A stretch of DNA of 64,000 bases from a virus. The position numbers were made by a program, and so were the translations under genes. The notes beneath the pieces were generated by a model. The model was not told the DNA's origin. It was given only the letters and a program-made list of their open reading frames with translations, and ran no database searches. Location of the stretch: IMG/VR virus record IMGVR_UViG_3300032356_000182, positions 1-64,000 of that record; one strand, 5' to 3'. This document shows positions 1-64,000 of the stretch, one piece after another. Each line of letters starts with the position of its first letter. Within the stretch, counting starts at the first letter, position 1.

Positions 1-88
1 CCTTCTAATTCAGGCCACAACGGATGAAGAATTTTTCTTTAATACTTTTTAGCCTTAGAGCAAAAATCTCTTCATTTGCCTCTAATTC
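1..88. repeat. Inverted repeat copy A (partner 3343-3430); may extend beyond the window start
   Basis: 1-88 equals the reverse complement of 3343-3430 with 2 mismatches. Confidence 0.95.
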
Positions 89-155
89 AGGCCAGCTCCC
101 AACAAGTGATGAGAAAAAGTTTTAGAAATTTTAAGGTTTCAGCCTATCATTTTAC

Positions 156-184
156 TTGACAAGCGAATCAAAATCGCATACTAT
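156..184 (+). promoter_or_regulatory. sigma70-like promoter
   Basis: TTGACA(156-161)-17 nt-TACTAT(179-184). Confidence 0.7.
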
Positions 185-196
185 ATGTAATGTATA

Positions 197-301
197 TAGA
201 TCAGATATAGATCATACATAGATCAGATATAGATCATACATAGATCAGATATAGATCATACATAGATCAGATATAGATCATACATAGATCAGATATAGAT
301 C
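197..301. repeat. 22-bp tandem repeat (TAGATCAGATATAGATCATACA) x~4.8, built from two related 11-mers
   Basis: Exact units at 197, 219, 241, 263 and a partial unit at 285; every 11-mer contains GATC. Confidence 0.97.
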
Positions 302-302
302 T

Positions 303-343
303 TACTCTTACTTTAATTCACTTCGTGAATTAAAGTAAGAGTA
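303..343. other. Perfect 19-bp hairpin/cruciform, followed by a short GC palindrome (344-357)
   Basis: TACTCTTACTTTAATTCAC-ttc-GTGAATTAAAGTAAGAGTA. Confidence 0.9.
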
Positions 344-615
344 TCGCGCAAGCGCGATGAGATGAAAAAACCACCTCATCAAAAATCTTTACCACTCTCT
401 CTTATCAGAACCTTCTCCGAACTTTTTGCCCATCTTCTTCATCTTATCTCATCCCCGCTTCGCCTCTCTAGCGCCTTATCTGCAATGAGAAATATCTGGA
501 TTCGCGGAGGGGCGGCGGGGTGGGCTGGCGTGGGCTTTTAACGTTAAAAGGTGCACCTCAGATCTGTCTAGCACAGCTTATCTGAAATTTACGTTGAATT
601 CGTCTCATCAGGTAC

Positions 616-644
616 TTGACAAAAATCTGGAGTTGTATTATAAC
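616..644 (+). promoter_or_regulatory. sigma70-like early promoter
   Basis: TTGACA-17-TATAAC, then TAGATGTAGAATA leader and AGGAGG RBS before ORF 677. Confidence 0.8.
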
Positions 645-676
645 ATAGATGTAGAATAGAAAGGAGGGAATGGAAG

Positions 677-1276
677 ATGGAGAAGGTCGAGATCCCAGAG
701 AGGTTTAGGAAAAGGATAGATCAATTAAAAAGCTACGGCATGCCGGACAGCTGTATTCCCGGCAAAATTGCCGAGTGGGAGCGTCAAGAAGCGTTCGAGA
801 AAGAGCGCGACGCTCTCATGCGGGACATGGAAGCGGTCATCGAGACCTGCCCTGCAGAGATGCAGGAGGTCTCGATGACCGCAGAGAACGTAAACGTGCG
901 CTTTTTAGGGGGGCCAGAGAAGGTTGGCCCCAATAGATGGACTAAAGACAGTGCTTATATCGTTGTGAAGGAAGCGGTGCTGCCCGAGTGGGCATGCACG
1001 CTTGATAGAGTGCTCGCTCTGTATGAGAAAGATTATGCAGAGCGGGCTGATATGAGCCTCCATGATTTGGAGGAATACGCCGAGGACGGCGACGAATATG
1101 CACAGGCAGTCATACGCTATGCCCGGGCCTGCGCCAGACGGGACTGGGTACGCATTGAGTTCGTACCCGAAGAAAGTGATAGTTCTGTTTGGACTAAAGT
1201 AGGATATGTAAGAAAGTCGGATGTAGAGATAGCAGATGGCAGTGTAAGATTCAAGGGGAGGGAACAATGGATCTAG
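677..1276 (+). CDS. Hypothetical early protein
   Basis: 199 aa ORF with strong RBS behind a promoter; no motif recognised. Confidence 0.75.
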   Translation: MEKVEIPERFRKRIDQLKSYGMPDSCIPGKIAEWERQEAFEKERDALMRDMEAVIETCPAEMQEVSMTAENVNVRFLGGPEKVGPNRWTKDSAYIVVKEAVLPEWACTLDRVLALYEKDYAERADMSLHDLEEYAEDGDEYAQAVIRYARACARRDWVRIEFVPEESDSSVWTKVGYVRKSDVEIADGSVRFKGREQWI

Positions 1277-2202
1277 AGGAGTTTATCAAGAGTCAAATTG
1301 ACCGTCTGGCAACATACAACATGCTGCCAGATGAAGAGGAAAAAGCCGCACGTCTCCGCTCTCGGCTGGAGAGAGAGTGGAGATATGAGCGGAAGCTGGC
1401 CGAGTGCCTGGCTATGCTTCCTGATGGCTTTCAAGCCTCCTATCCCTGGGAGGCTGAGGAGGCCGCCAAGAAGATTGGCGGCCAACTTTTCAATGTCTAT
1501 GGGCAGTGGCCCCATAGACATCGTTTCTTGGAGCGGGGTTGGGTGGAGATCACCCAAGCCCGCTGTGAGGATGCCGCAGGGGGCAAATTAACTGTGATCG
1601 TCCTCAAATGGGACAATCACAGTTATGAGATGAAAGGCCACAGCGAAATTCGCTATCGCCCTAAATCTCGTGCCGGCGCGAAAGCCGCCAAGGAGGCTGG
1701 CTGGAGAATAGGCAAGAGTGCGTACTTCTCAACAAAAGACACGTCAGAAGCCCGTCAGCAACGGGCTTCGTTTGAGACTATTGATGAGAAATACGCTCTA
1801 AAACAGGGCTGGAAGCCGGTTGGCGGCCAGCCTGATGAGATGCTCCGCAGAAGCCTTCCTTCAAACTCCTGCGGGAATAGCCGGAACGGGAATTATACCC
1901 GTGATGGCTATTCGGTTTGCGGGAAGAGTCCGGCACCATACACAATATCGGTGCCGTTTGGTCGCGGCCGTATCGTGCGGGCTTGCGAGGATTGTGTGTC
2001 GGCCATCCTCGCAGTTCAGCGGGGAAAAGCCCACGGGCCGCATCTTGATACTTCGGTATGGAGACGTGGTCAGCCGATCTCCGAGGAAGAGGTAGAGCGG
2101 TTGGCCGGCCGCGTTGAGCAGGTTAGAAAGCCAGGCGAGGAGGCCTGGGTGATGGGGTGTCCAGTAGTGGACGCCTTCGAGTGGTTGTATGTTCAAGATT
2201 GA
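1267..2202 (+). CDS. Hypothetical early protein
   Basis: 311 aa ORF overlapping the upstream stop, GGGAGG RBS. Confidence 0.75.
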   Translation: MDLEEFIKSQIDRLATYNMLPDEEEKAARLRSRLEREWRYERKLAECLAMLPDGFQASYPWEAEEAAKKIGGQLFNVYGQWPHRHRFLERGWVEITQARCEDAAGGKLTVIVLKWDNHSYEMKGHSEIRYRPKSRAGAKAAKEAGWRIGKSAYFSTKDTSEARQQRASFETIDEKYALKQGWKPVGGQPDEMLRRSLPSNSCGNSRNGNYTRDGYSVCGKSPAPYTISVPFGRGRIVRACEDCVSAILAVQRGKAHGPHLDTSVWRRGQPISEEEVERLAGRVEQVRKPGEEAWVMGCPVVDAFEWLYVQD

Positions 2203-2220
2203 TAAATAAGGGAGGTACTC

Positions 2221-2694
2221 ATGAGTGGGTATCTTGTTTTGAAGCAGAGCTGCGGTAGTAAATACGCCGTTGTCGTTCGGGCGGCTGAAAGTTTTGTTGG
2301 TGATATCTATAGTACCTTAGAAGGATTTGAATTCGGAGGCTTTTCTTATGATCCGAGGGAAGCTGCTCGAATTGCTCTCTATCTTCTGGAGGGATGGCAA
2401 AGATGTCGAGGAGATCTCAAGATTGATTTAGTGTTTGGAGATGGTTCTGATCAGGTTGGGGGGAATAATCCTAGGCAAGCTTTGTTGAAATGGGCGAATC
2501 GGGAATGTGAGAATATTCCTCAGTGTGTTTGGTGTGGGATCATTGTTGGGGATGATCTTTGGTATGGGAATGATTCGGATTTGATTTACTGTTCTAAGAC
2601 GTGCGCTAACTTAGCGGGTGATAGCGCAGTATCTCGAATTCGAAGGGGTGAGGTCGTTCAACGGTTTGAGAAGGAGGCAAAGAATGCCGATTAA
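2221..2694 (+). CDS. Hypothetical protein with C-terminal Cys4 zinc finger
   Basis: CVWC...YCSKTC; GGAGG RBS. Confidence 0.7.
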   Translation: MSGYLVLKQSCGSKYAVVVRAAESFVGDIYSTLEGFEFGGFSYDPREAARIALYLLEGWQRCRGDLKIDLVFGDGSDQVGGNNPRQALLKWANRECENIPQCVWCGIIVGDDLWYGNDSDLIYCSKTCANLAGDSAVSRIRRGEVVQRFEKEAKNAD

Positions 2695-2792
2695 AGTGAC
2701 AAGTAGATAAGAGCTGGTCGAATCGCGTCTCATGTTTAGATAACTTGTGGCGCGATTCTTCTTTTGTTGTTAGAAATTGATTGAATTACTAC

Positions 2793-2821
2793 TTGACAAA
2801 TTTTCTTTTTTGTATTATAAT
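2793..2821 (+). promoter_or_regulatory. sigma70-like early promoter
   Basis: TTGACA-17-TATAAT, then TAGTTGTAGAATA leader. Confidence 0.85.
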
Positions 2822-2859
2822 GTAGTTGTAGAATAAGAAGGGAGAGGAGGAAAGAAAAA

Positions 2860-3312
2860 ATGGTGACAGAAGACTTGATGGACGTGAAGAGGGAATATCT
2901 GGCTTGCCTACTGGCCTCATTGTCCTCAGAGAGGCGCCCGACTATCTGGGATCCTCGAGTTGAGGACATGGTTCTAGATTTCGATTGGGAAATAAGAGCC
3001 GACCCGGATGGTCGGGCTCATCAACTTCATGTTGCCCATCCCTGGTTAAGGGATTGGGCTGCGCGGCAGTTGGCGCAGTGGGGCAGCGTGGAGTTTTACG
3101 CTTACGTTGACCCGCAAGAGGCCAACGAAGCGTTTGAGGCGGCGGGAGTTTCCGCCTTCGCGGAGACGGGCCGTGATTGGTTCTACGGACATCTGAATAC
3201 GCCAGAATGTCCGTATGTAGAGGTGACGTACATCCGCGTAGGATGTGACGTCACTCCGGAATATGTCGAGTCTTTTATGGCTCGACGTGGGTGGAAATTC
3301 AGGAGGGTATGA
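2860..3312 (+). CDS. Hypothetical early protein
   Basis: 150 aa, GAGGAGG RBS behind a promoter. Confidence 0.75.
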   Translation: MVTEDLMDVKREYLACLLASLSSERRPTIWDPRVEDMVLDFDWEIRADPDGRAHQLHVAHPWLRDWAARQLAQWGSVEFYAYVDPQEANEAFEAAGVSAFAETGRDWFYGHLNTPECPYVEVTYIRVGCDVTPEYVESFMARRGWKFRRV

Positions 3313-3342
3313 TGGACGCTTAGGAATGTTAGGCCTTAGCTC

Positions 3343-3430
3343 GAATTAGAGGCAAATGAAGAGATTTTTGCTCTAAGGCTAAAAAGTATTAAAGAAAAAT
3401 TCTTCATCCGTTATGGCTTGAATTAGAAGG
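3343..3430. repeat. Inverted repeat copy B (partner 1-88)
   Basis: Reverse complement of 1-88, 86/88 identical. Confidence 0.95.
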
Positions 3431-3454
3431 CATACAAGAGAATCTAGGGAGATA

Positions 3455-3700
3455 TTGAGAAGGAGGGATGATAAGGTGTTAGAAGAGTTTGCTGCTCGTT
3501 TTAGTGATATTAGCTTTAATATGCTGGCTGACTTGAAAAGGATAGCTCGTGAGCTGTCTTTTCTTGAAGATTGGCCTGAGGGAATAGTGTATATCCTTCA
3601 AACTATTGAATCGGAAAGCCAGGATAAGAGCGACTTTGAAAACAACCTCGACGATGTGCGGCATAAAATATCATCGAGGCTGCTTAAAGATCATTGGTGA
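3455..3700 (+). CDS. Hypothetical protein
   Basis: 81 aa ORF with TTG start, co-oriented with neighbours. Confidence 0.5.
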   Translation: MRRRDDKVLEEFAARFSDISFNMLADLKRIARELSFLEDWPEGIVYILQTIESESQDKSDFENNLDDVRHKISSRLLKDHW

Positions 3701-4155
3701 TTTTGAGAATCAGGTTAAGAGAGGAGAAGATGGAGAAGATGGTTTCTAAGAAGAAGAAAGCGAAAGCTGCAGCGGCTTTCGCGGCAGTGATGGCGTGGGA
3801 TAAGAATGGCCGTCCTAAATATCTTGTTGTTCCAGGGTCAAACGGAAAGAGATATAGAGTTTTTCTGCATCGACGGGAAGATGGAATCCATGCCGATTGT
3901 CTGATTGATGTCCCAGGTGAGTTGTATTGTCCTGGAAGCGCTGTGAAGAATAACCGTGCGACGGTTTGTTATCATGTGATGGCGGCGGTTGAGAAAGCGT
4001 TGAGCCTTTCTGGATATCAGGGATTTTGGTGTTTCTCCGAGCAAGACGCGGTGCGTCTTGCTCGGATGAAGAAGGGAAATATTATCAAGGTTTTCCCTGG
4101 CCGGTATGAGACCGTACCAGGAGCTTACCTTGTGGTGGAAAGAACAGCTTCATGA
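3694..4155 (+). CDS. SWIM-like zinc-finger protein (paralogue of 48183-48575); true start probably near 3729
   Basis: VPGSNGKRY...C...CPGS...ATVCYHVMAAV. Confidence 0.65.
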   Translation: MVILRIRLREEKMEKMVSKKKKAKAAAAFAAVMAWDKNGRPKYLVVPGSNGKRYRVFLHRREDGIHADCLIDVPGELYCPGSAVKNNRATVCYHVMAAVEKALSLSGYQGFWCFSEQDAVRLARMKKGNIIKVFPGRYETVPGAYLVVERTAS

Positions 4156-4433
4156 AAAAGTTGTCGTCTTTCGTCTGTTGCTTGGGTGGGGTTGGAGAGC
4201 ATCGAGTAGCGAGTCGGACAGAAGATAAGTTTTATACTGTTCGGGTCTCTGTGGAGCTTGGTTTTTCAATAGTTTGTGATTGTCCCGGCTTTCAGTTCCG
4301 GGGAGCTTGCAGACATGTTGAGGAAGTAGAGAAACGAGTTTGTGGATGGACGTCTTTTTTAGAATTAGATGTTAGCTGCTGTCCTAGATGTGGGGCAGAA
4401 GTGGTTGTAGTAGGGGAAAAAGAGGAGGTGTGA
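4152..4433 (+). CDS. SWIM zinc-finger protein
   Basis: CDCPGFQFRGACRH (CxC...CxH) plus CPRC. Confidence 0.75.
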   Translation: MKKLSSFVCCLGGVGEHRVASRTEDKFYTVRVSVELGFSIVCDCPGFQFRGACRHVEEVEKRVCGWTSFLELDVSCCPRCGAEVVVVGEKEEV

Positions 4434-4434
4434 G

Positions 4435-5067
4435 ATGCATCCGAAAGTGGTTGTGAAGGTTGAGGGAATTCGTGGCTGCGGGTGGAGAAAGCTTGGCGGA
4501 ATCTATCTTGTTTCGGATGGGCCGGTTGAGATATGTGGGCGTTTGCCAGCCCTTGATCGAGTTTGCGACTGTTGCGGTCGCAACTTTATAGATCCGACGA
4601 TTAACCGAGAGTGGCTGGAGGCGAAGACTTTGAGAAGTTTGGTCGGCTCTTGCAAGCTTGGAGAGGAATGCAGACGCTTGTGTATTGTTGAGAAGATTTT
4701 GAAGGAAGACATTCGGTCAATTCTGATTTGGGTGGGCACTTCTTTCTACAAAACTCCTGCGGATTTTATTGCTGAAGCAGCTAGAATGGGAATTAGCCGC
4801 AGAATTCAGAAAGGGGTTCCTCGCGGATTTGTTGTTGGGGAAACACCTGTTTTGCTGGCTCATCGCCATTGCCTTTGGGGTGGAAAGGTAGATGGCAAGG
4901 ACAGCTGGCTGCCCGGGATATTTGGAGCTTTCATTCCGCAGCGGATAGAGGTTATCGTGGATGAAGAAACTTCGGATGAACAGATTGAATCATACCTGCG
5001 TCGTGGGATGACGCCTGTCATCGTCAAGCACGCGGGGGAGCAGCTTCCTCTTGATCTAAAGGTTTGA
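4435..5067 (+). CDS. Hypothetical phage protein, Cys-rich N-half, C-terminal QLPLDL
   Basis: 210 aa, GGAGG RBS. Confidence 0.7.
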   Translation: MHPKVVVKVEGIRGCGWRKLGGIYLVSDGPVEICGRLPALDRVCDCCGRNFIDPTINREWLEAKTLRSLVGSCKLGEECRRLCIVEKILKEDIRSILIWVGTSFYKTPADFIAEAARMGISRRIQKGVPRGFVVGETPVLLAHRHCLWGGKVDGKDSWLPGIFGAFIPQRIEVIVDEETSDEQIESYLRRGMTPVIVKHAGEQLPLDLKV

Positions 5068-5092
5068 GAATAGAGAAGGAGGGCTAGGAGAG

Positions 5093-6775
5093 ATGAAGCA
5101 GCAAGAGATTGGAAAGCAGGTACTGTGCCCTTCCTGTGGACAGCCGATGCGCTTGCGGAATGGAAAGTTTGGAGAGTTCTGGGGTTGTAGCCAATTTCCT
5201 AGATGCAAGACGGTTGTTAAGAAAGCAAAAAACGGCCAACCTGCGAAAAAGTCTGTTTTGGTCCGTCCAACCGAATTTCGCAAGAAGCTGGTGCCTAATC
5301 GGTACCAGCTCGCTATCTTTAATGAGATTCAGAATGGCTCGGGCAATATCATTACTGAAGCCTGCGCCGGTTCGGGCAAGACGACGACGAATGAGTATGC
5401 GAGTTTCTTGCTTCCTCGCGACAAGCGGTGTGCATATATCGTTTTCAATACGCACATTAAAGAGGAAGCTCTGACTAGAATGCCTCCGTGGGTAGAGGTT
5501 ATGACTACTCACAGTCTTGGGCTTCAGGCGATAACAGCCTACACGAGCAAGAAGCCCGAGATTGTGGAAGACAAAGTAGAGAGAATCTTGAAAGATCTAT
5601 TGGTTTTAGGCGGGACGTTTGAGTTTGAGAAGGGCTTGGTAAGCTTGGCTGCCAATCTTGTCAGCAAGGCCAAAAATACGCTTATCGAGCTGGATGAGGA
5701 GGGAGCAGCGTTCCTTTGTGATCGCTATGCGATTGAGACTAACGGAAACTTCTTTAGGATATGGCAGTTGGCTAGAGAGGCTCTGTTAGTCAATAATCGT
5801 AATCTGTCGGTTGTAGATTTTGATGATATGATTTACTTGCCAGTTAAGCTAAACATGGTGGTAAGACAGTTTGATTGGATTTTAGGAGATGAGGTGCAGG
5901 ACTTCAATGTGGCTCAGATAGAGCTTTTGAAAAAGGCGTTAACTCCTAATGGCAGAATTCTTGCAGTTGGAGACAGCAACCAGTCGATGTATGGATTTAG
6001 AGGGGCTGATATCGAAGCGATGCAGAAGGTGAAAAATGGCTTCAATGCCTTGTCGCTTCCGTTATCAATCACTTATCGTTGTCCTCGGAGTCATGTGGAG
6101 CTAGTGAATAAGCTGTTTCCAGATATTCCCTTTGAAGCGGCTCCAAACGCTAAAGAGGGAGAAATCATCTCAATTTCAGAGGATAGGATGCTAGGTATGG
6201 TTTCTGAAGGCGATATGATTCTTTGCAGAGTAAACGCGCCTCTAGTTAAGCCATGCTTTGAGTTGATTAGACGTGGTATTAAGGCTACAATCGCTGGCCG
6301 CGATATTGGCAAGGGATTGGTAAACTTTATCGAGCGGATGAATGCCAAGGATTTGCCGAATTTGCTGAGGAAGCTCCGAGAGCACGAAGAGAAAGAGGTA
6401 AACAAGCTATTGGCAGAGAATAAAGGCAACCAGGCCGCTGTTTTACAGGATAAAGTTGATACTATTTTGGCTTTGTCTTCTGGCTGCCGGACGGTTAAGG
6501 ATGTTATCATAAAAATCGAAGAAGTTTTTTCGGATGATAGAAAGGGAATAGTGTTTAGCACTGTTCATAAGGCGAAAGGCTTGGAGGCTGAGCGGGTATT
6601 TATCTTGAGACCTGATTTGCTGCCCCATCCGATGGCTAAGCAAGCTTGGGAAAAGCTGCAAGAGGAGAATATAAAGTACGTTGCGATGACGAGGTCGCTA
6701 AATGTACTTGCTTTCGTCGGAGAGATACCTGTTGATGATATGTATGCAGTATCTGAAGAGGAGGAGATTAGGTAG
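5093..6775 (+). CDS. UvrD/Rep-like superfamily 1 helicase with N-terminal topoisomerase-type C4 zinc ribbon
   Basis: CPSCGQPMRLRNGKFGEFWGCSQFPRC; ACAGSGKT, DEVQD, VGDSNQSMYGFRGA, TYRCP, STVHKAKGLE, YVAMTR. Confidence 0.93.
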   Translation: MKQQEIGKQVLCPSCGQPMRLRNGKFGEFWGCSQFPRCKTVVKKAKNGQPAKKSVLVRPTEFRKKLVPNRYQLAIFNEIQNGSGNIITEACAGSGKTTTNEYASFLLPRDKRCAYIVFNTHIKEEALTRMPPWVEVMTTHSLGLQAITAYTSKKPEIVEDKVERILKDLLVLGGTFEFEKGLVSLAANLVSKAKNTLIELDEEGAAFLCDRYAIETNGNFFRIWQLAREALLVNNRNLSVVDFDDMIYLPVKLNMVVRQFDWILGDEVQDFNVAQIELLKKALTPNGRILAVGDSNQSMYGFRGADIEAMQKVKNGFNALSLPLSITYRCPRSHVELVNKLFPDIPFEAAPNAKEGEIISISEDRMLGMVSEGDMILCRVNAPLVKPCFELIRRGIKATIAGRDIGKGLVNFIERMNAKDLPNLLRKLREHEEKEVNKLLAENKGNQAAVLQDKVDTILALSSGCRTVKDVIIKIEEVFSDDRKGIVFSTVHKAKGLEAERVFILRPDLLPHPMAKQAWEKLQEENIKYVAMTRSLNVLAFVGEIPVDDMYAVSEEEEIR

Positions 6776-6812
6776 ACATTTTTAACGTTAAAAATGGTTG
6801 GAGGTTTGAAGT

Positions 6813-6841
6813 TTGATTTATAAGAATTTTCGTATTATAAT
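6813..6841 (+). promoter_or_regulatory. sigma70-like promoter preceded by a 16-bp palindrome (6779-6794)
   Basis: TTGATT-17-TATAAT; TTTTTAACGTTAAAAA upstream. Confidence 0.6.
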
Positions 6842-6873
6842 TAAAGAAAAACAAGATCTGGAGGTGTTTTGCA

Positions 6874-7431
6874 TTGATTGATGTTCAAAAAGTTTTGGAT
6901 CTATACCATAGAGGCTATTCTCAATCGGATATAGCGAGAGAGGTTGGAGTAACCAAGTCATACATATCTCTTGTTCTTCGTAGAGCTGGAATTCGAGGAC
7001 GCAGAAAGAAATCTTTCCCGGAGTTTCCTCATTCGATAACTGATGAGGAATTAGTTTTAAGAGGAGTGCCGCGAGGCAGCGCGGTTTCTATTCGGAAGAG
7101 CTTGGGATTGAAGCGGAAATACGCTATAGATAGATTTCAGAGACGAAGAAATTTGGCTAAGTTTTTATTCGGAGCTGAAGCAGAACCTGGACCAAAGTTT
7201 CTCGCGTTTCTCGAGGAATTTATTCCCTCGCTTTCTCCGAGACAGGCTGAGATTATGGATCGTTTTTACGTGAAAGGTTTGCAATCAAAGCCGGGTGTTA
7301 CTGCTGAGTTGGTTTATCGTTCCAGAGCACGAAAAGCTTTGAAGGAGCGAATATCTAGTTTAGATCGGAATTGGGAAGAGGAGGGTGTTGTGACTTATGG
7401 ACAGCAAAAACATCATTGTGAGAATTGTTAG
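6874..7431 (+). CDS. Helix-turn-helix DNA-binding protein (sigma region 4-like elements)
   Basis: GYSQSDIAREVGVTKSYISLVL; C-terminal LSPRQAEIM...RARKALK. Confidence 0.75.
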   Translation: MIDVQKVLDLYHRGYSQSDIAREVGVTKSYISLVLRRAGIRGRRKKSFPEFPHSITDEELVLRGVPRGSAVSIRKSLGLKRKYAIDRFQRRRNLAKFLFGAEAEPGPKFLAFLEEFIPSLSPRQAEIMDRFYVKGLQSKPGVTAELVYRSRARKALKERISSLDRNWEEEGVVTYGQQKHHCENC

Positions 7432-7654
7432 CGCCGATATTAGTATGCCCTTCGGGCAGAGGAAGCTCGGCGTCCAGCCTGTCGGAGATCTTTTGCTTGT
7501 TGTTGAAGGTGTTCCTCTTTATTCAGGAGATCTAGAGAGTTCTAATTTAGCTGAGTTTGATAAAGGTATCGTTTTGGGAGTAGAAGGTCTACGGGTTTTG
7601 TGTCAGCGCTTAGAAGCTGCGCTGTATCTAGATGTGGATAGAAAGGATTTTTGA
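7397..7654 (+). CDS. Hypothetical protein
   Basis: 85 aa, translationally coupled. Confidence 0.6.
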   Translation: MDSKNIIVRIVSADISMPFGQRKLGVQPVGDLLLVVEGVPLYSGDLESSNLAEFDKGIVLGVEGLRVLCQRLEAALYLDVDRKDF

Positions 7655-7663
7655 TATCTGCAG

Positions 7664-7891
7664 ATGGGCAGACGTAAAGATATTTCAAAAGATGACGAAG
7701 TTGAGAGTCTTGCTTCTTCGGTGAGGGTTAGTTATTGTTTTGTTTGTGGGTGTGGAAAGCAGAGCCAGATGCTTGAAAAAGATTATGTTAGACTTCCACC
7801 GGGGAATGCTTGGTTCTGCAAAGATTGTTCGGCTAACAGAGATGGTATTGAATTTAAGGGTGGTTTGATAGCTAGGAAAGGAGATTTCTAA
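7664..7891 (+). CDS. Small zinc-finger protein
   Basis: CFVC...CKDC. Confidence 0.6.
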   Translation: MGRRKDISKDDEVESLASSVRVSYCFVCGCGKQSQMLEKDYVRLPPGNAWFCKDCSANRDGIEFKGGLIARKGDF

Positions 7892-9114
7892 TGAGAACGA
7901 TTCCGAGTGATTATGTTCCTCCAGCAAGTAGTTTTTCTACTTTTGCTGATGGAAAATATAAAGTTAGAGGTTTTGAATGGACTTCAAAGTCAGAGGATGG
8001 GCAGCCTATCTTGGTAGCTCAGCGAGATGGCAGGATGGTGGCTAGACTTCGTTTTAAGTTGGAATCCGGTGAGGAGGGGCCTCCATATAGCCTCTCTATT
8101 TCAGAAGTTTCTCAATTTGTGAAGGCTCTCGGAGGCGATGTTTCTGCTTTGCCTCCTGTGCCGGATTTGCAGTATCCTGCGAAAGTAAGTTTGTTTTTGA
8201 CAAAAGCTCAAGAATTATCTGAAGCTGCTGCATCTTCTGTTGAGGTTGAAGTTCGAGATGGCTGGGTAAAGAGTGTTCCTGGAATGGAAGTTCCGCCAGG
8301 GTTGTATTACATGATTATGACTGATTTGTTTCCGGTTGATCCTGATACTGGAGATCCGGTGCCAAGGGATGGACAGTTTGGTAAATATTTCTTCGTAGAG
8401 TTTGAGATTGTGGCTGGTGAAGGGGGGTCTGAAACTCCTTTCAAAGGAGCGAAGGTTCGAGATTTGCTGAATTACTCGATTACCGTGGAAGGGAATGAAC
8501 CTGATTTCGCTAAGACTCCGCAGGGGGCTTATACGATTTCAGCTACTATCTTAGCGCATGTTATGCAGTATACTGCGCCGGCTATGTTCGAGGAAGGCTG
8601 GGTGCCCTCCAATCCATTCAACCTCTTACCTGATTGGCTGAGAGAGGCAAGAGCAGCTAAGAAGCTAGTGAAAGCATATCGGGCGCGGGATAAGAAAGGG
8701 CGAGTCGTTATTCAATGGGAAACGTTTTCTCCAGTTTCAGGGGCTAGCTCTAGTCCTGGTTCTTCTTCGTCAGAATCTAGATCTACTGCAGCTCGACATA
8801 ATGTGGATATGAATGGAATCGCTAAGACTCTCTTGGTAGAGATGTTAACTCTTCTAGCTGGCGGCCCAGCTTGCGTTAGCGGTACTTTTCAGCTTACTGA
8901 AGTTGGGAAGACTGCTGCTAGGGAATATTTGAGTCCGCTGAAGGCAGATGGAACAATAAGAAGCAGTTCGATAGATGGATTGGATTTTGATCAGATTAAG
9001 GGGGCTTTTGATAAAATTGCTCCGAGGGTTCCTGAAGGCAAGGTTGATGCTTTTAGGAGAATTTACGAGCGTTTGTTGGGTGCAGGACTCGGAATAGTTA
9101 TCGAGGAATTCTGA
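7891..9114 (+). CDS. Hypothetical replication/recombination protein, possibly ssDNA-binding
   Basis: 407 aa beta-rich protein upstream of recA, ending in acidic-Phe EEF; function is inference. Confidence 0.55.
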   Translation: MRTIPSDYVPPASSFSTFADGKYKVRGFEWTSKSEDGQPILVAQRDGRMVARLRFKLESGEEGPPYSLSISEVSQFVKALGGDVSALPPVPDLQYPAKVSLFLTKAQELSEAAASSVEVEVRDGWVKSVPGMEVPPGLYYMIMTDLFPVDPDTGDPVPRDGQFGKYFFVEFEIVAGEGGSETPFKGAKVRDLLNYSITVEGNEPDFAKTPQGAYTISATILAHVMQYTAPAMFEEGWVPSNPFNLLPDWLREARAAKKLVKAYRARDKKGRVVIQWETFSPVSGASSSPGSSSSESRSTAARHNVDMNGIAKTLLVEMLTLLAGGPACVSGTFQLTEVGKTAAREYLSPLKADGTIRSSSIDGLDFDQIKGAFDKIAPRVPEGKVDAFRRIYERLLGAGLGIVIEEF

Positions 9115-9506
9115 TGGCTATTTTGAAAAGAAATGAGGTTTGTGGATATTCGATTCGTCTTGATAGACCTTGCAATGAGCTCAGCGCTTGTGAGGTTGGA
9201 TATCCGTTTTCAAAAGTAGATGCTCCTAGCATCGTGAAGTTTTTGTTCCTGATGAATTTGAGGAGGGGTTGGGATCCTCCTAGAGAGTTTTGTACATACT
9301 TAAGGCAGGCTAAGAAGCTGCTGGAAGAATATGGGGAGGATAAGTTGATTTCCCTGATACGAGAGGCAGCTGGAGTTTCGACGAATCCGTTTGGTTTAGA
9401 TTTTGTGTGTAGATTAGGAGAGAGAGATGAAGCTGAAACTAATATTGCGAGAAGAAGATCGAGAAAAGTTGGATATGCCGAAGATATCTTTAGACGTAGC
9501 AGATAG
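9114..9506 (+). CDS. Hypothetical protein
   Basis: 130 aa, TGATG coupling. Confidence 0.65.
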   Translation: MAILKRNEVCGYSIRLDRPCNELSACEVGYPFSKVDAPSIVKFLFLMNLRRGWDPPREFCTYLRQAKKLLEEYGEDKLISLIREAAGVSTNPFGLDFVCRLGERDEAETNIARRRSRKVGYAEDIFRRSR

Positions 9507-9663
9507 TTGGGGTGCAAATGATAATCCTTTTAGGCAGTTTGAGAGAATTTTCGGCTTGCCTGTGGGATTGCTGAGCGAAGAAAGCTATCAGCTGGTTTCG
9601 GCTGATAGACTGCCAGGATTTGAAAATGGCGCTGAATTTATTGTGCTGCCTAGGGGCTAAGAT

Positions 9664-10671
9664 ATGTCGTCAATAGACGAGCTTATTCAGAAAATTGAGA
9701 AGAAGCATGGGACTGGCAGTGTGATGTTGTTGGGACAGGCTGTTTCTGATTTGGTGCCAGTTATTCCTACCGGATCTCTTACTCTGGATATTGCGCTTGG
9801 TGTGGGTGGCGTGCCGAGGGGCCGAATTACAGAAATCTTCGGCCCTTATCAATCTGGCAAAACTACTATATGCTTGAGTATTGCTGCGCAATGTCAGAAG
9901 ATGGGAGGTAAAGTTGCTTATGTAGATGTTGAACATGCGCTAGATTCGGCATGGGCAAAGCTTATCGGAGTTGATGTAGGTTCGTTGGTGATTTCTCAAC
10001 CAGAATACGCGGAGCAGGCTTTGGATATTATGCAAATCTTAGCTGAATCTGGTGAGATAGACTTGATAGTTTTGGATAGCGTGGCGTCGTTGCTTCCTAA
10101 GGCTGAGCTAGAGGGCGAGATGGGGGATTCTCACATGGCTCTAACAGCTAGACTGATGTCTCAAGCGATGAGAAAGCTTACCCCTATTCTCTCAAATACA
10201 AGATGTGCTGCTATCTTTACTAATCAGCTTCGACAAAAGATTGGTGTGGTGTATGGTAGTCCGGAAACAACAACTGGTGGGGAGGCTCTGAAATATTATT
10301 CTTCTGTTCGTTTGGATGTTAGAAAAAGGCAGGATATCAAATCTGCAAATGACATTATCGGAAACGAGATTCGAGTAACTGTAAAGAAGAATAAGGTGGC
10401 ACCTCCCTTCTTAGCTTGTGATTTAGCGATTCTGTATGATAGAGGATTGCATAAGGCCTATGAGCTTGTTGAGTTATCAATCTTTTGTGGGTTGGCTGAG
10501 AAAACTGGAGCTTGGTTGACTTTTTTCTCGGGAACTCCTGATGAGATTAAGCTGAATGGTCATAGTAAGGCGGTAGAGCTAGTCGATAAAGATTCTGCTT
10601 TTGCTGATGTTCTGGAGCATAAGCTCCGTTTGAGAAACGGTTTACCTGTTCTAGCATCCTATGGAAATTGA
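9664..10671 (+). CDS. recA: RecA recombinase
   Basis: IPTGSLTLDIALGVGGVPRGRITEIFG, SGKTT, VDVEHALD, ARLMSQAMRK, NQLRQKIGVVYGSPETTTGG, KNKVAPPF. Confidence 0.98.
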   Translation: MSSIDELIQKIEKKHGTGSVMLLGQAVSDLVPVIPTGSLTLDIALGVGGVPRGRITEIFGPYQSGKTTICLSIAAQCQKMGGKVAYVDVEHALDSAWAKLIGVDVGSLVISQPEYAEQALDIMQILAESGEIDLIVLDSVASLLPKAELEGEMGDSHMALTARLMSQAMRKLTPILSNTRCAAIFTNQLRQKIGVVYGSPETTTGGEALKYYSSVRLDVRKRQDIKSANDIIGNEIRVTVKKNKVAPPFLACDLAILYDRGLHKAYELVELSIFCGLAEKTGAWLTFFSGTPDEIKLNGHSKAVELVDKDSAFADVLEHKLRLRNGLPVLASYGN

Positions 10672-11650
10672 CAAGATTCCGATTGACGCGGTTATTGAAA
10701 AAACCGGAGTGAAGCTCATCCGGATGGGCTCTCTATTAGCGGGATTCTGTCCGTTGCATGGGGATAAAGATACCCCTTCGCTTAGAGTTTATTTGAATAC
10801 TAACTCTTGGGCATGCTTTGGTGCTGGGTGCGGAGGGGTTGTTGGTAAGATTAACGGGGGAGATGCAGTTACTTGGGTTAGACAACGATATGGATATAGC
10901 TTCAAACAGGCACAAGATTGGTTGAATGACAATTTTGGAGGTTCTGTTTTATATCCTATAACAATTCCAAGGTTTGGAGGGGCTGAAAAGACGAAGATAG
11001 TTTCAAGAGTAGTCCCTCCGAAGCTGGTTCAATATTGGCATGGATTGTTGGATCAATGCAACAGACGTGGCTATTATCATTCTAGAGGGTTTTCGGATGA
11101 TTTCATCAACTCGGAGATGTGGGGGTGGGATGGAAGACGCTATGTGCTTCCTGTTTGGGAGGGAGAGCCGGGGAATTCGGATTGCCTTGGAGTTAGGCGC
11201 AGAAGATCTGATTTAGATCCTGAATCTGATTTTAAGTATATCGGATTGAGAGGCTGTAATGCTCCAACTGTTTGGGGGCGTTGGCATTGCAGATCGGCCA
11301 ATATTGTTTTTGCTTTCGCTGGTGAGTTTGATGCTGCTAGAGCTGTTTGCGATGGGTTTCCTGCTTTTTCATTGGTTAATGGTGTAGGAGCGTTTGAGAG
11401 GTTTCCTGAAGATTGGCCGAACGCATGGTTTCCAAATTCGGAATTCTTGATAGTTGTTTTTGACAAGAAGGAAGAGCGAATGGCAGGACGCTTTGCTAAA
11501 GCTTGGATGAAATGCAAATCAAGAGGAACGGCACGTATATTTGTTTGGCCTCCAGGTGAAGCGAAAGATTATTGTGAGTTTAGGGAATCACACTCATCAG
11601 AGGATTTCATGAGAATGTTAGTTTCTTCATTAGCTGATTTCTACAGATAA
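10661..11650 (+). CDS. DNA primase (CHC2 zinc finger plus TOPRIM-like domain)
   Basis: CPLHGDKDTPS...WACFGAGC...GGD; GEFDA; KDYCE. Confidence 0.85.
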   Translation: MEIDKIPIDAVIEKTGVKLIRMGSLLAGFCPLHGDKDTPSLRVYLNTNSWACFGAGCGGVVGKINGGDAVTWVRQRYGYSFKQAQDWLNDNFGGSVLYPITIPRFGGAEKTKIVSRVVPPKLVQYWHGLLDQCNRRGYYHSRGFSDDFINSEMWGWDGRRYVLPVWEGEPGNSDCLGVRRRRSDLDPESDFKYIGLRGCNAPTVWGRWHCRSANIVFAFAGEFDAARAVCDGFPAFSLVNGVGAFERFPEDWPNAWFPNSEFLIVVFDKKEERMAGRFAKAWMKCKSRGTARIFVWPPGEAKDYCEFRESHSSEDFMRMLVSSLADFYR

Positions 11651-11660
11651 GCGGGGGTTT

Positions 11661-12011
11661 GTGATGGTTGCGGATTTGGATGAAAGATGGGAACGCTTAT
11701 TAGAGCTGCCAGAGTTGCTGCGTGAAGCGCGTGAGATGACGCTACGATTGGCGATGGAGGCTTATAATCTTGAAGTTGATTTCAAAACCCTAGTTGGCCG
11801 CATCTTGGATGAAGCTGATATTCTTGACGGCCCTGAGTTTGAGCGTGAGGTTTGGATTTTACGATATGCAGAAAAATTTCCTGATGTTAAAGAGCTTAGC
11901 CTTAAGTTGCATGAGGCTCAGGCAGCGTTTGAGGAGGCTAAAATTCGCGCTAGGTATCTCGAAGATGAGTTTGAAGCATTGAAAATCTTTTGGTATCGTC
12001 AATCTAGATGA
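11661..12011 (+). CDS. Hypothetical coiled-coil protein
   Basis: 116 aa helical ORF. Confidence 0.6.
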   Translation: MMVADLDERWERLLELPELLREAREMTLRLAMEAYNLEVDFKTLVGRILDEADILDGPEFEREVWILRYAEKFPDVKELSLKLHEAQAAFEEAKIRARYLEDEFEALKIFWYRQSR

Positions 12012-12038
12012 GGTAGAGATGTTGTGGGAGGTATGGGA

Positions 12039-12191
12039 ATGGAGCGAAGGACTATTGTGGTAGAATCTATTATCGAGTTGGACACGCTTGCTGAGATACT
12101 TACTGTAGATGATGTCTTGTACATACTGAGCAGATGGAATGATCGGGCTGTACAGGCGGTTTACCGCTGGCTTGAAAAAATGTTTGGATAA
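12039..12191 (+). CDS. Small protein (50 aa, absent from ORF track) matching the repeated unit of ORF 32728-33063
   Basis: MERRTIVVESIIELDTLAEILTVDDVLYILSRWNDRAVQAVYRWLEKMFG; GGGAGG RBS. Confidence 0.7.
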   Translation: MERRTIVVESIIELDTLAEILTVDDVLYILSRWNDRAVQAVYRWLEKMFG

Positions 12192-12341
12192 AGAGAGGAG
12201 GGCGACATCTTGTCAGATACTTTAAGAAATTCTTTTTCAAATCTGTTTGATTATGTTTATCCGGAAGCTTAAGAAGAGATTGACGAGGTTCTGAGAGATG
12301 CTGGGTTTGACCCAGCTCAGGTTGGTTTGAAGATGTAAGAA

Positions 12342-12719
12342 TTGGCTGATAAAGTTTTATGTAGAAGGAGGATGATAATGGAAGTTGAGGATAAACTTCG
12401 TAAGCTTGTTGTGCTAAAAGATAAGCTTTCTGATTGTCGTAAGACGCAGATTGATATTGAGATGCAGATAGACCGGCTACGATCTCAAATTGCTAGATTG
12501 GAAGCTGATATAAAGCGAGATGTGCTAGCTTTGGGTCGAGATGTTGAAACGGATGTTGCTCATGCTGTATACCAAGCTGCTATGATATGGGATACTGAAG
12601 CTTTGGATAGTTATGCGACTGAGCATCCGGAATTGCTTAAGTTTAAGAGGAATCTTGAACCTTCGGTATCTATTCGGTTGCTAACGGCGGTGGAGCAGGA
12701 GGGCGAAGTTGGATATTAG
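12342..12719 (+). CDS. Hypothetical coiled-coil phage protein; true start probably slightly downstream
   Basis: Coiled coil followed by WDTEALDSYA...EPSVSIR. Confidence 0.65.
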   Translation: MADKVLCRRRMIMEVEDKLRKLVVLKDKLSDCRKTQIDIEMQIDRLRSQIARLEADIKRDVLALGRDVETDVAHAVYQAAMIWDTEALDSYATEHPELLKFKRNLEPSVSIRLLTAVEQEGEVGY

Positions 12720-12771
12720 GGATAACGAAGAATCGATTTGATTTGTAAGAAGGTCTTTCAGGAGTGGATAG

Positions 12772-12999
12772 ATGCGAGATACAACTGGTAGAGTTTTGTG
12801 TCCTCTTTTTCGGAAGACTTGTTTAGAGTTTTCTTGTGATTGTTTTACTGCATTAGGTTGTATGATATTTTGGGAACTTGGTAACGAAGATGAATATCGA
12901 GTAGCTATGAAGATTGCATTGGAGAGGCAGTTAGAGAAGGTGAGGGAGAGACAAGGAGAATGGGAAGATGGATGTTTGGATGAAACAGGATATTGCTAA
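12772..12999 (+). CDS. Small Cys-rich hypothetical protein
   Basis: CPLFRKTC...C.C...C. Confidence 0.55.
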   Translation: MRDTTGRVLCPLFRKTCLEFSCDCFTALGCMIFWELGNEDEYRVAMKIALERQLEKVRERQGEWEDGCLDETGYC

Positions 13000-13150
13000 C
13001 GCTTTGCTTGCTTCTTTACAAGCGATGAAGTCTACTATAGAGGCGTTGAATATAGATCCACAGCGGGCTCGAGATTATGAATCTGGTTATCTTGCCGCAT
13101 TGCGCGTGATAGCGAGGTTTTTTGGAGTTACGTTGAATGGTTTCATGTAA
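12968..13150 (+). CDS. Hypothetical protein
   Basis: 60 aa ORF overlapping the upstream gene. Confidence 0.55.
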   Translation: MDVWMKQDIANALLASLQAMKSTIEALNIDPQRARDYESGYLAALRVIARFFGVTLNGFM

Positions 13151-13230
13151 GCGAACATAACGAACAAGAAAGTATGTTTTGAGAGTTTAGTTTTAGTTTA
13201 GCTTGAGTATGAATGTACGAGGAGGTTAGT

Positions 13231-13632
13231 ATGAAAAAGGGTTTGGTTTTGGCGTTGCTGTTGTGGTTTATTGTCAATCTGGGTTTCGGAGTTCAATTCT
13301 GCGAGGCTTTCGGCCCTTTTGAGAATATTACTCCCGGCTATGGATGGTATGGCCAGCAGCCTTGGGGTGGGGGTTCACAAGGTTGGGAATATGCTTATCC
13401 ACGAGGCTTTTGGTCAGATAATTCATGGGCTATGTCTCGTAATTATCAGTATCAGCCATATCATCACTGGTCACCCTCATTCTCATTGTACTATAATCCG
13501 ATGTTTCCACCAGGGTCTCGTGGAGATGGGGCGTTTTTGGGAGGCTATGGGTCTAGCTATCAAGGTTGGGGTGTAATGCCTGGCCCTTTCAATAGCTATA
13601 AGCGTTTTCACGATTTTGGTATCTGGAATTGA
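13231..13632 (+). CDS. Predicted secreted/membrane Gly-Tyr-Trp-Pro-rich protein (paralogue of 31983-32405)
   Basis: MKK + hydrophobic stretch + VNLGF...EAFGPFE; ends WN; GGAGG RBS. Confidence 0.75.
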   Translation: MKKGLVLALLLWFIVNLGFGVQFCEAFGPFENITPGYGWYGQQPWGGGSQGWEYAYPRGFWSDNSWAMSRNYQYQPYHHWSPSFSLYYNPMFPPGSRGDGAFLGGYGSSYQGWGVMPGPFNSYKRFHDFGIWN

Positions 13633-13644
13633 AGAGGTGCTGCG

Positions 13645-13890
13645 ATGGATGCTAGATTTCCGCTACGTCGTTGGGGAGAGATGTGCGAAAAAGCCGGTTG
13701 TTTTATGCCGGCTTTTTCAGTATATGACTATTGGCAAGAAACATTCAGATATCTCTGTTCATTTCATCAGCTGCAAGAAGGATTTTGTTCTTGCTGTCGA
13801 TCTAATATGCTAAGGCATGATGCTGGCCAGGAGCTTTGCATATTTTGTGCAGGTCTTAGCTCAGGAAATGATCACTTGATAAGCTGTTAA
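13645..13890 (+). CDS. Small Cys-rich hypothetical protein
   Basis: Several CxxC/CxxH pairs. Confidence 0.5.
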   Translation: MDARFPLRRWGEMCEKAGCFMPAFSVYDYWQETFRYLCSFHQLQEGFCSCCRSNMLRHDAGQELCIFCAGLSSGNDHLISC

Positions 13891-13918
13891 AGTCGAAGCG
13901 TGGTCTGAAGAGATATAT

Positions 13919-13947
13919 TTGAAGATTAAGATAATCTGTAATATAAT
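13919..13947 (+). promoter_or_regulatory. sigma70-like promoter for the dnaB-que operon
   Basis: TTGAAG-17-TATAAT in an intergenic gap. Confidence 0.6.
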
Positions 13948-14107
13948 ATAGTTGAGAACGAGAGGAGAAGGAGAATTAGCTATGCTTCTGCATGTATGCT
14001 TTATTTCAAGAATTTTAGAAAAGGCTTTGACTTTGAGCCCGGTCCTTCTGCTTATTTTTAAGTAAGCAGAAGGGGCAGGCCCACCTGTCCATCCTTCTCC
14101 TTTCCTA

Positions 14108-14134
14108 GGCGGGCCGTATCTCCTACGGCCCGCC
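14108..14134. other. GC-rich hairpin in the leader
   Basis: GGCGGGCCGTA-tctcc-TACGGCCCGCC, perfect 11 bp, no U tract. Confidence 0.7.
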
Positions 14135-14144
14135 GCAAACAGAG

Positions 14145-14405
14145 GTGATCTTGATGGATTCTCCAAATGACATTGATATCCTCGCTGAGTCCATTTCTAG
14201 AAGAGCGGCTGGAAATCGTGAGTTAGGTGATGATTGGGAATTGGTGTGTTTAGCTTTTCTTAATCGTCATCTCAGTCTTTATTCAATCTTGGCGAAACTG
14301 GTCGATAAGGGTTGTGGGGAAATGTCCATATCAGAATTTTTGAAAGAGTGGGCGTTTCTTCGATCTGATGCTCGTCGCAGGAGTAAAGCTAAAAGTGTTG
14401 ATTAA
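14145..14405 (+). CDS. Hypothetical protein
   Basis: 86 aa ORF upstream of the helicase. Confidence 0.55.
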   Translation: MILMDSPNDIDILAESISRRAAGNRELGDDWELVCLAFLNRHLSLYSILAKLVDKGCGEMSISEFLKEWAFLRSDARRRSKAKSVD

Positions 14406-15810
14406 CGAATATGAGATGCTTTTGTTGGGGATTATTCTCAGGTTTCCTAGCGGTCCTGACAGAATTCCTCAGAGAGTTGTGGCTGAGCTTGATTTTGATA
14501 AGTTTTCGCCTAGTGGACCGAATCGTTTGATTTACCAAGCGATTCAGAAATTGGTCATTGATCAGCAGATTCCTACTATTCCTAACATTGCTTTAACGTT
14601 AAAAGATAAATTAGATGCTGTCGGAGGAGAGCCATACCTTCAGGCTTTACTGGCGTATCCTCTGACTTGTGGAGTTAAGACATCTGAAGGTTTTGAATCA
14701 TATGTGAGGTTGATTGATAATGCTGGTCGGCTTAGACAGCTTGCGTTAGTTATAGATAAGTACGCGAAAGTTTTTGAAGATTTTGAGCAAGCAGTTAGTC
14801 AGATTGATGATGTAGATGAGTTTTTGTCTTCTTTCATGGCCGAAATCAATGCGGGAGCGGTTAAGCCAAAATCTAGCTATTCTCATATCAGTATCGCTGT
14901 TGAAGAGGAGATGCGAAGATTAGAGCTAGAGTCGAGAGGCTATGTTGTTGACTTGATTCCGACTGGATGGCCTAATCTGGAAAAATACTATATTCCTCGC
15001 CCGGGGTCTTTCGGCGTAGTTTCAGGGCTTTCATCTATGGGCAAGACTCAATTCGCTTTACAGATGTTGTTGGGTGTGGCGATTTATTTGAAGGAAACTG
15101 GCAAGAAAGGATGTGTTGCTATAAATGAGCTAGAAACTCAAGGTTGGCGGTTGAACAGGCGTATGGCTTGTTGTTTAGCTGGAATTGATTCGTCTGAGTT
15201 AGCTAGAGGTAGTTTGTCGAAACATGATTTGGATAGATACTATAAGACGTTAGAGTATATCTCGACTCTTCCGATTTACTATGATGATAATGCTATGTTA
15301 ACTAGCCAGCAGATGGCGTGGCAGGCGTTAGCTCTGAATATTGAGAAAGGTCCTCGGGTTCTTGGCGTCGCGGATTATGCTGAATTGTTTGCAGATACTG
15401 GCGCGAGTGAAGAGCTTAGAGTGTCTGGCGTTGTGCGGTCTCAGAGGCGAATAGCTTGGGAAACAGGCAGCTGTGAAATTATGATTTCGCAACTGAATAG
15501 TTCTGTTATGCAAACAAACACGAAGATAGGAGGAATGAGCAGAACGAGATACAGCGGAGCTATAGCTCAAGCGGCTGATTGGTTTGTAGAGATCTATAAT
15601 CCTCCTCAGATGCGCAGAGCTCAGATTGACTTTGTTTTGCCGGACGCTATGGATGAAAGGATGGCTTATGTTCTTATTGAGAAAAATAAAGATTATCCAG
15701 TAGGTCAAGAACCTTTTGAGTGGATTCCGCAGTATACGAGATTTCGTGACGTTTCTTTGAAGATGGGTCAGGTATATCGTCCTGTTTCTCTTGAGCAAGA
15801 GGATTTTTAG
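14368..15810 (+). CDS. dnaB: DnaB-like replicative helicase
   Basis: N-terminal LIYQAIQKL...LDAVGGEPYL; IPTGW, GLSSMGKT, ADY, ISQLN, RYSGAIAQAAD, IEKNK. Confidence 0.9.
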   Translation: MLVAGVKLKVLINEYEMLLLGIILRFPSGPDRIPQRVVAELDFDKFSPSGPNRLIYQAIQKLVIDQQIPTIPNIALTLKDKLDAVGGEPYLQALLAYPLTCGVKTSEGFESYVRLIDNAGRLRQLALVIDKYAKVFEDFEQAVSQIDDVDEFLSSFMAEINAGAVKPKSSYSHISIAVEEEMRRLELESRGYVVDLIPTGWPNLEKYYIPRPGSFGVVSGLSSMGKTQFALQMLLGVAIYLKETGKKGCVAINELETQGWRLNRRMACCLAGIDSSELARGSLSKHDLDRYYKTLEYISTLPIYYDDNAMLTSQQMAWQALALNIEKGPRVLGVADYAELFADTGASEELRVSGVVRSQRRIAWETGSCEIMISQLNSSVMQTNTKIGGMSRTRYSGAIAQAADWFVEIYNPPQMRRAQIDFVLPDAMDERMAYVLIEKNKDYPVGQEPFEWIPQYTRFRDVSLKMGQVYRPVSLEQEDF

Positions 15811-15825
15811 ATTAGATAAAAGTAG

Positions 15826-16281
15826 ATGGGAGAAATAGCAATGATAATCAGAACAGAGGGAAGTTTTTGTGCCGGACACGTGCTTTCTAAACATCCTGGT
15901 TTGTGCGCGAATGCACACGGACATAACTATCGAGTTGTTGTTGAGGTTGAATTTTCTGATTTTTCGCCTGAAGTCAGCATGTATCCAGTTGATTTTGGAC
16001 ATCTTAAACGATTTGTGATTGAGCCTGTGATGGAGATTTTCGATCATTCCTTTCTTTTTGGACCAGAATCACCTATCGAACTCTCTCGGGTTATGCGTGA
16101 TCTTGAATATAAGATAAATGTGTTGCCCTATGAGCCAACTGCAGAGGCTCTGGCTATATTGATTGCAAATTATATCAAAACAGCTATGGGTCAGCATCAT
16201 GAGTACGCCTCGGCTTCTGAGCTCACGGTGCAAGTTTGGGAAACTGAAAAATCAAGTGCGCACATTACGGTAAAGTTGTAG
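15826..16281 (+). CDS. queD: 6-carboxytetrahydropterin synthase
   Basis: FCAGH...CANAHGHNY, VDFGHLK, FDHSFL, PTAEALA, VWETE. Confidence 0.95.
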   Translation: MGEIAMIIRTEGSFCAGHVLSKHPGLCANAHGHNYRVVVEVEFSDFSPEVSMYPVDFGHLKRFVIEPVMEIFDHSFLFGPESPIELSRVMRDLEYKINVLPYEPTAEALAILIANYIKTAMGQHHEYASASELTVQVWETEKSSAHITVKL

Positions 16282-16304
16282 ATTTGCAAAGAGGGGATTA
16301 AATC

Positions 16305-16985
16305 ATGCTGAAAGTTTCTGAAATCTTCGGGCCAAGCATTCAAGGGGAAGGAGTGCTTGTAGGAACTCCTTCTATTTTTCTCAGGCTTGCTGGGTGTTCG
16401 TTGCGATGTCAGTGGTGCGATACAAAATATGCTTTTGGTGAAGGCAAGCCTATGCCTAACGAGGATATCGTGGATGAGATTTTTTCTAGATGTCCTAGAG
16501 GAATCTCTATTGTAGATATTGTTATAACGGGAGGTGAGCCCTTAGAGCAATCGGAAGAGCTGCATGAATTTTTAGCTTATCTGTTTTCGGTTCGTCGTTT
16601 TTCAGTTACAGTAGAAACTAATGGATACCATCCGCCGATAGAGAAGTTCAGGTCGAAACTTTTTTGGAGTGTTTCTCCCAAATTGCCTAGCAGCGGAGCT
16701 TATCGGCCGATAGCCGAGCTGCCATTCTTTAGATATAGAGGTATGGGAAATTCTCAATGGAAGTTTGTTGTTGCTGATTTTCAGGATTTGCGGATTTTGC
16801 GAGAGTTTTTTGATTTTGGCTGGAGGCTGCCGAATGTTGTTATTCAACCTTGCAGCGCAGAGGGCTCTCTCTCTTATTCGGAATTGATAGCTGCTGTTAG
16901 AGATGTTCTTTGGCGTGCTGGGTATAGCGCTAGGGTTATTCCTCAAGCGCACGTAATAGCGTGGGGGCAGCAGAGAGGAGTTTAA
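16305..16985 (+). CDS. queE: 7-carboxy-7-deazaguanine synthase (radical SAM)
   Basis: SEIFGPSIQGEG, FLRLAGCSLRCQWCDT, TGGEP, VETNG, SVSPK, PQAH. Confidence 0.95.
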   Translation: MLKVSEIFGPSIQGEGVLVGTPSIFLRLAGCSLRCQWCDTKYAFGEGKPMPNEDIVDEIFSRCPRGISIVDIVITGGEPLEQSEELHEFLAYLFSVRRFSVTVETNGYHPPIEKFRSKLFWSVSPKLPSSGAYRPIAELPFFRYRGMGNSQWKFVVADFQDLRILREFFDFGWRLPNVVIQPCSAEGSLSYSELIAAVRDVLWRAGYSARVIPQAHVIAWGQQRGV

Positions 16986-16989
16986 GTTA

Positions 16990-17535
16990 ATGCCTGATCT
17001 TGTGAAAATCGCTAGGGCGACGAGAGAGATTCTTGAGGCGATTGGCGCAGATTTAGAAGACGAAAACCTAATCGACACTCCGGGACGGGTGGCTAGATTT
17101 TGGGAGGAATTTATCAAATATGACTGCGGCAATGTGGATGCTCATTTTGAATCTGTGCAGGTTGATCAGCTTGTAGTTGTGAAAGGGATTGAATTCTATT
17201 CTCTTTGTTCACATCATCTGTTGCCGTTTATTGGGAAAGCTTCAGTTGGCTATTTGACGGGAACGAGAGTTATCGGATTGAGTAAAATTCCTCGGATTGT
17301 TCAGAAGCACGCACACAAGCTGCAGCTTCAGGAGAGAATGGCTAATGATATTGCGAGGGAGCTGGAGATCTTGCTAGGGGACTCTAGCGGTGTAGCTGTT
17401 GTTTTGGAAGCTGAGCACCTGTGCATGAAGATGAGGGGGATTCGCTCTTCTGGCTCGATGATAACTAGCGTAGTTACTGGAGACTTCCGCGAGAAATCAA
17501 ATCTCAGGATGGAGTTTATGAATTTGATAAAATAG
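16990..17535 (+). CDS. folE: GTP cyclohydrolase I
   Basis: DTPGRVAR, SLCSHHLLPF, GLSKIPR, QLQER, HLCMKMRG. Confidence 0.96.
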   Translation: MPDLVKIARATREILEAIGADLEDENLIDTPGRVARFWEEFIKYDCGNVDAHFESVQVDQLVVVKGIEFYSLCSHHLLPFIGKASVGYLTGTRVIGLSKIPRIVQKHAHKLQLQERMANDIARELEILLGDSSGVAVVLEAEHLCMKMRGIRSSGSMITSVVTGDFREKSNLRMEFMNLIK

Positions 17536-17549
17536 CAAGAAACTGATAC

Positions 17550-17578
17550 TTGACAAATTTCCTGAGTTGTATTATAAT
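17550..17578 (+). promoter_or_regulatory. sigma70-like promoter
   Basis: TTGACA-17-TATAAT. Confidence 0.85.
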
Positions 17579-17609
17579 ATGTGTATAATAGCACATCAGG
17601 AGGGCAGAG

Positions 17610-17834
17610 ATGAAGGCTAGAAGGAAAACTAGAGAAATAAATCGCCCTACGGAAGATAGGGCGATAAGGAACATCATGCGAGAAGCCCAGCGGAGGGGCT
17701 TCTCGCATAGGGATGGGGATTATCTCCGCTTTTTGGCTACCAAAAAAAGAGGCTTGGTTATTCCAAGCCGGGATGCCAAGGTGGTTACATGGGAGGACAC
17801 TCTAGTTTTCTTGAGTGCGGTTGAGGCGCTGTAG
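17610..17834 (+). CDS. Small basic hypothetical protein
   Basis: 74 aa, AGGAGG RBS behind its own promoter. Confidence 0.65.
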   Translation: MKARRKTREINRPTEDRAIRNIMREAQRRGFSHRDGDYLRFLATKKRGLVIPSRDAKVVTWEDTLVFLSAVEAL

Positions 17835-17843
17835 GGATAGACG

Positions 17844-18167
17844 ATGGATTTGGTGTTAGATTTGGATGGCGTCCTTTGTGAAGAAACAGGACGGCATGAT
17901 GACTATGTGGATAGGAAGCCGCTATCTGATCAGATAGCGGCTTTGAAGAGAATTCGACATCATTTTCGCCACGTTATTCTTTTCACAGCGCGATATCCTG
18001 AGGATTTTTGGATTACTGTGGGTTGGTTGGAGAAGCATGGCCTAGTTGATCTCATTACTTGTGTTCAGATGGGAAAGCCTCAGGCTTTTGCTTATGTGGA
18101 TGATAAGTCTAAAATTTCCGTATGTGACTTAGAGGAGGTTTTGAATGCCAAAAATAATCAAAGCTGA
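17844..18167 (+). CDS. Minimal HAD-superfamily phosphatase
   Basis: DLDGVL motif I, FTAR motif II, GKP...YVDDK motifs III/IV. Confidence 0.85.
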   Translation: MDLVLDLDGVLCEETGRHDDYVDRKPLSDQIAALKRIRHHFRHVILFTARYPEDFWITVGWLEKHGLVDLITCVQMGKPQAFAYVDDKSKISVCDLEEVLNAKNNQS

Positions 18168-19134
18168 GGTTTTGATTACTCGGAGATGCAATTTGAGTTG
18201 TTCATATTGCAATATGCCTGCTCGGGTTCCTGAGCTTCCTCCTGAGCAGTGGATCAAGATTTTTGATAAGCTTACCTCTTTCTTAGGTTGTCCTTTCTAT
18301 GCCATTTACGGCGCTGAACCTCTCATGTATTCTGGCATATTTCATGTTCTGCGCTATCTAAATTCCCAAAAGCACCGAATGGCTTATACGATTATTACTA
18401 ATGCAACGCTTCTTGATAGATTAGCGTTAAACTTGATTGAGGAAAATTTACAATCCATAACGGTTTCCTTAGATTCTTTAGAAGATTTAGGGTTAGATAA
18501 ATCTGAAGACGTGAAGGGGGCATTTGCTAAGAAAGCGCTTTCTTGGGCGCTAGAGAATAGAATTCCTGATATTCAAGCTACGGCGACTGTGCACAGGAAG
18601 AATATTCGTGAAATTCCCGAACTTGTGAGAAGGTTGACAGAAAGAGGGATTTGGTTTAGTTTTGATTTCATTCATAATAACAAGGGAGATGCTGCGAAAG
18701 AATTGTCAAAGGTTGGTAAACCTGATGCAGCATTTGATTTTGACGAAGAGAAAGATGTTGAGGTAGTTCAAGATTTTCTTCGAGATATGCTAGAATTGAA
18801 AAAATCAGGAGCAAAGATCTATCAGCCAGAGGCCTGGTTCGAGTTTCTTTTGACGGATCCTGTTAAATATGTTATACGCCGAGAATGGTTTTGTTGGGAG
18901 CCCTCTTGGGTCACGATTGATGCAGATGGGCAGGTGCTTATTTGTGATGATTACCTGAAACCTTCTGGCATTTCTGCGATTGAATTGCCTGAAAGATGGG
19001 ACGAGTTTGCAGCTTTTAAGGCTGCAGAGGTTCCGAAGTGCCGGGGATGTATATGGTGTACTCATTGGTTATCTGATTTTCAGTTGAAAGACGAGAGGGG
19101 AATTGCAGAGATATCTCATGGGAGGCTTGGATGA
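18145..19134 (+). CDS. Radical SAM enzyme with C-terminal SPASM/twitch-like Cys cluster
   Basis: CNLSCSYC, GAEP, ITNATL, VSLD; C...IDADG..ICD...CRGCIWC. Confidence 0.9.
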   Translation: MPKIIKAEVLITRRCNLSCSYCNMPARVPELPPEQWIKIFDKLTSFLGCPFYAIYGAEPLMYSGIFHVLRYLNSQKHRMAYTIITNATLLDRLALNLIEENLQSITVSLDSLEDLGLDKSEDVKGAFAKKALSWALENRIPDIQATATVHRKNIREIPELVRRLTERGIWFSFDFIHNNKGDAAKELSKVGKPDAAFDFDEEKDVEVVQDFLRDMLELKKSGAKIYQPEAWFEFLLTDPVKYVIRREWFCWEPSWVTIDADGQVLICDDYLKPSGISAIELPERWDEFAAFKAAEVPKCRGCIWCTHWLSDFQLKDERGIAEISHGRLG

Positions 19135-20384
19135 TAGAAGTTGCAAAAACGTACTACAGTACGATGGCTCATCATCTTTCTTCTCAACATTTCAGCCTTG
19201 ATTTGAAAAAGTATGGAATTGTAGCAAAGCTTATTCCGGTAGGAAGGCCATCTTATCCCAGTATAGTAGATTTTTACTCTAGGGAAGACTTTGATATTTT
19301 GTTTTTGGAAGACAGAGATTCGGCTTCTGATCTCTTAAGACTCTATTACCCGATTTTTGGAGTTGTTCCGATTATTTTCTTTCAGCATACTAGTCATTCG
19401 TGCATTCCTCGGCAGCATAAGGGAATCTCAGGTGATCTGTTTCGTATGTCGGAATTTGCTAATTTTGTAGCAGCTGCAGAAGTTTGGCTTGGTTCCAAAA
19501 GTCATAGAGACATAATCTTGAATTCAGCGGGTCATCTCTTTACTGAGGATTTTCTTAGGATGATTGAAAGAAAAATCAGGATAATTGCTCTCGGACTTGA
19601 TATGGATGAAATTTGTCCACCACAAGTTGTTGATCCTATTCGGGTGATTTTCCCTTATCGGATGAATGCTGATAAGGGATTGCCTGAGTTTTTGCGTTAT
19701 GCTGTTTTACTTCAGGCAAAAGATCCTACTGCCGAGTTTTTTGTGAGGAATGATTCGAAGAGGTTTTGCGAAGAGTTCCGACGTGCGATCAGAAACGTGA
19801 CGTTCTTTTCTCCGCTGCCTAGGGAAGAATTTTTCAATCTCGCTCGCAGGTGCAATGTTATATTCTCGGCAGCGAATCTAGAGACGTTTGGTTTGGCGGT
19901 TTTAGAATGTGTTGCATGTGGCGCATATCCTATACTACCTGATAGGCTTTCATACTCGGAAATATTTGCTAGTCATCCTGAGATTTTGTATAAAGATATT
20001 GATGAGGCAGTTGAGATGACCCTAGCAGCAAGAGGAAAAATTTTTGATAATAGCTTTGTTTCTAAATATCTTTGGAAAAATCTGGCCGGATATTGGCAAT
20101 CAGCATTGGAGGATGCTTATTATGAGTTTTATTCTCCATTTTCTAAATCTATGACAGCTGCGACTGAGAAATTGCTGAAGCTTTCTCAGAAGCTTGGCTG
20201 GGATAAGAAAGCTTTGAAAAGAGAGATGGGCTGGGTTTCAGATAAAGGTTGGGGAATATACAGATATAAGCTACGTTGCGCAGGAATTGATTCCTTTCCA
20301 GCTCCTGTGTGCTGTGATTCCTCTCTTCGAGATACAAAAGCTTCTAGAGCTAGGTCGGGCTCGAGAGAGATATCGCTATTCTAG
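19131..20384 (+). CDS. GT-B (GT4) glycosyltransferase, GTDC1/QTMAN-like
   Basis: FPYRMNADKG; ETFGLAVLECVACGAYPILPDRLSYSEI. Confidence 0.85.
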   Translation: MIEVAKTYYSTMAHHLSSQHFSLDLKKYGIVAKLIPVGRPSYPSIVDFYSREDFDILFLEDRDSASDLLRLYYPIFGVVPIIFFQHTSHSCIPRQHKGISGDLFRMSEFANFVAAAEVWLGSKSHRDIILNSAGHLFTEDFLRMIERKIRIIALGLDMDEICPPQVVDPIRVIFPYRMNADKGLPEFLRYAVLLQAKDPTAEFFVRNDSKRFCEEFRRAIRNVTFFSPLPREEFFNLARRCNVIFSAANLETFGLAVLECVACGAYPILPDRLSYSEIFASHPEILYKDIDEAVEMTLAARGKIFDNSFVSKYLWKNLAGYWQSALEDAYYEFYSPFSKSMTAATEKLLKLSQKLGWDKKALKREMGWVSDKGWGIYRYKLRCAGIDSFPAPVCCDSSLRDTKASRARSGSREISLF

Positions 20385-20400
20385 AGGAGGACGTTTGATT

Positions 20401-21069
20401 ATGAGTAATGAAGTTGTTCTATATTCTGGCGGTATGGACAGTTTGATAGCATGGTATTACCTGGGAAAACCTCAAACTCTCTATGTTGATCTCGGACACA
20501 TATATGCAAAGAAAGAGATGTCTTGCATTGAAAAATTACCTCCTAAGCCAAAGATTTATACGGATCTTTATGGCCACTACTTTGAGCTTCCAAACGCTCA
20601 GATTCCTGGAAGGAATTTTCTATTGAGTATGTTTGCAGCAGGAGCGGGATATGATAAGATTTGGATGATTTCTCAAAAAGGTGAGCAGACGGTTCCAGAT
20701 AAGACTCGTCAGTTTTATGAAGACGCTTCGAGAATGATTTCAGCTTTTTTCAAGAGGCCGATTGTTGTTGATACTCCTTTCTGGCACATGTACAAGCATG
20801 ACATGGTAAAGTGGTATTTGGAGAAAGGACTTCCAGTTGAAGACTTGAAAATCTCTATTAGCTGCTACTCAGCTGAAGAAGGTCATTGCGGTCATTGTCA
20901 ATCTTGTTGGAGAAAATACTACAGTTTGGTAGCTAACGGCATAAAGTGCGCTGATTGGTTTAATTCGGATGTGGTAGCTTGGGGAATGCAGAATTATGGC
21001 AACCGGCTAGAGAATTATGATGAAGAACGACAGCGGGTTATGCGGATTGCGCTCTATGGAGAAGCTTAA
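20401..21069 (+). CDS. queC: 7-cyano-7-deazaguanine (preQ0) synthase
   Basis: VLYSGGMDS, IPGRN, PDK, TPF, SCY...CGHCQSC; start placed at ATG 20401 after GAGGAGG. Confidence 0.92.
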   Translation: MSNEVVLYSGGMDSLIAWYYLGKPQTLYVDLGHIYAKKEMSCIEKLPPKPKIYTDLYGHYFELPNAQIPGRNFLLSMFAAGAGYDKIWMISQKGEQTVPDKTRQFYEDASRMISAFFKRPIVVDTPFWHMYKHDMVKWYLEKGLPVEDLKISISCYSAEEGHCGHCQSCWRKYYSLVANGIKCADWFNSDVVAWGMQNYGNRLENYDEERQRVMRIALYGEA

Positions 21070-21142
21070 TACGTTTTAAGCGGTGGGCTTCGTTTTTAGT
21101 CTCGGATTCTTCTAGATATTTAATATTAAGAGAGGGGATTGA

Positions 21143-22018
21143 ATGATTCTTTATCTATCTGGCTTGCACGGCATGAAGAGGCATTTTGATTATGTGCTAA
21201 GCTTTAAGGATGATAGACTTGGGGTTCTGGTAAGCTATGCTGAATGTCCTTCCTCAAAGAAATCTTCGAAGAGGCCAAAGAAGAATGCGGTTGAACTAAT
21301 GTGTGAGGCCGGCTTCACTAATATTATGTTGGATTCTGGAGCGTTCTCGGTTGAAACTCGAGGGTTAGTGCTTGATATTGATTCTTATGCTGATTTTGTT
21401 AAAGATGTTCGCTCGATGGTTCGTGTTGCTTGTTCCTTAGACGTGAGAGGGGATCATGAATCTTCGGTAAAGAACTGGAATTACCTGAGGGATGTACGAG
21501 GAGTGGATGTCATGCCTTGCTATCACTTAGGAGAGCCTCTGGAGGTGTTAGATTACTATTGCAAATCTACAGATTATGTGGCACTAGGAGGTATAGCCGG
21601 AAAATCTTTCAACTGGAAAACGGTCGTTCCAACTATGGAAAAAGTGTTTAGCCGACAGCCAGGTGTTCGATATCATATCTTCGGTGTGAACAGTCCGGCA
21701 ACCTGTATGAAATTCCCATTCTATTCGTCTGATTCTACTACTTGGCTAATCGGAGCAAGACTTGGCAGAGTTATAGATCCGAATGGTGCCGCTTGGCAGA
21801 TTAGTCCAAACTCAGCTTCTGCTCTGGATTATTCAACTTTAGATGCTTCAGGAATGCTAGCTTGGCTAGAAAAGCAGGGAATTACATTTCCTTTGCCTGA
21901 GGATTTCAGTTTTTACAGATTAAACGAAATAAATATCAGATCTCTATACGAATTGCTTGTTTTGAAGCACGGTGAAAAGAAATTTCATACTTTGATTACT
22001 AATCAGGGATTATGGTGA
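21143..22018 (+). CDS. dpdA: DpdA-like DNA deazaguanine transglycosylase (TGT fold)
   Basis: MLDSGAFS, LDV, PCYH, VALGG, HIFG, SSDSTTW; directly after queC. Confidence 0.8.
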   Translation: MILYLSGLHGMKRHFDYVLSFKDDRLGVLVSYAECPSSKKSSKRPKKNAVELMCEAGFTNIMLDSGAFSVETRGLVLDIDSYADFVKDVRSMVRVACSLDVRGDHESSVKNWNYLRDVRGVDVMPCYHLGEPLEVLDYYCKSTDYVALGGIAGKSFNWKTVVPTMEKVFSRQPGVRYHIFGVNSPATCMKFPFYSSDSTTWLIGARLGRVIDPNGAAWQISPNSASALDYSTLDASGMLAWLEKQGITFPLPEDFSFYRLNEINIRSLYELLVLKHGEKKFHTLITNQGLW

Positions 22019-23715
22019 TGGAATATATAGCGATTGACATTGAGACAAAGAAAAACGGCGCTGAGCCAGATCCCTATCTAGATCCTCTGTTGATTTTATC
22101 TTTTGTAGCGTCTGATGGCCGAGAGGGAGTTTTTCTCCGGAATGAAGTGCCTCAGTGGATCTTAGAAGTCTTGGAAGATCCTTCGGTTCTCAAGTTGATT
22201 CATCATGCTTCCTTTGAGGCGATGTTCTTAAAGCATAATTTTGGCAAAGCTTTGAAAAATGTTTGGGACACTTTGGCAGTAGAGCGGGCCTTAACTGCTG
22301 GGACGTCAGTCTCCTGTGATCTGGCTAGCGTTGCAGATAGAAGGTTAGGAATCAGGCTTGATAAAAGTGTTAGAGCTGAATTTGGAAATGGGCTTATTTC
22401 TGACAGAGGGAAAGAATATTGTCTACAGGATTCCAGAGTTCTTCCTGAAATCTATAAGCAACAGAAGGAGATAGCGAAAAAGAATGGCCAACTTTATGTG
22501 GCAGAGCTTGAAAGTTTAATGGCTGTAGTTGCTGGTTATATGCAGCTATCAGGAATAGATTTTGATGTGGATCTTTGGCATAAGTATGTGCCGATGATGG
22601 AGGAGAAACGGGCTGCGGCTGAGCGTCTTGTTTGGGATTATTTGGGAGTGGCTTATTCTGAGGATATCTTTGGAGGGGTATCTGGAGGAGTTCCGCTATC
22701 TTGTACAGATAGAGTTCTAAATGCTTTAAGACAGAAGGGCATAGATCTATCAGATTATCAAAGCTCGACTTTGGAGACATATTTGTATTCGGATGTTCCT
22801 GAGGAGAAGAAGAGAATCGTATCTGGATTGTTAGAATTCAAGAGATGGGATAAGGCCGTAGGCTGGGATTATCCTAAGTTTATCCACCCTGTAACTGGTA
22901 GGATTCACGCGAAATTCAATCCCCAAGGCGCAGATACTTTAAGATTTTCTTGTAGTGATCCTAACCTTCAGCAGGTAACTCGGCCCTTCGGAGGGGTAAA
23001 CTTTAGGAATTTATTTATAGCTGGTCCTGGCCATCGCTTTGTTGGCGCGGATTATTCTCAAATAGAGCTGAGGATTTTAGCTAATGAATCTGAAGAGCCT
23101 TCCCTGCTAAGGGCCTTTCTAGAAGGCGAAGATCTGCATGCTCTGGCTGCTGAAGCAATCTTGGGGCGGCCCATCAGGGATAAATCAGAGAGAAATCTTG
23201 GGAAAGTTTATAATTTTGGAGTTAGGGCTTATGGAGGTGGGCCAGATGCACTGATAGGTTCTGCACTTGAATACGGCATAGTGATGTCCCAAAAAGATGC
23301 TAAGACCTATATCGCTAGAATGAAAAAAGCAGATAAACAGGTTGAAGCTTGGGCTAATCGGATGTATGAGAAGATGACGAATGATGGTTACATTCAAACA
23401 CCGATGGGACATCGGCGGTATATCTCTGGAGGAAAAGCTAGACCAACTGTAGCTAGAAATACTCCGATTCAGATGTTTGCTGCGGGTATTGCGAAAGAAG
23501 CGATTAAGAATCTAGTTGAGAATATAGACAAGGCTAAGGTGGCAGCAGATTTGGTTCTGGTCGTTCATGATGAAATCGTTCTCAGGTGCCAAGAGTCTGA
23601 AGCGGAGAAGCTCAGATGTATTTTAGAGGAGTCGATGGTTCAGGCCGGAAATTCTTGGTTGAAAAAAGTTCCATGTTTAGTTGATTCTTATATTTCAGAA
23701 AGGTGGGAAAAGTGA
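22012..23715 (+). CDS. polA: Family A DNA polymerase with 3'-5' exonuclease
   Basis: DIET, WDT, TGRIH, RFSCSDPNLQQ, ADYSQIELRILA, DLH, GKVYNFG..YG, NTPIQ, VHDEI. Confidence 0.96.
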   Translation: MVMEYIAIDIETKKNGAEPDPYLDPLLILSFVASDGREGVFLRNEVPQWILEVLEDPSVLKLIHHASFEAMFLKHNFGKALKNVWDTLAVERALTAGTSVSCDLASVADRRLGIRLDKSVRAEFGNGLISDRGKEYCLQDSRVLPEIYKQQKEIAKKNGQLYVAELESLMAVVAGYMQLSGIDFDVDLWHKYVPMMEEKRAAAERLVWDYLGVAYSEDIFGGVSGGVPLSCTDRVLNALRQKGIDLSDYQSSTLETYLYSDVPEEKKRIVSGLLEFKRWDKAVGWDYPKFIHPVTGRIHAKFNPQGADTLRFSCSDPNLQQVTRPFGGVNFRNLFIAGPGHRFVGADYSQIELRILANESEEPSLLRAFLEGEDLHALAAEAILGRPIRDKSERNLGKVYNFGVRAYGGGPDALIGSALEYGIVMSQKDAKTYIARMKKADKQVEAWANRMYEKMTNDGYIQTPMGHRRYISGGKARPTVARNTPIQMFAAGIAKEAIKNLVENIDKAKVAADLVLVVHDEIVLRCQESEAEKLRCILEESMVQAGNSWLKKVPCLVDSYISERWEK

Positions 23716-23718
23716 TAT

Positions 23719-24882
23719 ATGTATCGGTTTTGTATTGATCGGGACGAAATAGTGCAGATGTTGAATCTTGTTTCTCCTGCCATCGCAGTTGGATCAACTT
23801 TCAATCCTATATTGAAATCAGTTTTGATTGAGGTTGTGCCTGAAGGGCTCAGTGTTCGGGCTTCTAATTCTTTGGTAGATATTCGAGTTTTTTCTAAGTA
23901 TAGCTTTGATGTTTCTTCTGCTTTCTCGTTTTGTGTTGATAGTATTCTTGTTGGTTTGTTGCAAAGAATGGATCCGGGGGAAATTAGGTTTGATCTTAGC
24001 AAAAAGTTGAGTATTTCCAGAGGAGAGAAATCGTACAGTTTGCCAGTTGTTGATGCTTCTCAATTTCCTGAATTTCCGAAAATAGAATATGATATGTCAG
24101 TTAGCTCATCGAACCTGATTGAGGGATTTAAGCGGGCAGCCATAGGCATATCTCAGGCTTCTGATAGACCGATTCTTCAGGCATATCATTTAGATGAGAG
24201 AGGCTTTGTTATTGCTTCTGATGGGAATCAGGTTAGCATTTTTAATCTGGATTTTGTTGGATTGGATGCAAACATATTTGCAAAAGGGATTGATTCTGTA
24301 CTTAGTCTGTTAGACAGGTGCGAAACGATTCAGCTAGGAGTTAGTTCTTCTATAGGGTTCAAGGGGGATGATTGGGAAGCTGCTATTAAGTTGGTTTCTG
24401 GGGATTTTCCTTCTAAAGCGGCAGATGTTGTGAATAGCTTAGTTGAGAGTTCTCCAGTGTTAACTATGTCTGGTGAAAAATCTCAGCTAATTCAGATTTT
24501 GAGAATTTGTGATTTGTTCTCTAAGCGCGCTTTCGTTGAGGGAAAAGCATACCATACAGTTTTTTCTCTGAGAAATGGCCGTGCTATTTTCTCAATGAAT
24601 TGTCCAGATTTGGTTGAGCTTCAGGAAGTGCTAGATGGTTTTACCTTTTCAGGCGAGTCAGAATTTGAGATTTGGTTTCAGCCGAGTCTTTTGTTGGAGG
24701 CTCTTGAGTTGGTGGAAGGTTTGGTGGAGATCAGATTCTTTGGTTCGTTGAAGCCGTTTTTAGTTTTTGATAAGGATAGTTCTGATTGGAAATATCTTCA
24801 GGTGGCTATGGCGCGTGCGCCTTCTAAAGATGAAGAAAGAGAATCAAAACATAATGATAACGGAGAGGAAGGAGATTTCTGA
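23719..24882 (+). CDS. dnaN: DNA polymerase III beta sliding clamp
   Basis: PILKSVLIE, DASQFPEFP, DRPILQAYHL, IASDG, GDFP, FQPSLLLEAL, KPF. Confidence 0.85.
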   Translation: MYRFCIDRDEIVQMLNLVSPAIAVGSTFNPILKSVLIEVVPEGLSVRASNSLVDIRVFSKYSFDVSSAFSFCVDSILVGLLQRMDPGEIRFDLSKKLSISRGEKSYSLPVVDASQFPEFPKIEYDMSVSSSNLIEGFKRAAIGISQASDRPILQAYHLDERGFVIASDGNQVSIFNLDFVGLDANIFAKGIDSVLSLLDRCETIQLGVSSSIGFKGDDWEAAIKLVSGDFPSKAADVVNSLVESSPVLTMSGEKSQLIQILRICDLFSKRAFVEGKAYHTVFSLRNGRAIFSMNCPDLVELQEVLDGFTFSGESEFEIWFQPSLLLEALELVEGLVEIRFFGSLKPFLVFDKDSSDWKYLQVAMARAPSKDEERESKHNDNGEEGDF

Positions 24883-25829
24883 TGGGCATGGATTTGGTTC
24901 CGCAATACGAATGGGCATCTGCGCGCTTTGATTCTATCTTGTCTCAAATTAAGGAGATGGGGGTAGAAGAACAAGAGTCTTGGCTTTGTGCTCTTGGAGC
25001 TGATTTACAAAGATGGGATGAAGGTCAGGATTATGTTTTGATGCGTCAAGCTGAGATTCTTTATCTGGTTAATTCTGTTTGGGATTTGTTATCTAATTCG
25101 GCTACTAGCCCGTGGAATCACGATTTCTACTGCTGGGCTGAATCCTTCACGAAGCGTCGTTCTAAATCTCAGGCTCGGATAACTATCGCTAACAAGATTG
25201 CAGTTTTCAGGGATTGGGTTGCTGAAAAAGCTTTTCCTATGCCTGAGAAAGTTTTTGTTCCGAAATCTGATCGGCGATTTGGAGGTGCTAGAGGTGTCTT
25301 AGAAGATGATTTGACGAAAGAAGAGGATTGGGAAGAAGTTCCGTTTGATCCCATCAAGTGTGATTATGCGAAACTGCTAGTTGCTCGGGCTGCAGCGAGG
25401 AATGGAGAGATGACGGATTTGGCTTGGACTATTCTTCAAGACCCGAACTCTACTGTAGCTGATTTGAAGTCTGCTTTGAATAAGGATTCTCAAAAGAAAT
25501 CTAAGCCGAAAGATGACTTTCGTGTATGGGCTAAAGATGGTGTTCTTTTAGCAACTGCAGATGGGAGAACTGTTCCGTTTGCCTATTTAGATGCTGAGCA
25601 GCTTGAAGATCCTCTTGCGTTGAGGGCCATGCAGTATCTGATGCAGATTTTAGGAGTAGATGAGCCAATAGGTATTATCAATCCACCGACGGTGCATGGC
25701 AGCAATCATATTGAGTTTGATGGGAGGACGCTAAAGATTTATCTAGGGTCTCAGATTTTAGAGTTTAACAGAGCTCAGGCAAAACGGCTCGCTGATTTGA
25801 TATATGATTCCTGGGAGAATGATTTTTGA
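24882..25829 (+). CDS. Hypothetical protein
   Basis: 315 aa, TGATG coupling. Confidence 0.7.
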   Translation: MGMDLVPQYEWASARFDSILSQIKEMGVEEQESWLCALGADLQRWDEGQDYVLMRQAEILYLVNSVWDLLSNSATSPWNHDFYCWAESFTKRRSKSQARITIANKIAVFRDWVAEKAFPMPEKVFVPKSDRRFGGARGVLEDDLTKEEDWEEVPFDPIKCDYAKLLVARAAARNGEMTDLAWTILQDPNSTVADLKSALNKDSQKKSKPKDDFRVWAKDGVLLATADGRTVPFAYLDAEQLEDPLALRAMQYLMQILGVDEPIGIINPPTVHGSNHIEFDGRTLKIYLGSQILEFNRAQAKRLADLIYDSWENDF

Positions 25830-26203
25830 TGCGAAAGAGCTTGATTGTTCATATTCCTGAGGAATCTCCAGGCAAAAATAGTACGTATGGGGTTAATAGA
25901 GCAGGTAGGGTGTTTATCAAACCTGCGGCTAGACGATGGAGCAATAGCGCTGCTTTGATCATAGGAGCTGCAGCAGCAGATCAGGAATGGGAACATCGAG
26001 AAGGTGCTGTTTATTCATTGGAGATTGTTGTAGCGAAAAATTCTAGATTCGATGCTGATGCGCATATCGCTTTAGTACAAGATACGCTAACTAGAAAGTT
26101 AGGGTTTGATGATAGGTTGATTCAGTTGGTTACGTGCCGAAAAGATGATAAGTGGGAAGGCCCCGGCATCAAGGTAGAGCTTTCTGCGATAAGTGATGGA
26201 TAA
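25826..26203 (+). CDS. RusA-like Holliday junction resolvase
   Basis: KNSTY...RFDADAHIALVQDTL...FDDRLI; matches the RusA D-x-D...D...DD pattern, Lys not conserved. Confidence 0.65.
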   Translation: MMRKSLIVHIPEESPGKNSTYGVNRAGRVFIKPAARRWSNSAALIIGAAAADQEWEHREGAVYSLEIVVAKNSRFDADAHIALVQDTLTRKLGFDDRLIQLVTCRKDDKWEGPGIKVELSAISDG

Positions 26204-26205
26204 TC

Positions 26206-26233
26206 TTGACAAAATTTTAGATTATATTATAAT
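26206..26233 (+). promoter_or_regulatory. sigma70-like promoter
   Basis: TTGACA-16-TATAAT. Confidence 0.75.
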
Positions 26234-26264
26234 AAGGGTGCAGAGCTTATTGAGAGGATAAACA

Positions 26265-27056
26265 TTGGAAGTTGTTAATTGTGCTTTAGATTTTGAATTT
26301 GAGACTCCAAGAAAGCTTAGCTATTCCCAAGTAGCGACTTTTCAAAGGTGTCCTATGCTTTGGTATCTCAGCGCCGTGCAAAAGATTGAGATTCCACCTT
26401 CTCCTGCTCTTCAGTTTGGTGTTAAGGTTCATGAGATGTTGGCTAATCATTTTTTAGGAAAGCCCATTTGTTTGGAGAGTTCTCAGACTGATAGCTCTGG
26501 TTTTTCTTCAGCTTTGGCGTTTGAATTTTTGTCGAAAGTGGACGCTGAGCTAGAAAGTCTTGGAGTTGATCTTTCTAAGAGGCGCTGGGTTGAGGAAAAG
26601 ATTGATATTGGGGATTTCACAGGTGTGGTGGATTTTATCGGATTGAGTCAAAGCGGCCAAGAGGCTATTGTTATAGATTGGAAGACTACTTCTGTTCCAT
26701 ACGACTATCATCAGATTTTGACTTCTGATCAGCTAACTTGCTATGCTTGGTTGGTGCGGGAGGGGCTTGGAATCAAGCCGCGATATGTTTGCTATGTTAC
26801 GTTTGATAAGAAAACGAGGAGGTTGAATTCATATATTGGGAATCGGGACGACGAAGACATCTCTAGTTATCTGAAAAAGGTTGAGGCAATCCGAAAAGCG
26901 ATGACTCTTCCTATCTGGAAGAATGCCGATAGTTGTCAAGGCAAGTATGGTCTTTGTGATTATTACAAAATCTGTTGGCGCGTGGCCATTCCGGCAGCAA
27001 AACCTTGCGGTTTATCTGGATTAGGTTCAGTGAAGCCTTTCGGAGGAAAGAAGTGA
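26265..27056 (+). CDS. PD-(D/E)XK (RecB/Cas4-like) nuclease
   Basis: LSYSQ...CP, G..VH, VE, GVVD, IDWKT, QL..Y, C-terminal Cys residues. Confidence 0.88.
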   Translation: MEVVNCALDFEFETPRKLSYSQVATFQRCPMLWYLSAVQKIEIPPSPALQFGVKVHEMLANHFLGKPICLESSQTDSSGFSSALAFEFLSKVDAELESLGVDLSKRRWVEEKIDIGDFTGVVDFIGLSQSGQEAIVIDWKTTSVPYDYHQILTSDQLTCYAWLVREGLGIKPRYVCYVTFDKKTRRLNSYIGNRDDEDISSYLKKVEAIRKAMTLPIWKNADSCQGKYGLCDYYKICWRVAIPAAKPCGLSGLGSVKPFGGKK

Positions 27057-27292
27057 GAAAGAAGTATAGGAATAGCTATCAGCCAGAATCGGATCTGGTT
27101 TTAACAAGTTCAGATATCTTTTATACGCATGTACTTGATGGCACGCTGATTTTGCAACTTATGGAGGATATTGAGAATAAGAGAGTGGTTAAATGCAGAA
27201 TAGTTAGTCCAGGGCGAACAAAACTCCGAGCTGGACAAGTTAGCTCTTTTAAGGTTAAAAATCTGGTTGAGAAAGCTGATGTACAGATATAA
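27053..27292 (+). CDS. Hypothetical protein
   Basis: GTG start after GGAGG, overlapping the upstream stop. Confidence 0.5.
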   Translation: MRKKYRNSYQPESDLVLTSSDIFYTHVLDGTLILQLMEDIENKRVVKCRIVSPGRTKLRAGQVSSFKVKNLVEKADVQI

Positions 27293-27755
27293 TTTGACAA
27301 ACTGTCGAGTTATTTTATCGGGCCCAGTTAGCCAGACTATTATGTTAACGGAAAGCCCGCTGATATTGGATCCTCATAACTATATTCAGCCAGATGTTTC
27401 TGCGTCTGATCCTATCTGGGCGGATTGGCAGTTTGATTTGATAATCGTGGGCATGCAGACGCAAAGAGGTGAATGTATCTGTGGTCGTAATCTTAATAAT
27501 TTCCCATCGAGCTTAGGCAAAGTTGAGCTGCATCATGCTGTTATCAGCAGACGAGATGCGATGGGCATTTATAAGCAGAAGAGGCCTTTTCTGCTGCATC
27601 ATTCTTGTAATGTTGTGGCTGTGCATTCAGCATGTCATGCTAATCTGGCGAGAGGTCTTTGCATTGAGTTTCTAGAGCAGCTTTACGGTGAAGCTGTACG
27701 AAAGTGGTACGATGATTTGGATATGAGGCACAAACCTGATTTTTGGAGTTTATGA
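27267..27755 (+). CDS. HNH-like zinc-binding protein
   Basis: C.CG...ELHH...N...VHSACH. Confidence 0.6.
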   Translation: MRKLMYRYNLTNCRVILSGPVSQTIMLTESPLILDPHNYIQPDVSASDPIWADWQFDLIIVGMQTQRGECICGRNLNNFPSSLGKVELHHAVISRRDAMGIYKQKRPFLLHHSCNVVAVHSACHANLARGLCIEFLEQLYGEAVRKWYDDLDMRHKPDFWSL

Positions 27756-27776
27756 GGTTCTAGAGGGTTTAGGGGT

Positions 27777-28826
27777 ATGCTTTACAATGAGTATCGTCCG
27801 AGGACATTAGAGGATTTCGTTGGTCAGGAGCACCTGATTCAATCGATCTTCGGCGGTTTTCAACGAGGTCGAGTATCGCATGCTTATCTATTAGCTGGAC
27901 CTCGCGGAACAGGAAAAACAACTGTTGCTAGGTTGATGGCGGCCTATCTGAATTGCAGTTCAAATGGGAAAAAGCCTTGCGGCAAGTGCTCAAATTGTCA
28001 AGCTATAGCTGATGGAATGTTTTCTGATGTCATAGAGCTAGATATGGCTTCTAATCGAGGAATTGATTCGATTAGAAATCTTCGAGATAGGGTTGAATTT
28101 AGACCGATTTCTGGCCAGTTTAAGATTTTTATACTTGATGAAGTGCACATGGTAACTAACGAAGGGGCTAATGCGCTTTTGAAGACTCTTGAGGAGCCAC
28201 CTCCTCACATTATTTTCATTCTGCTAACAACAGAAGCAGAAAAAGTTTTGCCGACAATCTTAAGTCGCTGCCAGATTTGTCGGTTTAGATTGCTAGGCAT
28301 GGATCAGATTTTTAATCGGCTAAAGGTAATCGTTCTTGAGAAGAATTTGAATGTTTCTGATTCTGTTCTAAGCTTAGTTGTTGAAGATAGCCGTGGTTCT
28401 CTTCGTGATGCTATTTCTTTACTAGATTTGGTATCAAGTGCGGGCATTGAGAATGTTGAAGGCTATTGCTCTATTCTTGGCCGTTTGATGCCTGGTGAGA
28501 TGTTTCATTTGATTGAGCTTATTTTGCAGAAAAATGTTAGAGATGCTTATCTATATATTGATCATCTTTTAGAAAGCGGCAGGTCAATAGAGCAGCTGAT
28601 AAACTTGATTTTGCAGTGGTTTCAGGATATGCTAAAAGAGGGCATAGGTATTTCTACAGGAAATGCTGCTGGAGCAGGACAGGCCAGGATACTCCCAAGA
28701 GAGAGTCTGCTGCAGATGTCTAAAGTTTTTAACAAATCTCTCTTTGAGGCGAGGGATTTGAGATTATCATTAGAGATGGCAATAATGGACTGTATGGATC
28801 TTTTTCCTCAGGTAGGCGATTTCTGA
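27777..28826 (+). CDS. dnaX: DNA polymerase III gamma/tau clamp-loader subunit
   Basis: YRP..DFVGQ, HAYLLAGPRGTGKTT, PCGKCSNC, DEVHM, NALLKTLEEPP, TILSRC, GSLRDA. Confidence 0.96.
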   Translation: MLYNEYRPRTLEDFVGQEHLIQSIFGGFQRGRVSHAYLLAGPRGTGKTTVARLMAAYLNCSSNGKKPCGKCSNCQAIADGMFSDVIELDMASNRGIDSIRNLRDRVEFRPISGQFKIFILDEVHMVTNEGANALLKTLEEPPPHIIFILLTTEAEKVLPTILSRCQICRFRLLGMDQIFNRLKVIVLEKNLNVSDSVLSLVVEDSRGSLRDAISLLDLVSSAGIENVEGYCSILGRLMPGEMFHLIELILQKNVRDAYLYIDHLLESGRSIEQLINLILQWFQDMLKEGIGISTGNAAGAGQARILPRESLLQMSKVFNKSLFEARDLRLSLEMAIMDCMDLFPQVGDF

Positions 28827-28902
28827 GTGTAGGCTTGTGCTAGATGTAGGAGTTTTTTGTGTTTGATTATCTTGGATGTAAGGTTAGAGATATGAGGAAG
28901 AG

Positions 28903-29637
28903 TTGGGGGCTATGAGTTGTTCTGGATTGATTGATAGGATAGCACGAGGATTAACAACAGTAGAGGATGCTATTTGTGTTCAAAATCTCTTGGATGAGAA
29001 GCTATCAGGAACGATCGGAATATGTCCATACTGTTTAGAGATGATGTCAATTGATAGCTTGGAAGCTAGGGATCACTGGAAAGTGTGTTCTGCAGGAAAT
29101 CATCCGGCACTGAAAGAGATACAACATCTAACAGACAAGTTAGATCATTCTTTGGCTCTGATTGCTGAATTGACCGGCCTGGTTGATGTACTTCGTCGGA
29201 AGCTAGCAGCTCTAGTGTTTGAAATTGAAAGGAATCCTGTTTTCTCTAATCATTTTGATGATCTTTTAATTATTAAAATGCCTGGGATGTATGATTCGGA
29301 AATGTCGTCTTTTATAGCTACAGAAATCATGGGATGGCAGAAGAGAAAAATATCAGCTAGTTGGGGTGATTTGTGGGTTTGGGAAAAACCAACAGGTGAA
29401 TATGTTTCTGTAATCCGATATTGTCCTGAAGTCAACTTGGCCGATGCTATGAGTGCGCTTAAGCAGGCTGCTCTGCTGTTTGATTTTTCATTTAGGATTA
29501 CTTATGACTCGAGCGGTTTTCGAATGATTGGCACTGAGAAAGATGGGTCGCCTTTCGACTATGCGCTAGGAGAAAAAGAAACTCTGCCTCTGAAAATTTG
29601 TGAAGTTATTCGAGAGTGGAAGTTGCAAAGAGGTTAG
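28903..29637 (+). CDS. Hypothetical protein; C-terminal half resembles a phage ABA-sandwich domain
   Basis: CPYC...HWKVC; IATEIMGW...Y....NLADAM...LPLKIC. Confidence 0.55.
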   Translation: MGAMSCSGLIDRIARGLTTVEDAICVQNLLDEKLSGTIGICPYCLEMMSIDSLEARDHWKVCSAGNHPALKEIQHLTDKLDHSLALIAELTGLVDVLRRKLAALVFEIERNPVFSNHFDDLLIIKMPGMYDSEMSSFIATEIMGWQKRKISASWGDLWVWEKPTGEYVSVIRYCPEVNLADAMSALKQAALLFDFSFRITYDSSGFRMIGTEKDGSPFDYALGEKETLPLKICEVIREWKLQRG

Positions 29638-29708
29638 TGATATTTGTTTAACAAAATTGAGATTTTTATCAGAAAGAAATGTTAAAAAAGTGAAGGAAAT
29701 AGTATAGA

Positions 29709-30449
29709 ATGGCTTTGAGGAGAGGAAGACCGCCTCATACAATAAAACCCGGAAACAGAAAAGATATTGATGGGAATCCGATAGCAGTTAGTAGATATCC
29801 AAAGCAAGTTCGGGATGAAGTGTTTGAGGTTTGGTACAAGCTAGATAGGCCACCCATCGATTCTCTTAGAAAATATATTCGAGATAAATTGAAAATCGGA
29901 AGGGTTTCTGACCCGAGCTTTCAGTTCTGTGGGCTGTCTAGAGCTCCTGTAAATGCTACTCTGAAAGCTTGGATGGATCATGACAAGTGGGAGAAGCAAG
30001 CAAACGAAAGAGATGCGAGGATAAGAGATGCTCTAACTTTTGAGGCTATTGCTGCAAAGAAGCACATGATTAAGAGCCTGGTAGGTTCATCACAAAATCT
30101 GATGGATGCTCAGGCGACTATCTTGAAACAAGCACAATTGGAAACGCTAACACCGACTGAAGCTAGAGCTTTACTTCCTTTATCATTAGATTTGGCTAAG
30201 GCAGCCATCATTCAGCTTAGGGACGCTCTAGATTTGCTCCCAGAGGCAGACAACGCTTCGCAGATTGGCCGGCCCGACTTGAATACTGTAATTTCAGCTT
30301 TTGAGCAGCTTCTTGGAGGGAAGGCGGGCGAGCTTCGAGCTGCGCTGGCAGTGAAGGTTGGGGATGATAGTCCGAAGGATATTCCCAAACTTGAAGATCC
30401 GGATATTGTTGATGCTGAATGGTCAGAGTCATTAGAGAACGTTGAATAG
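29709..30449 (+). CDS. Possible terminase small subunit or DNA-binding protein
   Basis: TLKAWMDHDKWEKQANERD then helical bundle; C-terminal IVDAEW. Confidence 0.45.
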   Translation: MALRRGRPPHTIKPGNRKDIDGNPIAVSRYPKQVRDEVFEVWYKLDRPPIDSLRKYIRDKLKIGRVSDPSFQFCGLSRAPVNATLKAWMDHDKWEKQANERDARIRDALTFEAIAAKKHMIKSLVGSSQNLMDAQATILKQAQLETLTPTEARALLPLSLDLAKAAIIQLRDALDLLPEADNASQIGRPDLNTVISAFEQLLGGKAGELRAALAVKVGDDSPKDIPKLEDPDIVDAEWSESLENVE

Positions 30450-30470
30450 TCAAATTGCTCAGGAGGTGGA

Positions 30471-30680
30471 ATGCTGGAAGTATTGAAAGACGTTGCTTGT
30501 TTTATGAGATCAAGGCGTTCTGATTTCTCGGTGGCGGAAAAACGTCGGCTTTATCAGATAGCATTAGATGCTGATAGACATGGAGTAGACGTTTACTCTT
30601 ATATCCTATACGAAGTTGAGAAAGAGATCGAGGAGCAAGAGAGAGTGCAGAGGGAGATGGCTGAAGCTTTTGGGGTGTGA
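30471..30680 (+). CDS. Hypothetical protein
   Basis: 69 aa, AGGAGG RBS. Confidence 0.6.
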   Translation: MLEVLKDVACFMRSRRSDFSVAEKRRLYQIALDADRHGVDVYSYILYEVEKEIEEQERVQREMAEAFGV

Positions 30681-30749
30681 TTCAGGTTATGTGAAGAAGA
30701 TCATATTCTAGATTTGGAAGAGCGCTTCGTCTCGAAGGTTTAGGTTTTA

Positions 30750-30892
30750 GCGCTGGCGTTGTGGATAGGACACAAGACTCTATTGGCAGGGAGCCCGGCA
30801 GGGGTATGACACGACTCAAGCGGTATTTGTGTGCAGCCCTCAGAACCAACTTGAGGAGGAGGCCGGAGCCGGCTTAGATCCGGCCCAGCGCA
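30750..30892 (+). ncRNA. tRNA-like structured RNA with a ~90-nt insertion in place of the anticodon arm
   Basis: Acceptor GCGCTGG/CCAGCGC+A; D-like stem TTGTG/CACAA; T-like arm GCCGG-CTTAGAT-CCGGC. Confidence 0.55.
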
Positions 30893-30915
30893 TTATACAT
30901 TATGGAGGAGCGGAT

Positions 30916-31227
30916 ATGCTGCGCAAGATGAAGAAGGCGGTAGAGAGGTTATGGATTAGTTTGAAGGAGCTGGATGAGAAAAGTGATCGTGCGAATGAAG
31001 CTCAGAAGGGCCATATCTATATTCCGGTTAGCTGGGATGAGAATGGGAAAAAGTATTATGGCAGGTGCGCTTATAGATCAGTTCTAGAGGCCTTAGTCGC
31101 TGCTCGGGAGCTGGCAGATGAGTTAGGAACTGAAGTGATAGATGCGCAGGAATTTGAGCTATTGTCTGACTATCTTGATTGTAACAGCAGCTGCGGCTCT
31201 GAGGTGACAGATGATGAAGCTGTTTGA
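30916..31227 (+). CDS. Hypothetical protein
   Basis: ATG 30916 after GGAGGAG. Confidence 0.6.
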   Translation: MLRKMKKAVERLWISLKELDEKSDRANEAQKGHIYIPVSWDENGKKYYGRCAYRSVLEALVAARELADELGTEVIDAQEFELLSDYLDCNSSCGSEVTDDEAV

Positions 31228-31417
31228 TAGCTATGTGTGTGAGCATACTAGCGATAGTCAGCTTCTTAGGTTGGTGTTGCAGGCGTATGAGTCTGATTCT
31301 GTAGTTGCTGTTCGAGAGCAGCTTAGGAAAATGTTAGCTGATTATGGTTTTGCTGTTGGTTCTGTAGAAGTGATTAAAGATGCGGAGGACCATGAGGTGA
31401 TCATAATCAATGGATAG
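31211..31417 (+). CDS. Hypothetical protein
   Basis: 68 aa, coupled. Confidence 0.55.
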   Translation: MMKLFDSYVCEHTSDSQLLRLVLQAYESDSVVAVREQLRKMLADYGFAVGSVEVIKDAEDHEVIIING

Positions 31418-31438
31418 CTGCTAGATAAGAAGTAGAGA

Positions 31439-31663
31439 ATGCTAAGCTGCCGAGGTAAGCGCACAAGATTTCAACCGAGTGAAGATCGGTGGAGATGTCC
31501 GATTTGTGGAGGGGAGATAGTTATTGAATGGATAGAAGATGGCGCAGATTTCGGTTGTGATCGCTTACATGAGGACGACATAGTAGAGCACAAAGTTTGT
31601 GGCGAAAGCTGGTTTGGTAAAACAATATCTAAGCGTATTTTTCAAGCTAGTAAATATGGTTAG
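31439..31663 (+). CDS. Zinc-ribbon protein (paralogue of 46512-46718); a CPICRGTG motif follows in another frame
   Basis: FQP...WRCPICG...GCDRLHEDD. Confidence 0.6.
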   Translation: MLSCRGKRTRFQPSEDRWRCPICGGEIVIEWIEDGADFGCDRLHEDDIVEHKVCGESWFGKTISKRIFQASKYG

Positions 31664-31982
31664 ATGTCCGATATGCAGAGGTACTGGTTTTGTTGATCCT
31701 AAGAAGCTGAGGGTTGAAGAGGAAAGAGATGAGATAAGCTAACGGAGGTATAAGATGTGCGTTTCTTTGTCTCTAGATGAGATCAGATGAGGATGGTGGA
31801 TGAGCGCTAGGTTTTGTTATGTTAGCAGGTTGGACGAGCATTAGAAGGTTTTGTGGAGGAAGGAGATGAGATATGGGAGAAGATAATGAGTTTGCGGCTT
31901 GTTTTGTTATAGCGTTGGCGGTTTTGGTTATTCTCGCTTGCGTTGCTGTTTTAGCAGGTTATCCATATTAAAGAGGTTAAAG

Positions 31983-32405
31983 ATGTATAGAATACTACTT
32001 ATTATCGCTGTGCTGTTGGTTGTGAATCTAGGCTTCAATTTGTATGTTACTCAGGCAGCGGGTCCATTTGAAGATTGGTCTATGTGGAAGGTGATGCAAT
32101 CTATACCTGGTTGTGGCGCCGGATGGCCTGGTTTCTTCGGCAGCCCACGTTCTGGTCCTGGATATAATGCTTGGGGGTATAACTACTTTAATCCGTATGC
32201 TGGTCCACCAATGCCACCTGCTGGCCGCTACATTCCCGGCACGTTGGGGTTTTATAATCCTCATTCTGGTCCTGGTGGAATGGGTGATGGCTGGGATGGC
32301 GCTCTACATCCATTCCCATTCGTGTCAGGGGCTTTTAGCCTTTATGGTGGAGTTTATGGTCTGGGCGACCCGGCCGGCTGGCGATTGTATGGCGGCTGGA
32401 ACTGA
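31983..32405 (+). CDS. Predicted secreted Gly-Tyr-Trp-Pro-rich protein (paralogue of 13231-13632)
   Basis: MYRILLIIAVLLVVNLGF...QAAGPFE; ends WN. Confidence 0.75.
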   Translation: MYRILLIIAVLLVVNLGFNLYVTQAAGPFEDWSMWKVMQSIPGCGAGWPGFFGSPRSGPGYNAWGYNYFNPYAGPPMPPAGRYIPGTLGFYNPHSGPGGMGDGWDGALHPFPFVSGAFSLYGGVYGLGDPAGWRLYGGWN

Positions 32406-32727
32406 GGCGAAGATCTAGAGACACTAGTTATATCGTATATCTTGAGAGGAGAGCAGCATCTATGCGAGTATACATAACACGTGAGATGGATTTCACGGAT
32501 TATTAACCTTAGTAAATCAGTGCAAACCGGAGAGGGAGGGCATTTTAGGCTTATGTTGCTATATGGCTAAGAAGATGTGAGACTTTGTCATCGTGATGAA
32601 ATCTACGAGGGGTGTGCGTGGAACCATCACCGTAGAGCGAAATTTCGGGTTTGGAAAACCACTAAGCGGTTGTGGAAGATTGTCTGACGAAACGCTAAAC
32701 TTAGGATTATGGAGGAGGCCTCGTAAA

Positions 32728-33063
32728 ATGGGAAAAGATGTTGTTGTTACAGCTTCGGTTCGCATGGATGACTTATCTGATATTCTGTATGTAGGAGATT
32801 TGTTTCTAATCTTGAAAAATTGGAGCAAGCCTGCGTTGGTGGAATTGAAATCTTGGCTTGATGATTTTTTGGCTAACTGGGATGATGCGGGAGAATCTCT
32901 TGCTGAGGATGCGAGAAGTCAAGATTATGATCTTGACGAGATAGCCAGTTTGTTAACGCTCGATGATATTTGTGACCTGCTCGAGAGGCTGAAACCTCGG
33001 CAGCAGGAATTTGTTTATACTTGGATGAAGCATAGTTTTGCTGGGCTCGATCGTGGGAATTGA
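32728..33063 (+). CDS. Hypothetical protein with two ~35-aa helical repeats
   Basis: MDDLSDILYVGDLFLIL...WL and LDEIASLLTLDDICDLL...WM; ATG after GGAGGAGG. Confidence 0.65.
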   Translation: MGKDVVVTASVRMDDLSDILYVGDLFLILKNWSKPALVELKSWLDDFLANWDDAGESLAEDARSQDYDLDEIASLLTLDDICDLLERLKPRQQEFVYTWMKHSFAGLDRGN

Positions 33064-33116
33064 TTGTTTCGTGGCGTTTTCTTGTGAAATTTGTGTGAAA
33101 TTTGTCTCTAAACATC

Positions 33117-33145
33117 TTGGCAAAAATCGGGTTTTGTATTATAAT
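33117..33145 (+). promoter_or_regulatory. sigma70-like early promoter
   Basis: TTGGCA-17-TATAAT, then TAGATGTAGAATA leader as at 616. Confidence 0.8.
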
Positions 33146-33189
33146 GTAGATGTAGAATAGATAGTGAAGGGAGGAGGAGATAGAATAGA

Positions 33190-33442
33190 ATGATGGACGA
33201 GCGCTGGTTTGCAAGGCGGCCTGAAGGCTGCCGGACGTGTGGCGGCCACGGCGGGGGGGCCATACGAAGCCTGCCCCGACTGCGCGGAGCGGGGTAACTG
33301 CCCCCGCTGTGGCACGGGGTGGGATTGCCACGAGTTCAATTCGTGGTTCTGCAATGACAAGCCGTGCCCGGCTTGCGGGTGGGACCACGAACGCGGGGCC
33401 GACGACGTGGCGATGACCCTTTACGGGGACGAGGAGGATTGA
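33190..33442 (+). pseudogene. Multi-CxxC zinc-finger gene frameshifted at a G7 tract
   Basis: ATG 33190 with strong RBS gives MMDERW...CRTCGGHGG and stops at 33297; with G6 it would join PYEACPDC...CPRC...CPAC. Confidence 0.6.
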
Positions 33443-33792
33443 TGCAGATTCTAGTTTCTCGCAAATTGGTTGAAACGATAATCCGGAAAAGCTTTCCAGA
33501 TTATCGTGGTAGGAAGGTGAAATTCCAAATTTCACCTACGGTTACGTTTATGAATACCAACTGGACTGGAGGGTCAAAGAATGAGTATGTGGCTCTCCGA
33601 GCTGATGGGGCTTGGGCCCGCTTGGACATCTATGCTCCCTGGGCTAATCCAGTTGAGGGCCAGATCGTGGATCTTCCGAAAGATATTCTAGTTGTTGAGA
33701 GGAAGTTTTTTTGCGGGAAGGACGCGGGAGTCACCATCTGGGCAAATCCGCAGAATTTGCCCAAGTGGCTGCCAGAAACGACTAACAGTTGA
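33442..33792 (+). CDS. Hypothetical protein
   Basis: TGATG coupling at 33442; FPDYRGRK...WTGGSKNEY...FCGKDAG. Confidence 0.7.
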   Translation: MQILVSRKLVETIIRKSFPDYRGRKVKFQISPTVTFMNTNWTGGSKNEYVALRADGAWARLDIYAPWANPVEGQIVDLPKDILVVERKFFCGKDAGVTIWANPQNLPKWLPETTNS

Positions 33793-34048
33793 CATTCTTG
33801 AGAAAAGACTTGCTGGGGGGAACCTCGGCATAGGATTCCTTCGTATGTGCTCGATTTATCGCATATCATTAGTGGGCATATCAAGGCTTAATCCCGTATA
33901 ATGGTTTGCTGAGGCTGCAAGAAGAAACCTACCCCTAGAGTTTAGGTATGCTTTGAGATGAGGGTGAAGGAGAGAGGGGAGCCAGATTATCTTCCGAGGA
34001 TCGCTCAAGAGATGATTGGGTGGTAGCGACAGATGAGAGGAGAAGGAG

Positions 34049-34495
34049 ATGTTAGGGATAAAGAAACAGAAGGATGAGGCGACGACTGTTCGGGAATTTA
34101 TGGAAGCTCTTGAGAAAAAGATTAAGAGCTGCGCTGAGGCTGCGGAAGATGCATTTGCGAGGGCTCTCAAGCGTGGCATTACAGAGGGAATCCGCTCATC
34201 TCACTTCGCTTTGTCTTATGAGACAGAGAAAGAGGTTTGGGGTGAGCTCGAGGTGTATCTGAATGGTGCGATTAAGCAGGAAGGTGAGACGATTAAGGCT
34301 TTGAGAAAGGGGTATGCCGCTTTTGAGCGTCGCATGTTAGAGCGGGTATTGTATAACGAGCCGGCTTCTGGATCAATTGACCCGGTCTCTGCTGGGGTGG
34401 ACGCTCTGATTCAAGAGATCTATAAGAGGATGTTGCGAAACGACTTGAAGATCTTAGGCGATTCGCTATCAGAAGCAGAAGGGAAAGGTGATTGA
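34049..34495 (+). CDS. Hypothetical protein
   Basis: 148 aa, AAGGAG RBS. Confidence 0.65.
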   Translation: MLGIKKQKDEATTVREFMEALEKKIKSCAEAAEDAFARALKRGITEGIRSSHFALSYETEKEVWGELEVYLNGAIKQEGETIKALRKGYAAFERRMLERVLYNEPASGSIDPVSAGVDALIQEIYKRMLRNDLKILGDSLSEAEGKGD

Positions 34496-35447
34496 GATGG
34501 GACTGTCAGAAAGCGAGCGGACTAGGAAGATTGTTGAGGGAGCAATACTGATTGCTCCTCTGATTAGGGATTTGCCAGATAAGATGTGGGGCGGTGAGTT
34601 TCAAATTCGCCGAAGTGAGCTCCAGGACAGGTTTGAGAAAATCTGTCGGTTTATTGTGCGGCGGAACTCTAATCCGCTATTTTGGTTGACTGGGAGTCAG
34701 GTTGGGGCAAGGTTTAAGGATGAACCTTGCTGGAATCCTTGGCAGGTAGCAGCGCTGATGAGCTTCCAAAGCTATGAGAAGCTTGACTGCGCGAGCAAGT
34801 ATGATCTAAATGAGCTTCTTGGACAGGGTTTCGACCCTTGGCTAAAGTCTTATCATAAAATCTATACGCTGTTAGAGTTTATGCTCTATGGTTTGCAGCG
34901 GTATGATGACGCATTCAGGACAGATCTAGGGAATTTGGAAGCGGCTATTTCCGAGATGATGGTTTTCATGTCTTGCGCTATGCTTGATAGCAGCGCATAT
35001 CAGAAAGCCTATCTTATCAGTTTGATATTTGAAGATATTCGAACAGCTTGCGGACTGCCTTCGGAGGTAGTAAAAGCGCTTGAGGATCTTGGGCCGGGCC
35101 AGTCTGTTTGGTTTATTCCGACTGAAGTATTATTGAAGATGCATGTTAGTTTGCAGGATACTCGTTCAGCCAAAGAGAAAACACGGGAAGCTCTCTTGGC
35201 TGCTGCTGTTCTTAGCGGAGGTCGGCTTCATCGGCTGGATATTCTCAAAGAGTATCATGAAGCGTGTGCGTTGTCTCGGGAGTTGGAGGCTAAACAGCGC
35301 AATGAAAAGAATGATTTGTTGATGGATGATCTTGCGCTAGAGAAGGCATATCATTCGTTTGTTCTAACAGGAGAATGGCCAGAAAGAGCTAGCAAAGATG
35401 AGACTTGGAGAGGAGAAGTTCTCCAAAAGAGAGGTGCAGGAGTTTGA
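34488..35447 (+). CDS. Hypothetical protein
   Basis: 319 aa helical ORF. Confidence 0.7.
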   Translation: MIEMGLSESERTRKIVEGAILIAPLIRDLPDKMWGGEFQIRRSELQDRFEKICRFIVRRNSNPLFWLTGSQVGARFKDEPCWNPWQVAALMSFQSYEKLDCASKYDLNELLGQGFDPWLKSYHKIYTLLEFMLYGLQRYDDAFRTDLGNLEAAISEMMVFMSCAMLDSSAYQKAYLISLIFEDIRTACGLPSEVVKALEDLGPGQSVWFIPTEVLLKMHVSLQDTRSAKEKTREALLAAAVLSGGRLHRLDILKEYHEACALSRELEAKQRNEKNDLLMDDLALEKAYHSFVLTGEWPERASKDETWRGEVLQKRGAGV

Positions 35448-35496
35448 GCGTCTTGTCAGCTTTTCCGAACAACTAGAAAACTAGGAGGCTACATCG

Positions 35497-35682
35497 ATGG
35501 ATAAGGAGCTTCTGTCATTTGACAGATGGTTAGCCTGTGTCTATGACTTGATAGATCTATACTATCGTTTGGCTGTGAAGTTTCATCAGGAAATTCCTTG
35601 GCAGGAATATTACGATAGAAAGCTTTCTCCAGCAAATGCTTGTTTAGAAGCGATGAAAGATGGCTTTTTGAAGGGAGGTTAG
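35497..35682 (+). CDS. Hypothetical protein
   Basis: 61 aa, AGGAGG RBS. Confidence 0.6.
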   Translation: MDKELLSFDRWLACVYDLIDLYYRLAVKFHQEIPWQEYYDRKLSPANACLEAMKDGFLKGG

Positions 35683-35690
35683 TTATCTTT

Positions 35691-35719
35691 TTGAAGTTTT
35701 TTAGTTTTTTGATTATAAT
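35691..35719 (+). promoter_or_regulatory. sigma70-like promoter at the start of the head/effector region
   Basis: TTGAAG-17-TATAAT. Confidence 0.6.
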
Positions 35720-35768
35720 TTAGTTGAAGATCTGCAGCTTATTGTTTCATTTCATTGGAGGGTAAACT

Positions 35769-35945
35769 ATGCCTAGCAAGAAAGATACGATACCTAATGA
35801 GCAGGAAATTGATCCTAGAGATAGGTTTTTCTGGGGCGATGGTGATTTGCTTATCATTGATCCAGAAACCGGGGAAGAGATGTCGCTAGAGGACTATCTC
35901 GAAGGCTTGGAAGAAAAAGAAGAGGAGGAAGAGGAGGAAGAGTGA
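35769..35945 (+). CDS. Highly acidic 58-aa protein (absent from ORF track)
   Basis: MPSKKDTIPNEQEIDPRDRFFWGDGDLLIIDPETGEEMSLEDYLEGLEEKEEEEEEEE; GGAGG RBS. Confidence 0.75.
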   Translation: MPSKKDTIPNEQEIDPRDRFFWGDGDLLIIDPETGEEMSLEDYLEGLEEKEEEEEEEE

Positions 35946-35948
35946 CAG

Positions 35949-36146
35949 ATGAAATTTGAGTATACAGAAGAAGAAGTAACAGAAGCTATACAGAATGGAA
36001 CGCTTTTTGAACTTCGTTCTGTACAAGAAGGAAATACAATCGTCACTAAGCTAGAGCCTGTTAGTGATTTGTCTCGTGTTTCTTCGGTTGTGGCTTGTCC
36101 TTGGTTTTATGTTATTCTAGAGAAAGGACGCCAAAGTTCTGTTTAA
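35949..36146 (+). CDS. Hypothetical protein
   Basis: 65 aa directly downstream. Confidence 0.55.
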   Translation: MKFEYTEEEVTEAIQNGTLFELRSVQEGNTIVTKLEPVSDLSRVSSVVACPWFYVILEKGRQSSV

Positions 36147-36174
36147 TTTCTTTTTATCAATCTTCATGATTAGG

Positions 36175-36204
36175 GAACAGCACAGTTAGCTAACTGTGCT
36201 GTTC
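36175..36204. promoter_or_regulatory. Perfect 30-bp palindrome
   Basis: GAACAGCACAGTTAG|CTAACTGTGCTGTTC. Confidence 0.7.
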
Positions 36205-36232
36205 ATCGTTTTTGCAGGAGTTCCGATGACAG

Positions 36233-38230
36233 ATGACAAGAGATTCTCATAGTTTTTTTCGCGAATGGCTTTCTTCTAGTTTAACGAAGAGCTTAGGAGG
36301 TTTAGGCTCTGGTCATTATGCTCATGCGGGGCGTCCAGGTTTACGAGGAGGATCAGCGCCTAGTAGAAAAAAAGCTACCATATCTGGAGAAAATCACCCA
36401 GCAGCAGATATTCGAATTGTTATCGGGAAATCTGAGCATCTTCCAGAAGACAAGCGGTCGTCGAGTAAGCGCCAAGCTTTGGCTAAAACTATAAGAGATA
36501 TGTTGTTTAGTATTAATCCGGCTTATTTGCAAGGATTGAGAAAGATAACAACAGATCCTCTTCCAGGTCAAGGAGAGTGGCCTCGCGATATAGGCGGATA
36601 CTATACTCAATATGCTGATATTCATTTGAATGTTGCAGCCCTCTCTGGCGAAGACGAGGAGGAAGATATCAGACAAATTCTTTTGCATGAGATTGGCCAT
36701 CATGTGACACTTCGGCTTGGTCAGAAAGATCCGAAAGATTATGCTGGTCTTCGTGATATATGTTATCTGGATAGTAAAGATACGGTTTTCACGCAGCGGA
36801 AGCTAGATAGTTTTAAGAAAACCGTCCCTCTTGAGAAAGATGCTGCTGAAGACTATCTAATTGATTTTGGTTTGCGTCCTTATTCTCTAACGAATAGATT
36901 AGAGTTTGCCGCTGATGTTTTTGCTGTGATGATGCTTGGCGACCCTCTCAGGAAGACAAATCTGGCAAAGATGCTTGGCTTTGATAATCTAGAAGGTATC
37001 TTTCGTGTTGATGTTCCTCTATCAGGATATGGTCTTCCGAAGGTGGTTAAGAAGTATGAGCCTCAGATAGATGATTTAGGAGAGCTTGTTTCTTCAGTTT
37101 TGGCTCTCGGCGGCCCCGGTTCAGGCTTTCATGGCCATGCGGGTCGTCCTGGTAAAAGAGGAGGCTCCGCTCCTAGAAGTGACTTCGCTAATGCATCTGA
37201 TGAAAAGGAATTTAGAGATTTAGTTTTTAGGGAAAGAAGGTCGAAAGAGTCTAAAAAGTCTTATGAGTTTGAAAAGAACAAGCATGATTTTAGAGTTTTA
37301 CTGAAGCTTATTGATGATAGTGGGGGTCGAGATTTTCATCAGCAAGTTGCAGATTGGGGCAGATATGAAGGTCGTCTGTCTCCAGAGCGCGAGGAGATGC
37401 GGAGAAGTCTTGCTAATTGGGAATCTAAATTCCATCTTGATATATCTAGATTGCTAAATGGAAAGATTGCTGACGACTCTCAGCTTACGGCGTATGGAAG
37501 TATAAGTGAAGCTGAGCGGGATATCTCTGGTCTGGACGCTGCGTTTAGGGAAGCTCCTTCTCTGCCTCATGGCATAATTGTTAGAAGAGGATTGATGGCC
37601 GCATCTAAGGCGGCGGCTACTTTTTTGAGTGCAAAGCCTGAAGATCTTGTAGGGAAGATTTTGCTGTGTAAATCGTTTGTTAGTACTACGATAAGCAAAG
37701 ATGTTGTTAGGGATTTCTCTCGAGCTGGCTTGTTGGGGACGAAAACGGTCACTTTTAATATTAAAGTCCCGGCTGGTGAGAAATTCATTGCAGTGTCTAG
37801 TGCCGAATCTGAGATTCTGTTAGATCGAAATCTGCAGTTTGAGATTGAAGATTTTTCGATTACTTCTGGAGAATATCAGGAATACAACTATACGCTAAAG
37901 GTTGTCCGAGGAAAAATTCCAGATATTGAGCTTTCTGAGCCAGCTGTTTTCCTCGGCGGTCCTGGATCAGGTTATCACGGTCATGCTGGCCGCCCCTCTT
38001 TCCAGGGCGGTCCTGCTCCGAGAGGTGTTGGATTCGTAGAAGAGAGAGAAGAACAGGCACCTTATTCTGAAAAGCAGCCAGCTTTGTCTAAGCCTAGTGT
38101 ATTGGATGATTTTAGAGATGTTTTGAAAGCTTCTTTGCTCGTGAGGCTCAGAGCTTGTAAGCCGAATAGTCGTCTGGCTCGGAGATTAAGAAAGATATCA
38201 ACCTGCCTTGATGCGGCAGAGGAAAGGTAA
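36233..38230 (+). CDS. Tagged effector polyprotein 1: tag-zincin peptidase / tag-VIP2-like ADP-ribosyltransferase / tag-short basic tail
   Basis: Tags at 36293, 37106, 37952; HEIGH...YS...EFAAD; RRG...FVSTT...ESEILL. Confidence 0.85.
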   Translation: MTRDSHSFFREWLSSSLTKSLGGLGSGHYAHAGRPGLRGGSAPSRKKATISGENHPAADIRIVIGKSEHLPEDKRSSSKRQALAKTIRDMLFSINPAYLQGLRKITTDPLPGQGEWPRDIGGYYTQYADIHLNVAALSGEDEEEDIRQILLHEIGHHVTLRLGQKDPKDYAGLRDICYLDSKDTVFTQRKLDSFKKTVPLEKDAAEDYLIDFGLRPYSLTNRLEFAADVFAVMMLGDPLRKTNLAKMLGFDNLEGIFRVDVPLSGYGLPKVVKKYEPQIDDLGELVSSVLALGGPGSGFHGHAGRPGKRGGSAPRSDFANASDEKEFRDLVFRERRSKESKKSYEFEKNKHDFRVLLKLIDDSGGRDFHQQVADWGRYEGRLSPEREEMRRSLANWESKFHLDISRLLNGKIADDSQLTAYGSISEAERDISGLDAAFREAPSLPHGIIVRRGLMAASKAAATFLSAKPEDLVGKILLCKSFVSTTISKDVVRDFSRAGLLGTKTVTFNIKVPAGEKFIAVSSAESEILLDRNLQFEIEDFSITSGEYQEYNYTLKVVRGKIPDIELSEPAVFLGGPGSGYHGHAGRPSFQGGPAPRGVGFVEEREEQAPYSEKQPALSKPSVLDDFRDVLKASLLVRLRACKPNSRLARRLRKISTCLDAAEER

Positions 38231-38424
38231 TCAATCTTTTGAGGAAACAGCAGATGATCTAGAAAATCAACTCGGTCAAGCTAAAAATCTGAAAAACCAT
38301 AAGCCAAAATCAGAATAGAGCGATTTTTTAGTCTTTAGACATGCTTATTTTCAAGCTGTTGTTTTATTTGATTGCCTTAAAACTAGATCTTTAAGAAAAA
38401 TCTAAAAGGAAATAAAAATAAGTT

Positions 38425-38646
38425 ATGTCTTCATCTTGCGATAATGGATTTATAGGTTGTCCATCTTCTAATTGTCCGCGGGATAAATTAGCTAGACTCG
38501 GGCTTGTTAGAAATAAGCCGGGCATCTATCTCTGGTGCAAAAACTGTCACCGAGAGATAGGCTTTACTTTTGCGGAGCTCTTAGCTAGATTTGAGACTGA
38601 TGATTATATTGAAGAAAAAGCTAGCGAGCTTTCTAGGCGTTTTTGA
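38425..38646 (+). CDS. Small Cys4 zinc-finger protein (Mu Com-like spacing, tentative)
   Basis: CPSSNC...LARL...IYLWCKNCHREI. Confidence 0.5.
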   Translation: MSSSCDNGFIGCPSSNCPRDKLARLGLVRNKPGIYLWCKNCHREIGFTFAELLARFETDDYIEEKASELSRRF

Positions 38647-38716
38647 TAGGTTTGCTATGAGAGAGGAAAGAATTGATTTGAAATCAAATATTCTAACTTA
38701 AGATGTTTCGAGGGTT

Positions 38717-41380
38717 GTGTATATGAAAAGACGGGAATATGTCGTTGAAAGTCTTGCCCAGAGGATTTCTATCAAGCTTTTGAAAAAACTTGGAGGTCCT
38801 GGTTCAGGTCATCACGGTCATGCAGGAAGACCTGGTAAGCGTGGTGGCCCTGCTCCTTCTTCTGGAGGTGCCTCTATCGGTGTATCTGATGGCAAAGAAT
38901 ATGAAGATTTGGCTTTCAGAGATAGAAAGCCAGGAGAATCTGAGCAATCTTATGAATCTGATAAACATAAGCATAATGTTGATGTCCAGCTGAAGCTTGT
39001 TGAGGACAGCGACAGTCTAGATTTTCATCGGCGGGTAGTCTGGGGTGAAGGTAGGGATGATCTGTCTCAAGAATATAAAGAGATACAAGAAGGAATTATC
39101 AATTGGCAAAGTGAGTGTCATCTTGATATAGGTAGATTCTTAAGTGGGGAGATTGAAGATGACTCCCAGCTTAGCGTTTACGACAGTATAGATGAGCTTC
39201 GGGAGGACATCTCTAGATTGGATCTCGCATTTGAGAAAGCTCCTTCCTTGCCTTATGGTGTAGTTGTTAGAAGAGGATTAGTTAGTTCTTCTGGGCTCGC
39301 TTCTCTCCTCTTGAGCAGAAATCCAGAGGATCTTGTCGGAAAGGTTCTGTTTTGCAGATCTTTTATCAGCACTTCAATTGATAAGGATATTGCTGATCTT
39401 TTCTCCCAGACCTCTCTATCCAAAGGAGACAAAACAGTTACTTTTAGTATCAAAGTGCCGGCTGGAGAGAAGTTTATAGTCTTGGCTAACGACGAGCTTG
39501 AGATTCTGCTGAATCGAGATTTACGATTTGAGATTGAGGGTTGTTCTATCATTCCGGGGGAATATGAGAAATATGAGTATCAGCTTAAGGTTGTTCGAGA
39601 GAAACCTCCAGACATCAAATTTTCTGAACGAGTGCTAGCTCTAGGAGGTCCTGGTTCAGGATTTCATGGTCATGCTGGTCGCCCTGGTAAACGTGGTGGC
39701 TCTGCTCCGTCAAGTGGTATTAGTAAACTATTCTCAATCGTGCTTAAGGATCGGAAGACAGCTGAATCAATTATAAGCAATGAGTTAAAAGCAAGTTATT
39801 ACGATTTAGACTGCGATTTAGACTCATTTTTGAAATCTTTTGAGAAGCTAATTGAAGATGTTGTTGACAAGCTTTCGCGGGAATATTTCGAAGGTGTTAG
39901 CAAGATAACATTTGATCCACCGGAGGGATTTAAGTGGCTTACTAGTACAGAGGGCATGACTTCTCTTGGTATCTATGACGTTTTTCGACAAAGTATTCAT
40001 CTAAATCCTGTGCTTTTGCTCCCGTTTTATCGAGATAAAGCTCAAAAGGTTTTTGTTCATGAGCTGGGCCATCATGTTACAGACAATACTGGAAAGATAG
40101 CGAAAGATCTAGTTTCAGAAAAAGTGAATCCTTCAGTGGATGATACTGTATTTAATGATGATGTGCTGCATGAGTTACATGGGTTTTATTTAGTTTCCGG
40201 TCCTGGAAGCTTGAATAGGCTAGGTTTGCGAGAGTATTCGTTTTATTCAAAAGATGAGCTTGCTGCCGATGTTTTTATGACGTGGGCTCTTGGCTCTGAG
40301 TCTCAAAAAGAGGCTCTGGCCGAATTCTTGAAGGTAGGTTCCTTAGATGATCTCTTTGCGAAATCAAAGGCGATGAAATTGGCAGATGCTGTTGTTAAAC
40401 TGCCAGTGAAAAAGTTAGGAGGTCCTGGTTCAGGTCATCACGGTCATGCAGGAAGACCTGGTAAGCGTGGTGGCTCTGCTCCTTCTTCTGGGATGAGAAT
40501 ATCTGAAAAGAATGTTGCTGAAGAAAGTCAAGATATGGGGGCTGAATTAGTTAAGCAAGTTCCAGTTTTTTATGGATTCTCTGGCATTAGAGAATTTGTA
40601 GAAAAGATTGCTTCAGCAGGTGTGAAGTTTCATACTAATTTGTTTCCATCGAATTCAACTTTTATAAATTATTTGAGATATGCTGGAGTTGACTTATCTG
40701 AGTGCATGTCCGAAGAGATGGAAGTAAATGGTGAATACCATCAAACGCTAAGAGCTTGCAAGATTAGAGGTATGCTTGCTCTAGATGAAGCGCTATCTGA
40801 AGTAAATCCTGACGTTTCCACTGGCAGATATGGTGTTGGAGATAGCATTCAGGTTCAGTGGACGAGGCATTCAACTGATGAAGGGAATTTTATTGATGCT
40901 TTTCAAACCCTTTCAGCTGAGGAGCAAGGTGTCCCTATCAGAAGTCGAAGAGCGAAGCATGGTTCTAGCAAGTTTAAGGATAGCGCTACTGATACTGATT
41001 GGAAAATGGCTAAGGTCGCTTATGAAAGCGTTAAGAGAAGAACTCAAGAATTTTTCGAATCGAAGGGCTATGATCCTGAAGATGAAGTTTTGATTTTTAG
41101 AGGACAAGGACAAGGGCAATTTCAGGGTAAAGATATCAAAAACGGTAGCTATATCAAGTGGGAAGATATTGATTTGCATCCTCTGTCTTCCTGGTCTTTT
41201 AATCCTGCTACCGCGTATTCTTTTGCAGATGGTGGCAATGGAGTTGTTATGGTAGCAACTATAAAAGTAAAAGATATCATAAACTATTCAATCACAGGAT
41301 GGGGCTGCATCAATGAGGAAGAGGTGATTGCTCCGTGCAGTAAGCTAAGAAATATGCGTGTTATCTATGGGAGGCAGTAG
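38717..41380 (+). CDS. Tagged effector polyprotein 2: VIP2-like ART / zincin peptidase / divergent R-S-E ART
   Basis: Tags at 38789, 39641, 40415; RRG-FISTS-ELE; HELGH...YS...ELAAD; IFRG-SSWS-EEEVI. Confidence 0.85.
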   Translation: MYMKRREYVVESLAQRISIKLLKKLGGPGSGHHGHAGRPGKRGGPAPSSGGASIGVSDGKEYEDLAFRDRKPGESEQSYESDKHKHNVDVQLKLVEDSDSLDFHRRVVWGEGRDDLSQEYKEIQEGIINWQSECHLDIGRFLSGEIEDDSQLSVYDSIDELREDISRLDLAFEKAPSLPYGVVVRRGLVSSSGLASLLLSRNPEDLVGKVLFCRSFISTSIDKDIADLFSQTSLSKGDKTVTFSIKVPAGEKFIVLANDELEILLNRDLRFEIEGCSIIPGEYEKYEYQLKVVREKPPDIKFSERVLALGGPGSGFHGHAGRPGKRGGSAPSSGISKLFSIVLKDRKTAESIISNELKASYYDLDCDLDSFLKSFEKLIEDVVDKLSREYFEGVSKITFDPPEGFKWLTSTEGMTSLGIYDVFRQSIHLNPVLLLPFYRDKAQKVFVHELGHHVTDNTGKIAKDLVSEKVNPSVDDTVFNDDVLHELHGFYLVSGPGSLNRLGLREYSFYSKDELAADVFMTWALGSESQKEALAEFLKVGSLDDLFAKSKAMKLADAVVKLPVKKLGGPGSGHHGHAGRPGKRGGSAPSSGMRISEKNVAEESQDMGAELVKQVPVFYGFSGIREFVEKIASAGVKFHTNLFPSNSTFINYLRYAGVDLSECMSEEMEVNGEYHQTLRACKIRGMLALDEALSEVNPDVSTGRYGVGDSIQVQWTRHSTDEGNFIDAFQTLSAEEQGVPIRSRRAKHGSSKFKDSATDTDWKMAKVAYESVKRRTQEFFESKGYDPEDEVLIFRGQGQGQFQGKDIKNGSYIKWEDIDLHPLSSWSFNPATAYSFADGGNGVVMVATIKVKDIINYSITGWGCINEEEVIAPCSKLRNMRVIYGRQ

Positions 41381-41383
41381 GAA

Positions 41384-42025
41384 ATGATTGATAATCCGTT
41401 AGTTTTGGCATTGAAGACATCTAAAGGCTATACTGAAGAGTATGATGACTCTTGGACGATTCCGTTTCTGGAAAACTATATGGAATATCCAGCTATACAG
41501 ACTTTTTTGAACAAAGTTCTAAATGGCCCGTGGATGTCACAGGCTGATGAAATGAGGGCTGAGGTTCCAGCATTGACTATTTACGAAGAAGATGAAAAGC
41601 TGTTTTCTTATTTTCTAAATACAGCAAGGGCTTTGGAAAGTGTTCTGGAAAGTGAATTTGCTGATGTTCCTCCTGATATTGAAAAATTCTACATTCTGAC
41701 ACCGAAAACAGAAGATTTTCGGCAGGTTATGAAGATATCAGGTTTTACGCCTAAACTTCTCGAATCTGTTAAGTTCGATGTATGGGGATTTTATATAGCG
41801 TACCCTTCTTTGCCAGATGCTCTGGAAAATTTGGAAGACCCTGCTGATGATATGATTGCTTTTGAACTTTCAGAATTGAACAGAGCTTTTCCACTGTATG
41901 GTGGATATTTGACTGAACTTCGTCAAACTTATGTTGTTGAAGATGCTTATGAAGATTCTGGTGGATTGATTGTTTTGGCGGTGAAAAGATTAGATAATGC
42001 TCTCAACAACTTTACGAGTAGATAG
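41384..42025 (+). CDS. Acidic hypothetical protein
   Basis: 213 aa, D/E-rich, between polyprotein 2 and terminase. Confidence 0.7.
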   Translation: MIDNPLVLALKTSKGYTEEYDDSWTIPFLENYMEYPAIQTFLNKVLNGPWMSQADEMRAEVPALTIYEEDEKLFSYFLNTARALESVLESEFADVPPDIEKFYILTPKTEDFRQVMKISGFTPKLLESVKFDVWGFYIAYPSLPDALENLEDPADDMIAFELSELNRAFPLYGGYLTELRQTYVVEDAYEDSGGLIVLAVKRLDNALNNFTSR

Positions 42026-43769
42026 TATAGCTGATACTCTACTTCAGCTCTATGGCAGAGAGGAAGTTAAGAAGGTTCTATCTCCTATATCTGTTCTCGA
42101 CTGGGCAAAGACCTATCGGAGGATAGGCGGTCAGCCTTTCAGTTTAGATGAATACCCATGCTTAGAGAAGATTTATGAAGATAAGCATCCCTTCAAGGTA
42201 ATTCAAAAACCAGCTCAGGTTGGTGTATCCGAATATCTTATCAATCTAGCTGTTCACGCTATGGATTGTGGAGTATCTTACTACAATTTGAAGAAGGCCA
42301 GATTGAATGTTGGATATATTTTTCCAACACATTCCTCTCTGGCGGAATTTGCTAAGGAACGCCTACTGGCTGGAATTTTTGAAGAATCTGATTACTTAGG
42401 CGGCATTGTTAGAGCACGAGAAACTGGAAAGTCGAAGATGTCAATCCGATCTTCTTCAGTATTCTACAGAATTAAAGAGTCGTTTTTTCATCTTCGTGGA
42501 GCTTGGAATCCAAGCGTGTCGCTAAAATCTTTTCCAGTTGACTTATTGATAATTGATGAGCTGGACGAATGTCCTGATAGAGCAGTTGCTCTAGCTGAGA
42601 AACGACTTCGTGCTTCTGACTTGCGCTATCGAGTTTATGTCTCTACTCCTACATATCCAGGTAGAGGCATTAGCTATTATTATTCTTTATCAGATCAGCA
42701 TATCTGGGAGATAAGATGTCCTAATTGTGGACTATGGCAGGAGCCAGATTTTTTCAATAATGTGTTTTTGCGAGAAGATGATCAGTTTCATCCTTATTCG
42801 GTTTGGAAATCAATAGCAGCGAACAACATAACCGATAAAGAGTTTGTGTTCGCTTGCAGAGCGTGCTTTTTTCGACTAAATAAGTTAGCAAAAGGTCGCT
42901 GGAGAGCGCAAAACCCGGGAAGCTATATTAGAGGTTACAGAATACCGGGGCTTGTTTCACCTAAAGTTCCATTGATTGAGCTTGTTAGAAACTCTCTGCT
43001 TATGCGGCCTGCTGAAATTCAAGAGTTTTGGAATTCGGATTTAGGCTTGCCTTTTGCACCAAGCGGTGGATCTCTTAATGAGAGTGTCCTGAGTTCTTGT
43101 GAATTGAAAGGTATCAGGGAGTTTAAGGATCCTAATCATGTTGAATACTCTGTAGCTGGAGTTGATGTTGGTGCAAAGTTGCATCTAACTATTGAGTCTC
43201 CAAGAGATGATGGAAGATGGGAGACAGTCTATATGGCTGAGTTAGATGATTTTGAAGAGCTGGATTTGCTATTTCATCAGTTCAAAATCAGAAGCTTGGT
43301 CGTTGATGCCTATCCTGAGACTCGAGAGGCGAAGCGTTTGGCTGAGAGATTCAGAGGTTTAGTTTGGCTAGGTAGATATCCGAATATGACTAGCTTAGAG
43401 ACTGCAGTATTCCGGGATGACAACGATGAGAGAGTTCCTCTGGTAGATATTGCTAGGACTCAAGCTATGGATGAGGTTACTGTGGACATCATTCAGCAGA
43501 AGAGTTGCTGGCCAGAAGGTACGAGATATCAATTTGCTGACTTCTATTCTCAGCTATGCGCTCCTGTTAAAACTAAAGTTGAGTCAACTAGATCGGATGG
43601 TTCTGTTATTGAAAAATACTCGTATGTAGAAAGTGGCCCTGATCACTGGTTTCATTCTAGAGTTTATTCATATATCGCTAGGAAACGGGTAGCTGGGTGG
43701 ACTCCTACTGAAGATGCTGATTCTCTAGTTGGAAAGGATGAGGTATCAATCTTCGGAGTTGAGTTCTAA
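41997..43769 (+). CDS. Terminase large subunit, lambda gpA-like
   Basis: QKPAQVGVSE, LIIDELD, VSTPT, SDQHIW..CPNCG, LGLPF, AGVDVG, PDHWFH. Confidence 0.92.
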   Translation: MLSTTLRVDSIADTLLQLYGREEVKKVLSPISVLDWAKTYRRIGGQPFSLDEYPCLEKIYEDKHPFKVIQKPAQVGVSEYLINLAVHAMDCGVSYYNLKKARLNVGYIFPTHSSLAEFAKERLLAGIFEESDYLGGIVRARETGKSKMSIRSSSVFYRIKESFFHLRGAWNPSVSLKSFPVDLLIIDELDECPDRAVALAEKRLRASDLRYRVYVSTPTYPGRGISYYYSLSDQHIWEIRCPNCGLWQEPDFFNNVFLREDDQFHPYSVWKSIAANNITDKEFVFACRACFFRLNKLAKGRWRAQNPGSYIRGYRIPGLVSPKVPLIELVRNSLLMRPAEIQEFWNSDLGLPFAPSGGSLNESVLSSCELKGIREFKDPNHVEYSVAGVDVGAKLHLTIESPRDDGRWETVYMAELDDFEELDLLFHQFKIRSLVVDAYPETREAKRLAERFRGLVWLGRYPNMTSLETAVFRDDNDERVPLVDIARTQAMDEVTVDIIQQKSCWPEGTRYQFADFYSQLCAPVKTKVESTRSDGSVIEKYSYVESGPDHWFHSRVYSYIARKRVAGWTPTEDADSLVGKDEVSIFGVEF

Positions 43770-43923
43770 GAGGATTGAAAAGACTAGTGATTTTTATTTT
43801 GAGGGATCTTAACTTATAATAAAGACAGCTTGGTGAGGTTTTGCGTTGAGGCTTTTGGTAAAAACCAGATGCGAAAAACTATCGATTTTTGTCTATTTGA
43901 ATTTTTTGAGGAGAGGCTAAAAT

Positions 43924-45399
43924 TTGAATGGACTAGATTTAAGTGCGGCCTTAGCTTCAAAAATTTCAGAAAAGTTAACTCAACGTCTCGGCGGCCCTGG
44001 TTCTGGTCATCACGGCCATGCTGGCCGACCCGGTAAACGTGGTGGATCGGCTCCTTCTAGAAAAGGGATTGGAGCAGCAGAGAGCATGGAGAGTGAGAGC
44101 AGCTCAATTGGTGATCTCTATGCTCATGCATCAGAGAGAGCGAAGGAGCTGGCGAGGAAGACCGGTTTGCTTGCCTTAGATTCTGCTGCTGAGGCTTATC
44201 TAGCTAAGATTTCAGAGTTTTCTGAGAAGAAAGTTTCTGTAAAGTCTTTCTTAGAGGCGGTACGCTCTGAAGAAAAGTTTTATTCTATATGTGGTAAAAC
44301 GTCCGAGGATGATTTTACAGAGGAAGATGATTCTCGTCTGTTTAATTACTTTCGGAATTGGGTTGAAAATGAATATCTGCGAGCGCGACTCAATGTGGCT
44401 ATGTCTGAAGATGAAAGACTTGTTTTTGATAAGCTAGTTGACGCATATACTGATGTTTCTGATGATGGAGACTGGGAGTCTGTCTATGACTATAGTTTTT
44501 ATGCAGGCGCGGAAGCTGAAAAATATTTTAAGAAGATGGATCCGAATGAGAAAAAACTTCTTCGCAACGTTTTCAGAAAAATAGCGATTGATGAGATGTA
44601 TAGACACGTTATTGAAAATTTTGGATTTTACAACATAGACTTTGATAGAGAATTGGAATCTAATATTGGATTTAATTATTCAAACGAGACTATACTTTAT
44701 GATGCTATAGTGTATAATCCGATTAGGCCTAATGAGAAATATGATGCGTACTTCTCGAGACTAGCGTCAGTGTTGCTAGATGATGGCTTTCTTAGCGAGT
44801 ATGATGAGTTTCCGATTAAAAAAATGAAGACGATTTCTTCGGTTAGTTCTGAAGAGCGATCAGCTGTTGAGAAGGATATCTTCAGTTCCTGGGATAAGAC
44901 AAATCACAGCAGTTTTTCTGTCAAAGTTCTTGGAGTTTACCGAATTGGTTCTCCTTCGCAGAATGTGGTTGAAACTCAGAAAGCTCTTGGGAATATCCGA
45001 TCGGGTTTTTATCACGGCACTTCAATTAGACGTGCTCTCAATATTGCAGGTGGTGGATTCCGATTGGTGAGCAAACCCAAGACAGGACAGATGCTCGGGC
45101 CAGGGATATATCTTACTGATACTTCGTCTAAAAGTGTGCAGTATGTTGGAGAGGTTTACTCTCGCGACTCGGATAGAGGCGTATTGCTAAGAGTTAGCGC
45201 AGCGCTAGGCAAGGTAGCCAAGGTAACGAATCTTTCCTCATTTCAACAGCTGCCTGATGGTGACACTTATTTTGCTGCAAAGGGCGAGAGGTATGAAGAC
45301 TTCTTTCTGAAGAACTCTGAGTGGTGTGTAAAGAATCCAGACGCAATTTCTGTTGAATATTGGATTGATATGCAAAAGACTCGGAGTGCAAGAAAATAA
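43924..45399 (+). CDS. Tagged effector: PARP-like (H-Y-E) ADP-ribosyltransferase
   Basis: Tag at 43987; FYHGT, GQMLGPGIYLTD..SKSVQY, NSEWCV. Confidence 0.85.
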   Translation: MNGLDLSAALASKISEKLTQRLGGPGSGHHGHAGRPGKRGGSAPSRKGIGAAESMESESSSIGDLYAHASERAKELARKTGLLALDSAAEAYLAKISEFSEKKVSVKSFLEAVRSEEKFYSICGKTSEDDFTEEDDSRLFNYFRNWVENEYLRARLNVAMSEDERLVFDKLVDAYTDVSDDGDWESVYDYSFYAGAEAEKYFKKMDPNEKKLLRNVFRKIAIDEMYRHVIENFGFYNIDFDRELESNIGFNYSNETILYDAIVYNPIRPNEKYDAYFSRLASVLLDDGFLSEYDEFPIKKMKTISSVSSEERSAVEKDIFSSWDKTNHSSFSVKVLGVYRIGSPSQNVVETQKALGNIRSGFYHGTSIRRALNIAGGGFRLVSKPKTGQMLGPGIYLTDTSSKSVQYVGEVYSRDSDRGVLLRVSAALGKVAKVTNLSSFQQLPDGDTYFAAKGERYEDFFLKNSEWCVKNPDAISVEYWIDMQKTRSARK

Positions 45400-45442
45400 T
45401 GGTTTTTAAGCTATCTTGTTAGCAAAAAGGAGATAGAATAAG

Positions 45443-45745
45443 GTGTCAAAGAAATCTTTGAGATTGGCTAGAATACTACGGAAGCTGCAGGATAGGAGGC
45501 TAAGAAAAGTGAAGACAAATCATGTTCAAGATGGCAGTAGGCCGATTTATTGTCATCGCCGACGGGAAATTCAGGATTTCTTGTCTAAAGAATTCTTTGA
45601 AGATAACTGTTTGTCCGGCTGTCCCTTCTTTGAAGGTACTTATCAAGGGCAAGGCATTGAATGCAAATATTATGATGGTTCAAATAATCCGATTGAGCTG
45701 GTTAGAGATGCTAAAGAGCTAGCTGATAGATCGTCTAATCTTTGA
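45443..45745 (+). CDS. Small protein with basic N-terminal helix and Cys cluster
   Basis: LRLARILRKL; C...CLSGCPF...GIEC. Confidence 0.65.
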   Translation: MSKKSLRLARILRKLQDRRLRKVKTNHVQDGSRPIYCHRRREIQDFLSKEFFEDNCLSGCPFFEGTYQGQGIECKYYDGSNNPIELVRDAKELADRSSNL

Positions 45746-45768
45746 CAGATTTTTAGAAGGAGAGCTGC

Positions 45769-46515
45769 ATGATAACCAGATTTGGTTTGAGTGATGCTTT
45801 AGCTTCAAAAATTTCAGAAAAGTTAACTCAACGTCTCGGCGGCCCTGGTTCTGGTCATCACGGCCATGCTGGCCGACCCGGTAAACGTGGAGGATCTGCT
45901 AAGACAAAGGTGGCAGTTTCGGCAGCTAAAGCTTCTGGTGGATTTAAGCTAAAACCAAGTCTTATTCCGCTTGCTAGAACTTCTCTGCATTATGATACTT
46001 TTGAAGATTTTGAGAGAGACTACACCACAAACAACTTTCACGGGACTTATGTTCATCTGACTAATGATGCTGATTTCAGGGTTGATCCAAACAGAGCTCC
46101 TAGAGATGCATCTTCTATGTCCATCGGCTCGAGCTCTTATCCAGGTTTGATGGTGACAACTGATCCTGAAAATTGGGATTTTGTGCTTAGTGGAAAAGGC
46201 ACTGTTTCACCAAAAGACGCTGCTAAATTTAGAAGAAAGTATATGGCAATTATTGATTTGTCTTATCTGGTTCCTGGTAAAGATTATATAAGTGTAGCTA
46301 GAGGCTTCGGGCATGAAATTTTTGTCAGAGACAATCTTGATAAAGTTAAGGTTTTGAAAGTTGTTCCTATTGATAGAGGAATTCGGCAATGGAATTATCG
46401 GTATAACAGAGTAATGCCAAACAGTTCTAGAGATCTGCGAGATATCTATAACTGGGCAAGAGAAAACAAAGATAGACTATTGTTAGATAAAATAAAATCT
46501 AAGGAGGAAAGATGA
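45769..46515 (+). CDS. Tagged effector, unknown domain (possible His-type ART fold)
   Basis: Tag at 45835; YVHLT...PGLMVT...HEIFV. Confidence 0.7.
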   Translation: MITRFGLSDALASKISEKLTQRLGGPGSGHHGHAGRPGKRGGSAKTKVAVSAAKASGGFKLKPSLIPLARTSLHYDTFEDFERDYTTNNFHGTYVHLTNDADFRVDPNRAPRDASSMSIGSSSYPGLMVTTDPENWDFVLSGKGTVSPKDAAKFRRKYMAIIDLSYLVPGKDYISVARGFGHEIFVRDNLDKVKVLKVVPIDRGIRQWNYRYNRVMPNSSRDLRDIYNWARENKDRLLLDKIKSKEER

Positions 46516-46718
46516 GTACTTGCCAAAGGGAGCATACAGATTTTCAGCCGGATGTTTGGACTTGCCCGACTTGTGGAGAGGTTGATGATTTTGTTAATCA
46601 AGGCAGCTTTGAAGGGGAAGATTGTCCTAGGCTTCATGTGGATGATATTATCATCTGCTATTCTTGTGGCGGAGATTGGACAGGACAAGAATTAGCTGAA
46701 GTTATGGCAGAGACGTAG
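46512..46718 (+). CDS. Zinc-ribbon protein (paralogue of 31439-31663)
   Basis: FQPDVWTCPTCG...DCPRLHVDD..C..C. Confidence 0.6.
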   Translation: MSTCQREHTDFQPDVWTCPTCGEVDDFVNQGSFEGEDCPRLHVDDIIICYSCGGDWTGQELAEVMAET

Positions 46719-46719
46719 A

Positions 46720-46941
46720 ATGGAGAAAGGTTGGTATTATTGTTTGCCTTGTCCAAAATGTGGACAATCTTTTGTTATCGGGCTGATTACTCTCGGGGGA
46801 TTATCTATCTCTGCGAGATGTGATAGGTGTAGCTTTGAAGGTTCTTATGTTGCTTATGGGAATATGGCTGTTACTCTGTATTTGAGGAGTGGGATGCCAA
46901 CTGATGATTTACTGCTATCTAAAGGAATTTTGAAAAGTTAA
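46720..46941 (+). CDS. Small zinc-ribbon protein
   Basis: CPKC...CDRC. Confidence 0.55.
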   Translation: MEKGWYYCLPCPKCGQSFVIGLITLGGLSISARCDRCSFEGSYVAYGNMAVTLYLRSGMPTDDLLLSKGILKS

Positions 46942-47010
46942 CGACAAAAGTTGTAGAGGATTTACTTTTTGATAGAATTTTCTCTTATTAAATATCGGGA
47001 GGATAGTTAT

Positions 47011-48018
47011 ATGTATACAAATTCAAAGCTAGATTATTCGGATAGAAGAGAGGCCAAGAGACTTGGCGGCCCCGGTTCTGGTCATCACGGCCATGCTGGC
47101 CGCCCAGGCAAAAGAGGAGGTTCTGCTCCTCGTTCTTCTGGAGGGTATCGAGATCTTTCATTTCGAGAGATTGAGCCAGGCGAAAATCCATTAGCTTATG
47201 ATGAGAAAGAGCTGCGTCATAGTAATGAAGCTATGCTACAGTTGATTTCAGATAGCGGCAGTCGAAAATTTCATAATCAGGTTGCTGAATGGGAAGGCTT
47301 TGATCCGGACGTATCTGATAGGCGCTGGAAAGAGAGGGAGGCTCTCATTAGTTGGAGATCTTCTGGTTATCACTATATCAATAAATACCTGAGAGGAGAA
47401 CTAGACGAAAGTTCTCTCAGTTCTTACAGATCGATAAGAGATATTAAAAGAGATATCAGAAATCTTGATCTTGCTTTTAATGAGGCTCCGAGACTTCCTT
47501 ATGGCATAGTTGTTAGAAGAGGGCTTGACCCGGAATCTGAGGCGGCTAAGAAAATTTTGAGTACAGATCCGAAAGATTTAATCGGGAAAGTTTTTCAAGC
47601 GAAGGCATTTATCAGCACCTCTATCAGTAAATCTGTAGCAAAGCTCTACGCTACGCCAAGTCATAAGAAAGGTGAAATTCCGAATATCGTTACTTTTACC
47701 ATCAAAGTGCCGGCAGGTGAGAAATTCATCGCTATACCTGGAGCGCAATCTGAGATTCTCCTAAATAGAAATCTAAGTTTTGAGGTAGAGGATTTTTCAA
47801 TCGTACCAGCAAGAGACGTCATAGAGCATAACTTTGTGCTAAAGGTTGCCCAAAAATTAGATATTCAGCTCTCCGAAGATGATCCTTTTGCGAAATCAAA
47901 GGCGATGAAATTGGCAGATGCTATTGTTAAACTGCTAGTGAAAAAGTTAGGAGGTCCTGGTTCAGGATTTCATGGTCATGCTGGCCGACCCGGTAAGCGT
48001 GGCGGCTCTGCTCCGTGA
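47011..48018 (+). CDS. Tagged effector: VIP2-like ART (QxE) ending in an empty second tag
   Basis: ATG 47011 after GGGAGG; tags at 47062 and 47947; INKYLRG, RRG, FISTS, QSEILL. Confidence 0.85.
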   Translation: MYTNSKLDYSDRREAKRLGGPGSGHHGHAGRPGKRGGSAPRSSGGYRDLSFREIEPGENPLAYDEKELRHSNEAMLQLISDSGSRKFHNQVAEWEGFDPDVSDRRWKEREALISWRSSGYHYINKYLRGELDESSLSSYRSIRDIKRDIRNLDLAFNEAPRLPYGIVVRRGLDPESEAAKKILSTDPKDLIGKVFQAKAFISTSISKSVAKLYATPSHKKGEIPNIVTFTIKVPAGEKFIAIPGAQSEILLNRNLSFEVEDFSIVPARDVIEHNFVLKVAQKLDIQLSEDDPFAKSKAMKLADAIVKLLVKKLGGPGSGFHGHAGRPGKRGGSAP

Positions 48019-48182
48019 AAAGAGATTTCAGCTGAGAAGACTCCTGCAGCTAGTTCTCAGACCCGAGAGATAAAAACTCTCCCTCCTCCAGAATTTATCA
48101 AAAAAAACCTGAGCAGAGGTCTTGGAACACTCGAGAGCCCTCACTAAGGCTGGAGAGAGCTGAGGAAGCGAAAAAGGAAACT

Positions 48183-48575
48183 GTGATTATAGGCCGAGAT
48201 CGCTCTGGAGCTCCTATTTCATTCGCTGTTCCGGGCTCTAAGGGAAAGATGTACGTGGTAGATTTGATCAGGAAATCTGAAGGGATTTATGCTAATTGTC
48301 AAGTTGCATCTTGGGGCAAGGATGCTCCGAAAGATGATCCATGGTGTCCTGGAAGCCGAGAAAGAAATGGACAAGCTACGATATGCTATCATACGATGGC
48401 TGCAGTTAACAAGGCATTTGAGGAATCTGGCTATACAGTTTCTTGGCATCGAACGAAAAGAGATGCTGGTACATTGAAGAGGAAAAAGTCAGGAAAGTCG
48501 TTCGTTCTTCCGATTTTTCCTTATGAGTGGGCAAAAATTCCGGGGGCGTATTTGCTTGTTTCAGAAAAGAAATAA
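48183..48575 (+). CDS. SWIM-like zinc-finger protein (paralogue of 3694-4155)
   Basis: VPGSKGKMY...CPGS...ATICYHTMAAV...PGAYLLV. Confidence 0.7.
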   Translation: MIIGRDRSGAPISFAVPGSKGKMYVVDLIRKSEGIYANCQVASWGKDAPKDDPWCPGSRERNGQATICYHTMAAVNKAFEESGYTVSWHRTKRDAGTLKRKKSGKSFVLPIFPYEWAKIPGAYLLVSEKK

Positions 48576-48591
48576 AGAAAAGGATTGAGAT

Positions 48592-50082
48592 ATGGCAGTA
48601 AAACCAGCGAGACCTGATTTAACCGAAATCGGTGTAACCGGCACGCCTATCTGGTCAGGCCAGATATTTCCAGATGATAATGCTTTGTTTAATGATATTC
48701 CTACCGCTATGGAAATCTATAGGAAGATGCGCAATGATAGCACTCTAAAAGCTTGCTTTCTCGTCAAGAGTTTGCCTATCAAGGCAACTAGATGGTGGGT
48801 AGAACCTGCTGATGAGAGTCCTGAAGCAGCGGATGTGGCTAACCAGATTGAAGAAAATCTTCTTAGAGGCATGACTGTAAATTGGACTAGAATTCTTCAT
48901 GAGATATGCTTAAAGTTTATCTATGGCTTTAGCATTTTTGAAAAAGTTTGGGAGGAAGATGGCGAAGGAAGAATTAAGCTAAGAAAATTAGCTATACGCC
49001 AAGCTGAAACTTTAAGCAGGTGGAATTTTGATGATAGCGGGGGGCCGAAAGAGATGGTTCAGATGGCTTTTTCCCCCAACAAAGGCATGGAGACATTCGT
49101 TATCCCTATTGAGAAACTAGTTGTGTTTGTTAATAATCAAGAAGGTTCTAATCTACTGGGCAGATCTGATTTTAGAGAGTGCTATAGAGAATGGTGGACG
49201 AAGGACAGATTGATGCGTCTTGAATTGATAGATGTTGAGCGTGATTCTATCGGAGTTCCGGTCATAGGCCTTCCAGAAGGTGCAAGCAAGGCTGATCAAG
49301 CAGTTGCTAAGAGCATTGTTACGTCAATCAGAAAAGATGAGGGTGGTGGGGTAGTTATTCCTCAGAGATGGCAGTATGGGTCTTGGCCAGCTGGCGGAAC
49401 TAATCGAGTAAATTCTTCAGAAATTATCAGAAGATATGACAGACAGATGTTAGTTTCTTGGCTAGCTCAGTTTATTGATTTGGGTTCCGGTGAAGTGGGC
49501 TCTTACGCTTTGTCTGAAGATCAGACAAATTTCTTCTTGATGTCTCTAGAAGCTGAAGCAAACTATATAGAAGATTGTTTCAATCGTTATGTGATTCCTC
49601 AGATGTGTGATTATGGAGGATATGCTCTGTCAAAGAGCGGAAAGTATCCGAGGCTTCGTCATCGAGATATCGGAAGATTTGATGCGAAGGCTTTTGCTGA
49701 TATCTTGAATTCACTTCTGCAGGGCGGCTGGATTACAGCTAGAGGAAAGCTGGATGAAGAATTTTTGCGAAAGAAGCTTTTCTTACCGGAACCTGAGAGC
49801 TACGAACAGCCTCAGCCTTCTGTGGAAGCGAATATTTCAGAAGAGCAACCCGAAGAGGAAAATCCCAGCGCGATGATAGAGAAAGAAACACCGAAAAGAT
49901 TTGGAACGTCAAAAATTATCAAAATCACTCCTGATCTTAGCGATGGTCAAGAAAATGAGAGCGAATATCTAGCTGGACTTCGTGCCAAGCTTATTCGTAC
50001 TTTTGAGGAATCCTCTAAAGCTAGAAAAAGTGCGTTAGAAAATCTTGAGGACAGCGAGTGGGAACGATATGAAAACAGCTAG
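48592..50082 (+). CDS. Portal protein, DUF935/Mu gp29-like
   Basis: EIGVTG, YGFSIFEKVW, LLGRS, ERDSIGVP, GSYALS, NRYVIP. Confidence 0.9.
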   Translation: MAVKPARPDLTEIGVTGTPIWSGQIFPDDNALFNDIPTAMEIYRKMRNDSTLKACFLVKSLPIKATRWWVEPADESPEAADVANQIEENLLRGMTVNWTRILHEICLKFIYGFSIFEKVWEEDGEGRIKLRKLAIRQAETLSRWNFDDSGGPKEMVQMAFSPNKGMETFVIPIEKLVVFVNNQEGSNLLGRSDFRECYREWWTKDRLMRLELIDVERDSIGVPVIGLPEGASKADQAVAKSIVTSIRKDEGGGVVIPQRWQYGSWPAGGTNRVNSSEIIRRYDRQMLVSWLAQFIDLGSGEVGSYALSEDQTNFFLMSLEAEANYIEDCFNRYVIPQMCDYGGYALSKSGKYPRLRHRDIGRFDAKAFADILNSLLQGGWITARGKLDEEFLRKKLFLPEPESYEQPQPSVEANISEEQPEEENPSAMIEKETPKRFGTSKIIKITPDLSDGQENESEYLAGLRAKLIRTFEESSKARKSALENLEDSEWERYENS

Positions 50083-50134
50083 CTTGGCTACTTTCTATCT
50101 GTTTAGCAGGTAAGTCCGTACAGGGGAATACGAT

Positions 50135-51292
50135 ATGCCTACACCAGAGCAGATAAAAGATAGAATTGAAAAACTGACCAAAACTCAGCGACTTGTGCAT
50201 CTTGTTTACCGGAAAACTGCAGATGATATTTCCGATACTTATGAAGTTTTGTTTGACATAGGTCGGAGGACCTACGAGCAGGCTTTGACATCCATGGCAG
50301 CGCAAGTAGGATGTGGTAATAGATTTGCACACCTTTCTGATGGACTTATATTGAAAGAGCTATCTGAACTCTATTATTCTCATGCCGCTTCTATTGTAGC
50401 TACTTATAATTTTGACTTAGCTGGGGCAATTCAGAGCATCTATAGCGAGAACAAATATGCTAATCGGTATTATTATGCGAAAAGACTAGATGAGTGGGAA
50501 AAGCTGCGTAGCTCGTGGAAAGACGATCAGATTTTGCAGATGACTATCGCTTATGCTAAAGATATGGCTGTTAGAGATTTCGCTAGATTTAACTTGACTG
50601 ATGGATATGGGATTTTTGAAGGGCCGGACGATTCTATAACTTGCGATGCTTGTAAGAGTTTGATAGATGGCAATCCTTATAGCCTTGAGGACTTTGCGAA
50701 AATCAGCTGTCCTGTTCATGTTAATTGCCGGCATAATAAAGCTATCTACGCTGGGAAGTTTGATAATGTGGCTTGTGAGGAATTGTGGCTGGGAGGAGTT
50801 GGAAAACTATCTGATGGAGACGCAGGTATCGTTAAGTTGTCAGATGAGCTTAGGCAGAGGGATTGGCTCGATATCTATTCTGAATTTGGTAATCAGGCAT
50901 ACGCGGACATTTTATCATTAAAAGATGCGTATGATGTTTCCAAGGGAATTGATTTTTCTAGGAGATGGGGACTTTCCAGAGGAGTATATTCAGGTTTTGT
51001 TTGGAAATCATCAGAAAACTATACGATTATTGATGAAGTTCAGCGCACTGTTTTGCCGTATTCGGTTGTTGTTAAGTTAATGAATCCATTCGTGACTTTG
51101 AGGGTTTGGGATGTTTCTAGAAAATACTCTGAGCTCAAGCAGGCTTGCGAAGATCTTAGCTGGGATGAGATAGGCCGCTATCTTGCGCAACTTGGTTATG
51201 ATTCGCTTTCTTTAATTGAGAATGACGATAGGCGAATCGTATATTTTGGGAGAAGTCAGAACTTGAGGTTTTTCCTAGGGAAGAGCGCTTGA
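50135..51292 (+). CDS. MuF/SPP1 gp7-like head morphogenesis protein with C-terminal extension
   Basis: DSITCDAC...CPVHVNCRH directly after portal; extension KLMNPF...LGYDSL...IVYF. Confidence 0.8.
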   Translation: MPTPEQIKDRIEKLTKTQRLVHLVYRKTADDISDTYEVLFDIGRRTYEQALTSMAAQVGCGNRFAHLSDGLILKELSELYYSHAASIVATYNFDLAGAIQSIYSENKYANRYYYAKRLDEWEKLRSSWKDDQILQMTIAYAKDMAVRDFARFNLTDGYGIFEGPDDSITCDACKSLIDGNPYSLEDFAKISCPVHVNCRHNKAIYAGKFDNVACEELWLGGVGKLSDGDAGIVKLSDELRQRDWLDIYSEFGNQAYADILSLKDAYDVSKGIDFSRRWGLSRGVYSGFVWKSSENYTIIDEVQRTVLPYSVVVKLMNPFVTLRVWDVSRKYSELKQACEDLSWDEIGRYLAQLGYDSLSLIENDDRRIVYFGRSQNLRFFLGKSA

Positions 51293-51329
51293 AAAACGCT
51301 GAATTTGAGTTGTTTCATAGGGACTAGCG

Positions 51330-54300
51330 ATGAATTCTGAAATCAATCTAAAGAAGCTCGGTGGCCCTGGGTCGGGATTTCATGGCCATGCAGGCCGTCC
51401 TGGTCGACGTGGAGGTTCAGCTCCAAGAAAATCATCAGAGGTTAAATATCATGACTATCAGGGAAGTCAGGGTCCTAGAGAGGCAATCTACAGATTTTAC
51501 CAAGAGCTTTCTGATAAAGAGCGAGAGAAGATTAAAGAGTATATCAATATTCCCAGCGATCAGGTGAGGGAGCCTTTCTACTTCTATACAAGCGATCCAG
51601 TTTCCGAGGTTCAGAAGTTATTCTTTTTATATACAGGTGGCGGCTTTAGAGAAATAAATAACTATCTTCGGAAAGACAAAAAGTCAGCGAAACCTGAATC
51701 TTCAATCTATCAGGTGTTGACTTCAGATGAAATTGAGAAGGCTGTGCAAACTATTGATCGTTTATTTCAAGAGAACAGCAGCACGCTTCCTAGAAATACA
51801 TATCTTTACCGAGGCATTTCTGGTGCATCTAATCTAGCTGCTTCTTTAAGATCTAGATTGGAAAAAGGTGAAACAAATATTGAGTTTTCGGACTTAGGTT
51901 TTGTTAGCACTTCGCTCTCTCCGAGTTCTGCCGCGTTTTTTGGACATCTTCATTATCGTAGTCAGATGCCTAATCAGCGACAGATTATGTTGAAGATAAG
52001 AGCTCCTAAAGGGCTTAAGGTTTTGCCGGTTCTTGGCAGCGAGGCCGAAGTCATTTTGAATCGGGGCTCACGTTTTAGAATAGTTAAGGTGATTGGAGAG
52101 AAACGTTATAGAGATTATCAAAAACAGTATCGGTATTCGGGCTCAGTATTTGATGTTTTTGAAGTAGAACTGGTACAACAAAAGAATGAGAAAAACTTAA
52201 GCGAAGCTATTCGTCTTGGGGGCTCGGGTTCAGGTTATCATGGTCATGCAGGACGTCCTGGTAAGCGTGGTGGCTCTCTTCCTCGAAATGCATTATCATT
52301 GGATTCTCTTGTTGCTAGAGGTATTGAGCCTTGGACGATGAGTCTTTCTGAATTCTACAATATCATGGGTGTGAAGAGAGTTAGCGATAGCGATAGCAAG
52401 ACGATGTCTAAGGAAGAATATCAGGCTGCTATTGAGAAAGAATTTAAGGTTGAAGATCTTTATGACAGGGCTATAAAAGAGAGGTTGGCGCTTGGATTGC
52501 CGGTTTCTGATAAAGTTCTTGAAGATGAAGGCGCTTGGTTAGTACGCCAAGCTTTGAATTCTTTGCAGGATTTTCCACAAGAGTCTTATCACGTTTGCAC
52601 TGCAAAGAAGCAGATTCTGGAGGATGGCTTGAAATCTAGACAAGAGCTTGGTATGAAGGCCGGCATCGGTCTTGGTGGTGGAGATGATTCTACTATAAGT
52701 GTCACTACCAACTTCAGATTGGCGAAAGATATCTTCAAGGTTATGCGAGAGGCACAGCAAGTAGCGGCTGGGAAGCTAACTATTCGTGAAATATGGGAAG
52801 ATGCAAAATCATATGGCGAGGAATGTGCTGCTAGGTGCTTAACTTATTTTCTTCCGCCCCCTTCTTTAGGCTTGCCAGAGTTTAAGTATGATTTCAAAAA
52901 TCCTGATAACGTTCCTGCTGGCTTGAAAGAGCTCCTTGAGGGCTATGAAACTATATACTCATCTGGAGATCCAAACAAATCATTTCCAATACGCGGCTCT
53001 AGGTGGCGTCAAGATAAGAAAGACCCGAAGGTTTGGAAAAGAAAACTTGCGAGGTCCGAAGTTTTAGAGAGGACTTGGCGGTTTTATTCGGAGCATTTTC
53101 TTCGGGTTCGGCAAGAAGCTGGGGGACCTGAAGATCCGCTGTTCTTCGGAACAGATTGGAAAAAATTAGCGAAAGTTAAATCTGAAAATATCGCTATCTT
53201 GAAAGTCAGACCAAAACCAGGGGCAAAAGGTTTTCCGGTTTCTGGTATGGATGAGTGGCGTATCTGGACGGGCAAAGCTTTAGAAGTTGAGCCGATTGAT
53301 TTGAAATCTCTAGTAGAGCAAACTATTCTTGTTTATATGGATGGCTTAAAGCCTTTTTCAAGAACGATGAAATCAGATAAAAAATCAGGTATCGGACAAT
53401 CGGACAAAAAATCAGAGCTCATCAGATCCATTGATAAACTTATTGACCTTTTGCGGCTGGGCGGCCCTGGTTCTGGTCATCACGGCCATGCTGGCCGCCC
53501 TGGCAAAAGAGGAGGTTCTGCTCCAAAAGAATATAGAGCCTATACCAGAGAGGAATTTGATTCTGTTTTTCAATCTTTGACTACACCTGAATATCGAGAT
53601 AGATACAATTGTGGAGATTCTCGCTTTGTTCCGAAAAGTCAAGATGATTTTTCTGCTTTTAGCGTTTGGAGATATGTTAATGATGCTTATTTAGGTATCA
53701 ATTCTGTTCTCAGAGAGGCACAGAATACAGGCAAATCTATCGAGAAAGTAACAGATTTTCAAAGATCTTCTCTAGATGATAAGTTTGATACGCTTGATCT
53801 TATCGCTGGCATGGATGCTGCTTTTGCTGAGGCACCTAGATTGCCGGAGCCGACAGTTGTTTATCGCGGTATTCCGTTTGATTCGGTTCTTAAGCGAAAT
53901 TTTGATAAATTGGAGCCGGGCTTTATTATAAAAGATCCAAAATTCGGCAGTACTAGTTTGAGTAGAAGTCTTGCTGAAAAATGGGCTGGGTTTCCTCCAG
54001 AGTATTTGACTCCAGAAAACGAGATAGGTGCTTTGCTAGAGATACGATTGCCGAAAGGAACCAAATTCATATATCCAAACACAAGCGAGCAAGAGCTTAT
54101 TCTAGATCGTGATGGGGAATATCGAGTTATTGATGTTCGTAAAGAGAAAGCAGTTGTTCAGTATAAATATCGAGATCCACGGGTTTATGTGCAGCACGTT
54201 TTAGTTTTAGAGCGGCTGCCTGAGAAGCAGAAAGCTAAAAAATTAGGCGGCCCTGGTTCTGGTCATCACGGCCATGCTGGCCGACCCGGTAAACGTGGAG

Positions 54301-55130
54301 GCAGTGCTCCTAGAAGTATCTACGATTATCAGGATTATACTGGAAGAGAAGCTGATTTCTTGGCCGATTATCAATCTACAGAGGAAGGTCAGCGATTTTA
54401 TAAGGAGTACTTGACTCGACTAAAAGCTCTTGTGTTTAGAGAAAATATGTCGATGCCAAAGGAAGTTCATGAGAAGCTGAAGAGTCTGATTAATTATATA
54501 AACTTAGGTCATAGTCCTATAAATAGATATTTGCGTAATTCGGATGCATTTGTTCCCTATGAAGACGAGGAAATACCTGAGATAAGAAAAAGGATATCTG
54601 ATTTAGATGCTTTGTTCAAAGAAGTACCTGGTTGTTCTAAAGATATGATTGTTTATCGAGAAATTCATCATCTATCACAAACTGCAGAGAGATTTGTGAA
54701 TGAAAAAGATAGATTGATTGGAAAAATCATCAGGGATGAGGGTTTTTGCAGTACAACAATAGACAGAGACGTAGCGGAAAAGATGGATCGTGGTCCCACA
54801 TCTTGGTGGTATGATCATATGAGGATACCTGGAGAAGGGATACCAGCTAGAGTTTTATTTAAGATAAAAGTTCCGAAAGGAACCAGAGGCATCTATATCG
54901 AAAATGAAGTAAGAGAAGAGAACGAGTTTCTCTTGAACAGAGGTTTATCTTTTCGGGTTGTTAGCGTGGAGAAAAATCATCAGCCAGCATATTCCAGTGA
55001 AGGATATGATATCATAGCTCATGATCAGTATGAATTTACCTTAGAGCTTTTGCCTGAGGTTAAAACTTTGGCTGAGATGCTTATCTTTCGATATAGAGCT
55101 AAACTGCGTAAAGAGAACAACCGATGCTAA
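51330..55130 (+). CDS. Tagged effector polyprotein (1266 aa): three VIP2-like ARTs plus one unknown His-type ART-like domain
   Basis: Tags at 51357, 52215, 53457, 54243; YRG-FVSTS-EAE; YHVCT..ILEDGLK; YRG-FGSTS-EQE; YRE-FCSTT-ENE. Confidence 0.88.
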   Translation: MNSEINLKKLGGPGSGFHGHAGRPGRRGGSAPRKSSEVKYHDYQGSQGPREAIYRFYQELSDKEREKIKEYINIPSDQVREPFYFYTSDPVSEVQKLFFLYTGGGFREINNYLRKDKKSAKPESSIYQVLTSDEIEKAVQTIDRLFQENSSTLPRNTYLYRGISGASNLAASLRSRLEKGETNIEFSDLGFVSTSLSPSSAAFFGHLHYRSQMPNQRQIMLKIRAPKGLKVLPVLGSEAEVILNRGSRFRIVKVIGEKRYRDYQKQYRYSGSVFDVFEVELVQQKNEKNLSEAIRLGGSGSGYHGHAGRPGKRGGSLPRNALSLDSLVARGIEPWTMSLSEFYNIMGVKRVSDSDSKTMSKEEYQAAIEKEFKVEDLYDRAIKERLALGLPVSDKVLEDEGAWLVRQALNSLQDFPQESYHVCTAKKQILEDGLKSRQELGMKAGIGLGGGDDSTISVTTNFRLAKDIFKVMREAQQVAAGKLTIREIWEDAKSYGEECAARCLTYFLPPPSLGLPEFKYDFKNPDNVPAGLKELLEGYETIYSSGDPNKSFPIRGSRWRQDKKDPKVWKRKLARSEVLERTWRFYSEHFLRVRQEAGGPEDPLFFGTDWKKLAKVKSENIAILKVRPKPGAKGFPVSGMDEWRIWTGKALEVEPIDLKSLVEQTILVYMDGLKPFSRTMKSDKKSGIGQSDKKSELIRSIDKLIDLLRLGGPGSGHHGHAGRPGKRGGSAPKEYRAYTREEFDSVFQSLTTPEYRDRYNCGDSRFVPKSQDDFSAFSVWRYVNDAYLGINSVLREAQNTGKSIEKVTDFQRSSLDDKFDTLDLIAGMDAAFAEAPRLPEPTVVYRGIPFDSVLKRNFDKLEPGFIIKDPKFGSTSLSRSLAEKWAGFPPEYLTPENEIGALLEIRLPKGTKFIYPNTSEQELILDRDGEYRVIDVRKEKAVVQYKYRDPRVYVQHVLVLERLPEKQKAKKLGGPGSGHHGHAGRPGKRGGSAPRSIYDYQDYTGREADFLADYQSTEEGQRFYKEYLTRLKALVFRENMSMPKEVHEKLKSLINYINLGHSPINRYLRNSDAFVPYEDEEIPEIRKRISDLDALFKEVPGCSKDMIVYREIHHLSQTAERFVNEKDRLIGKIIRDEGFCSTTIDRDVAEKMDRGPTSWWYDHMRIPGEGIPARVLFKIKVPKGTRGIYIENEVREENEFLLNRGLSFRVVSVEKNHQPAYSSEGYDIIAHDQYEFTLELLPEVKTLAEMLIFRYRAKLRKENNRC

Positions 55131-55143
55131 GGGAGGTAGAAAC

Positions 55144-56853
55144 ATGCGTATTCTAACTGATGGAGGAAAATACATAACCAGAGATAAAAATCGTAAAAAT
55201 AGTAGCAAATATCTTCATGCTTTGAGGTTGTTGCTGAGATGGAAAAAATTTAGGAAACTTGGAGGTCCTGGCTCGGGTTTTCATGGACATGCCGGACGTC
55301 CAGGTTACGTTGGGGGCTCTGCACCTTCTGGAGAGAGCATGTCTGGTAATGAGAATGTTCCGAAAGAGAAAGATGCGGAATATCAAGCTTCTACGATAGA
55401 TGAATATGCTTCAAAAGAACTTTCACGGTTTAGAATAAAAGATGAGATTGAGAAGCATCAAGTATCTGGTTCGCTATCTTCAAAGACGGTTGGGCTTATT
55501 ATAGCGAATGGCCGGGCGGTGCTTGAAAATCATGCGAGCGCTTTGAGTTCAGATACTAGAGGTCTTGCAGAAGGAATTCTTGATAGTTATCGTGCTGTCC
55601 TGCTGGAAGGCTTGAGAGATGGATCTCTTGCCGATGTTTCTACTGGTGATTTGGATTTTGTGTTAAGCGATTCGATAGAGAAGCTGATCGTGCAAGAGAT
55701 TGAATCAAGAAAAAGAACGCTGGGTGATCACGGTATTCGACATGCTATTTCAAATGCAAGAAATTCTTTAGATATACTGAATTCTTTAGCAGAAGGTGGG
55801 CAGAAGATAACCGCACGAGATAAGTTGATAGCTTTGCAGACTCAGCTTATTCATGATGTAGGTTTTGTCGCTGAGAGTCAGCGGAAAAGCTTTGATAATG
55901 AAATTCATCCTGAGATTTCGGCTGAATATGCTAGAAAACCGGAATATGAGCGAGTTTTCGGAGAGAAGTTTAATGATTTTTTAGAGACGGTTAGAACTCA
56001 TGATGGCGTTGATATTGATTGGGAAAGAGAGCCCGTAAAATCAGCGGTTAGGACAGCAGATAATTTTGCTTTGTTTTCCAGAGAAAAATTGCCAGATTTG
56101 TTTAATCGGATTCCTGGAGCTCTTGATAAATTAGCTCAGCTGCAGTTAGCTATTGCAGGAAATAAGGCGCAAGAGGTTTTGCCTATAGTTAAAGCTGATC
56201 TGCATAGGCTTATTGATAAAAGCAATTTGGATAAGAATTTGAAAGAAGATCTGCATCATGCGGCTGATGAGGTTAGCATAATCACAGGTAAGTTTACTCT
56301 TGGTATGGTAGCTGGAGCTTTTGACTCTTTTTCTTTTGATGATGGTGTTCTTGATATTTATCTCGTTCAGCGCCCAGATAGAGAAATCTTGAATGGTCTC
56401 TTTGACTTAGGGGAAAGACAGTTCAATAAATTTATCAAAGCCTATGAAGCTAAGGGAAGTTTAGATTCTGGCTTAGAGCTTAGTAGAGGTGGAAAGAAAA
56501 TATATAGAGTCGTTACTAAAGCAGAAATGGGTTCTAGCGTTTTGAGTTCTTTAGCTTCTGCCAGTGTTCGGCCATTACTGGCAAAAGCTGTTCGGATGAT
56601 TGATTTCTCTAAAGTTAGCAAACGAAATCGACAGGCTGCTTTCAATGCCATTAGCAAAGCTTTAATAGATAAAGCTACGCCGAGCGAAATCGCAGAGATA
56701 AAGAATCTCATCCTATCTGGCAGAGATGCTAGTTCTATATTAGGCTTCAAGCTCACAGCTAAAGAGCAGGAATATATCTACTCTAAAGTTGAGCTAATGG
56801 CTTATTTGAATGCAAACGCGAGGATATTGCTAAGAAAATCAAGATTAAAATAA
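55144..56853 (+). CDS. Tagged effector: HD-domain phosphohydrolase
   Basis: Tag at 55258; DHGIRH...IHDVG...H...THD...TADN. Confidence 0.8.
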   Translation: MRILTDGGKYITRDKNRKNSSKYLHALRLLLRWKKFRKLGGPGSGFHGHAGRPGYVGGSAPSGESMSGNENVPKEKDAEYQASTIDEYASKELSRFRIKDEIEKHQVSGSLSSKTVGLIIANGRAVLENHASALSSDTRGLAEGILDSYRAVLLEGLRDGSLADVSTGDLDFVLSDSIEKLIVQEIESRKRTLGDHGIRHAISNARNSLDILNSLAEGGQKITARDKLIALQTQLIHDVGFVAESQRKSFDNEIHPEISAEYARKPEYERVFGEKFNDFLETVRTHDGVDIDWEREPVKSAVRTADNFALFSREKLPDLFNRIPGALDKLAQLQLAIAGNKAQEVLPIVKADLHRLIDKSNLDKNLKEDLHHAADEVSIITGKFTLGMVAGAFDSFSFDDGVLDIYLVQRPDREILNGLFDLGERQFNKFIKAYEAKGSLDSGLELSRGGKKIYRVVTKAEMGSSVLSSLASASVRPLLAKAVRMIDFSKVSKRNRQAAFNAISKALIDKATPSEIAEIKNLILSGRDASSILGFKLTAKEQEYIYSKVELMAYLNANARILLRKSRLK

Positions 56854-56861
56854 TCGCTAAT

Positions 56862-56890
56862 TTGACAGATTTTTCAAGATCATATACACT
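56862..56890 (+). promoter_or_regulatory. sigma70-like promoter for the capsid operon
   Basis: TTGACA-17-TACACT. Confidence 0.6.
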
Positions 56891-56938
56891 TTTAAGTAGT
56901 ATCTGAAATATTCTTAAGAACTTATAGATATTAGAAAG

Positions 56939-56970
56939 AGCCCTTGAGCCTATCTCAAGGGCTTTTTATT
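56939..56970 (+). terminator. Intrinsic terminator-like hairpin just before the protease RBS
   Basis: AGCCCTTGAG-cctat-CTCAAGGGCT followed by TTTTATT. Confidence 0.7.
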
Positions 56971-56974
56971 AGGA

Positions 56975-58186
56975 GTGCCAATGAGAAAACAAGAAGTTGT
57001 TGTTCATTTTCAGCCTGTAAAGCTCAGTGAGGAAACTACAGAGAAGAAGTGGATTGATTTGGTTATGGATGGCGAATATATCAGCATGGACGGTAGTCCT
57101 GTTGTTATTAAGCCTTCCGACATTGAGATGTATATCAGAAATTTTGAAAAGAATGTACGTGGCCAAGAGATTCCTATCACTGTAGATCATCCTGAGCAAG
57201 GAGGAATAGCTGCTGGATGGTTAGAGAAACTTCGAGCAGTAAAGCGGTGGGTTACGACGATTGATGGAAAAAAGGTTTTGAAAACTGTTCTGCAAGGGCT
57301 GCCATCTTGGACCCCCTATGGGAGAGAAAGAGTTGCTAATCGAGAATATCGCTATATTAGCGCTGAACTTCTTCCTAACGCTTTACGTGCTGTTAGTTTG
57401 GTTAATTTTCCAGCGGTTAAGGGTATGCAACCAGTCGAGCTTGGAGAAAATAAAACTGATGGGATGATTCACAAATATCTAATTGGAGGTGATTTATCAA
57501 TGGATGAGACGAAGCCGATCACAGAAGAAGACGCGATTGATGCGTTGGCCGAAAGCATTGTAGATAAGGTTATAGCAGCCTTTGAAGAAGATCAAGATCA
57601 GCCCGAAGACGAGGAAGATGCGAAAGAGTTTGGTGAAGATCTTGACGATGAAGATCTTGAGGATCTTGAAGACCTTGATGACGAAGACCTTGAGGAGAGA
57701 AAGAAGCTCGGCGAGAGTCCAGAGGCTTTGCTGGGCTTGATTGAAAGCATTGTTGAAGATAAGATTAAGCCTCTGATGCAAGAAAACAAAAGATTGAGAA
57801 AAAGTCTTAGCGAGACTGAAAGTCTCTTGGGCAAGCTGATGGAAGAGAAGAAGCGGGCAGAGCTTCGGGAAAAAGTTGCTCAAGCAGCTTCATTGGGAGA
57901 TGGCAAGGTTCTGAGTCCTGCTGTTAGATCTCTAATTGAAGAAACTATTGTTTCAGATCCGAAGTGTATCGAAGGTAATGTCTTGAAGCTTGTCAAAGCA
58001 CTTACCCGACAAGATGCAATAGTAACTTTGGGTGAAGTGGGATCGAATTTCAACACTGGAGTACCTGCTCGCGGGACGCCGGAATTTGAGAAAGCTCTTG
58101 ATGCTCGTGCTAAGGAATTGCAAGCTACAAAAGGCTTGTCGTATCTAGCAGCTGCTAAGGAAGCGATGAAAGAATTCAGATCTTGA
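56975..58186 (+). CDS. Mu gpI-like prohead protease fused to scaffold
   Basis: IPITVDH, AAGW, WTPYG...EYRYISAE, VSLVNFPAVKGM; acidic and coiled-coil C-half. Confidence 0.9.
   Translation: MPMRKQEVVVHFQPVKLSEETTEKKWIDLVMDGEYISMDGSPVVIKPSDIEMYIRNFEKNVRGQEIPITVDHPEQGGIAAGWLEKLRAVKRWVTTIDGKKVLKTVLQGLPSWTPYGRERVANREYRYISAELLPNALRAVSLVNFPAVKGMQPVELGENKTDGMIHKYLIGGDLSMDETKPITEEDAIDALAESIVDKVIAAFEEDQDQPEDEEDAKEFGEDLDDEDLEDLEDLDDEDLEERKKLGESPEALLGLIESIVEDKIKPLMQENKRLRKSLSETESLLGKLMEEKKRAELREKVAQAASLGDGKVLSPAVRSLIEETIVSDPKCIEGNVLKLVKALTRQDAIVTLGEVGSNFNTGVPARGTPEFEKALDARAKELQATKGLSYLAAAKEAMKEFRS
57500..58186 (+). CDS. Nested in-frame scaffold protein (Mu gpZ-like)
   Basis: Internal GGAGGT RBS (57485-57490) before in-frame ATG 57500 (MDETKP). 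Confidence 0.65.
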   Translation: MDETKPITEEDAIDALAESIVDKVIAAFEEDQDQPEDEEDAKEFGEDLDDEDLEDLEDLDDEDLEERKKLGESPEALLGLIESIVEDKIKPLMQENKRLRKSLSETESLLGKLMEEKKRAELREKVAQAASLGDGKVLSPAVRSLIEETIVSDPKCIEGNVLKLVKALTRQDAIVTLGEVGSNFNTGVPARGTPEFEKALDARAKELQATKGLSYLAAAKEAMKEFRS

Positions 58187-58213
58187 ACTTAAAAAATAGG
58201 AGGTATTGATAAA

Positions 58214-58630
58214 ATGGTAGTAAGCCAAATTTCTGGCCCGAATAGCGTTCTTGATAAAACTTTTCGGGTTGCTAGTGGGCAAACGATTACTGGGTATCAG
58301 GCGGTTAAGCTGGCTTCGCAGGGCGGTGAGATTGCACTCACGTCAGCAGCATCTGATAGAGTTATCGGTGTAACACAAGTTGACCCCGGCGAAGGTATCA
58401 GTTATGGCGCGGGAAGGCACGTGCCGGTTAGGTTGATGGGAATTACAAAGGTCGTTACTCGTGGTGCTGTTGTTAGCGGGTCTCTTGTGGTTCCTGTAGC
58501 TAACGGCTATGGTGCTGTGGATGATGGAGGGTCAACTGGCAACACTGTGGTGGGAATTGCTCTTGAGAGTGCTTGGACGCATGGTCAGTTGATTAACGTG
58601 CTGTTGACTCCTGGAGTTCATATAGCATAA
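58214..58630 (+). CDS. Capsid cement/decoration protein (DUF2190-like)
   Basis: Gly/Val-rich beta protein, VIGV...VRLMG...VVGIALE...INVLL, between scaffold and MCP. Confidence 0.8.
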   Translation: MVVSQISGPNSVLDKTFRVASGQTITGYQAVKLASQGGEIALTSAASDRVIGVTQVDPGEGISYGAGRHVPVRLMGITKVVTRGAVVSGSLVVPVANGYGAVDDGGSTGNTVVGIALESAWTHGQLINVLLTPGVHIA

Positions 58631-58658
58631 ACTTAAAATTTAAGGGAGGTAATTTAGA

Positions 58659-59651
58659 ATGACTGTTCAAACAGCAGGTCACGTTGATGCAGTTCTTTCG
58701 AACATTAGCGTAGACTTCTCGCAAGGTGAAGGGTTTGTCGCAGATAAGCTTTTCCCGGTTTTTCCGGTGAAGAAAGAGTCTGATGTTTTTTACGTGATGG
58801 GTCGTGAAAAATTTAGGCCTACGGCTACGAAGCGCGCTCGTGGCACCGTAGCTAATACTTGGAAATCGGGCTTCACGACTGATTCATATGTTTGTGAGGA
58901 AGATGCCCTGCAGGGAGCTGTGGATGATCGTGATTATGCCAATTACGATTCTCCGCTTGATCCTGAGGTTGAAGTTGTTCAGGGGCTAACCGCAGTGATT
59001 CAGCTTGGATTTGAGAAAGAGGCAGCTGAGATTATTCGCAACCCTTCTACTTATCCGTCTAGTGATTTGTATGGAAATCCGACTGCAAAGTTTGATACTG
59101 GTGGAACGTCAATCACGATGCAGCGCGATATTATGGTGAAAGCCCGCGCGGTTCAATCTAGAATCGGCAAATGGCCTAATACGATCTTGATTCCTCCGAT
59201 GGTCGCTATGTATATGAGTCTGGATGATGAGATTACGGATCTGGTCAAGTATATCGTCAACAATGCGCCTCTTGACAGTATTCCAGCTCTTATTCGGGGT
59301 GCACAAGATTCGTGGCTCATGCCTTCAGTTCTTTGGGGTATGCGGGTTTTAGTCCCATCGGCTCTTGAGGATACGACAAAAGAATCTCAAGTTAGCAATG
59401 CCACGACAGACATTAAAACGCCGTTGACGGATATTTGGGGCGATGATATCTGGATTGGCTACTGTGAGCCTATGCCTGGTTTGAGAAAAGTATCTTTCGG
59501 ATATACCTTTGAAGCTCGGCCTTTCCAAACCAAGCGGTGGCGGAACGAAGAAGCTGAATCTAATATGTTCCGGGTTTCTAGAATTTCCGTTCGTAAAGTT
59601 ATGTGTAGCGCTGCTGGAGCTCTGCTGACCGATTGCCTCTCTACTGTTTAG
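58659..59651 (+). CDS. Major capsid protein (HK97 fold)
   Basis: VDAVLSNISV...FVADKLFPVFPVKK...; 330 aa; gene position. Confidence 0.88.
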   Translation: MTVQTAGHVDAVLSNISVDFSQGEGFVADKLFPVFPVKKESDVFYVMGREKFRPTATKRARGTVANTWKSGFTTDSYVCEEDALQGAVDDRDYANYDSPLDPEVEVVQGLTAVIQLGFEKEAAEIIRNPSTYPSSDLYGNPTAKFDTGGTSITMQRDIMVKARAVQSRIGKWPNTILIPPMVAMYMSLDDEITDLVKYIVNNAPLDSIPALIRGAQDSWLMPSVLWGMRVLVPSALEDTTKESQVSNATTDIKTPLTDIWGDDIWIGYCEPMPGLRKVSFGYTFEARPFQTKRWRNEEAESNMFRVSRISVRKVMCSAAGALLTDCLSTV

Positions 59652-59693
59652 CATATATGTAGTTATATATGCTAGAGGGCGGGAGGTTGAAGT

Positions 59694-60149
59694 ATGTCTT
59701 ATGGATACGTAAGCAGTGCTGATGAGGTCATAAAATACACGAGAGCGCAGGATTTCAGGCCTCTGCGAGCAGAGGCAAAGTTACATATCAGCGATGTGTG
59801 CTCAATATGCCAAACCATTGCAGAAAGCCGAATAAATCCTGTGCTCTCGAGCTTAGGAATAAACTTGCCTCTGACTGAGGAGGGATCGCCAAACGCTTGG
59901 AAAATCTTAGCATATTTGAATGCTATAGGTGCTGCTTGCACTGTTGACAGAATCGTCTTTACTGAAGTTGGTGTTTCTGCTAAGGATTCTGTACCTTGGA
60001 CATGTACTGAATTTGAGAATCAGCTCAAAGCGCTAGCCGAAGGAAAGATAGATTTAATTGACTTTGGCTTGTCTCCAAGCGATGAGGACATCGGAGAATT
60101 TTTTTACTCTGAAGATATGTATTTTAACGGATTATCAGACGTTTTTTAA
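59694..60149 (+). CDS. Head-tail adaptor/connector (putative)
   Basis: Y.SSADEV...INPVL...G...P..., immediately after MCP. Confidence 0.65.
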   Translation: MSYGYVSSADEVIKYTRAQDFRPLRAEAKLHISDVCSICQTIAESRINPVLSSLGINLPLTEEGSPNAWKILAYLNAIGAACTVDRIVFTEVGVSAKDSVPWTCTEFENQLKALAEGKIDLIDFGLSPSDEDIGEFFYSEDMYFNGLSDVF

Positions 60150-60177
60150 TATTAAGACAGCATGAGGGGATAAGGTT

Positions 60178-61203
60178 TTGGCAGAGAGAGGCAAAAGAAT
60201 AATTTTCTTTATAGAATCAGCGCAAGGAGCATGTACTAGATATAGAGCACATATACCTGCGCATGGTTTAACTAGAGATGGCTGGTATTGTCGAGTTAGC
60301 ACTGAATGGCATCCGAAGATGCTGGATGAGTTTGATTATTACGTTTTTCAAAGAGTAAACGCCAAAGAGGGCCTCGAAGTTATTGATGCTCTAAATGGAG
60401 TAGGCAAGATTACTATATATGATGTTGATGATGATATTCTTCATGTTCCTAACACTTCTCCGGTTAGAGCACTGCTGCGCTCTAACCCAGAGATAGTTGG
60501 GGCTCAGCTTTTAGGAATTTCTTCTTGTGGGCATCTAACTGTTACGACTGAAGCTCTGAAGAGAGTTTATGATTCGTTTAATCCGGATATTTGTGTTTTG
60601 CCTAATATGGTTCGGTTCGAATCTTGGCGTGATGTTAAGCCATTTAGATTTGGAGAACCGAATGATATCGTTTTAGGTTGGGCTGGGAGCAATACACATA
60701 AAGACGCTTTGTTGAAGTTAGAAAAACCAATCAATACTATTATTGATAGGTTTCCGAACGTGAAGTTTCTTGTGATGGGCGATGAGATTCCTTTTGAACT
60801 GCCCGCATCTCGGCATATTGTTGTGCCATGGGGTCTCTATACGTTTTTTCAATCAGTTTTAGCGGGCTTGGATATCGTTTTGGCGCCACTAGGTGAGACT
60901 GTCTTTAATCTATCAAAATCAAATCTGAGGATTCTTGAAGCAGCATCAGCTTCTAAGCCGGTCATAGCTTCTAGTTGGGGTGAATACGAAACTACGATTA
61001 CTCATGGTGTGGATGGTTTCTTGTGTAAAACCGATGAAGATTGGATAGAGGCTATGACATTCTACATACACGATAAAGCTCTTCGAGAAAATCATGCAAT
61101 GAGATTGCGCCAAACGGTGCTTGAGAGAGGCTGGGAAATAAATACCGGCACAAAGATCTGGGTTGATTTTTATCAGAGCTTGAGGAATAAGCTTGGCGCT
61201 TAG
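60178..61203 (+). CDS. GT-B glycosyltransferase inside the neck module
   Basis: YRAHIPA, VFQR, YDVDDD, VTTEAL, VLPN, LGWAGSNTH, DIVLAPL...FNLSKSNLRILE. Confidence 0.88.
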   Translation: MAERGKRIIFFIESAQGACTRYRAHIPAHGLTRDGWYCRVSTEWHPKMLDEFDYYVFQRVNAKEGLEVIDALNGVGKITIYDVDDDILHVPNTSPVRALLRSNPEIVGAQLLGISSCGHLTVTTEALKRVYDSFNPDICVLPNMVRFESWRDVKPFRFGEPNDIVLGWAGSNTHKDALLKLEKPINTIIDRFPNVKFLVMGDEIPFELPASRHIVVPWGLYTFFQSVLAGLDIVLAPLGETVFNLSKSNLRILEAASASKPVIASSWGEYETTITHGVDGFLCKTDEDWIEAMTFYIHDKALRENHAMRLRQTVLERGWEINTGTKIWVDFYQSLRNKLGA

Positions 61204-61789
61204 ACCAAAGTTTTTGCTTAGACTGGAATTCCCAAACTGGAATGAGGTCTATAAACAAATAAAAGCGTCTAGAACCGTAGCGGAAAATGAAGCTAGAAAC
61301 GCTATGCGGGATATAGGGCGTATCTTAGTTCGTCACTTGAAAGCTAAGTGTCCTATCGGGTTTCATTATGATCATGCTGGAATTCCCAGAATGTCTGGAA
61401 ACCTTCGAGCATCAATCGCTTTTAGGACATATGAAAGGGAGAGATTTGGTGCTGGAAGAGATTTTAGCATGGGATTTGAATATCCAAGTGCTGCTGAGGG
61501 CGGTACGTTAGTTCAGATAACGATGGCAGATTATGGTCGCTATACTCTTCCACCTGGAACTAGACCGCACGTTATCTTTCCGAGGAATTCCAGATTTCTA
61601 GTGTTTTATTGGACAAAGCTTCAGAAGCTTATGTTTTTGAAAAAGGTTAATCATCCTGGCTATGAAGGTGACCCCTGGGATATGCGAGCTTTTGAAAGTG
61701 CGAGGCCTGAGATTGAGGAAAGATGGGCTGCTGCTGCCGAAACCTGGCGAGTTTTTACTCGAAGAGTAGGAACTGAATATAATAGATAG
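61193..61789 (+). CDS. Neck/tail-completion protein (HK97 gp10-like)
   Basis: CP...SGNLRASI...GTRPHVIFP...KKVNHPG. Confidence 0.7.
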   Translation: MALRPKFLLRLEFPNWNEVYKQIKASRTVAENEARNAMRDIGRILVRHLKAKCPIGFHYDHAGIPRMSGNLRASIAFRTYERERFGAGRDFSMGFEYPSAAEGGTLVQITMADYGRYTLPPGTRPHVIFPRNSRFLVFYWTKLQKLMFLKKVNHPGYEGDPWDMRAFESARPEIEERWAAAAETWRVFTRRVGTEYNR

Positions 61790-61893
61790 TTAATGAGAAA
61801 GGACGAAAAACTGCTGCTTTGGTTGAAAGGCTAGCGGCGTAATCAGTTCAACAGGATAAGGGGGAGCTGGAAGTACAGGAGAAAAGGCAAAAA

Positions 61894-62076
61894 GTGAGAG
61901 ATCTAGGATATGGAGTAGAGTTAACGATAGGCACTAAGGATGTGGCTATGAACAGAGAATACAATTGGGTTGCGAAAGAGCCGATTGAGCCCAGAGAAAT
62001 CGGGGTAAAGTCCATTAACAACTTGACGTTTAGTACAGCTTGTCAAAATATAAAGATCAATGTTGTTTTAGATTGA
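61894..62076 (+). CDS. Hypothetical protein
   Basis: 60 aa GTG ORF filling the gap. Confidence 0.35.
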   Translation: MRDLGYGVELTIGTKDVAMNREYNWVAKEPIEPREIGVKSINNLTFSTACQNIKINVVLD

Positions 62077-62160
62077 ATAATCAAATAAAATAGAAAAAAT
62101 GAAAGCGGTCGAATATCTCAGTGAGATAGCTTGCTAAATCAGGCAGGAGGTGTATAGAAG

Positions 62161-62745
62161 ATGCCGATTTCAGTATCGTCAATTGAAAAGTATATCAATT
62201 TTGCGAGAGTTTATGTTGGTTGTGCAGTTCCTCCACCAGGAAAGAGTATGTTTACTTATGCTACCAATGGCGTTCCTTCAGGTGGAATAGACGTTGGTGC
62301 TACGCAAGGCGAGTCCAAATTCACATACAAGCCGACCATAGAAGGTGTTGATGTTGAGCAGGCGCCGGTTGAAGTTGCTCCACATATCACCAAGGAGGAG
62401 TGTACTATTGAATTCACTTGCCTTGAAGCAACGGCTGCTCGCATTAAAGATGCTCTCGGTAGTGGTGCGGTTTCTGGAACAGATGGAACTAGTACGGTTA
62501 TTCGCTTTGGTGGTATAACCGCAGTAACGGGGCAGGCAGTTGCTTTGGTCGCAGAGCAAGCAACCAATCCTGGAAAGTATGTTGGCTGTATGATTTACAA
62601 TGCTGTTAATGACGCTGGCTTAGAGCGTACTTTCAAAAGAGGCAAGGAGACTTTGGTCAAATTTACTTTCAAAGGTATGCCCTCAACGGCAGATTTGAAC
62701 AGAGGCGCTGGCGAAATCCTAGGACAGTACGCAGAGCAGACGTAA
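62161..62745 (+). CDS. Major tail tube protein
   Basis: DVGATQGESKFTY, ECTIEFTCLE, IYNAV...TFKRGKET; gene position. Confidence 0.8.
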   Translation: MPISVSSIEKYINFARVYVGCAVPPPGKSMFTYATNGVPSGGIDVGATQGESKFTYKPTIEGVDVEQAPVEVAPHITKEECTIEFTCLEATAARIKDALGSGAVSGTDGTSTVIRFGGITAVTGQAVALVAEQATNPGKYVGCMIYNAVNDAGLERTFKRGKETLVKFTFKGMPSTADLNRGAGEILGQYAEQT

Positions 62746-62807
62746 AGTTAGTTATCTATAGACTTCGGTAAGAGCTAGTTAAAGTGGTATGATGAAGGAG
62801 AATCAGA

Positions 62808-63308
62808 ATGACTGTAGCAAGTAGGCCCAAACTGGCTCCATCTCGAAAAAAGATGGAGCCAGTTTGGTTAAATGTTGGAACTGTAGACGAAGAATTTGAT
62901 GGATGGTGGTTTGCTATTCGTCCTACGGTTTCTTTGGAATTGATAATGAGTTTGTGGGATCCGATAAACTATCTAGGACGCATGCAGATGACTGCCTCTG
63001 GTGCAGGTGTCGGAGAACAAGACTCAGAAAAGGTTCGTGATTTTATTCTGGAATTCGGCAAGAACTTAGCCATAGTGGCAGAAGGCTTGTCTAAAATTCT
63101 CATTGATTGGAATTTTATTGATGAGGTTTCTGGCGACAAGCTGCCATCTCCAGCAGGAAATCCAGAAATTATCAAACAGTTAGATTTGGTGCTTCTAATG
63201 CATGTTGCTATTTTAACTGTTTCTGCTATGAGTGGCTCGGACCCAAACTTCTCAAGGACCCCTATTACGGCAGCGAGTTTGGAGAAAATAGCTCAAGTGT
63301 CGGAGTAG
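62808..63308 (+). CDS. Tail assembly chaperone (lambda G-like)
   Basis: Follows tail tube; ILIDWNF.DE.G..LP; slippery CCCAAAC near the 3' end. Confidence 0.75.
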   Translation: MTVASRPKLAPSRKKMEPVWLNVGTVDEEFDGWWFAIRPTVSLELIMSLWDPINYLGRMQMTASGAGVGEQDSEKVRDFILEFGKNLAIVAEGLSKILIDWNFIDEVSGDKLPSPAGNPEIIKQLDLVLLMHVAILTVSAMSGSDPNFSRTPITAASLEKIAQVSE

Positions 63309-63658
63309 GGGAACCTATCTGTGCGTGTGATATCATAGCAGCCATGTGTCATGATTTTCAAACCTTGCCAGATCGTTTGTTAGCGCAAACTTGTCCGCTA
63401 ATCTTTAATGTCTGGCGTTCATTATCCAAAATACTCTACAATAAAGACATCGGAGATAAACGTTGGGATCTGCTTATAGCTCCGCTACATCGTACAGCGA
63501 TGACAGAAGAAGGTGCGACTCAACAGGCTGAAATGGCCCAAGAGATTGCTGATTCTATTATGTCGCCCGCTGAGAGACGCGAAAGAGCAGAACTTAGGAA
63601 CAGAGAATCGGAAAAGTTGTTAAGATCAATTGGAATAGAAGTCATTAAGCGCGGATGA
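63242..63658 (+). CDS. -1 frameshift extension of the tail chaperone (G-T-like)
   Basis: C CCA AAC heptamer at 63242-63248 in the correct phase; -1 frame open from there into ORF 63344-63658. Confidence 0.7.
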   Translation, partial: PKLLKDPYYGSEFGENSSSVGVGEPICACDIIAAMCHDFQTLPDRLLAQTCPLIFNVWRSLSKILYNKDIGDKRWDLLIAPLHRTAMTEEGATQQAEMAQEIADSIMSPAERRERAELRNRESEKLLRSIGIEVIKRG

Positions 63659-63969
63659 AGGGAGATTTAGCGATGGAGTTAGCTTTTGTAATTCGACAGA
63701 AAACTGATAAGACATTTAGAGTATTGTCAGAAAGAACTATCTGGGTTAGAGTTCCTCACATTGGTGAGTTTATTCACATCGTGTCCGAGAATGGAAAGTC
63801 AACAAAAAAGTATCGTATTCTAGAGGTTAGTACCTATCTTTGGTCTTCAGGTGATATGCTGGTTGTGGAGGGCTCTTCGAAGGCCTCTCGCTCCTATGGG
63901 GAGATAGTGGTTGAGGAGGTATCAGATGCTAAAGTGCGTAGCAGCAATGGCGACATGGAACAGAGCTGA
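63655..63969 (+). CDS. Hypothetical protein
   Basis: 104 aa, ATGA overlap. Confidence 0.55.
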   Translation: MKGDLAMELAFVIRQKTDKTFRVLSERTIWVRVPHIGEFIHIVSENGKSTKKYRILEVSTYLWSSGDMLVVEGSSKASRSYGEIVVEEVSDAKVRSSNGDMEQS

Positions 63970-64000
63970 AATAACGAAGCAGTGCATTGAATCTTATATA

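Follow-up and report, generated by a model that had tools for sequence, protein, structure and literature searches.

A glycine-rich tag heads the effector modules of a phage head-gene block and probably couples a phage-specific cleavage site to a universal cargo label

Seven ORFs on the plus strand of an uncultured phage carry 15 in-frame copies of one peptide tag, LGGPGSG(H/F/Y)HGHAGRPGKRGGSAP, within positions 36233-56853, and this tag most likely marks where the head protease frees cargo inside the capsid. The window analysed here comprises the first 64,000 nucleotides of IMG/VR record IMGVR_UViG_3300032356_000182, a complete DTR virus of 95,738 bp (~96 kb). On balance we favour a reading in which a phage-specific protease site is combined with a universal cargo label on head-packaged polyvalent effectors. 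What this sequence analysis adds is the phage-specific residue that lies directly ahead of the universal tag. All features described below are on the plus strand.

ORF A (36233-38230, 665 aa) has three copies, and reads as a leader, the divergent copy 1 (36293-36361; LGGLGSGHYAHAGRPGLRGGSAP), an HExxH zincin-like module, copy 2 (37106-37174), a VIP2-type ADP-ribosyltransferase (ART) and copy 3 (37952-38020), the most degenerate of all (...GRPSFQGGPAP), with only a 69-aa tail behind it. The three copies of ORF B (38717-41380, 887 aa) follow a leader and head a VIP2-type ART (copy 4, 38789-38857), a second HExxH zincin-like module (copy 5, 39641-39709) and an R-S-ExE ART-like module (copy 6, 40415-40483). 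Single copies occur in ORF C (43924-45399, 491 aa), where leader and tag (copy 7, 43987-44055) precede a region of ~260 aa without assignment and then a PARP catalytic domain, and in ORF D (45769-46515, 248 aa), where a leader helix and copy 8 (45835-45903) precede a 203-aa module. In ORF E (46969-48018, 349 aa) a leader and copy 9 (47062-47130) are followed by a VIP2-type ART and by the C-terminal copy 10 (47947-48015), which runs directly into the stop codon. ORF F (51330-55130, 1266 aa) carries four copies: copy 11 (51357-51425), just 9 residues from the start codon, heads an ART, copy 12 (52215-52283) a 391-aa unassigned module, and copies 13 (53457-53525) and 14 (54243-54311) one further ART each. 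Finally, ORF G (55144-56853, 569 aa) has copy 15 (55258-55326) between a basic leader and a 508-aa module. As the preliminary description of this DNA stated, two copies lack recognisable cargo, namely copies 3 and 10.

Six of the modules match the ADPrib_exo_Tox/VIP2-Alt ART family (PF03496) with 36-172 bits against a cut-off of 23.4, and in their alignment the Arg, S-T and Glu of the tested VIP2/Alt-type pattern (R / S-T-S / (E/Q)-x-E) are invariant. Residues 309-459 of ORF C match the PARP catalytic domain (PF00644; 57.1 bits, cut-off 26.7). The six VIP2-like ARTs and the one PARP-like ART proposed earlier are thereby upheld. For the two proposed peptidases, the HExxH motif is present in both modules, which are paralogues of each other (7.5e-16), but the family assignment is tentative, as the SprT-like/Zincin_1 Pfam matches of 16-19 bits fall under the cut-offs of 22-26 bits. 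The module described as a divergent R-S-E ART (40484-41377) is a member of a widespread module family in which YRG / SSW[ST] / ExE motifs are conserved, but its ART-fold matches are weak. Likewise, the proposed HD hydrolase (55327-56850) retains an H...HD motif, but the SidE_PDE/HD families are indicated by language-model leads only. Two further modules called ART-like were not confirmed (45904-46512, with weak ART leads only, and 52284-53456). Modules A2, B1 and E1 are closely related paralogues, and ORFs C and D share one identical leader; judged from their sequences, the effector modules have clearly been shuffled and duplicated in this phage.

Each of the 15 copies gave an E value of 1e-8 to 1e-11 in a search of the full 95,738-bp record, and none was found outside 36233-56853. 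The original count of 15 copies in seven ORFs is therefore correct, and the tag is indeed missing from replication, capsid and tail genes. Tagged coding sequence amounts to ~13.4 kb, or 14% of the genome, close to the ~13 kb first estimated. Mean identity among the copies is 75% for nucleotides and 89% for amino acids, and some tag pairs have more than 30 identical nucleotides in common. Because the median dN/dS between copies is 0.08 and 3-5 different codons are used at the invariant Gly, Arg, Pro and Ser positions, selection has acted on the peptide, as was claimed, and gene conversion does not account for the likeness. The leaders are 9-40 aa long and end in an invariant Leu, and Leu precedes the tag in 15/15 copies. 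The residues before the tag are usually [K/R/A]-L, often behind a short amphipathic helix; many of this phage's tags have a short helix ahead of them.

The tagged ORFs are interleaved with the gene for the terminase large subunit (TerL, GpA type; 41997-43769), which is overlapped upstream by an ORF without any family match (41384-42025), with a Mu-type portal gene (Portal_Mu; 48592-50082), and with a separate, untagged ORF at 50135-51292 in the position of MuF. They stop 121 nt short of the gene for a Mu-like head maturation protease and scaffold (Mu-like_Pro, phrog_976; 56975-58186). The interleaving described earlier thus stands for the terminase, the portal and the end before the protease gene, and the MuF identity is less firm: ORF 50135-51292 has no Pfam or PHROG match, so neither resource calls it MuF. 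We regard it as a candidate minor head protein of this type because it has a CxxC...PVHVNCRH motif and because its homologues are fused to tagged cargo in three other loci (L033, L041 and L061). Within the protease/scaffold protein, the sequence RKKL|G is found at aa 242-246, behind an acidic linker and at a domain junction, with a chance expectation of ~0.5 occurrences over the six head proteins scanned. The probable major capsid protein (58659-59651) has a weak P22 coat match and no tag.

A profile of the tag matches 2,990 protein clusters (50% identity, E<=1e-3); one protein may carry as many as 9 tags, and unrelated enzyme families stand behind them, so the tag is as portable as had been supposed. 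Its core is GGxGSG followed by five G-x-y triplets at fixed length: at least 97% invariance is seen at eleven positions, 85% of 892 tags are ungapped, and Gly recurs at each third position from G6 to G18, with exactly five triplets in 663/892 tags. His, Arg, Pro and Ser are kept across the 892 tags, and G9 is substituted in ~15%. Structure models predict the tag to be disordered (pLDDT ~30), as expected for a linear motif. Of 245 proteins, 69% have their first tag in the initial 60 aa and just 2 carry a tag at the C-terminus, which agrees with the original placement of the tag at the N-terminal edge of modules. These modules have a median length of 206-259 aa. Free-standing single-module proteins are also tag-headed, with leaders down to 9 residues, and no feature of the leaders is conserved across phages. 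Cargo found elsewhere (ART, ART-PolyVal, Zeta toxin, 2H, TopoIB, ATLF, Acb1, LPD1) matches the published polyvalent repertoire; zincin-type modules recur (ATLF, M90, Mx1), 13-21 of the tagged proteins are related to modules A1/B2, and ~3/4 of tag-headed modules fall in no Pfam family. Bacterial genomes rarely carry the tag: a strict consensus pattern has 3 matches among 185,579 species. No tag-bearing proteins were found in cultured-phage records, where a low-complexity filter may mask them, and none in the PDB. The tag seems to be undescribed in the literature, and no Pfam, NCBIfam or PDB entry covers it.

The profile search also bears out the expected tie between tag and head genes. The nearest large untagged ORFs, 101 in 43 non-redundant viral loci, include 15 MuF proteins, 16 TerL, 13 portals and 6 capsid proteins, with three types each of TerL and portal. 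Of 29 untagged N-terminal domains that stand ahead of a first tag, 10 match portal families (Pfam), 5-9 match MuF/minor-head PHROGs and ~3 match head-protease families. In other phages, then, the tag itself forms the direct link between cargo and portal, MuF-type or head-protease domains, and at least those cargoes are therefore placed inside the capsid. No protein family common to all tag-bearing loci is recognisable by BLAST.

The residue that precedes the tag is near-constant inside one phage and differs between phages. Its within-phage modal fraction is 0.992 in 30 loci, compared to 0.489 when shuffled, and 0.918 compared to 0.526 in 176 proteins, where class-specific motifs are seen at positions -3 to -1. 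Sequence comparison suggests that this residue partly tracks the head-protease family, in loci that are few and phylogenetically clustered. Asp precedes the tag in all 9 records with a canonical DUF2213/phrog_530 protease; Mu-like_Pro occurs only in this phage (Leu) and in locus L039 (Phe/Leu); divergent DUF2213-like proteases are fused in cis to tagged cargo in four Leu-class loci; and an S78 protease is present in two Lys-class loci. No protease family was detected in most Lys-, Arg- and Glu-class loci. The Mu-like and DUF2213 families appear to be distantly related. A phage-specific residue ahead of the tag fits the prediction of free domains starting GGPGSG.

In the mechanism we propose, the seven ORFs would encode phage 'polyvalent' effector proteins, mostly ARTs together with zincin-like peptidases and an HD/PDE-like hydrolase, which would be made late along with the head genes and bound for the capsid interior. 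Each module would be headed by a two-part signal. The phage's own Mu-like head maturation protease probably reads the phage-specific stretch, which ends in one fixed residue (Leu here), as the non-prime side of its cleavage site. The universal part, the fixed-length tag of 20-23 residues (GGxGSG, then five G-x-y triplets), would remain at the N-terminus of each freed module, and probably serves as a shared label by which head cargo is loaded, retained or presented. We infer that the cut falls at X|GG, that the free-standing tagged proteins enter the capsid, and that they are injected. Counting against this explanation, a near-invariant motif of 20 residues far exceeds the needs of a cleavage site. 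Moreover, little would be won by removing leaders of ~9 residues (ORF F), and N-terminal tags may therefore serve something other than cutting. A bolder proposal, which we hold to be possible but doubtful, makes the tag the universal cargo-loading peptide of tailed-phage capsids: any protein bearing it behind the phage's own protease site would be loaded into the prohead, perhaps because its five G-x-y triplets assemble with those of tags anchored to the portal, and would then be cut free and ejected into the host.

Several other explanations have to be weighed against a cleavage site coupled to a cargo label. The tag could be only the prime-side part of the protease junction, a flexible, conserved substrate-presentation element without address function that is recognised by related head proteases, with cargo entering via portal, MuF or protease fusions or via a variable leader helix comparable to the T4 capsid-targeting sequence. 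The phage-specific residue and its class-specific upstream motifs would suit this, as would the short helix ahead of many tags here, the anchoring that such fusions supply without any label, and the apparent distant kinship of Mu-like and DUF2213 proteases, which makes a shared substrate groove conceivable. However, twenty invariant residues of fixed length exceed any known prohead protease site, a pure separator is of little use in single-module proteins with 9-residue leaders, and leaders have no conserved feature across phages; we judge this explanation unlikely. Self-association is a more improbable function: the triplets would form collagen-like or polyproline-II assemblies, in which free tagged cargo co-assembles with the tags on portal-, MuF- and protease-anchored proteins, and multi-tag proteins serve as multivalent hubs for a cargo body inside the head. 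It is attractive that anchors and free cargo bear the same sequence, with Gly at every third position, five triplets in most tags and no tolerance of indels, and self-recognition would account for a tag conserved everywhere although portal, terminase and protease types are unrelated and no partner family is common to all loci. Yet a run of five triplets that lacks hydroxyproline is on the short side for a stable triple helix, the substitution of G9 does not suit it, and the models show disorder only.

Cutting might instead take place after injection and not in the prohead, by the carried zincin-like modules or by a conserved host protease. This phage has two HExxH modules, such modules recur in tagged cargo, and metallopeptidase domains have been proposed for such processing by Iyer et al. 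2017 (PMC5512222). Most tag-bearing proteins and loci yield no zincin-like module, though, and where the head-protease family can be assigned, the residue ahead of the tag varies with it; a universal host protease would leave the phage-specific P1 residue unexplained. We give this scenario a very low probability. Lower still is that of a neutral linker or a DNA-level recombination joint for effector cassettes with no peptide role, which is already disfavoured. The shuffling and duplication of modules and the more than 30 identical nucleotides in some tag pairs would suit a joint, but the low dN/dS and varied codons at invariant residues, the conservation of His, Arg, Pro and Ser without indels, and the location of tags at protein N-termini, and almost never at C-termini, all speak against it.

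Polyvalent proteins, as defined by Iyer, Burroughs, Anand, de Souza and Aravind (PMC5512222), contain several unrelated enzyme domains per polypeptide, are encoded near virion genes, are often fused to MuF or portal domains, and are predicted to enter the virion, be processed and be injected. The ORFs studied here lie among late/virion genes (TerL, portal, head protease), at least two disparate activities are combined in ORF A (zincin-like and ART) and ORF B (ART, zincin-like and R-S-E ART-like), and the ART-PolyVal and LPD1 families of that study are found among tag-headed modules. They differ in that a fixed 20-residue header with its phage-specific residue delimits the modules, and also heads single-module proteins; the text of PMC5512222 makes no mention of a glycine-rich or linker motif. 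The candidate system proposed earlier is thus not entirely new, as the idea of head-packaged, processed multi-enzyme proteins was already in print. In T4, Alt and the internal proteins have an N-terminal leader, are cut by the gp21 prohead protease and are delivered with the DNA (PMC9026906, PMC9958956). In our case ARTs among the modules and leaders ending in a fixed Leu resemble this arrangement, and packaging in the head and a defined cut would be further parallels. There is no sequence similarity to the tag, however, and whereas the T4 address is a short leader that is removed, the conserved element here follows the presumed cut and would be kept by the cargo. Unlike the T4 leader, the tag is common to phages that differ in their portal, terminase and protease families. 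MuF polymorphic toxins similarly attach variable toxin domains to a head protein whose gene follows that of the portal (Jamet et al. 2017, PMC5576092; Apk2, PMC10083569). Their architecture of N-terminal MuF and C-terminal toxin is not seen here, as no tagged ORF has a MuF domain; they are typical of prophages whereas the tag is rare in bacterial genomes, and neither PMC5576092 nor PMC10083569 describes the tag motif.

Were the tag confirmed as a mark of head cargo, sequence alone would reveal which effectors thousands of uncultured phages inject, and the many tag-headed modules without a Pfam family would form a large pool of candidate host-takeover or anti-defence enzymes. Pairing a phage-specific cut site with a universal label would provide a simple rule governing the loading and release of multi-enzyme polyproteins, and a possible guide for engineering phage capsids as protein-delivery vehicles. 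If the tag is a universal loading peptide, it would amount to a 'signal peptide' for phage-delivered effectors that could be recognised by its sequence alone and reused for protein delivery. Encapsulin cargo-loading peptides are also short, Gly-rich and disordered, and direct unrelated enzymes into an HK97-fold shell; they are ~10 residues long, usually C-terminal, and co-vary with the shell. The likeness to the tag is one of analogy only. With its 15 tags, the phage described here is an unusually rich case.

The 15 in-frame copies of the tag, LGGPGSG(H/F/Y)HGHAGRPGKRGGSAP, that the preliminary description had located at 36233-56853, within seven ORFs, were recovered by a regular-expression scan and by a genome-wide profile scan, and the profile found no further copy outside 36233-56853 in the whole 95,738-bp genome. 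The virus record is complete, with direct terminal repeats, and the window is its first 64 kb. The tagged ORFs (A, 36233-38230; B, 38717-41380; C, 43924-45399; D, 45769-46515; E, 46969-48018; F, 51330-55130; G, 55144-56853) have a summed length of 13.4 kb. Interspersed among them are genes for a GpA-type large terminase and a Mu-type portal as well as a MuF-positioned ORF, and a Mu-like head protease/scaffold gene starts 121 nt after the last tagged ORF. This confirms the described interleaving with head genes, ending before the protease gene, with MuF assigned by position. The claim of selection on the tag peptide also holds: identity among the 15 copies is 89% for residues but only 75% for bases, three to five codons are used per invariant Gly, Arg, Pro or Ser position, and pairs of copies have a median dN/dS of 0.08.

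A profile built from the 15 copies was searched against 1.84 billion representative proteins; 2,990 clusters passed E<=1e-3, of which 564 also passed E<=1e-10, and single proteins carried as many as nine tags. From 892 tags in 245 proteins we obtain the consensus [K/L/R]-GGpGSG-[N/H][F/H]-GHaGRPG-[E/K/Q][V/R]-GGSaP, which is at least 97% invariant at eleven positions and has an ungapped core that fits 85% of tags. Exactly five G-x-y triplets follow GGxGSG in 663 of the 892. The triplet Gly residues (G6, G9, G12, G15 and G18) show a collagen-like or PPII periodicity in all 15 copies and family-wide (proteins P0001-P0245). In 69% of the 245 proteins the N-terminus and the first tag are at most 60 residues apart, only two proteins have a C-terminal tag, and median module length is 206 aa for modules flanked by tags and 259 aa for those behind the last tag, so the tag is best seen as the header of domain-sized cassettes, not as a symmetric linker. 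No usable match came from a tblastn search of 50,697 phage records, cultured or deposited, possibly owing to the low-complexity filter. In bacterial genomes, a window-specific tag pattern yielded no confirmed locus, and a strict consensus DNA pattern was found in three MAG contigs only.

Gene context was taken solely from IMG/VR, where scanning for two narrow tag patterns returned 60 loci (47 non-redundant), most with 2-11 tags within adjacent same-strand ORFs. Of the 101 nearest large untagged ORFs, 15 encode MuF proteins, 16 large terminases, 13 portals and 6 capsid proteins, the terminases falling into three Pfam types and the portals into three types; the position near head genes for which a tag profile search had been proposed is therefore seen in these loci. 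Among the 29 untagged domains of at least 150 aa that precede a first tag, 10 match portal families in Pfam, 5-9 match MuF/minor-head PHROGs and about three match head-maturation-protease families. As the portal C-terminus points into the capsid interior, portal fusions would put tagged cargo inside the head. Jackhmmer searches with the portal, capsid and protease of this phage found almost no relatives among the tag-bearing loci, and all-against-all BLAST revealed no partner protein common to all of them.

A search for the cargo of tag homologues, also proposed earlier, found unrelated enzyme families behind the tag: ARTs of four Pfam families, Zeta-toxin kinases, 2H phosphoesterases, topoisomerase IB, ATLF-type zincins, UDG, Acb1 and LPD1, while about three quarters of tag-headed modules have no Pfam family. 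This repertoire is that published for polyvalent proteins (PMC5512222).

Within this phage, the six VIP2-like ARTs and one PARP-like ART of the preliminary description pass Pfam cut-offs, as ADPrib_exo_Tox and PARP respectively. The two proposed HExxH peptidases retain their motif and are paralogous, with SprT-like/Zincin profile matches below threshold. The divergent R-S-E ART, the last module of ORF B (40484-41377), stays a candidate. Its family, present in 49 retrieved tagged proteins and nine loci, keeps YRG, SSW[ST] and ExE, and the best fold matches of its structure model, which is confident in the C-terminal 120 residues alone, are all ARTs (ExoT/ExoS, CNFy domain 4, Vis, PARP12 and Tpt1), none of them reaching E 1e-3. 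When aligned by hhalign with a profile built from the six ARTs, this module was not supported as an ART, and neither were the two further ART-like candidates in ORF D (45904-46512) and ORF F (52284-53456). We leave those two unassigned; a single-sequence AlphaFold model of ORF D had a pLDDT of 37 and was not usable. The H...HD pattern of the putative HD hydrolase in ORF G (55327-56850) is present, and language-model searches offer SidE-type phosphodiesterase and HD families as leads only. The SidE-family phosphodiesterase domain acts on ADP-ribosylated substrates, and such an activity would match the other cargo in its link to ADP-ribose. The two copies described as having no recognisable cargo indeed have none, one preceding a 69-residue tail and the other lying directly at a stop codon.

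The residue directly before the tag's first Gly, after which we name locus classes, is constant within loci (99.2% versus 48.9% when shuffled, in the 30 loci that have three or more tags), with much more variation at positions -1 to -4. The same comparison in 176 independent multi-tag proteins gave 91.8% versus 52.6%. Lys, Leu, Arg, Asp, Glu, Asn and Ala classes occur, and in the multi-tag proteins the upstream patterns are L-R/K-x-L|GG for Leu, L-V-E-R|GG for Arg and K-T/V-x-N|GG for Asn. In this phage, Leu precedes 15 of 15 copies.

Protease families were searched in 47 tag-bearing records. Nine of them, all of Asp class, encode the canonical DUF2213/phrog_530 head protease. In four loci of Leu class and one of Asn class, a divergent DUF2213-like protease is joined in cis to tagged cargo; two loci of Lys class have Peptidase_S78; and Mu-like_Pro is found only in this phage and in locus L039, where Phe and Leu precede the tags. 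Peptidase_S77 (T4 gp21 type) was found in none of the 47. Although drawn from a small, phylogenetically clustered sample in which most Lys-, Arg- and Glu-class loci lack an assigned protease, this comparison fits a model in which the head protease of each phage would cleave directly behind the phage-specific residue, before the first Gly.

Only four loci (L033, L041, L061 and L064) share the GpA-type terminase and MuF-like gene of this phage. The latter, the ORF at 50135-51292 after the portal, has no match in Pfam or PHROGs and carries ITCDACKSL...CPVHVNCRH, which we take to resemble the Cys/His motif of MuF/SPP1 gp7 proteins; in L033, L041 and L061 its homologues form untagged N-terminal domains of tagged cargo proteins. 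In all four loci every tag is preceded by Glu, not Leu, and the Mu-like protease was not found, making a natural swap of cut-site class possible. A ClpP-like match in L033, 18 kb distant from the head genes, is possibly not the head protease. In the protease/scaffold protein of this phage (56975-58186), residues 200-250 hold a long stretch of acidic residues, DEDLEDLEDLDDEDLEE, and then RKKL|GESPEA. RKKL|G, of which about 0.5 occurrences are expected by chance across six scanned head proteins, follows the same [K/R][K/R]L|G pattern as the residues before the tags and sits directly after the acidic linker joining the two halves of the protein. This position is suggestive, and the protein may cleave itself at the motif, separating its protease half from its scaffold half. 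Phage Mu's own protease cuts the Mu portal C-terminus, where the tag is not present.

Our best reading is a two-part signal, in which a phage-specific non-prime protease site would be followed by a universal label that would remain on the freed module after the cut. From the earlier proposal of a portable capsid-loading or ejection label, the portability and the ties to head genes are retained and a phage-specific junction is added; the functional steps are those we infer. We disfavour a reading of the tag as a neutral linker or a joint for DNA recombination, as both the codon data and the strict polarity of the tag run contrary to it. Three less probable readings stand beside the two-part signal: the tag could be a pure substrate-presentation element, it could self-associate through its five G-x-y triplets, or the zincin modules could process tagged proteins after injection. 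Low-confidence structure models predict the tag to be disordered, and nothing in the PDB resembles it. AT-hook-like DNA binding by the GRP core was dropped because the family consensus GRPGEV has an acidic residue; Ni-assisted S-x-H hydrolysis and a 2A-like skipping peptide were also dropped, their motifs being without family-wide support.

The general system, comprising head-associated polyvalent effectors, MuF or portal fusions and T4-style processing, is already published. The tag is unmentioned in the polyvalent-protein paper (PMC5512222), the MuF-toxin papers (PMC5576092, PMC10083569) and the NAD/ADPr survey, a literature search by motif strings and topic returned nothing on it, and no Pfam or NCBIfam model covers it. 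This phage is an unusually rich instance of the tag.

Every sizeable ORF of the window lies on the + strand, and coding-strand GC skew is strong and uniform throughout 1-64000 (G over C, 0.18-0.34); no tRNA genes were found there. Amid otherwise tight packing, gaps of 450-785 nt without an ORF of at least 80 aa lie at 35448-36232, 38231-38716 and 46516-46968, the last holding a short frame with a zinc-ribbon-like CxxC...CxxC. Module remnants were detected neither in the non-coding gaps nor 3' of the C-terminal tag of ORF E. The window opens with a replication block encoding a UvrD-type helicase (5093-6775, with a topoisomerase-type C4 zinc ribbon at its N-terminus), DnaB, RecA, a family A polymerase, a sliding clamp and a clamp loader. 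Two group-1 glycosyltransferase genes, one in this block (19131-20384) and one directly after the capsid genes (60178-61203), and a radical SAM gene (18145-19134) may serve DNA or virion modification.

Follow-up and report, generated by a model that had tools for sequence, protein, structure and literature searches.

Our best reading of the sequence, which we hold with slightly better than even confidence, is that the head protease of an uncultivated phage cuts after Leu or Phe where a small residue follows. The window, a stretch of 64,000 nucleotides, corresponds to the head-assembly module of an uncultivated phage whose complete genome measures 95.7 kb. The proposed cut would fall at the start of a repeated glycine-rich tag in the cargo proteins encoded there, and at three conserved places within the protease itself.

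The head module and its tagged cargo

The module comprises terminase, a Mu-type portal, a minor head protein at the MuF position, a Mu gpI-like protease-scaffold, a cement-like protein, and the capsid protein. Inserted within it are seven accessory genes, all tagged, which encode at least six ADP-ribosyltransferases (ARTs), a PARP-like enzyme, two HExxH modules, and others. These enzymes are probably capsid-internal and ejected into the host. Ahead of each enzyme module stand a leader and then the 22-residue tag; the leader is short, amphipathic, and mostly basic, and its last residue is Leu. PHROG matches label the ARTs as Alt-like, and the Pfam family that they match is ADPrib_exo_Tox, not ART-PolyVal.

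36233..38230, + strand: cargo polyprotein, 665 aa; leader, tag, HEIGHH zincin-like module, tag, ART (ADPrib_exo_Tox, 1e-09), degenerate tag, 69-aa tail; tags at aa 22, 293, 575
38717..41380, + strand: cargo polyprotein, 887 aa (from ORF and translation); leader, tag, ART, tag, HELGHH zincin-like module, tag, C-terminal module
43924..45399, + strand: tagged cargo, 491 aa, PARP-like catalytic domain (PF00644, 2.2e-15); tag at aa 23
45769..46515, + strand: tagged cargo, 248 aa, domain of no assigned kind
46969..48018, + strand: tagged ART, 349 aa (PF03496, 6.7e-16), with an orphan C-terminal tag abutting the stop codon; tags at aa 33, 328
48592..50082, + strand: Mu-type portal protein (PF06074, 1.1e-44)
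50135..51292, + strand: minor head protein, MuF position; conserved N-terminal domain (aa 1-220) and 150-aa C-terminal domain
51330..55130, + strand: cargo polyprotein, 1266 aa; four tags, three ART modules (PF03496, 1.2e-50 in 3 stretches), one module of no assigned kind; tags at aa 11, 297, 711, 973
55144..56853, + strand: tagged cargo, 569 aa; tag at aa 40
56975..58186, + strand: Mu gpI-like prohead protease fused to scaffold, 403 aa (PF10123, 2.2e-12; phrog_976, 6.9e-24)
58659..59651, + strand: major head protein (phrog_1005, 2.3e-50)

Judging from its R/S/ExE motifs, the last module of ORF 38717 may be ART-like. The HEIGHH and HELGHH modules of ORFs 36233 and 38717 matched no Pfam peptidase family, and ORF 55144 had no family match in Pfam and PHROG searches. 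The leader and tag of ORF 45769 duplicate those of ORF 43924 (repeat family D2, 93% identical).

Tag copies and the preceding Leu

Across the seven cargo ORFs we located 15 tag copies with the consensus LGGPGSG[HFY]HGHAGRPGKRGGSAP. Each of the following intervals includes the preceding Leu.

36293..36361, + strand: tag 1 (variant LGGLGSGHYAHAGRPGLRGGSAP)
37106..37174, + strand: tag 2
37952..38020, + strand: tag 3 (degenerate: GRPSFQGGPAP)
38789..38857, + strand: tag 4
39641..39709, + strand: tag 5
40415..40483, + strand: tag 6
43987..44055, + strand: tag 7
45835..45903, + strand: tag 8
47062..47130, + strand: tag 9
47947..48015, + strand: tag 10 (C-terminal orphan; stop codon 48016-48018)
51357..51425, + strand: tag 11
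52215..52283, + strand: tag 12
53457..53525, + strand: tag 13
54243..54311, + strand: tag 14
55258..55326, + strand: tag 15

The first-pass annotation had every tag beginning at an L-GG junction, and as a matter of sequence this is correct: Leu stands ahead of GG in 15 of 15 copies. Five codons from both Leu codon families encode it, and LGG occurs in unrelated proteins at background frequency. The tag DNA is just 65-85% identical among copies, and conservation is therefore at the protein level and not a result of gene conversion. The Leu thus appears to be selected as an amino acid. We did not find the tag in the literature searched. Phages with different proteases share its conserved core of about 20 residues, which far exceeds what a cleavage site needs; therefore, the tag must do something further.

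Conserved sites in the protease-scaffold

The PF10123 match bears out the earlier assignment of this protein as a Mu gpI-like protease-scaffold, and the putative catalytic H72 and S129 (ORF numbering) occupy alignment columns that do not vary in the family. It carries eight copies of [LF]-[SGA]-[ED], namely VKLSE, VELGE, KEFGE, KKLGE, KSLSE, ASLGD, VTLGE, and the previously unlisted DALAE, against 1.96 expected from composition-preserving shuffles (4-fold; p=0.0004). Among 147 relatives, V-[ED]-[LF]-[SAG]-E is kept at three positions, all in linkers predicted to be disordered.

57023..57031, + strand: site 0, LSE of VKLSE, ahead of the first strand of the protease domain; family column L/F 78%, next A/S/G
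57440..57448, + strand: site 1, LGE of PVELGE, protease/scaffold junction; L 95%, S/A/G 87%, E/Q 62% (147 homologues)
58028..58036, + strand: site 2, LGE of VTLGEVGS, ahead of the C-terminal helical hairpin; F/L 93%, E 92%, G 100% (147 homologues)
57629..57901, + strand: further scaffold copies KEFGE, KKLGE, KSLSE, and ASLGD; unconserved in relatives

Of the motif copies previously proposed as a cleavage code in this protein, three coincide with family-conserved sites and four do not. L154 and E352 are at least 90% conserved and G354 is invariant in the 147 homologues, about level with the putative catalytic H70 and S127. In the structure prediction, site 1 lies inside a segment with pLDDT<50 (144-189) and site 2 inside another (344-359), the latter followed by helices at pLDDT ~90. 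Both sites are thus predicted to sit in low-confidence, disordered linkers between ordered elements.

Motif copies in cargo and in the MuF-position protein

All motif strings quoted in the first-pass annotation are present where it implied.

37076..37084, + strand: LGE of DDLGE, 11 aa upstream of tag 2
37931..37939, + strand: LSE of IELSE, 8 aa upstream of tag 3, after the ART
39620..39628, + strand: FSE of IKFSE, 8 aa upstream of tag 5; paralogue of IELSE (repeat D4)
40379..40387, + strand: LAD of MKLAD, 13 aa upstream of tag 6
47869..47877, + strand: LSE of IQLSE, 27 aa upstream of tag 10
47911..47919, + strand: LAD of MKLAD, duplicate of the 40379 linker (repeat D3, 90% identical)
52197..52205, + strand: LSE of KNLSE, 7 aa upstream of tag 12
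55068..55076, + strand: LAE of KTLAE, 20 aa from the C-terminus of ORF 51330
50789..50845, + strand: junction past the conserved domain of the MuF-position protein; W-L-G-G, then GKLSD (50807) and VKLSD (50837)

As a code marking domain ends in cargo, however, the motif rises only weakly above background. The suggested check at junctions gave 6 matches in 184 positions within the 25 aa upstream of the eight internal tags, against 23 in 3919 (~5-fold; Fisher p=0.0015), or 4 in 138 with paralogous and duplicated copies collapsed (p=0.012), a weak enrichment for a motif chosen post hoc, after the data had been viewed. Cargo as a whole is not enriched (6.5 motifs per 1000 aa versus 5.0 in other genes). 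An unbiased scan of 125 residue classes placed the hydrophobic-small-acidic class 8th, and a further 23 copies, absent from the earlier list, lie inside cargo domains. The L-S-E motif is missing upstream of the ORF 51330 internal tags at aa 711 and 973, and the major head protein contains no copy of [LF]-[SGA]-[ED].

The MuF-position protein had no match in Pfam, PF04233 included, or in PHROG. It is 45% identical to a homologue in the relative L151 and 37% to one in G023, with homology stopping at ELWLG. KLSD does occur twice just after the conserved domain, as had been noted; AHLSD and KELSE, previously unmentioned, sit inside it. At the same boundary the L151 homologue has FAE, and the G023 homologue carries a tag 12 aa past it, the position of LGG..KLSD..KLSD here.

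Residue before the tag and head-protease family

The tag is widespread among uncultivated phages. We screened 54 tag-bearing records, 23 of which could be classified by head-protease family. The preceding residue is uniform within each phage, while positions -2 and -3 vary, and it partitions by head-protease family without exception in the 23 classified records, a covariation that covers four protease lineages, within each of which the tags share ancestry. D precedes the tag in all strong DUF2213 records (13/13), L or A in the weak ones (5/5), and L in PF10123 records with a standard tag (2/2). In the three Peptidase_S77 (T4 gp21-like) records (3/3), [LIF]-x-E stands ahead of all 15 tags, which equals the published gp21 cut rule, L/I-X-E with the bond after Glu (PMC9026906). 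Nine aligned strong DUF2213 protease domains share a conserved D-[SG] end, matching their D-GG tags, and three relatives (G016, G008, and G034) carry a tag directly past the protease domain, where the PF10123 family has VEL[SG]E. The protease families searched gave no usable assignment for 31 of the 54 records, among them the phages of K, N, and R type, and S77 was absent from three complete E-type genomes.

L-GG did not prove to be a general feature of the tag, which in other phages follows K, D, N, R, or E. Nor does the tag go with Mu gpI-like proteases in particular: PF10123 occurs in only 3 of 54 tag-bearing records, and the tag in none of 51 PF10123 loci.

Proposed cutting and alternatives

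Because the Leu is selected, [LF]-[SAG]-E is conserved in the protease, and the preceding residue tracks protease family, a cut directly before GG, giving an N-terminal GGPGSG, appears the most economical reading. The prohead protease would cut after Leu or Phe in exposed linkers wherever a small residue comes next. At all 15 tag starts this would remove leaders and turn polyproteins into single enzymes beginning with GGPGSG. In its own chain, cuts at V-x-[LF]-[SGA]-E, after Leu or Phe, would trim the N-terminus, part protease from scaffold, and release the scaffold from the C-terminal helical hairpin, which may bind coat by analogy with the P22 scaffold. Secondary trimming may take place at the extra L-[SA]-[ED] copies that lie a few residues ahead of some tags and past the MuF-position domain. 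Comparison supports the earlier proposal of one shared code in part, through conserved protease sites, the selected Leu, and family tracking, but not through the weak cargo motifs or the four unconserved scaffold copies.

It is unlikely that no cutting occurs and that the tags are flexible linkers or packaging or ejection signals on polyproteins that stay intact through packaging and delivery, a route suggested for some polyvalent proteins. The ~20-residue core kept across phages with different proteases would suit a binding or targeting element, and cargo-wide motif density is at background. Yet one targeting signal per protein would be enough, whereas each module has a tag, and the terminal tag of ORF 46969 has nothing downstream; tags also occur in portal fusions and directly past protease domains, where separation is expected, and the tracking of protease family would go unexplained. 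A presumed distant kinship between Mu gpI-like and gp21-like prohead proteases would favor a register in which the Glu of [LF]-[SGA]-E is P1 and the Leu P3, with the cut after Glu; this would leave L-GG uncut, keep the leaders, and free modules only where L-S-E lies upstream, with a few residues before the tag. The family motifs V-E-L-S-E and V-D-F-S-E do contain L-x-E, Glu at site 2 is 92% conserved, and gp21-type proteases cleave after Glu (PMC9026906; PMC10052503). We consider this register quite unlikely: the invariant, selected Leu before all 15 tags comes without Glu, the Glu of S77 phages directly adjoins GG and so puts the bond where the tag begins, L-S-E is missing at two internal junctions and in every N-terminal leader, and Glu at site 1 reaches just 49% of 147 homologues.

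Autoprocessing by embedded HExxH metallopeptidase modules instead of the prohead protease, as predicted for polyvalent proteins by Iyer et al. 2017, citing P1 DdrB (PMC5512222), seems very unlikely. ORFs 36233 (HEIGHH) and 38717 (HELGHH) have one such module each, but neither matches a Pfam peptidase family, ORFs 51330, 46969, 43924, 45769, and 55144 are tagged yet lack one, no metallopeptidase family is among the 25 listed, out of 29, for 51 proteins that carry the tag in other phages, and the preceding residue follows the head-protease family. Least probable, in our judgment scarcely so, is that chance or composition produced the motif. So degenerate a motif should turn up about once in 150-200 aa, L, E, S, and A abound in scaffold coiled coils, paralogous ART C-termini (IELSE, IKFSE, IQLSE) may have inherited L-[SGA]-[ED], MKLAD is a duplicated linker, and the class ranks only 8th among those enriched; however, the scaffold holds far more copies than its shuffles, and the three sites persist across 147 homologues of ~20-40% identity.

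Comparison with known systems

The proposed cutting after Leu or Phe by the head protease recalls T4, in which the ART Alt and internal proteins are placed in the prohead core, gp21 removes their capsid-targeting propeptides at a very short motif, and the products are ejected with the DNA; gp21 processes its own chain and the scaffold as well (PMC9026906). The likeness lies in head-module ARTs and other non-structural cargo with a short candidate head-protease motif. Unlike in T4, the protease here is PF10123 and not S77, the candidate P1 is Leu/Phe and not Glu, cargo is concatenated with up to four modules per polyprotein, and a 22-residue glycine-rich tag, without T4 counterpart, follows every predicted cut. 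In phiKZ and SPN3US, a gp21-like prohead protease matures many packaged ejection proteins at A-x-E, with Val favored at P4 and Ser at P1', and removes its own C-terminal propeptide (PMC10052503). These are jumbo phages with long propeptides and another protease family, and they have neither a repeated tag nor enzyme polyproteins.

Polyvalent proteins, as described by Iyer et al. 2017 (PMC5512222), are multidomain effectors (ARTs, zincin-like peptidases, and others) encoded among virion genes, for which both processing and delivery alongside the DNA are predicted. There, processing is attributed to embedded metallopeptidases rather than to a prohead protease, and the ARTs here match ADPrib_exo_Tox, not ART-PolyVal; in the text of that paper, "glycine-rich" and "linker" do not occur, and passages on "motif" do not describe this tag.

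The effectors here are separate genes downstream of a MuF-position gene that itself lacks a PF04233 match, which sets them apart from MuF-fused toxins. Jamet et al. 2017 reportedly described such polymorphic toxins in temperate phages, with effectors carried on the minor head protein beside the portal and presumably packaged and injected along with it. Like them, the relative G023 fuses its MuF-position protein to the tag and a weak GNAT-like match.

Accessory cargo genes in the head module

This uncultivated phage is represented by a metagenomic record only. The 95,738-bp parent record carries direct terminal repeats and is rated complete in IMG/VR; the window represents its first 64 kb, with every gene on the + strand. 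The head module occupies coordinates 36-60 kb and includes the following genes.

41997-43769, + strand: gpA-type large terminase
48592-50082, + strand: Mu-type portal (PF06074, 1e-44)
50135-51292, + strand: minor head protein in the MuF position, without family match
56975-58186, + strand: Mu gpI-like protease-scaffold (PF10123, 2e-12; phrog_976, 7e-24)
within the head module, + strand: cement-like protein
58659-59651, + strand: major head protein (phrog_1005, 2e-50)

This module is interrupted at three places by seven genes, named after their start coordinates (ORFs 36233, 38717, 43924, 45769, 46969, 51330, and 55144). Their products contain ADP-ribosyltransferase domains (PF03496; Alt-like in PHROGs), a PARP-like domain, two HExxH modules, and unassigned modules. 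The genes carry glycine-rich tags and leaders of 10-39 amino acids, and are interspersed among the terminase, portal, MuF-position, and protease genes. The closest relative found, phage locus L151 (IMGVR_UViG_3300014656_001046), has a protease that is 39% identical, with a long N-terminal extension of the protease-scaffold, and is syntenic for the terminase, portal, MuF-position gene, protease-scaffold, cement, and capsid genes as well as downstream glycosyltransferase and radical-SAM genes. None of the seven tagged genes is present in L151, and none was found at its three insertion points. Since L151 shares the head genes but has none of the seven, we regard the latter as accessory cargo. No nucleotide or protein match was detected in the GenBank phage collection, a related-locus search with the protease alone as a query returned no locus, and the only homolog of the ORF 46969 ADP-ribosyltransferase at E<1e-5 was the protein itself.

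Three further features of this region were observed. An untagged 130-amino-acid ORF (48183-48575) between the last terminase-side cargo gene and the portal gene contains a CxC...CxH pattern, SWIM-like by eye, and has no family match. ORF 46969 ends in a complete tag followed directly by a TGA stop codon (together 47947-48018), with nothing downstream; the linker and tag of this ORF (47872-48014) duplicate 40340-40482 of ORF 38717 at 90% identity. The arrangement points to recombination that shuffles modules at linker-tag units, or to loss of a downstream module. In ORF 36233, the third tag is degenerate (GRPSFQGGPAP) and is followed by a 69-amino-acid tail and 486 nt without a long ORF up to ORF 38717; the region 37952-38716 may be a decayed cargo module.

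The tag and the residue preceding it

All motif strings quoted in the first-pass annotation were found in their places, including the Leu residue that it reported in front of the GG of every tag (15 of 15). The tags follow the leader at the N terminus or lie between modules, and share the consensus GGPGSG[HFY]HGHAGRPGKRGGSAP. The preceding Leu is encoded by CTC, CTT, CTA, CTG, or TTA, and the tag copies are only 65-85% identical in DNA; therefore, the sequence is kept by selection on the protein rather than by recent copying.

A degenerate DNA pattern of the tag core matched at least 115 stretches in IMG/VR. The 156 unique tags among the matches listed yielded the consensus GGPGSGN[FWY]GHxGRPG[EQK][VRI]GGS, followed by a Gly/Ser-rich run. 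With the tag written as GGPGSG-x2-GH-x-GRPG-x2-GGS, its strict DNA pattern is matched by 12 of the 15 tags of this phage, and the core by all 15, apart from single substitutions in three of them. The tag occurs in portal fusions (14 of 51 long carriers have Phage_portal_3), MuF fusions, DUF2213 proteins, ADP-ribosyltransferases, a Zeta toxin domain, and topoisomerase IB, among others. We rejected a reading of the tag as an AT-hook, given that Lys-Arg follows GRPG in this phage only and Glu/Gln then Val in most tags. A literature search for the tag returned nothing relevant.

Between phages, the residue before GG varies (K 32%, D 21%, L 12%, R 9%, and also N and E, among the matches listed). 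Within one phage it is near-uniform, while positions -2 and -3 are variable: 9 of 9 K, 9 of 9 N in one locus (11 of 11 genome-wide), 7 of 7 R, 4 of 4 D, and 15 of 15 L in this phage. The N-type example, G010, is a complete 80-kb phage; Asn precedes each of its 11 tags, and it has no head protease of the searched families. In its 1,587-amino-acid protein (L145:15181-19941), an HK97-type portal (PF04860) is joined to a region with a weak MuF match (E=0.028, below the cut-off) and to additional modules, and three tags, each after Asn, separate these parts.

Covariation with the head protease family

The screen for PF10123, DUF2213 (PF09979), and S77 (PF03420) covered 54 tag-bearing records, of which the first 33 were in addition searched for S78, ClpP, and S49. 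Wherever DUF2213, PF10123, or S77 co-occurs with standard tags, the preceding residue partitions by protease without exception. Strong DUF2213 matches are accompanied by D before the tag (13 of 13 records) and a divergent DUF2213 group by L or A (5 of 5). PF10123 goes with L in this phage and in record G031, a third record with a weak PF10123 match having a degenerate tag only. In all three records with Peptidase_S77, the family of T4 gp21, each of the 15 tags is preceded by [L/I/F]-x-E. Since gp21 cuts after Glu in L/I-X-E (PMC9026906), the scissile bond falls exactly at the N-terminal edge of the tag, and this result is a test against prior knowledge. Attempts to falsify the partition detected DUF2213 or PF10123 in 0 of 17 records chosen for E-type tags and S77 in 0 of the 37 remaining records. 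As limits of the partition, S77 is absent from three complete E-type genomes, and the covariation covers four protease lineages. In K-, N-, and R-type phages (G023, G010, G015, and G025), no head protease was recognized by PHROGs or Pfam, and ClpP and S49 were essentially absent from the first 33 tag-bearing records.

Only one of the records screened for Peptidase_S78 (HK97-type), G006 (L020), has a match above the cut-off, and Lys precedes its tag. Provided that the protease of HK97 indeed cleaves the capsid protein behind Lys103, a known specificity would be matched here for a second time. In the S77-bearing phages G033, G045, and G052 (L123, L211, and L220), the leader before each tag forms a conserved helix, about 14 residues long, with the pattern [IV]K[DS]I.SEV...LFE, reminiscent of T4 capsid-targeting sequences. 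Tags in general show a weaker hydrophobic periodicity upstream, at positions -12 and -15/-16.

Conserved candidate sites in the protease-scaffold

Assignment of ORF 56975 to the Mu gpI-like proteases, proposed in the first-pass annotation, is borne out by matches to PF10123 (47.6 bits versus a cut-off of 25.2, E=2.2e-12) and to phrog_976, head maturation protease (6.9e-24). The gene is located just upstream of the major capsid gene. H70 and S127 (P0001 numbering, i.e., ORF numbering minus 2), a putative catalytic pair, are invariant in 101 aligned homologs and present in this protein; in the same alignment, G354 is likewise invariant, and L154 and E352 are conserved to at least 90%. The AlphaFold2 model (mean pLDDT 59.8) comprises a beta-rich domain at 22-143 followed by long helices. 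At a mean pLDDT of only 59.8, a Foldseek search of the PDB with this model gave no meaningful match, and a PDB sequence search yielded coiled-coil noise only and no solved structure. Literature searches on Mu gpI cleavage sites returned nothing relevant.

A profile of the protease identified 8,059 relatives among 1.84 billion representative proteins. In 147 sequences of at least 300 amino acids, taken from the best 150 of these 8,059 and from earlier hits, one five-residue pattern, V-[ED]-[LF]-[SAG]-E, is common to three positions. Site 0 lies just upstream of the first protease-domain strand (L/F 78%). Site 1 comes directly after the conserved strand NFPAVKG, the last of the protease domain (P 82%, L 95%, S/A/G 87%, E/Q 62%), and the alignment beyond this site is broken up by gaps. 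Site 2 is situated about 50 residues from the C terminus (V 82%, D/E 74%, F/L 93%, E 92%, G 100%). Among the motif copies suggested earlier for the protease-scaffold, VKLSE, VELGE, and VTLGE, corresponding to sites 0-2, are thus conserved, whereas KEFGE, KKLGE, ASLGD, and largely KSLSE are not. In relatives with an N-terminal ChaB-like extension, site 0 is placed exactly between this extension and the protease domain.

According to AlphaFold, the segments at 144-189 and 344-359 (P0001 numbering), which contain sites 1 and 2, are of low confidence. They separate the protease domain, which is ordered, the long helices of the scaffold, and a helical hairpin at the C terminus that is modeled with confidence. 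Such strong conservation inside linkers of predicted disorder is typical of processing sites, but the same positions may instead serve as docking motifs. A complex predicted from protease-domain residues 18-148 (A3) and the IELSE-tag junction peptide had an ipSAE of 0.01 and bears neither way on processing.

ChaB-like domains (PF06150) are fused N-terminally to several Mu gpI-like protease-scaffolds, upstream of site 0 (A1: P0003, P0004; locus L147:16946-18454). Such a domain also occurs in G015, an R-type phage, within an acidic protein of 503 amino acids that may be the unrecognized scaffold or protease of this phage.

Motif frequency and shared junctions

The shared cleavage code [LF][SGA][ED], suggested for protease-scaffold and cargo alike, is enriched in part of these proteins. 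The protease-scaffold contains eight copies versus 1.96 expected from composition-preserving shuffles (p=0.0004), and the 25-amino-acid windows upstream of the eight internal tags contain 6 copies in 184 positions versus 23 in 3,919 elsewhere (p=0.0015). IELSE, IKFSE, and IQLSE are paralogs, however, and the two MKLAD copies represent a single duplicated linker; with such copies collapsed, the upstream enrichment has p=0.012. Taken together, the cargo proteins show background density (6.5 versus 5.0 per 1,000 amino acids). An unbiased residue-class scan of the upstream windows returned a hydrophobic-basic helix before the tag as the top feature, not [LF][SGA][ED]. The longer motif [VI]-x-[LF]-[SGA]-[ED] was discarded as a window-wide signal (16 occurrences versus 10.4 expected); it is enriched in the protease-scaffold only (3 versus 0.21 expected, p about 0.0014).

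Two junctions can be compared between phages. In three members of the divergent DUF2213 group (G016, G008, and G034), a tag directly follows the protease domain in the protease-scaffold gene, where the PF10123 family has site 1. Up to ELWLG, the MuF-position proteins of this phage and of G023 are homologous (37% identity, E=2e-42). In G023, a tag follows 12 residues on, then a region with a weak GNAT match; here, L-GG, GKL-SD, and VKL-SD precede an unassigned 150-amino-acid domain, in agreement with the two KL-SD copies described earlier, and L151 has F-AE. Thus, the tag boundary and L-[SGA]-[ED] occur at the same places in different phages. Assignment of ORF 50135 to MuF is based on gene position and a CxxC...HxNCxH pattern only, the PF04233 (MuF/SPP1 gp7) profile giving no match even at E<5. 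A further parallel appears in DUF2213 proteins: the nine strong members aligned share a conserved D-[SG] after the protease domain (IKD-S or NID-S/G), which parallels their D-GG tags as VEL-[SG]E parallels L-GG here.

Proposed processing and role of the tag

The most economical reading of these sequences would be that the PF10123 protease acts on exposed linkers and cleaves them between Leu or Phe and a following small residue. From the observed anatomy, conservation, and covariation, we infer that cuts are made, that this protease makes them, and that the cargo is packaged. Cleavage would take place at L|GG of all tags and at V-x-[LF]|[SGA]-E within the protease's own chain, although L-S-E sites might instead be cleaved behind Glu in the manner of gp21. 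The amphipathic leaders of 10-39 amino acids, which may act like T4 capsid-targeting sequences, would be lost, and the cargo would be freed as single modules starting with GGPGSG. A set of ADP-ribosyltransferases might in this way be delivered as separate enzymes from few polyprotein genes.

Recognition by the protease would not account for the whole tag. No tag was found in 51 PF10123 loci, including flanks of up to 10 kb; hence, PF10123 proteases do not need it. Tag-bearing phages have Portal_Mu here and Phage_portal_3 or Phage_portal elsewhere, and because the 20-residue core is kept across phages with unrelated proteases and portals, it must do something beyond protease recognition. It is tempting to speculate, though we consider this rather doubtful, that the tag is a portable two-part cargo module of very different tailed phages, with a boundary cut by the resident prohead protease and a core that is retained. 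The residue or residues before the tag would then be tuned to the protease, with Leu for Mu gpI-like, Asp for DUF2213, and L-x-E for gp21-like enzymes, and Lys, Arg, and Asn would point to protease families yet to be identified. The invariant core would remain on the freed enzyme and serve a protease-independent conserved step, such as retention on DNA, threading through portal and tail, or protection of the new N terminus. If true, this would predict the specificity of uncharacterized protease families, and the tag would reveal injected effectors from sequence alone.

If confirmed, cleavage by the PF10123 protease would provide the first predicted specificity of Mu gpI-like prohead proteases (after Leu/Phe, with Ser, Gly, or Ala following) and, by analogous reasoning, would imply that DUF2213 proteases cut after Asp. 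Most capsid-packaged, injected effectors of uncultivated phage genomes are without annotation, and the phage-specific residue together with the glycine-rich tag would flag them. The same finding points to a portable handle by which foreign proteins could be packed into capsids, comparable to the T4 capsid-targeting system.

Comparison with known systems

Head proteases trimming internal cargo at short motifs are known in T4 and phiKZ-like phages. The T4 system of Alt and internal proteins processed by gp21 (PMC9026906) follows the same logic, with enzymes encoded in the head module and short N-terminal leaders, and an analogous mechanism may operate here. In contrast to T4, PF03420 is absent from the genome of this phage and the leaders end in Leu, not Glu; because S77 is absent, the phage does not belong to the gp21 system. 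Ejection proteins of SPN3US/phiKZ (PMC10052503) share the logic proposed here. The cargo also resembles polyvalent proteins, which are described by Iyer et al. (2017, PMC5512222) as joining two to fifteen unrelated effector domains per polypeptide in a phage or conjugative element. ORFs 36233, 38717, and 51330 have 2-4 modules each. None of the polyvalent signature domains (MPTase-PolyVal, ART-PolyVal, LPD families) was detected in the cargo at E<0.01, its ADP-ribosyltransferases matching PF03496, whereas ART-PolyVal is present in tag-bearing proteins of other phages. Relative to the literature searched, the tag, the protease-matched residue preceding it, and the three candidate sites of the Mu gpI-like family are new.
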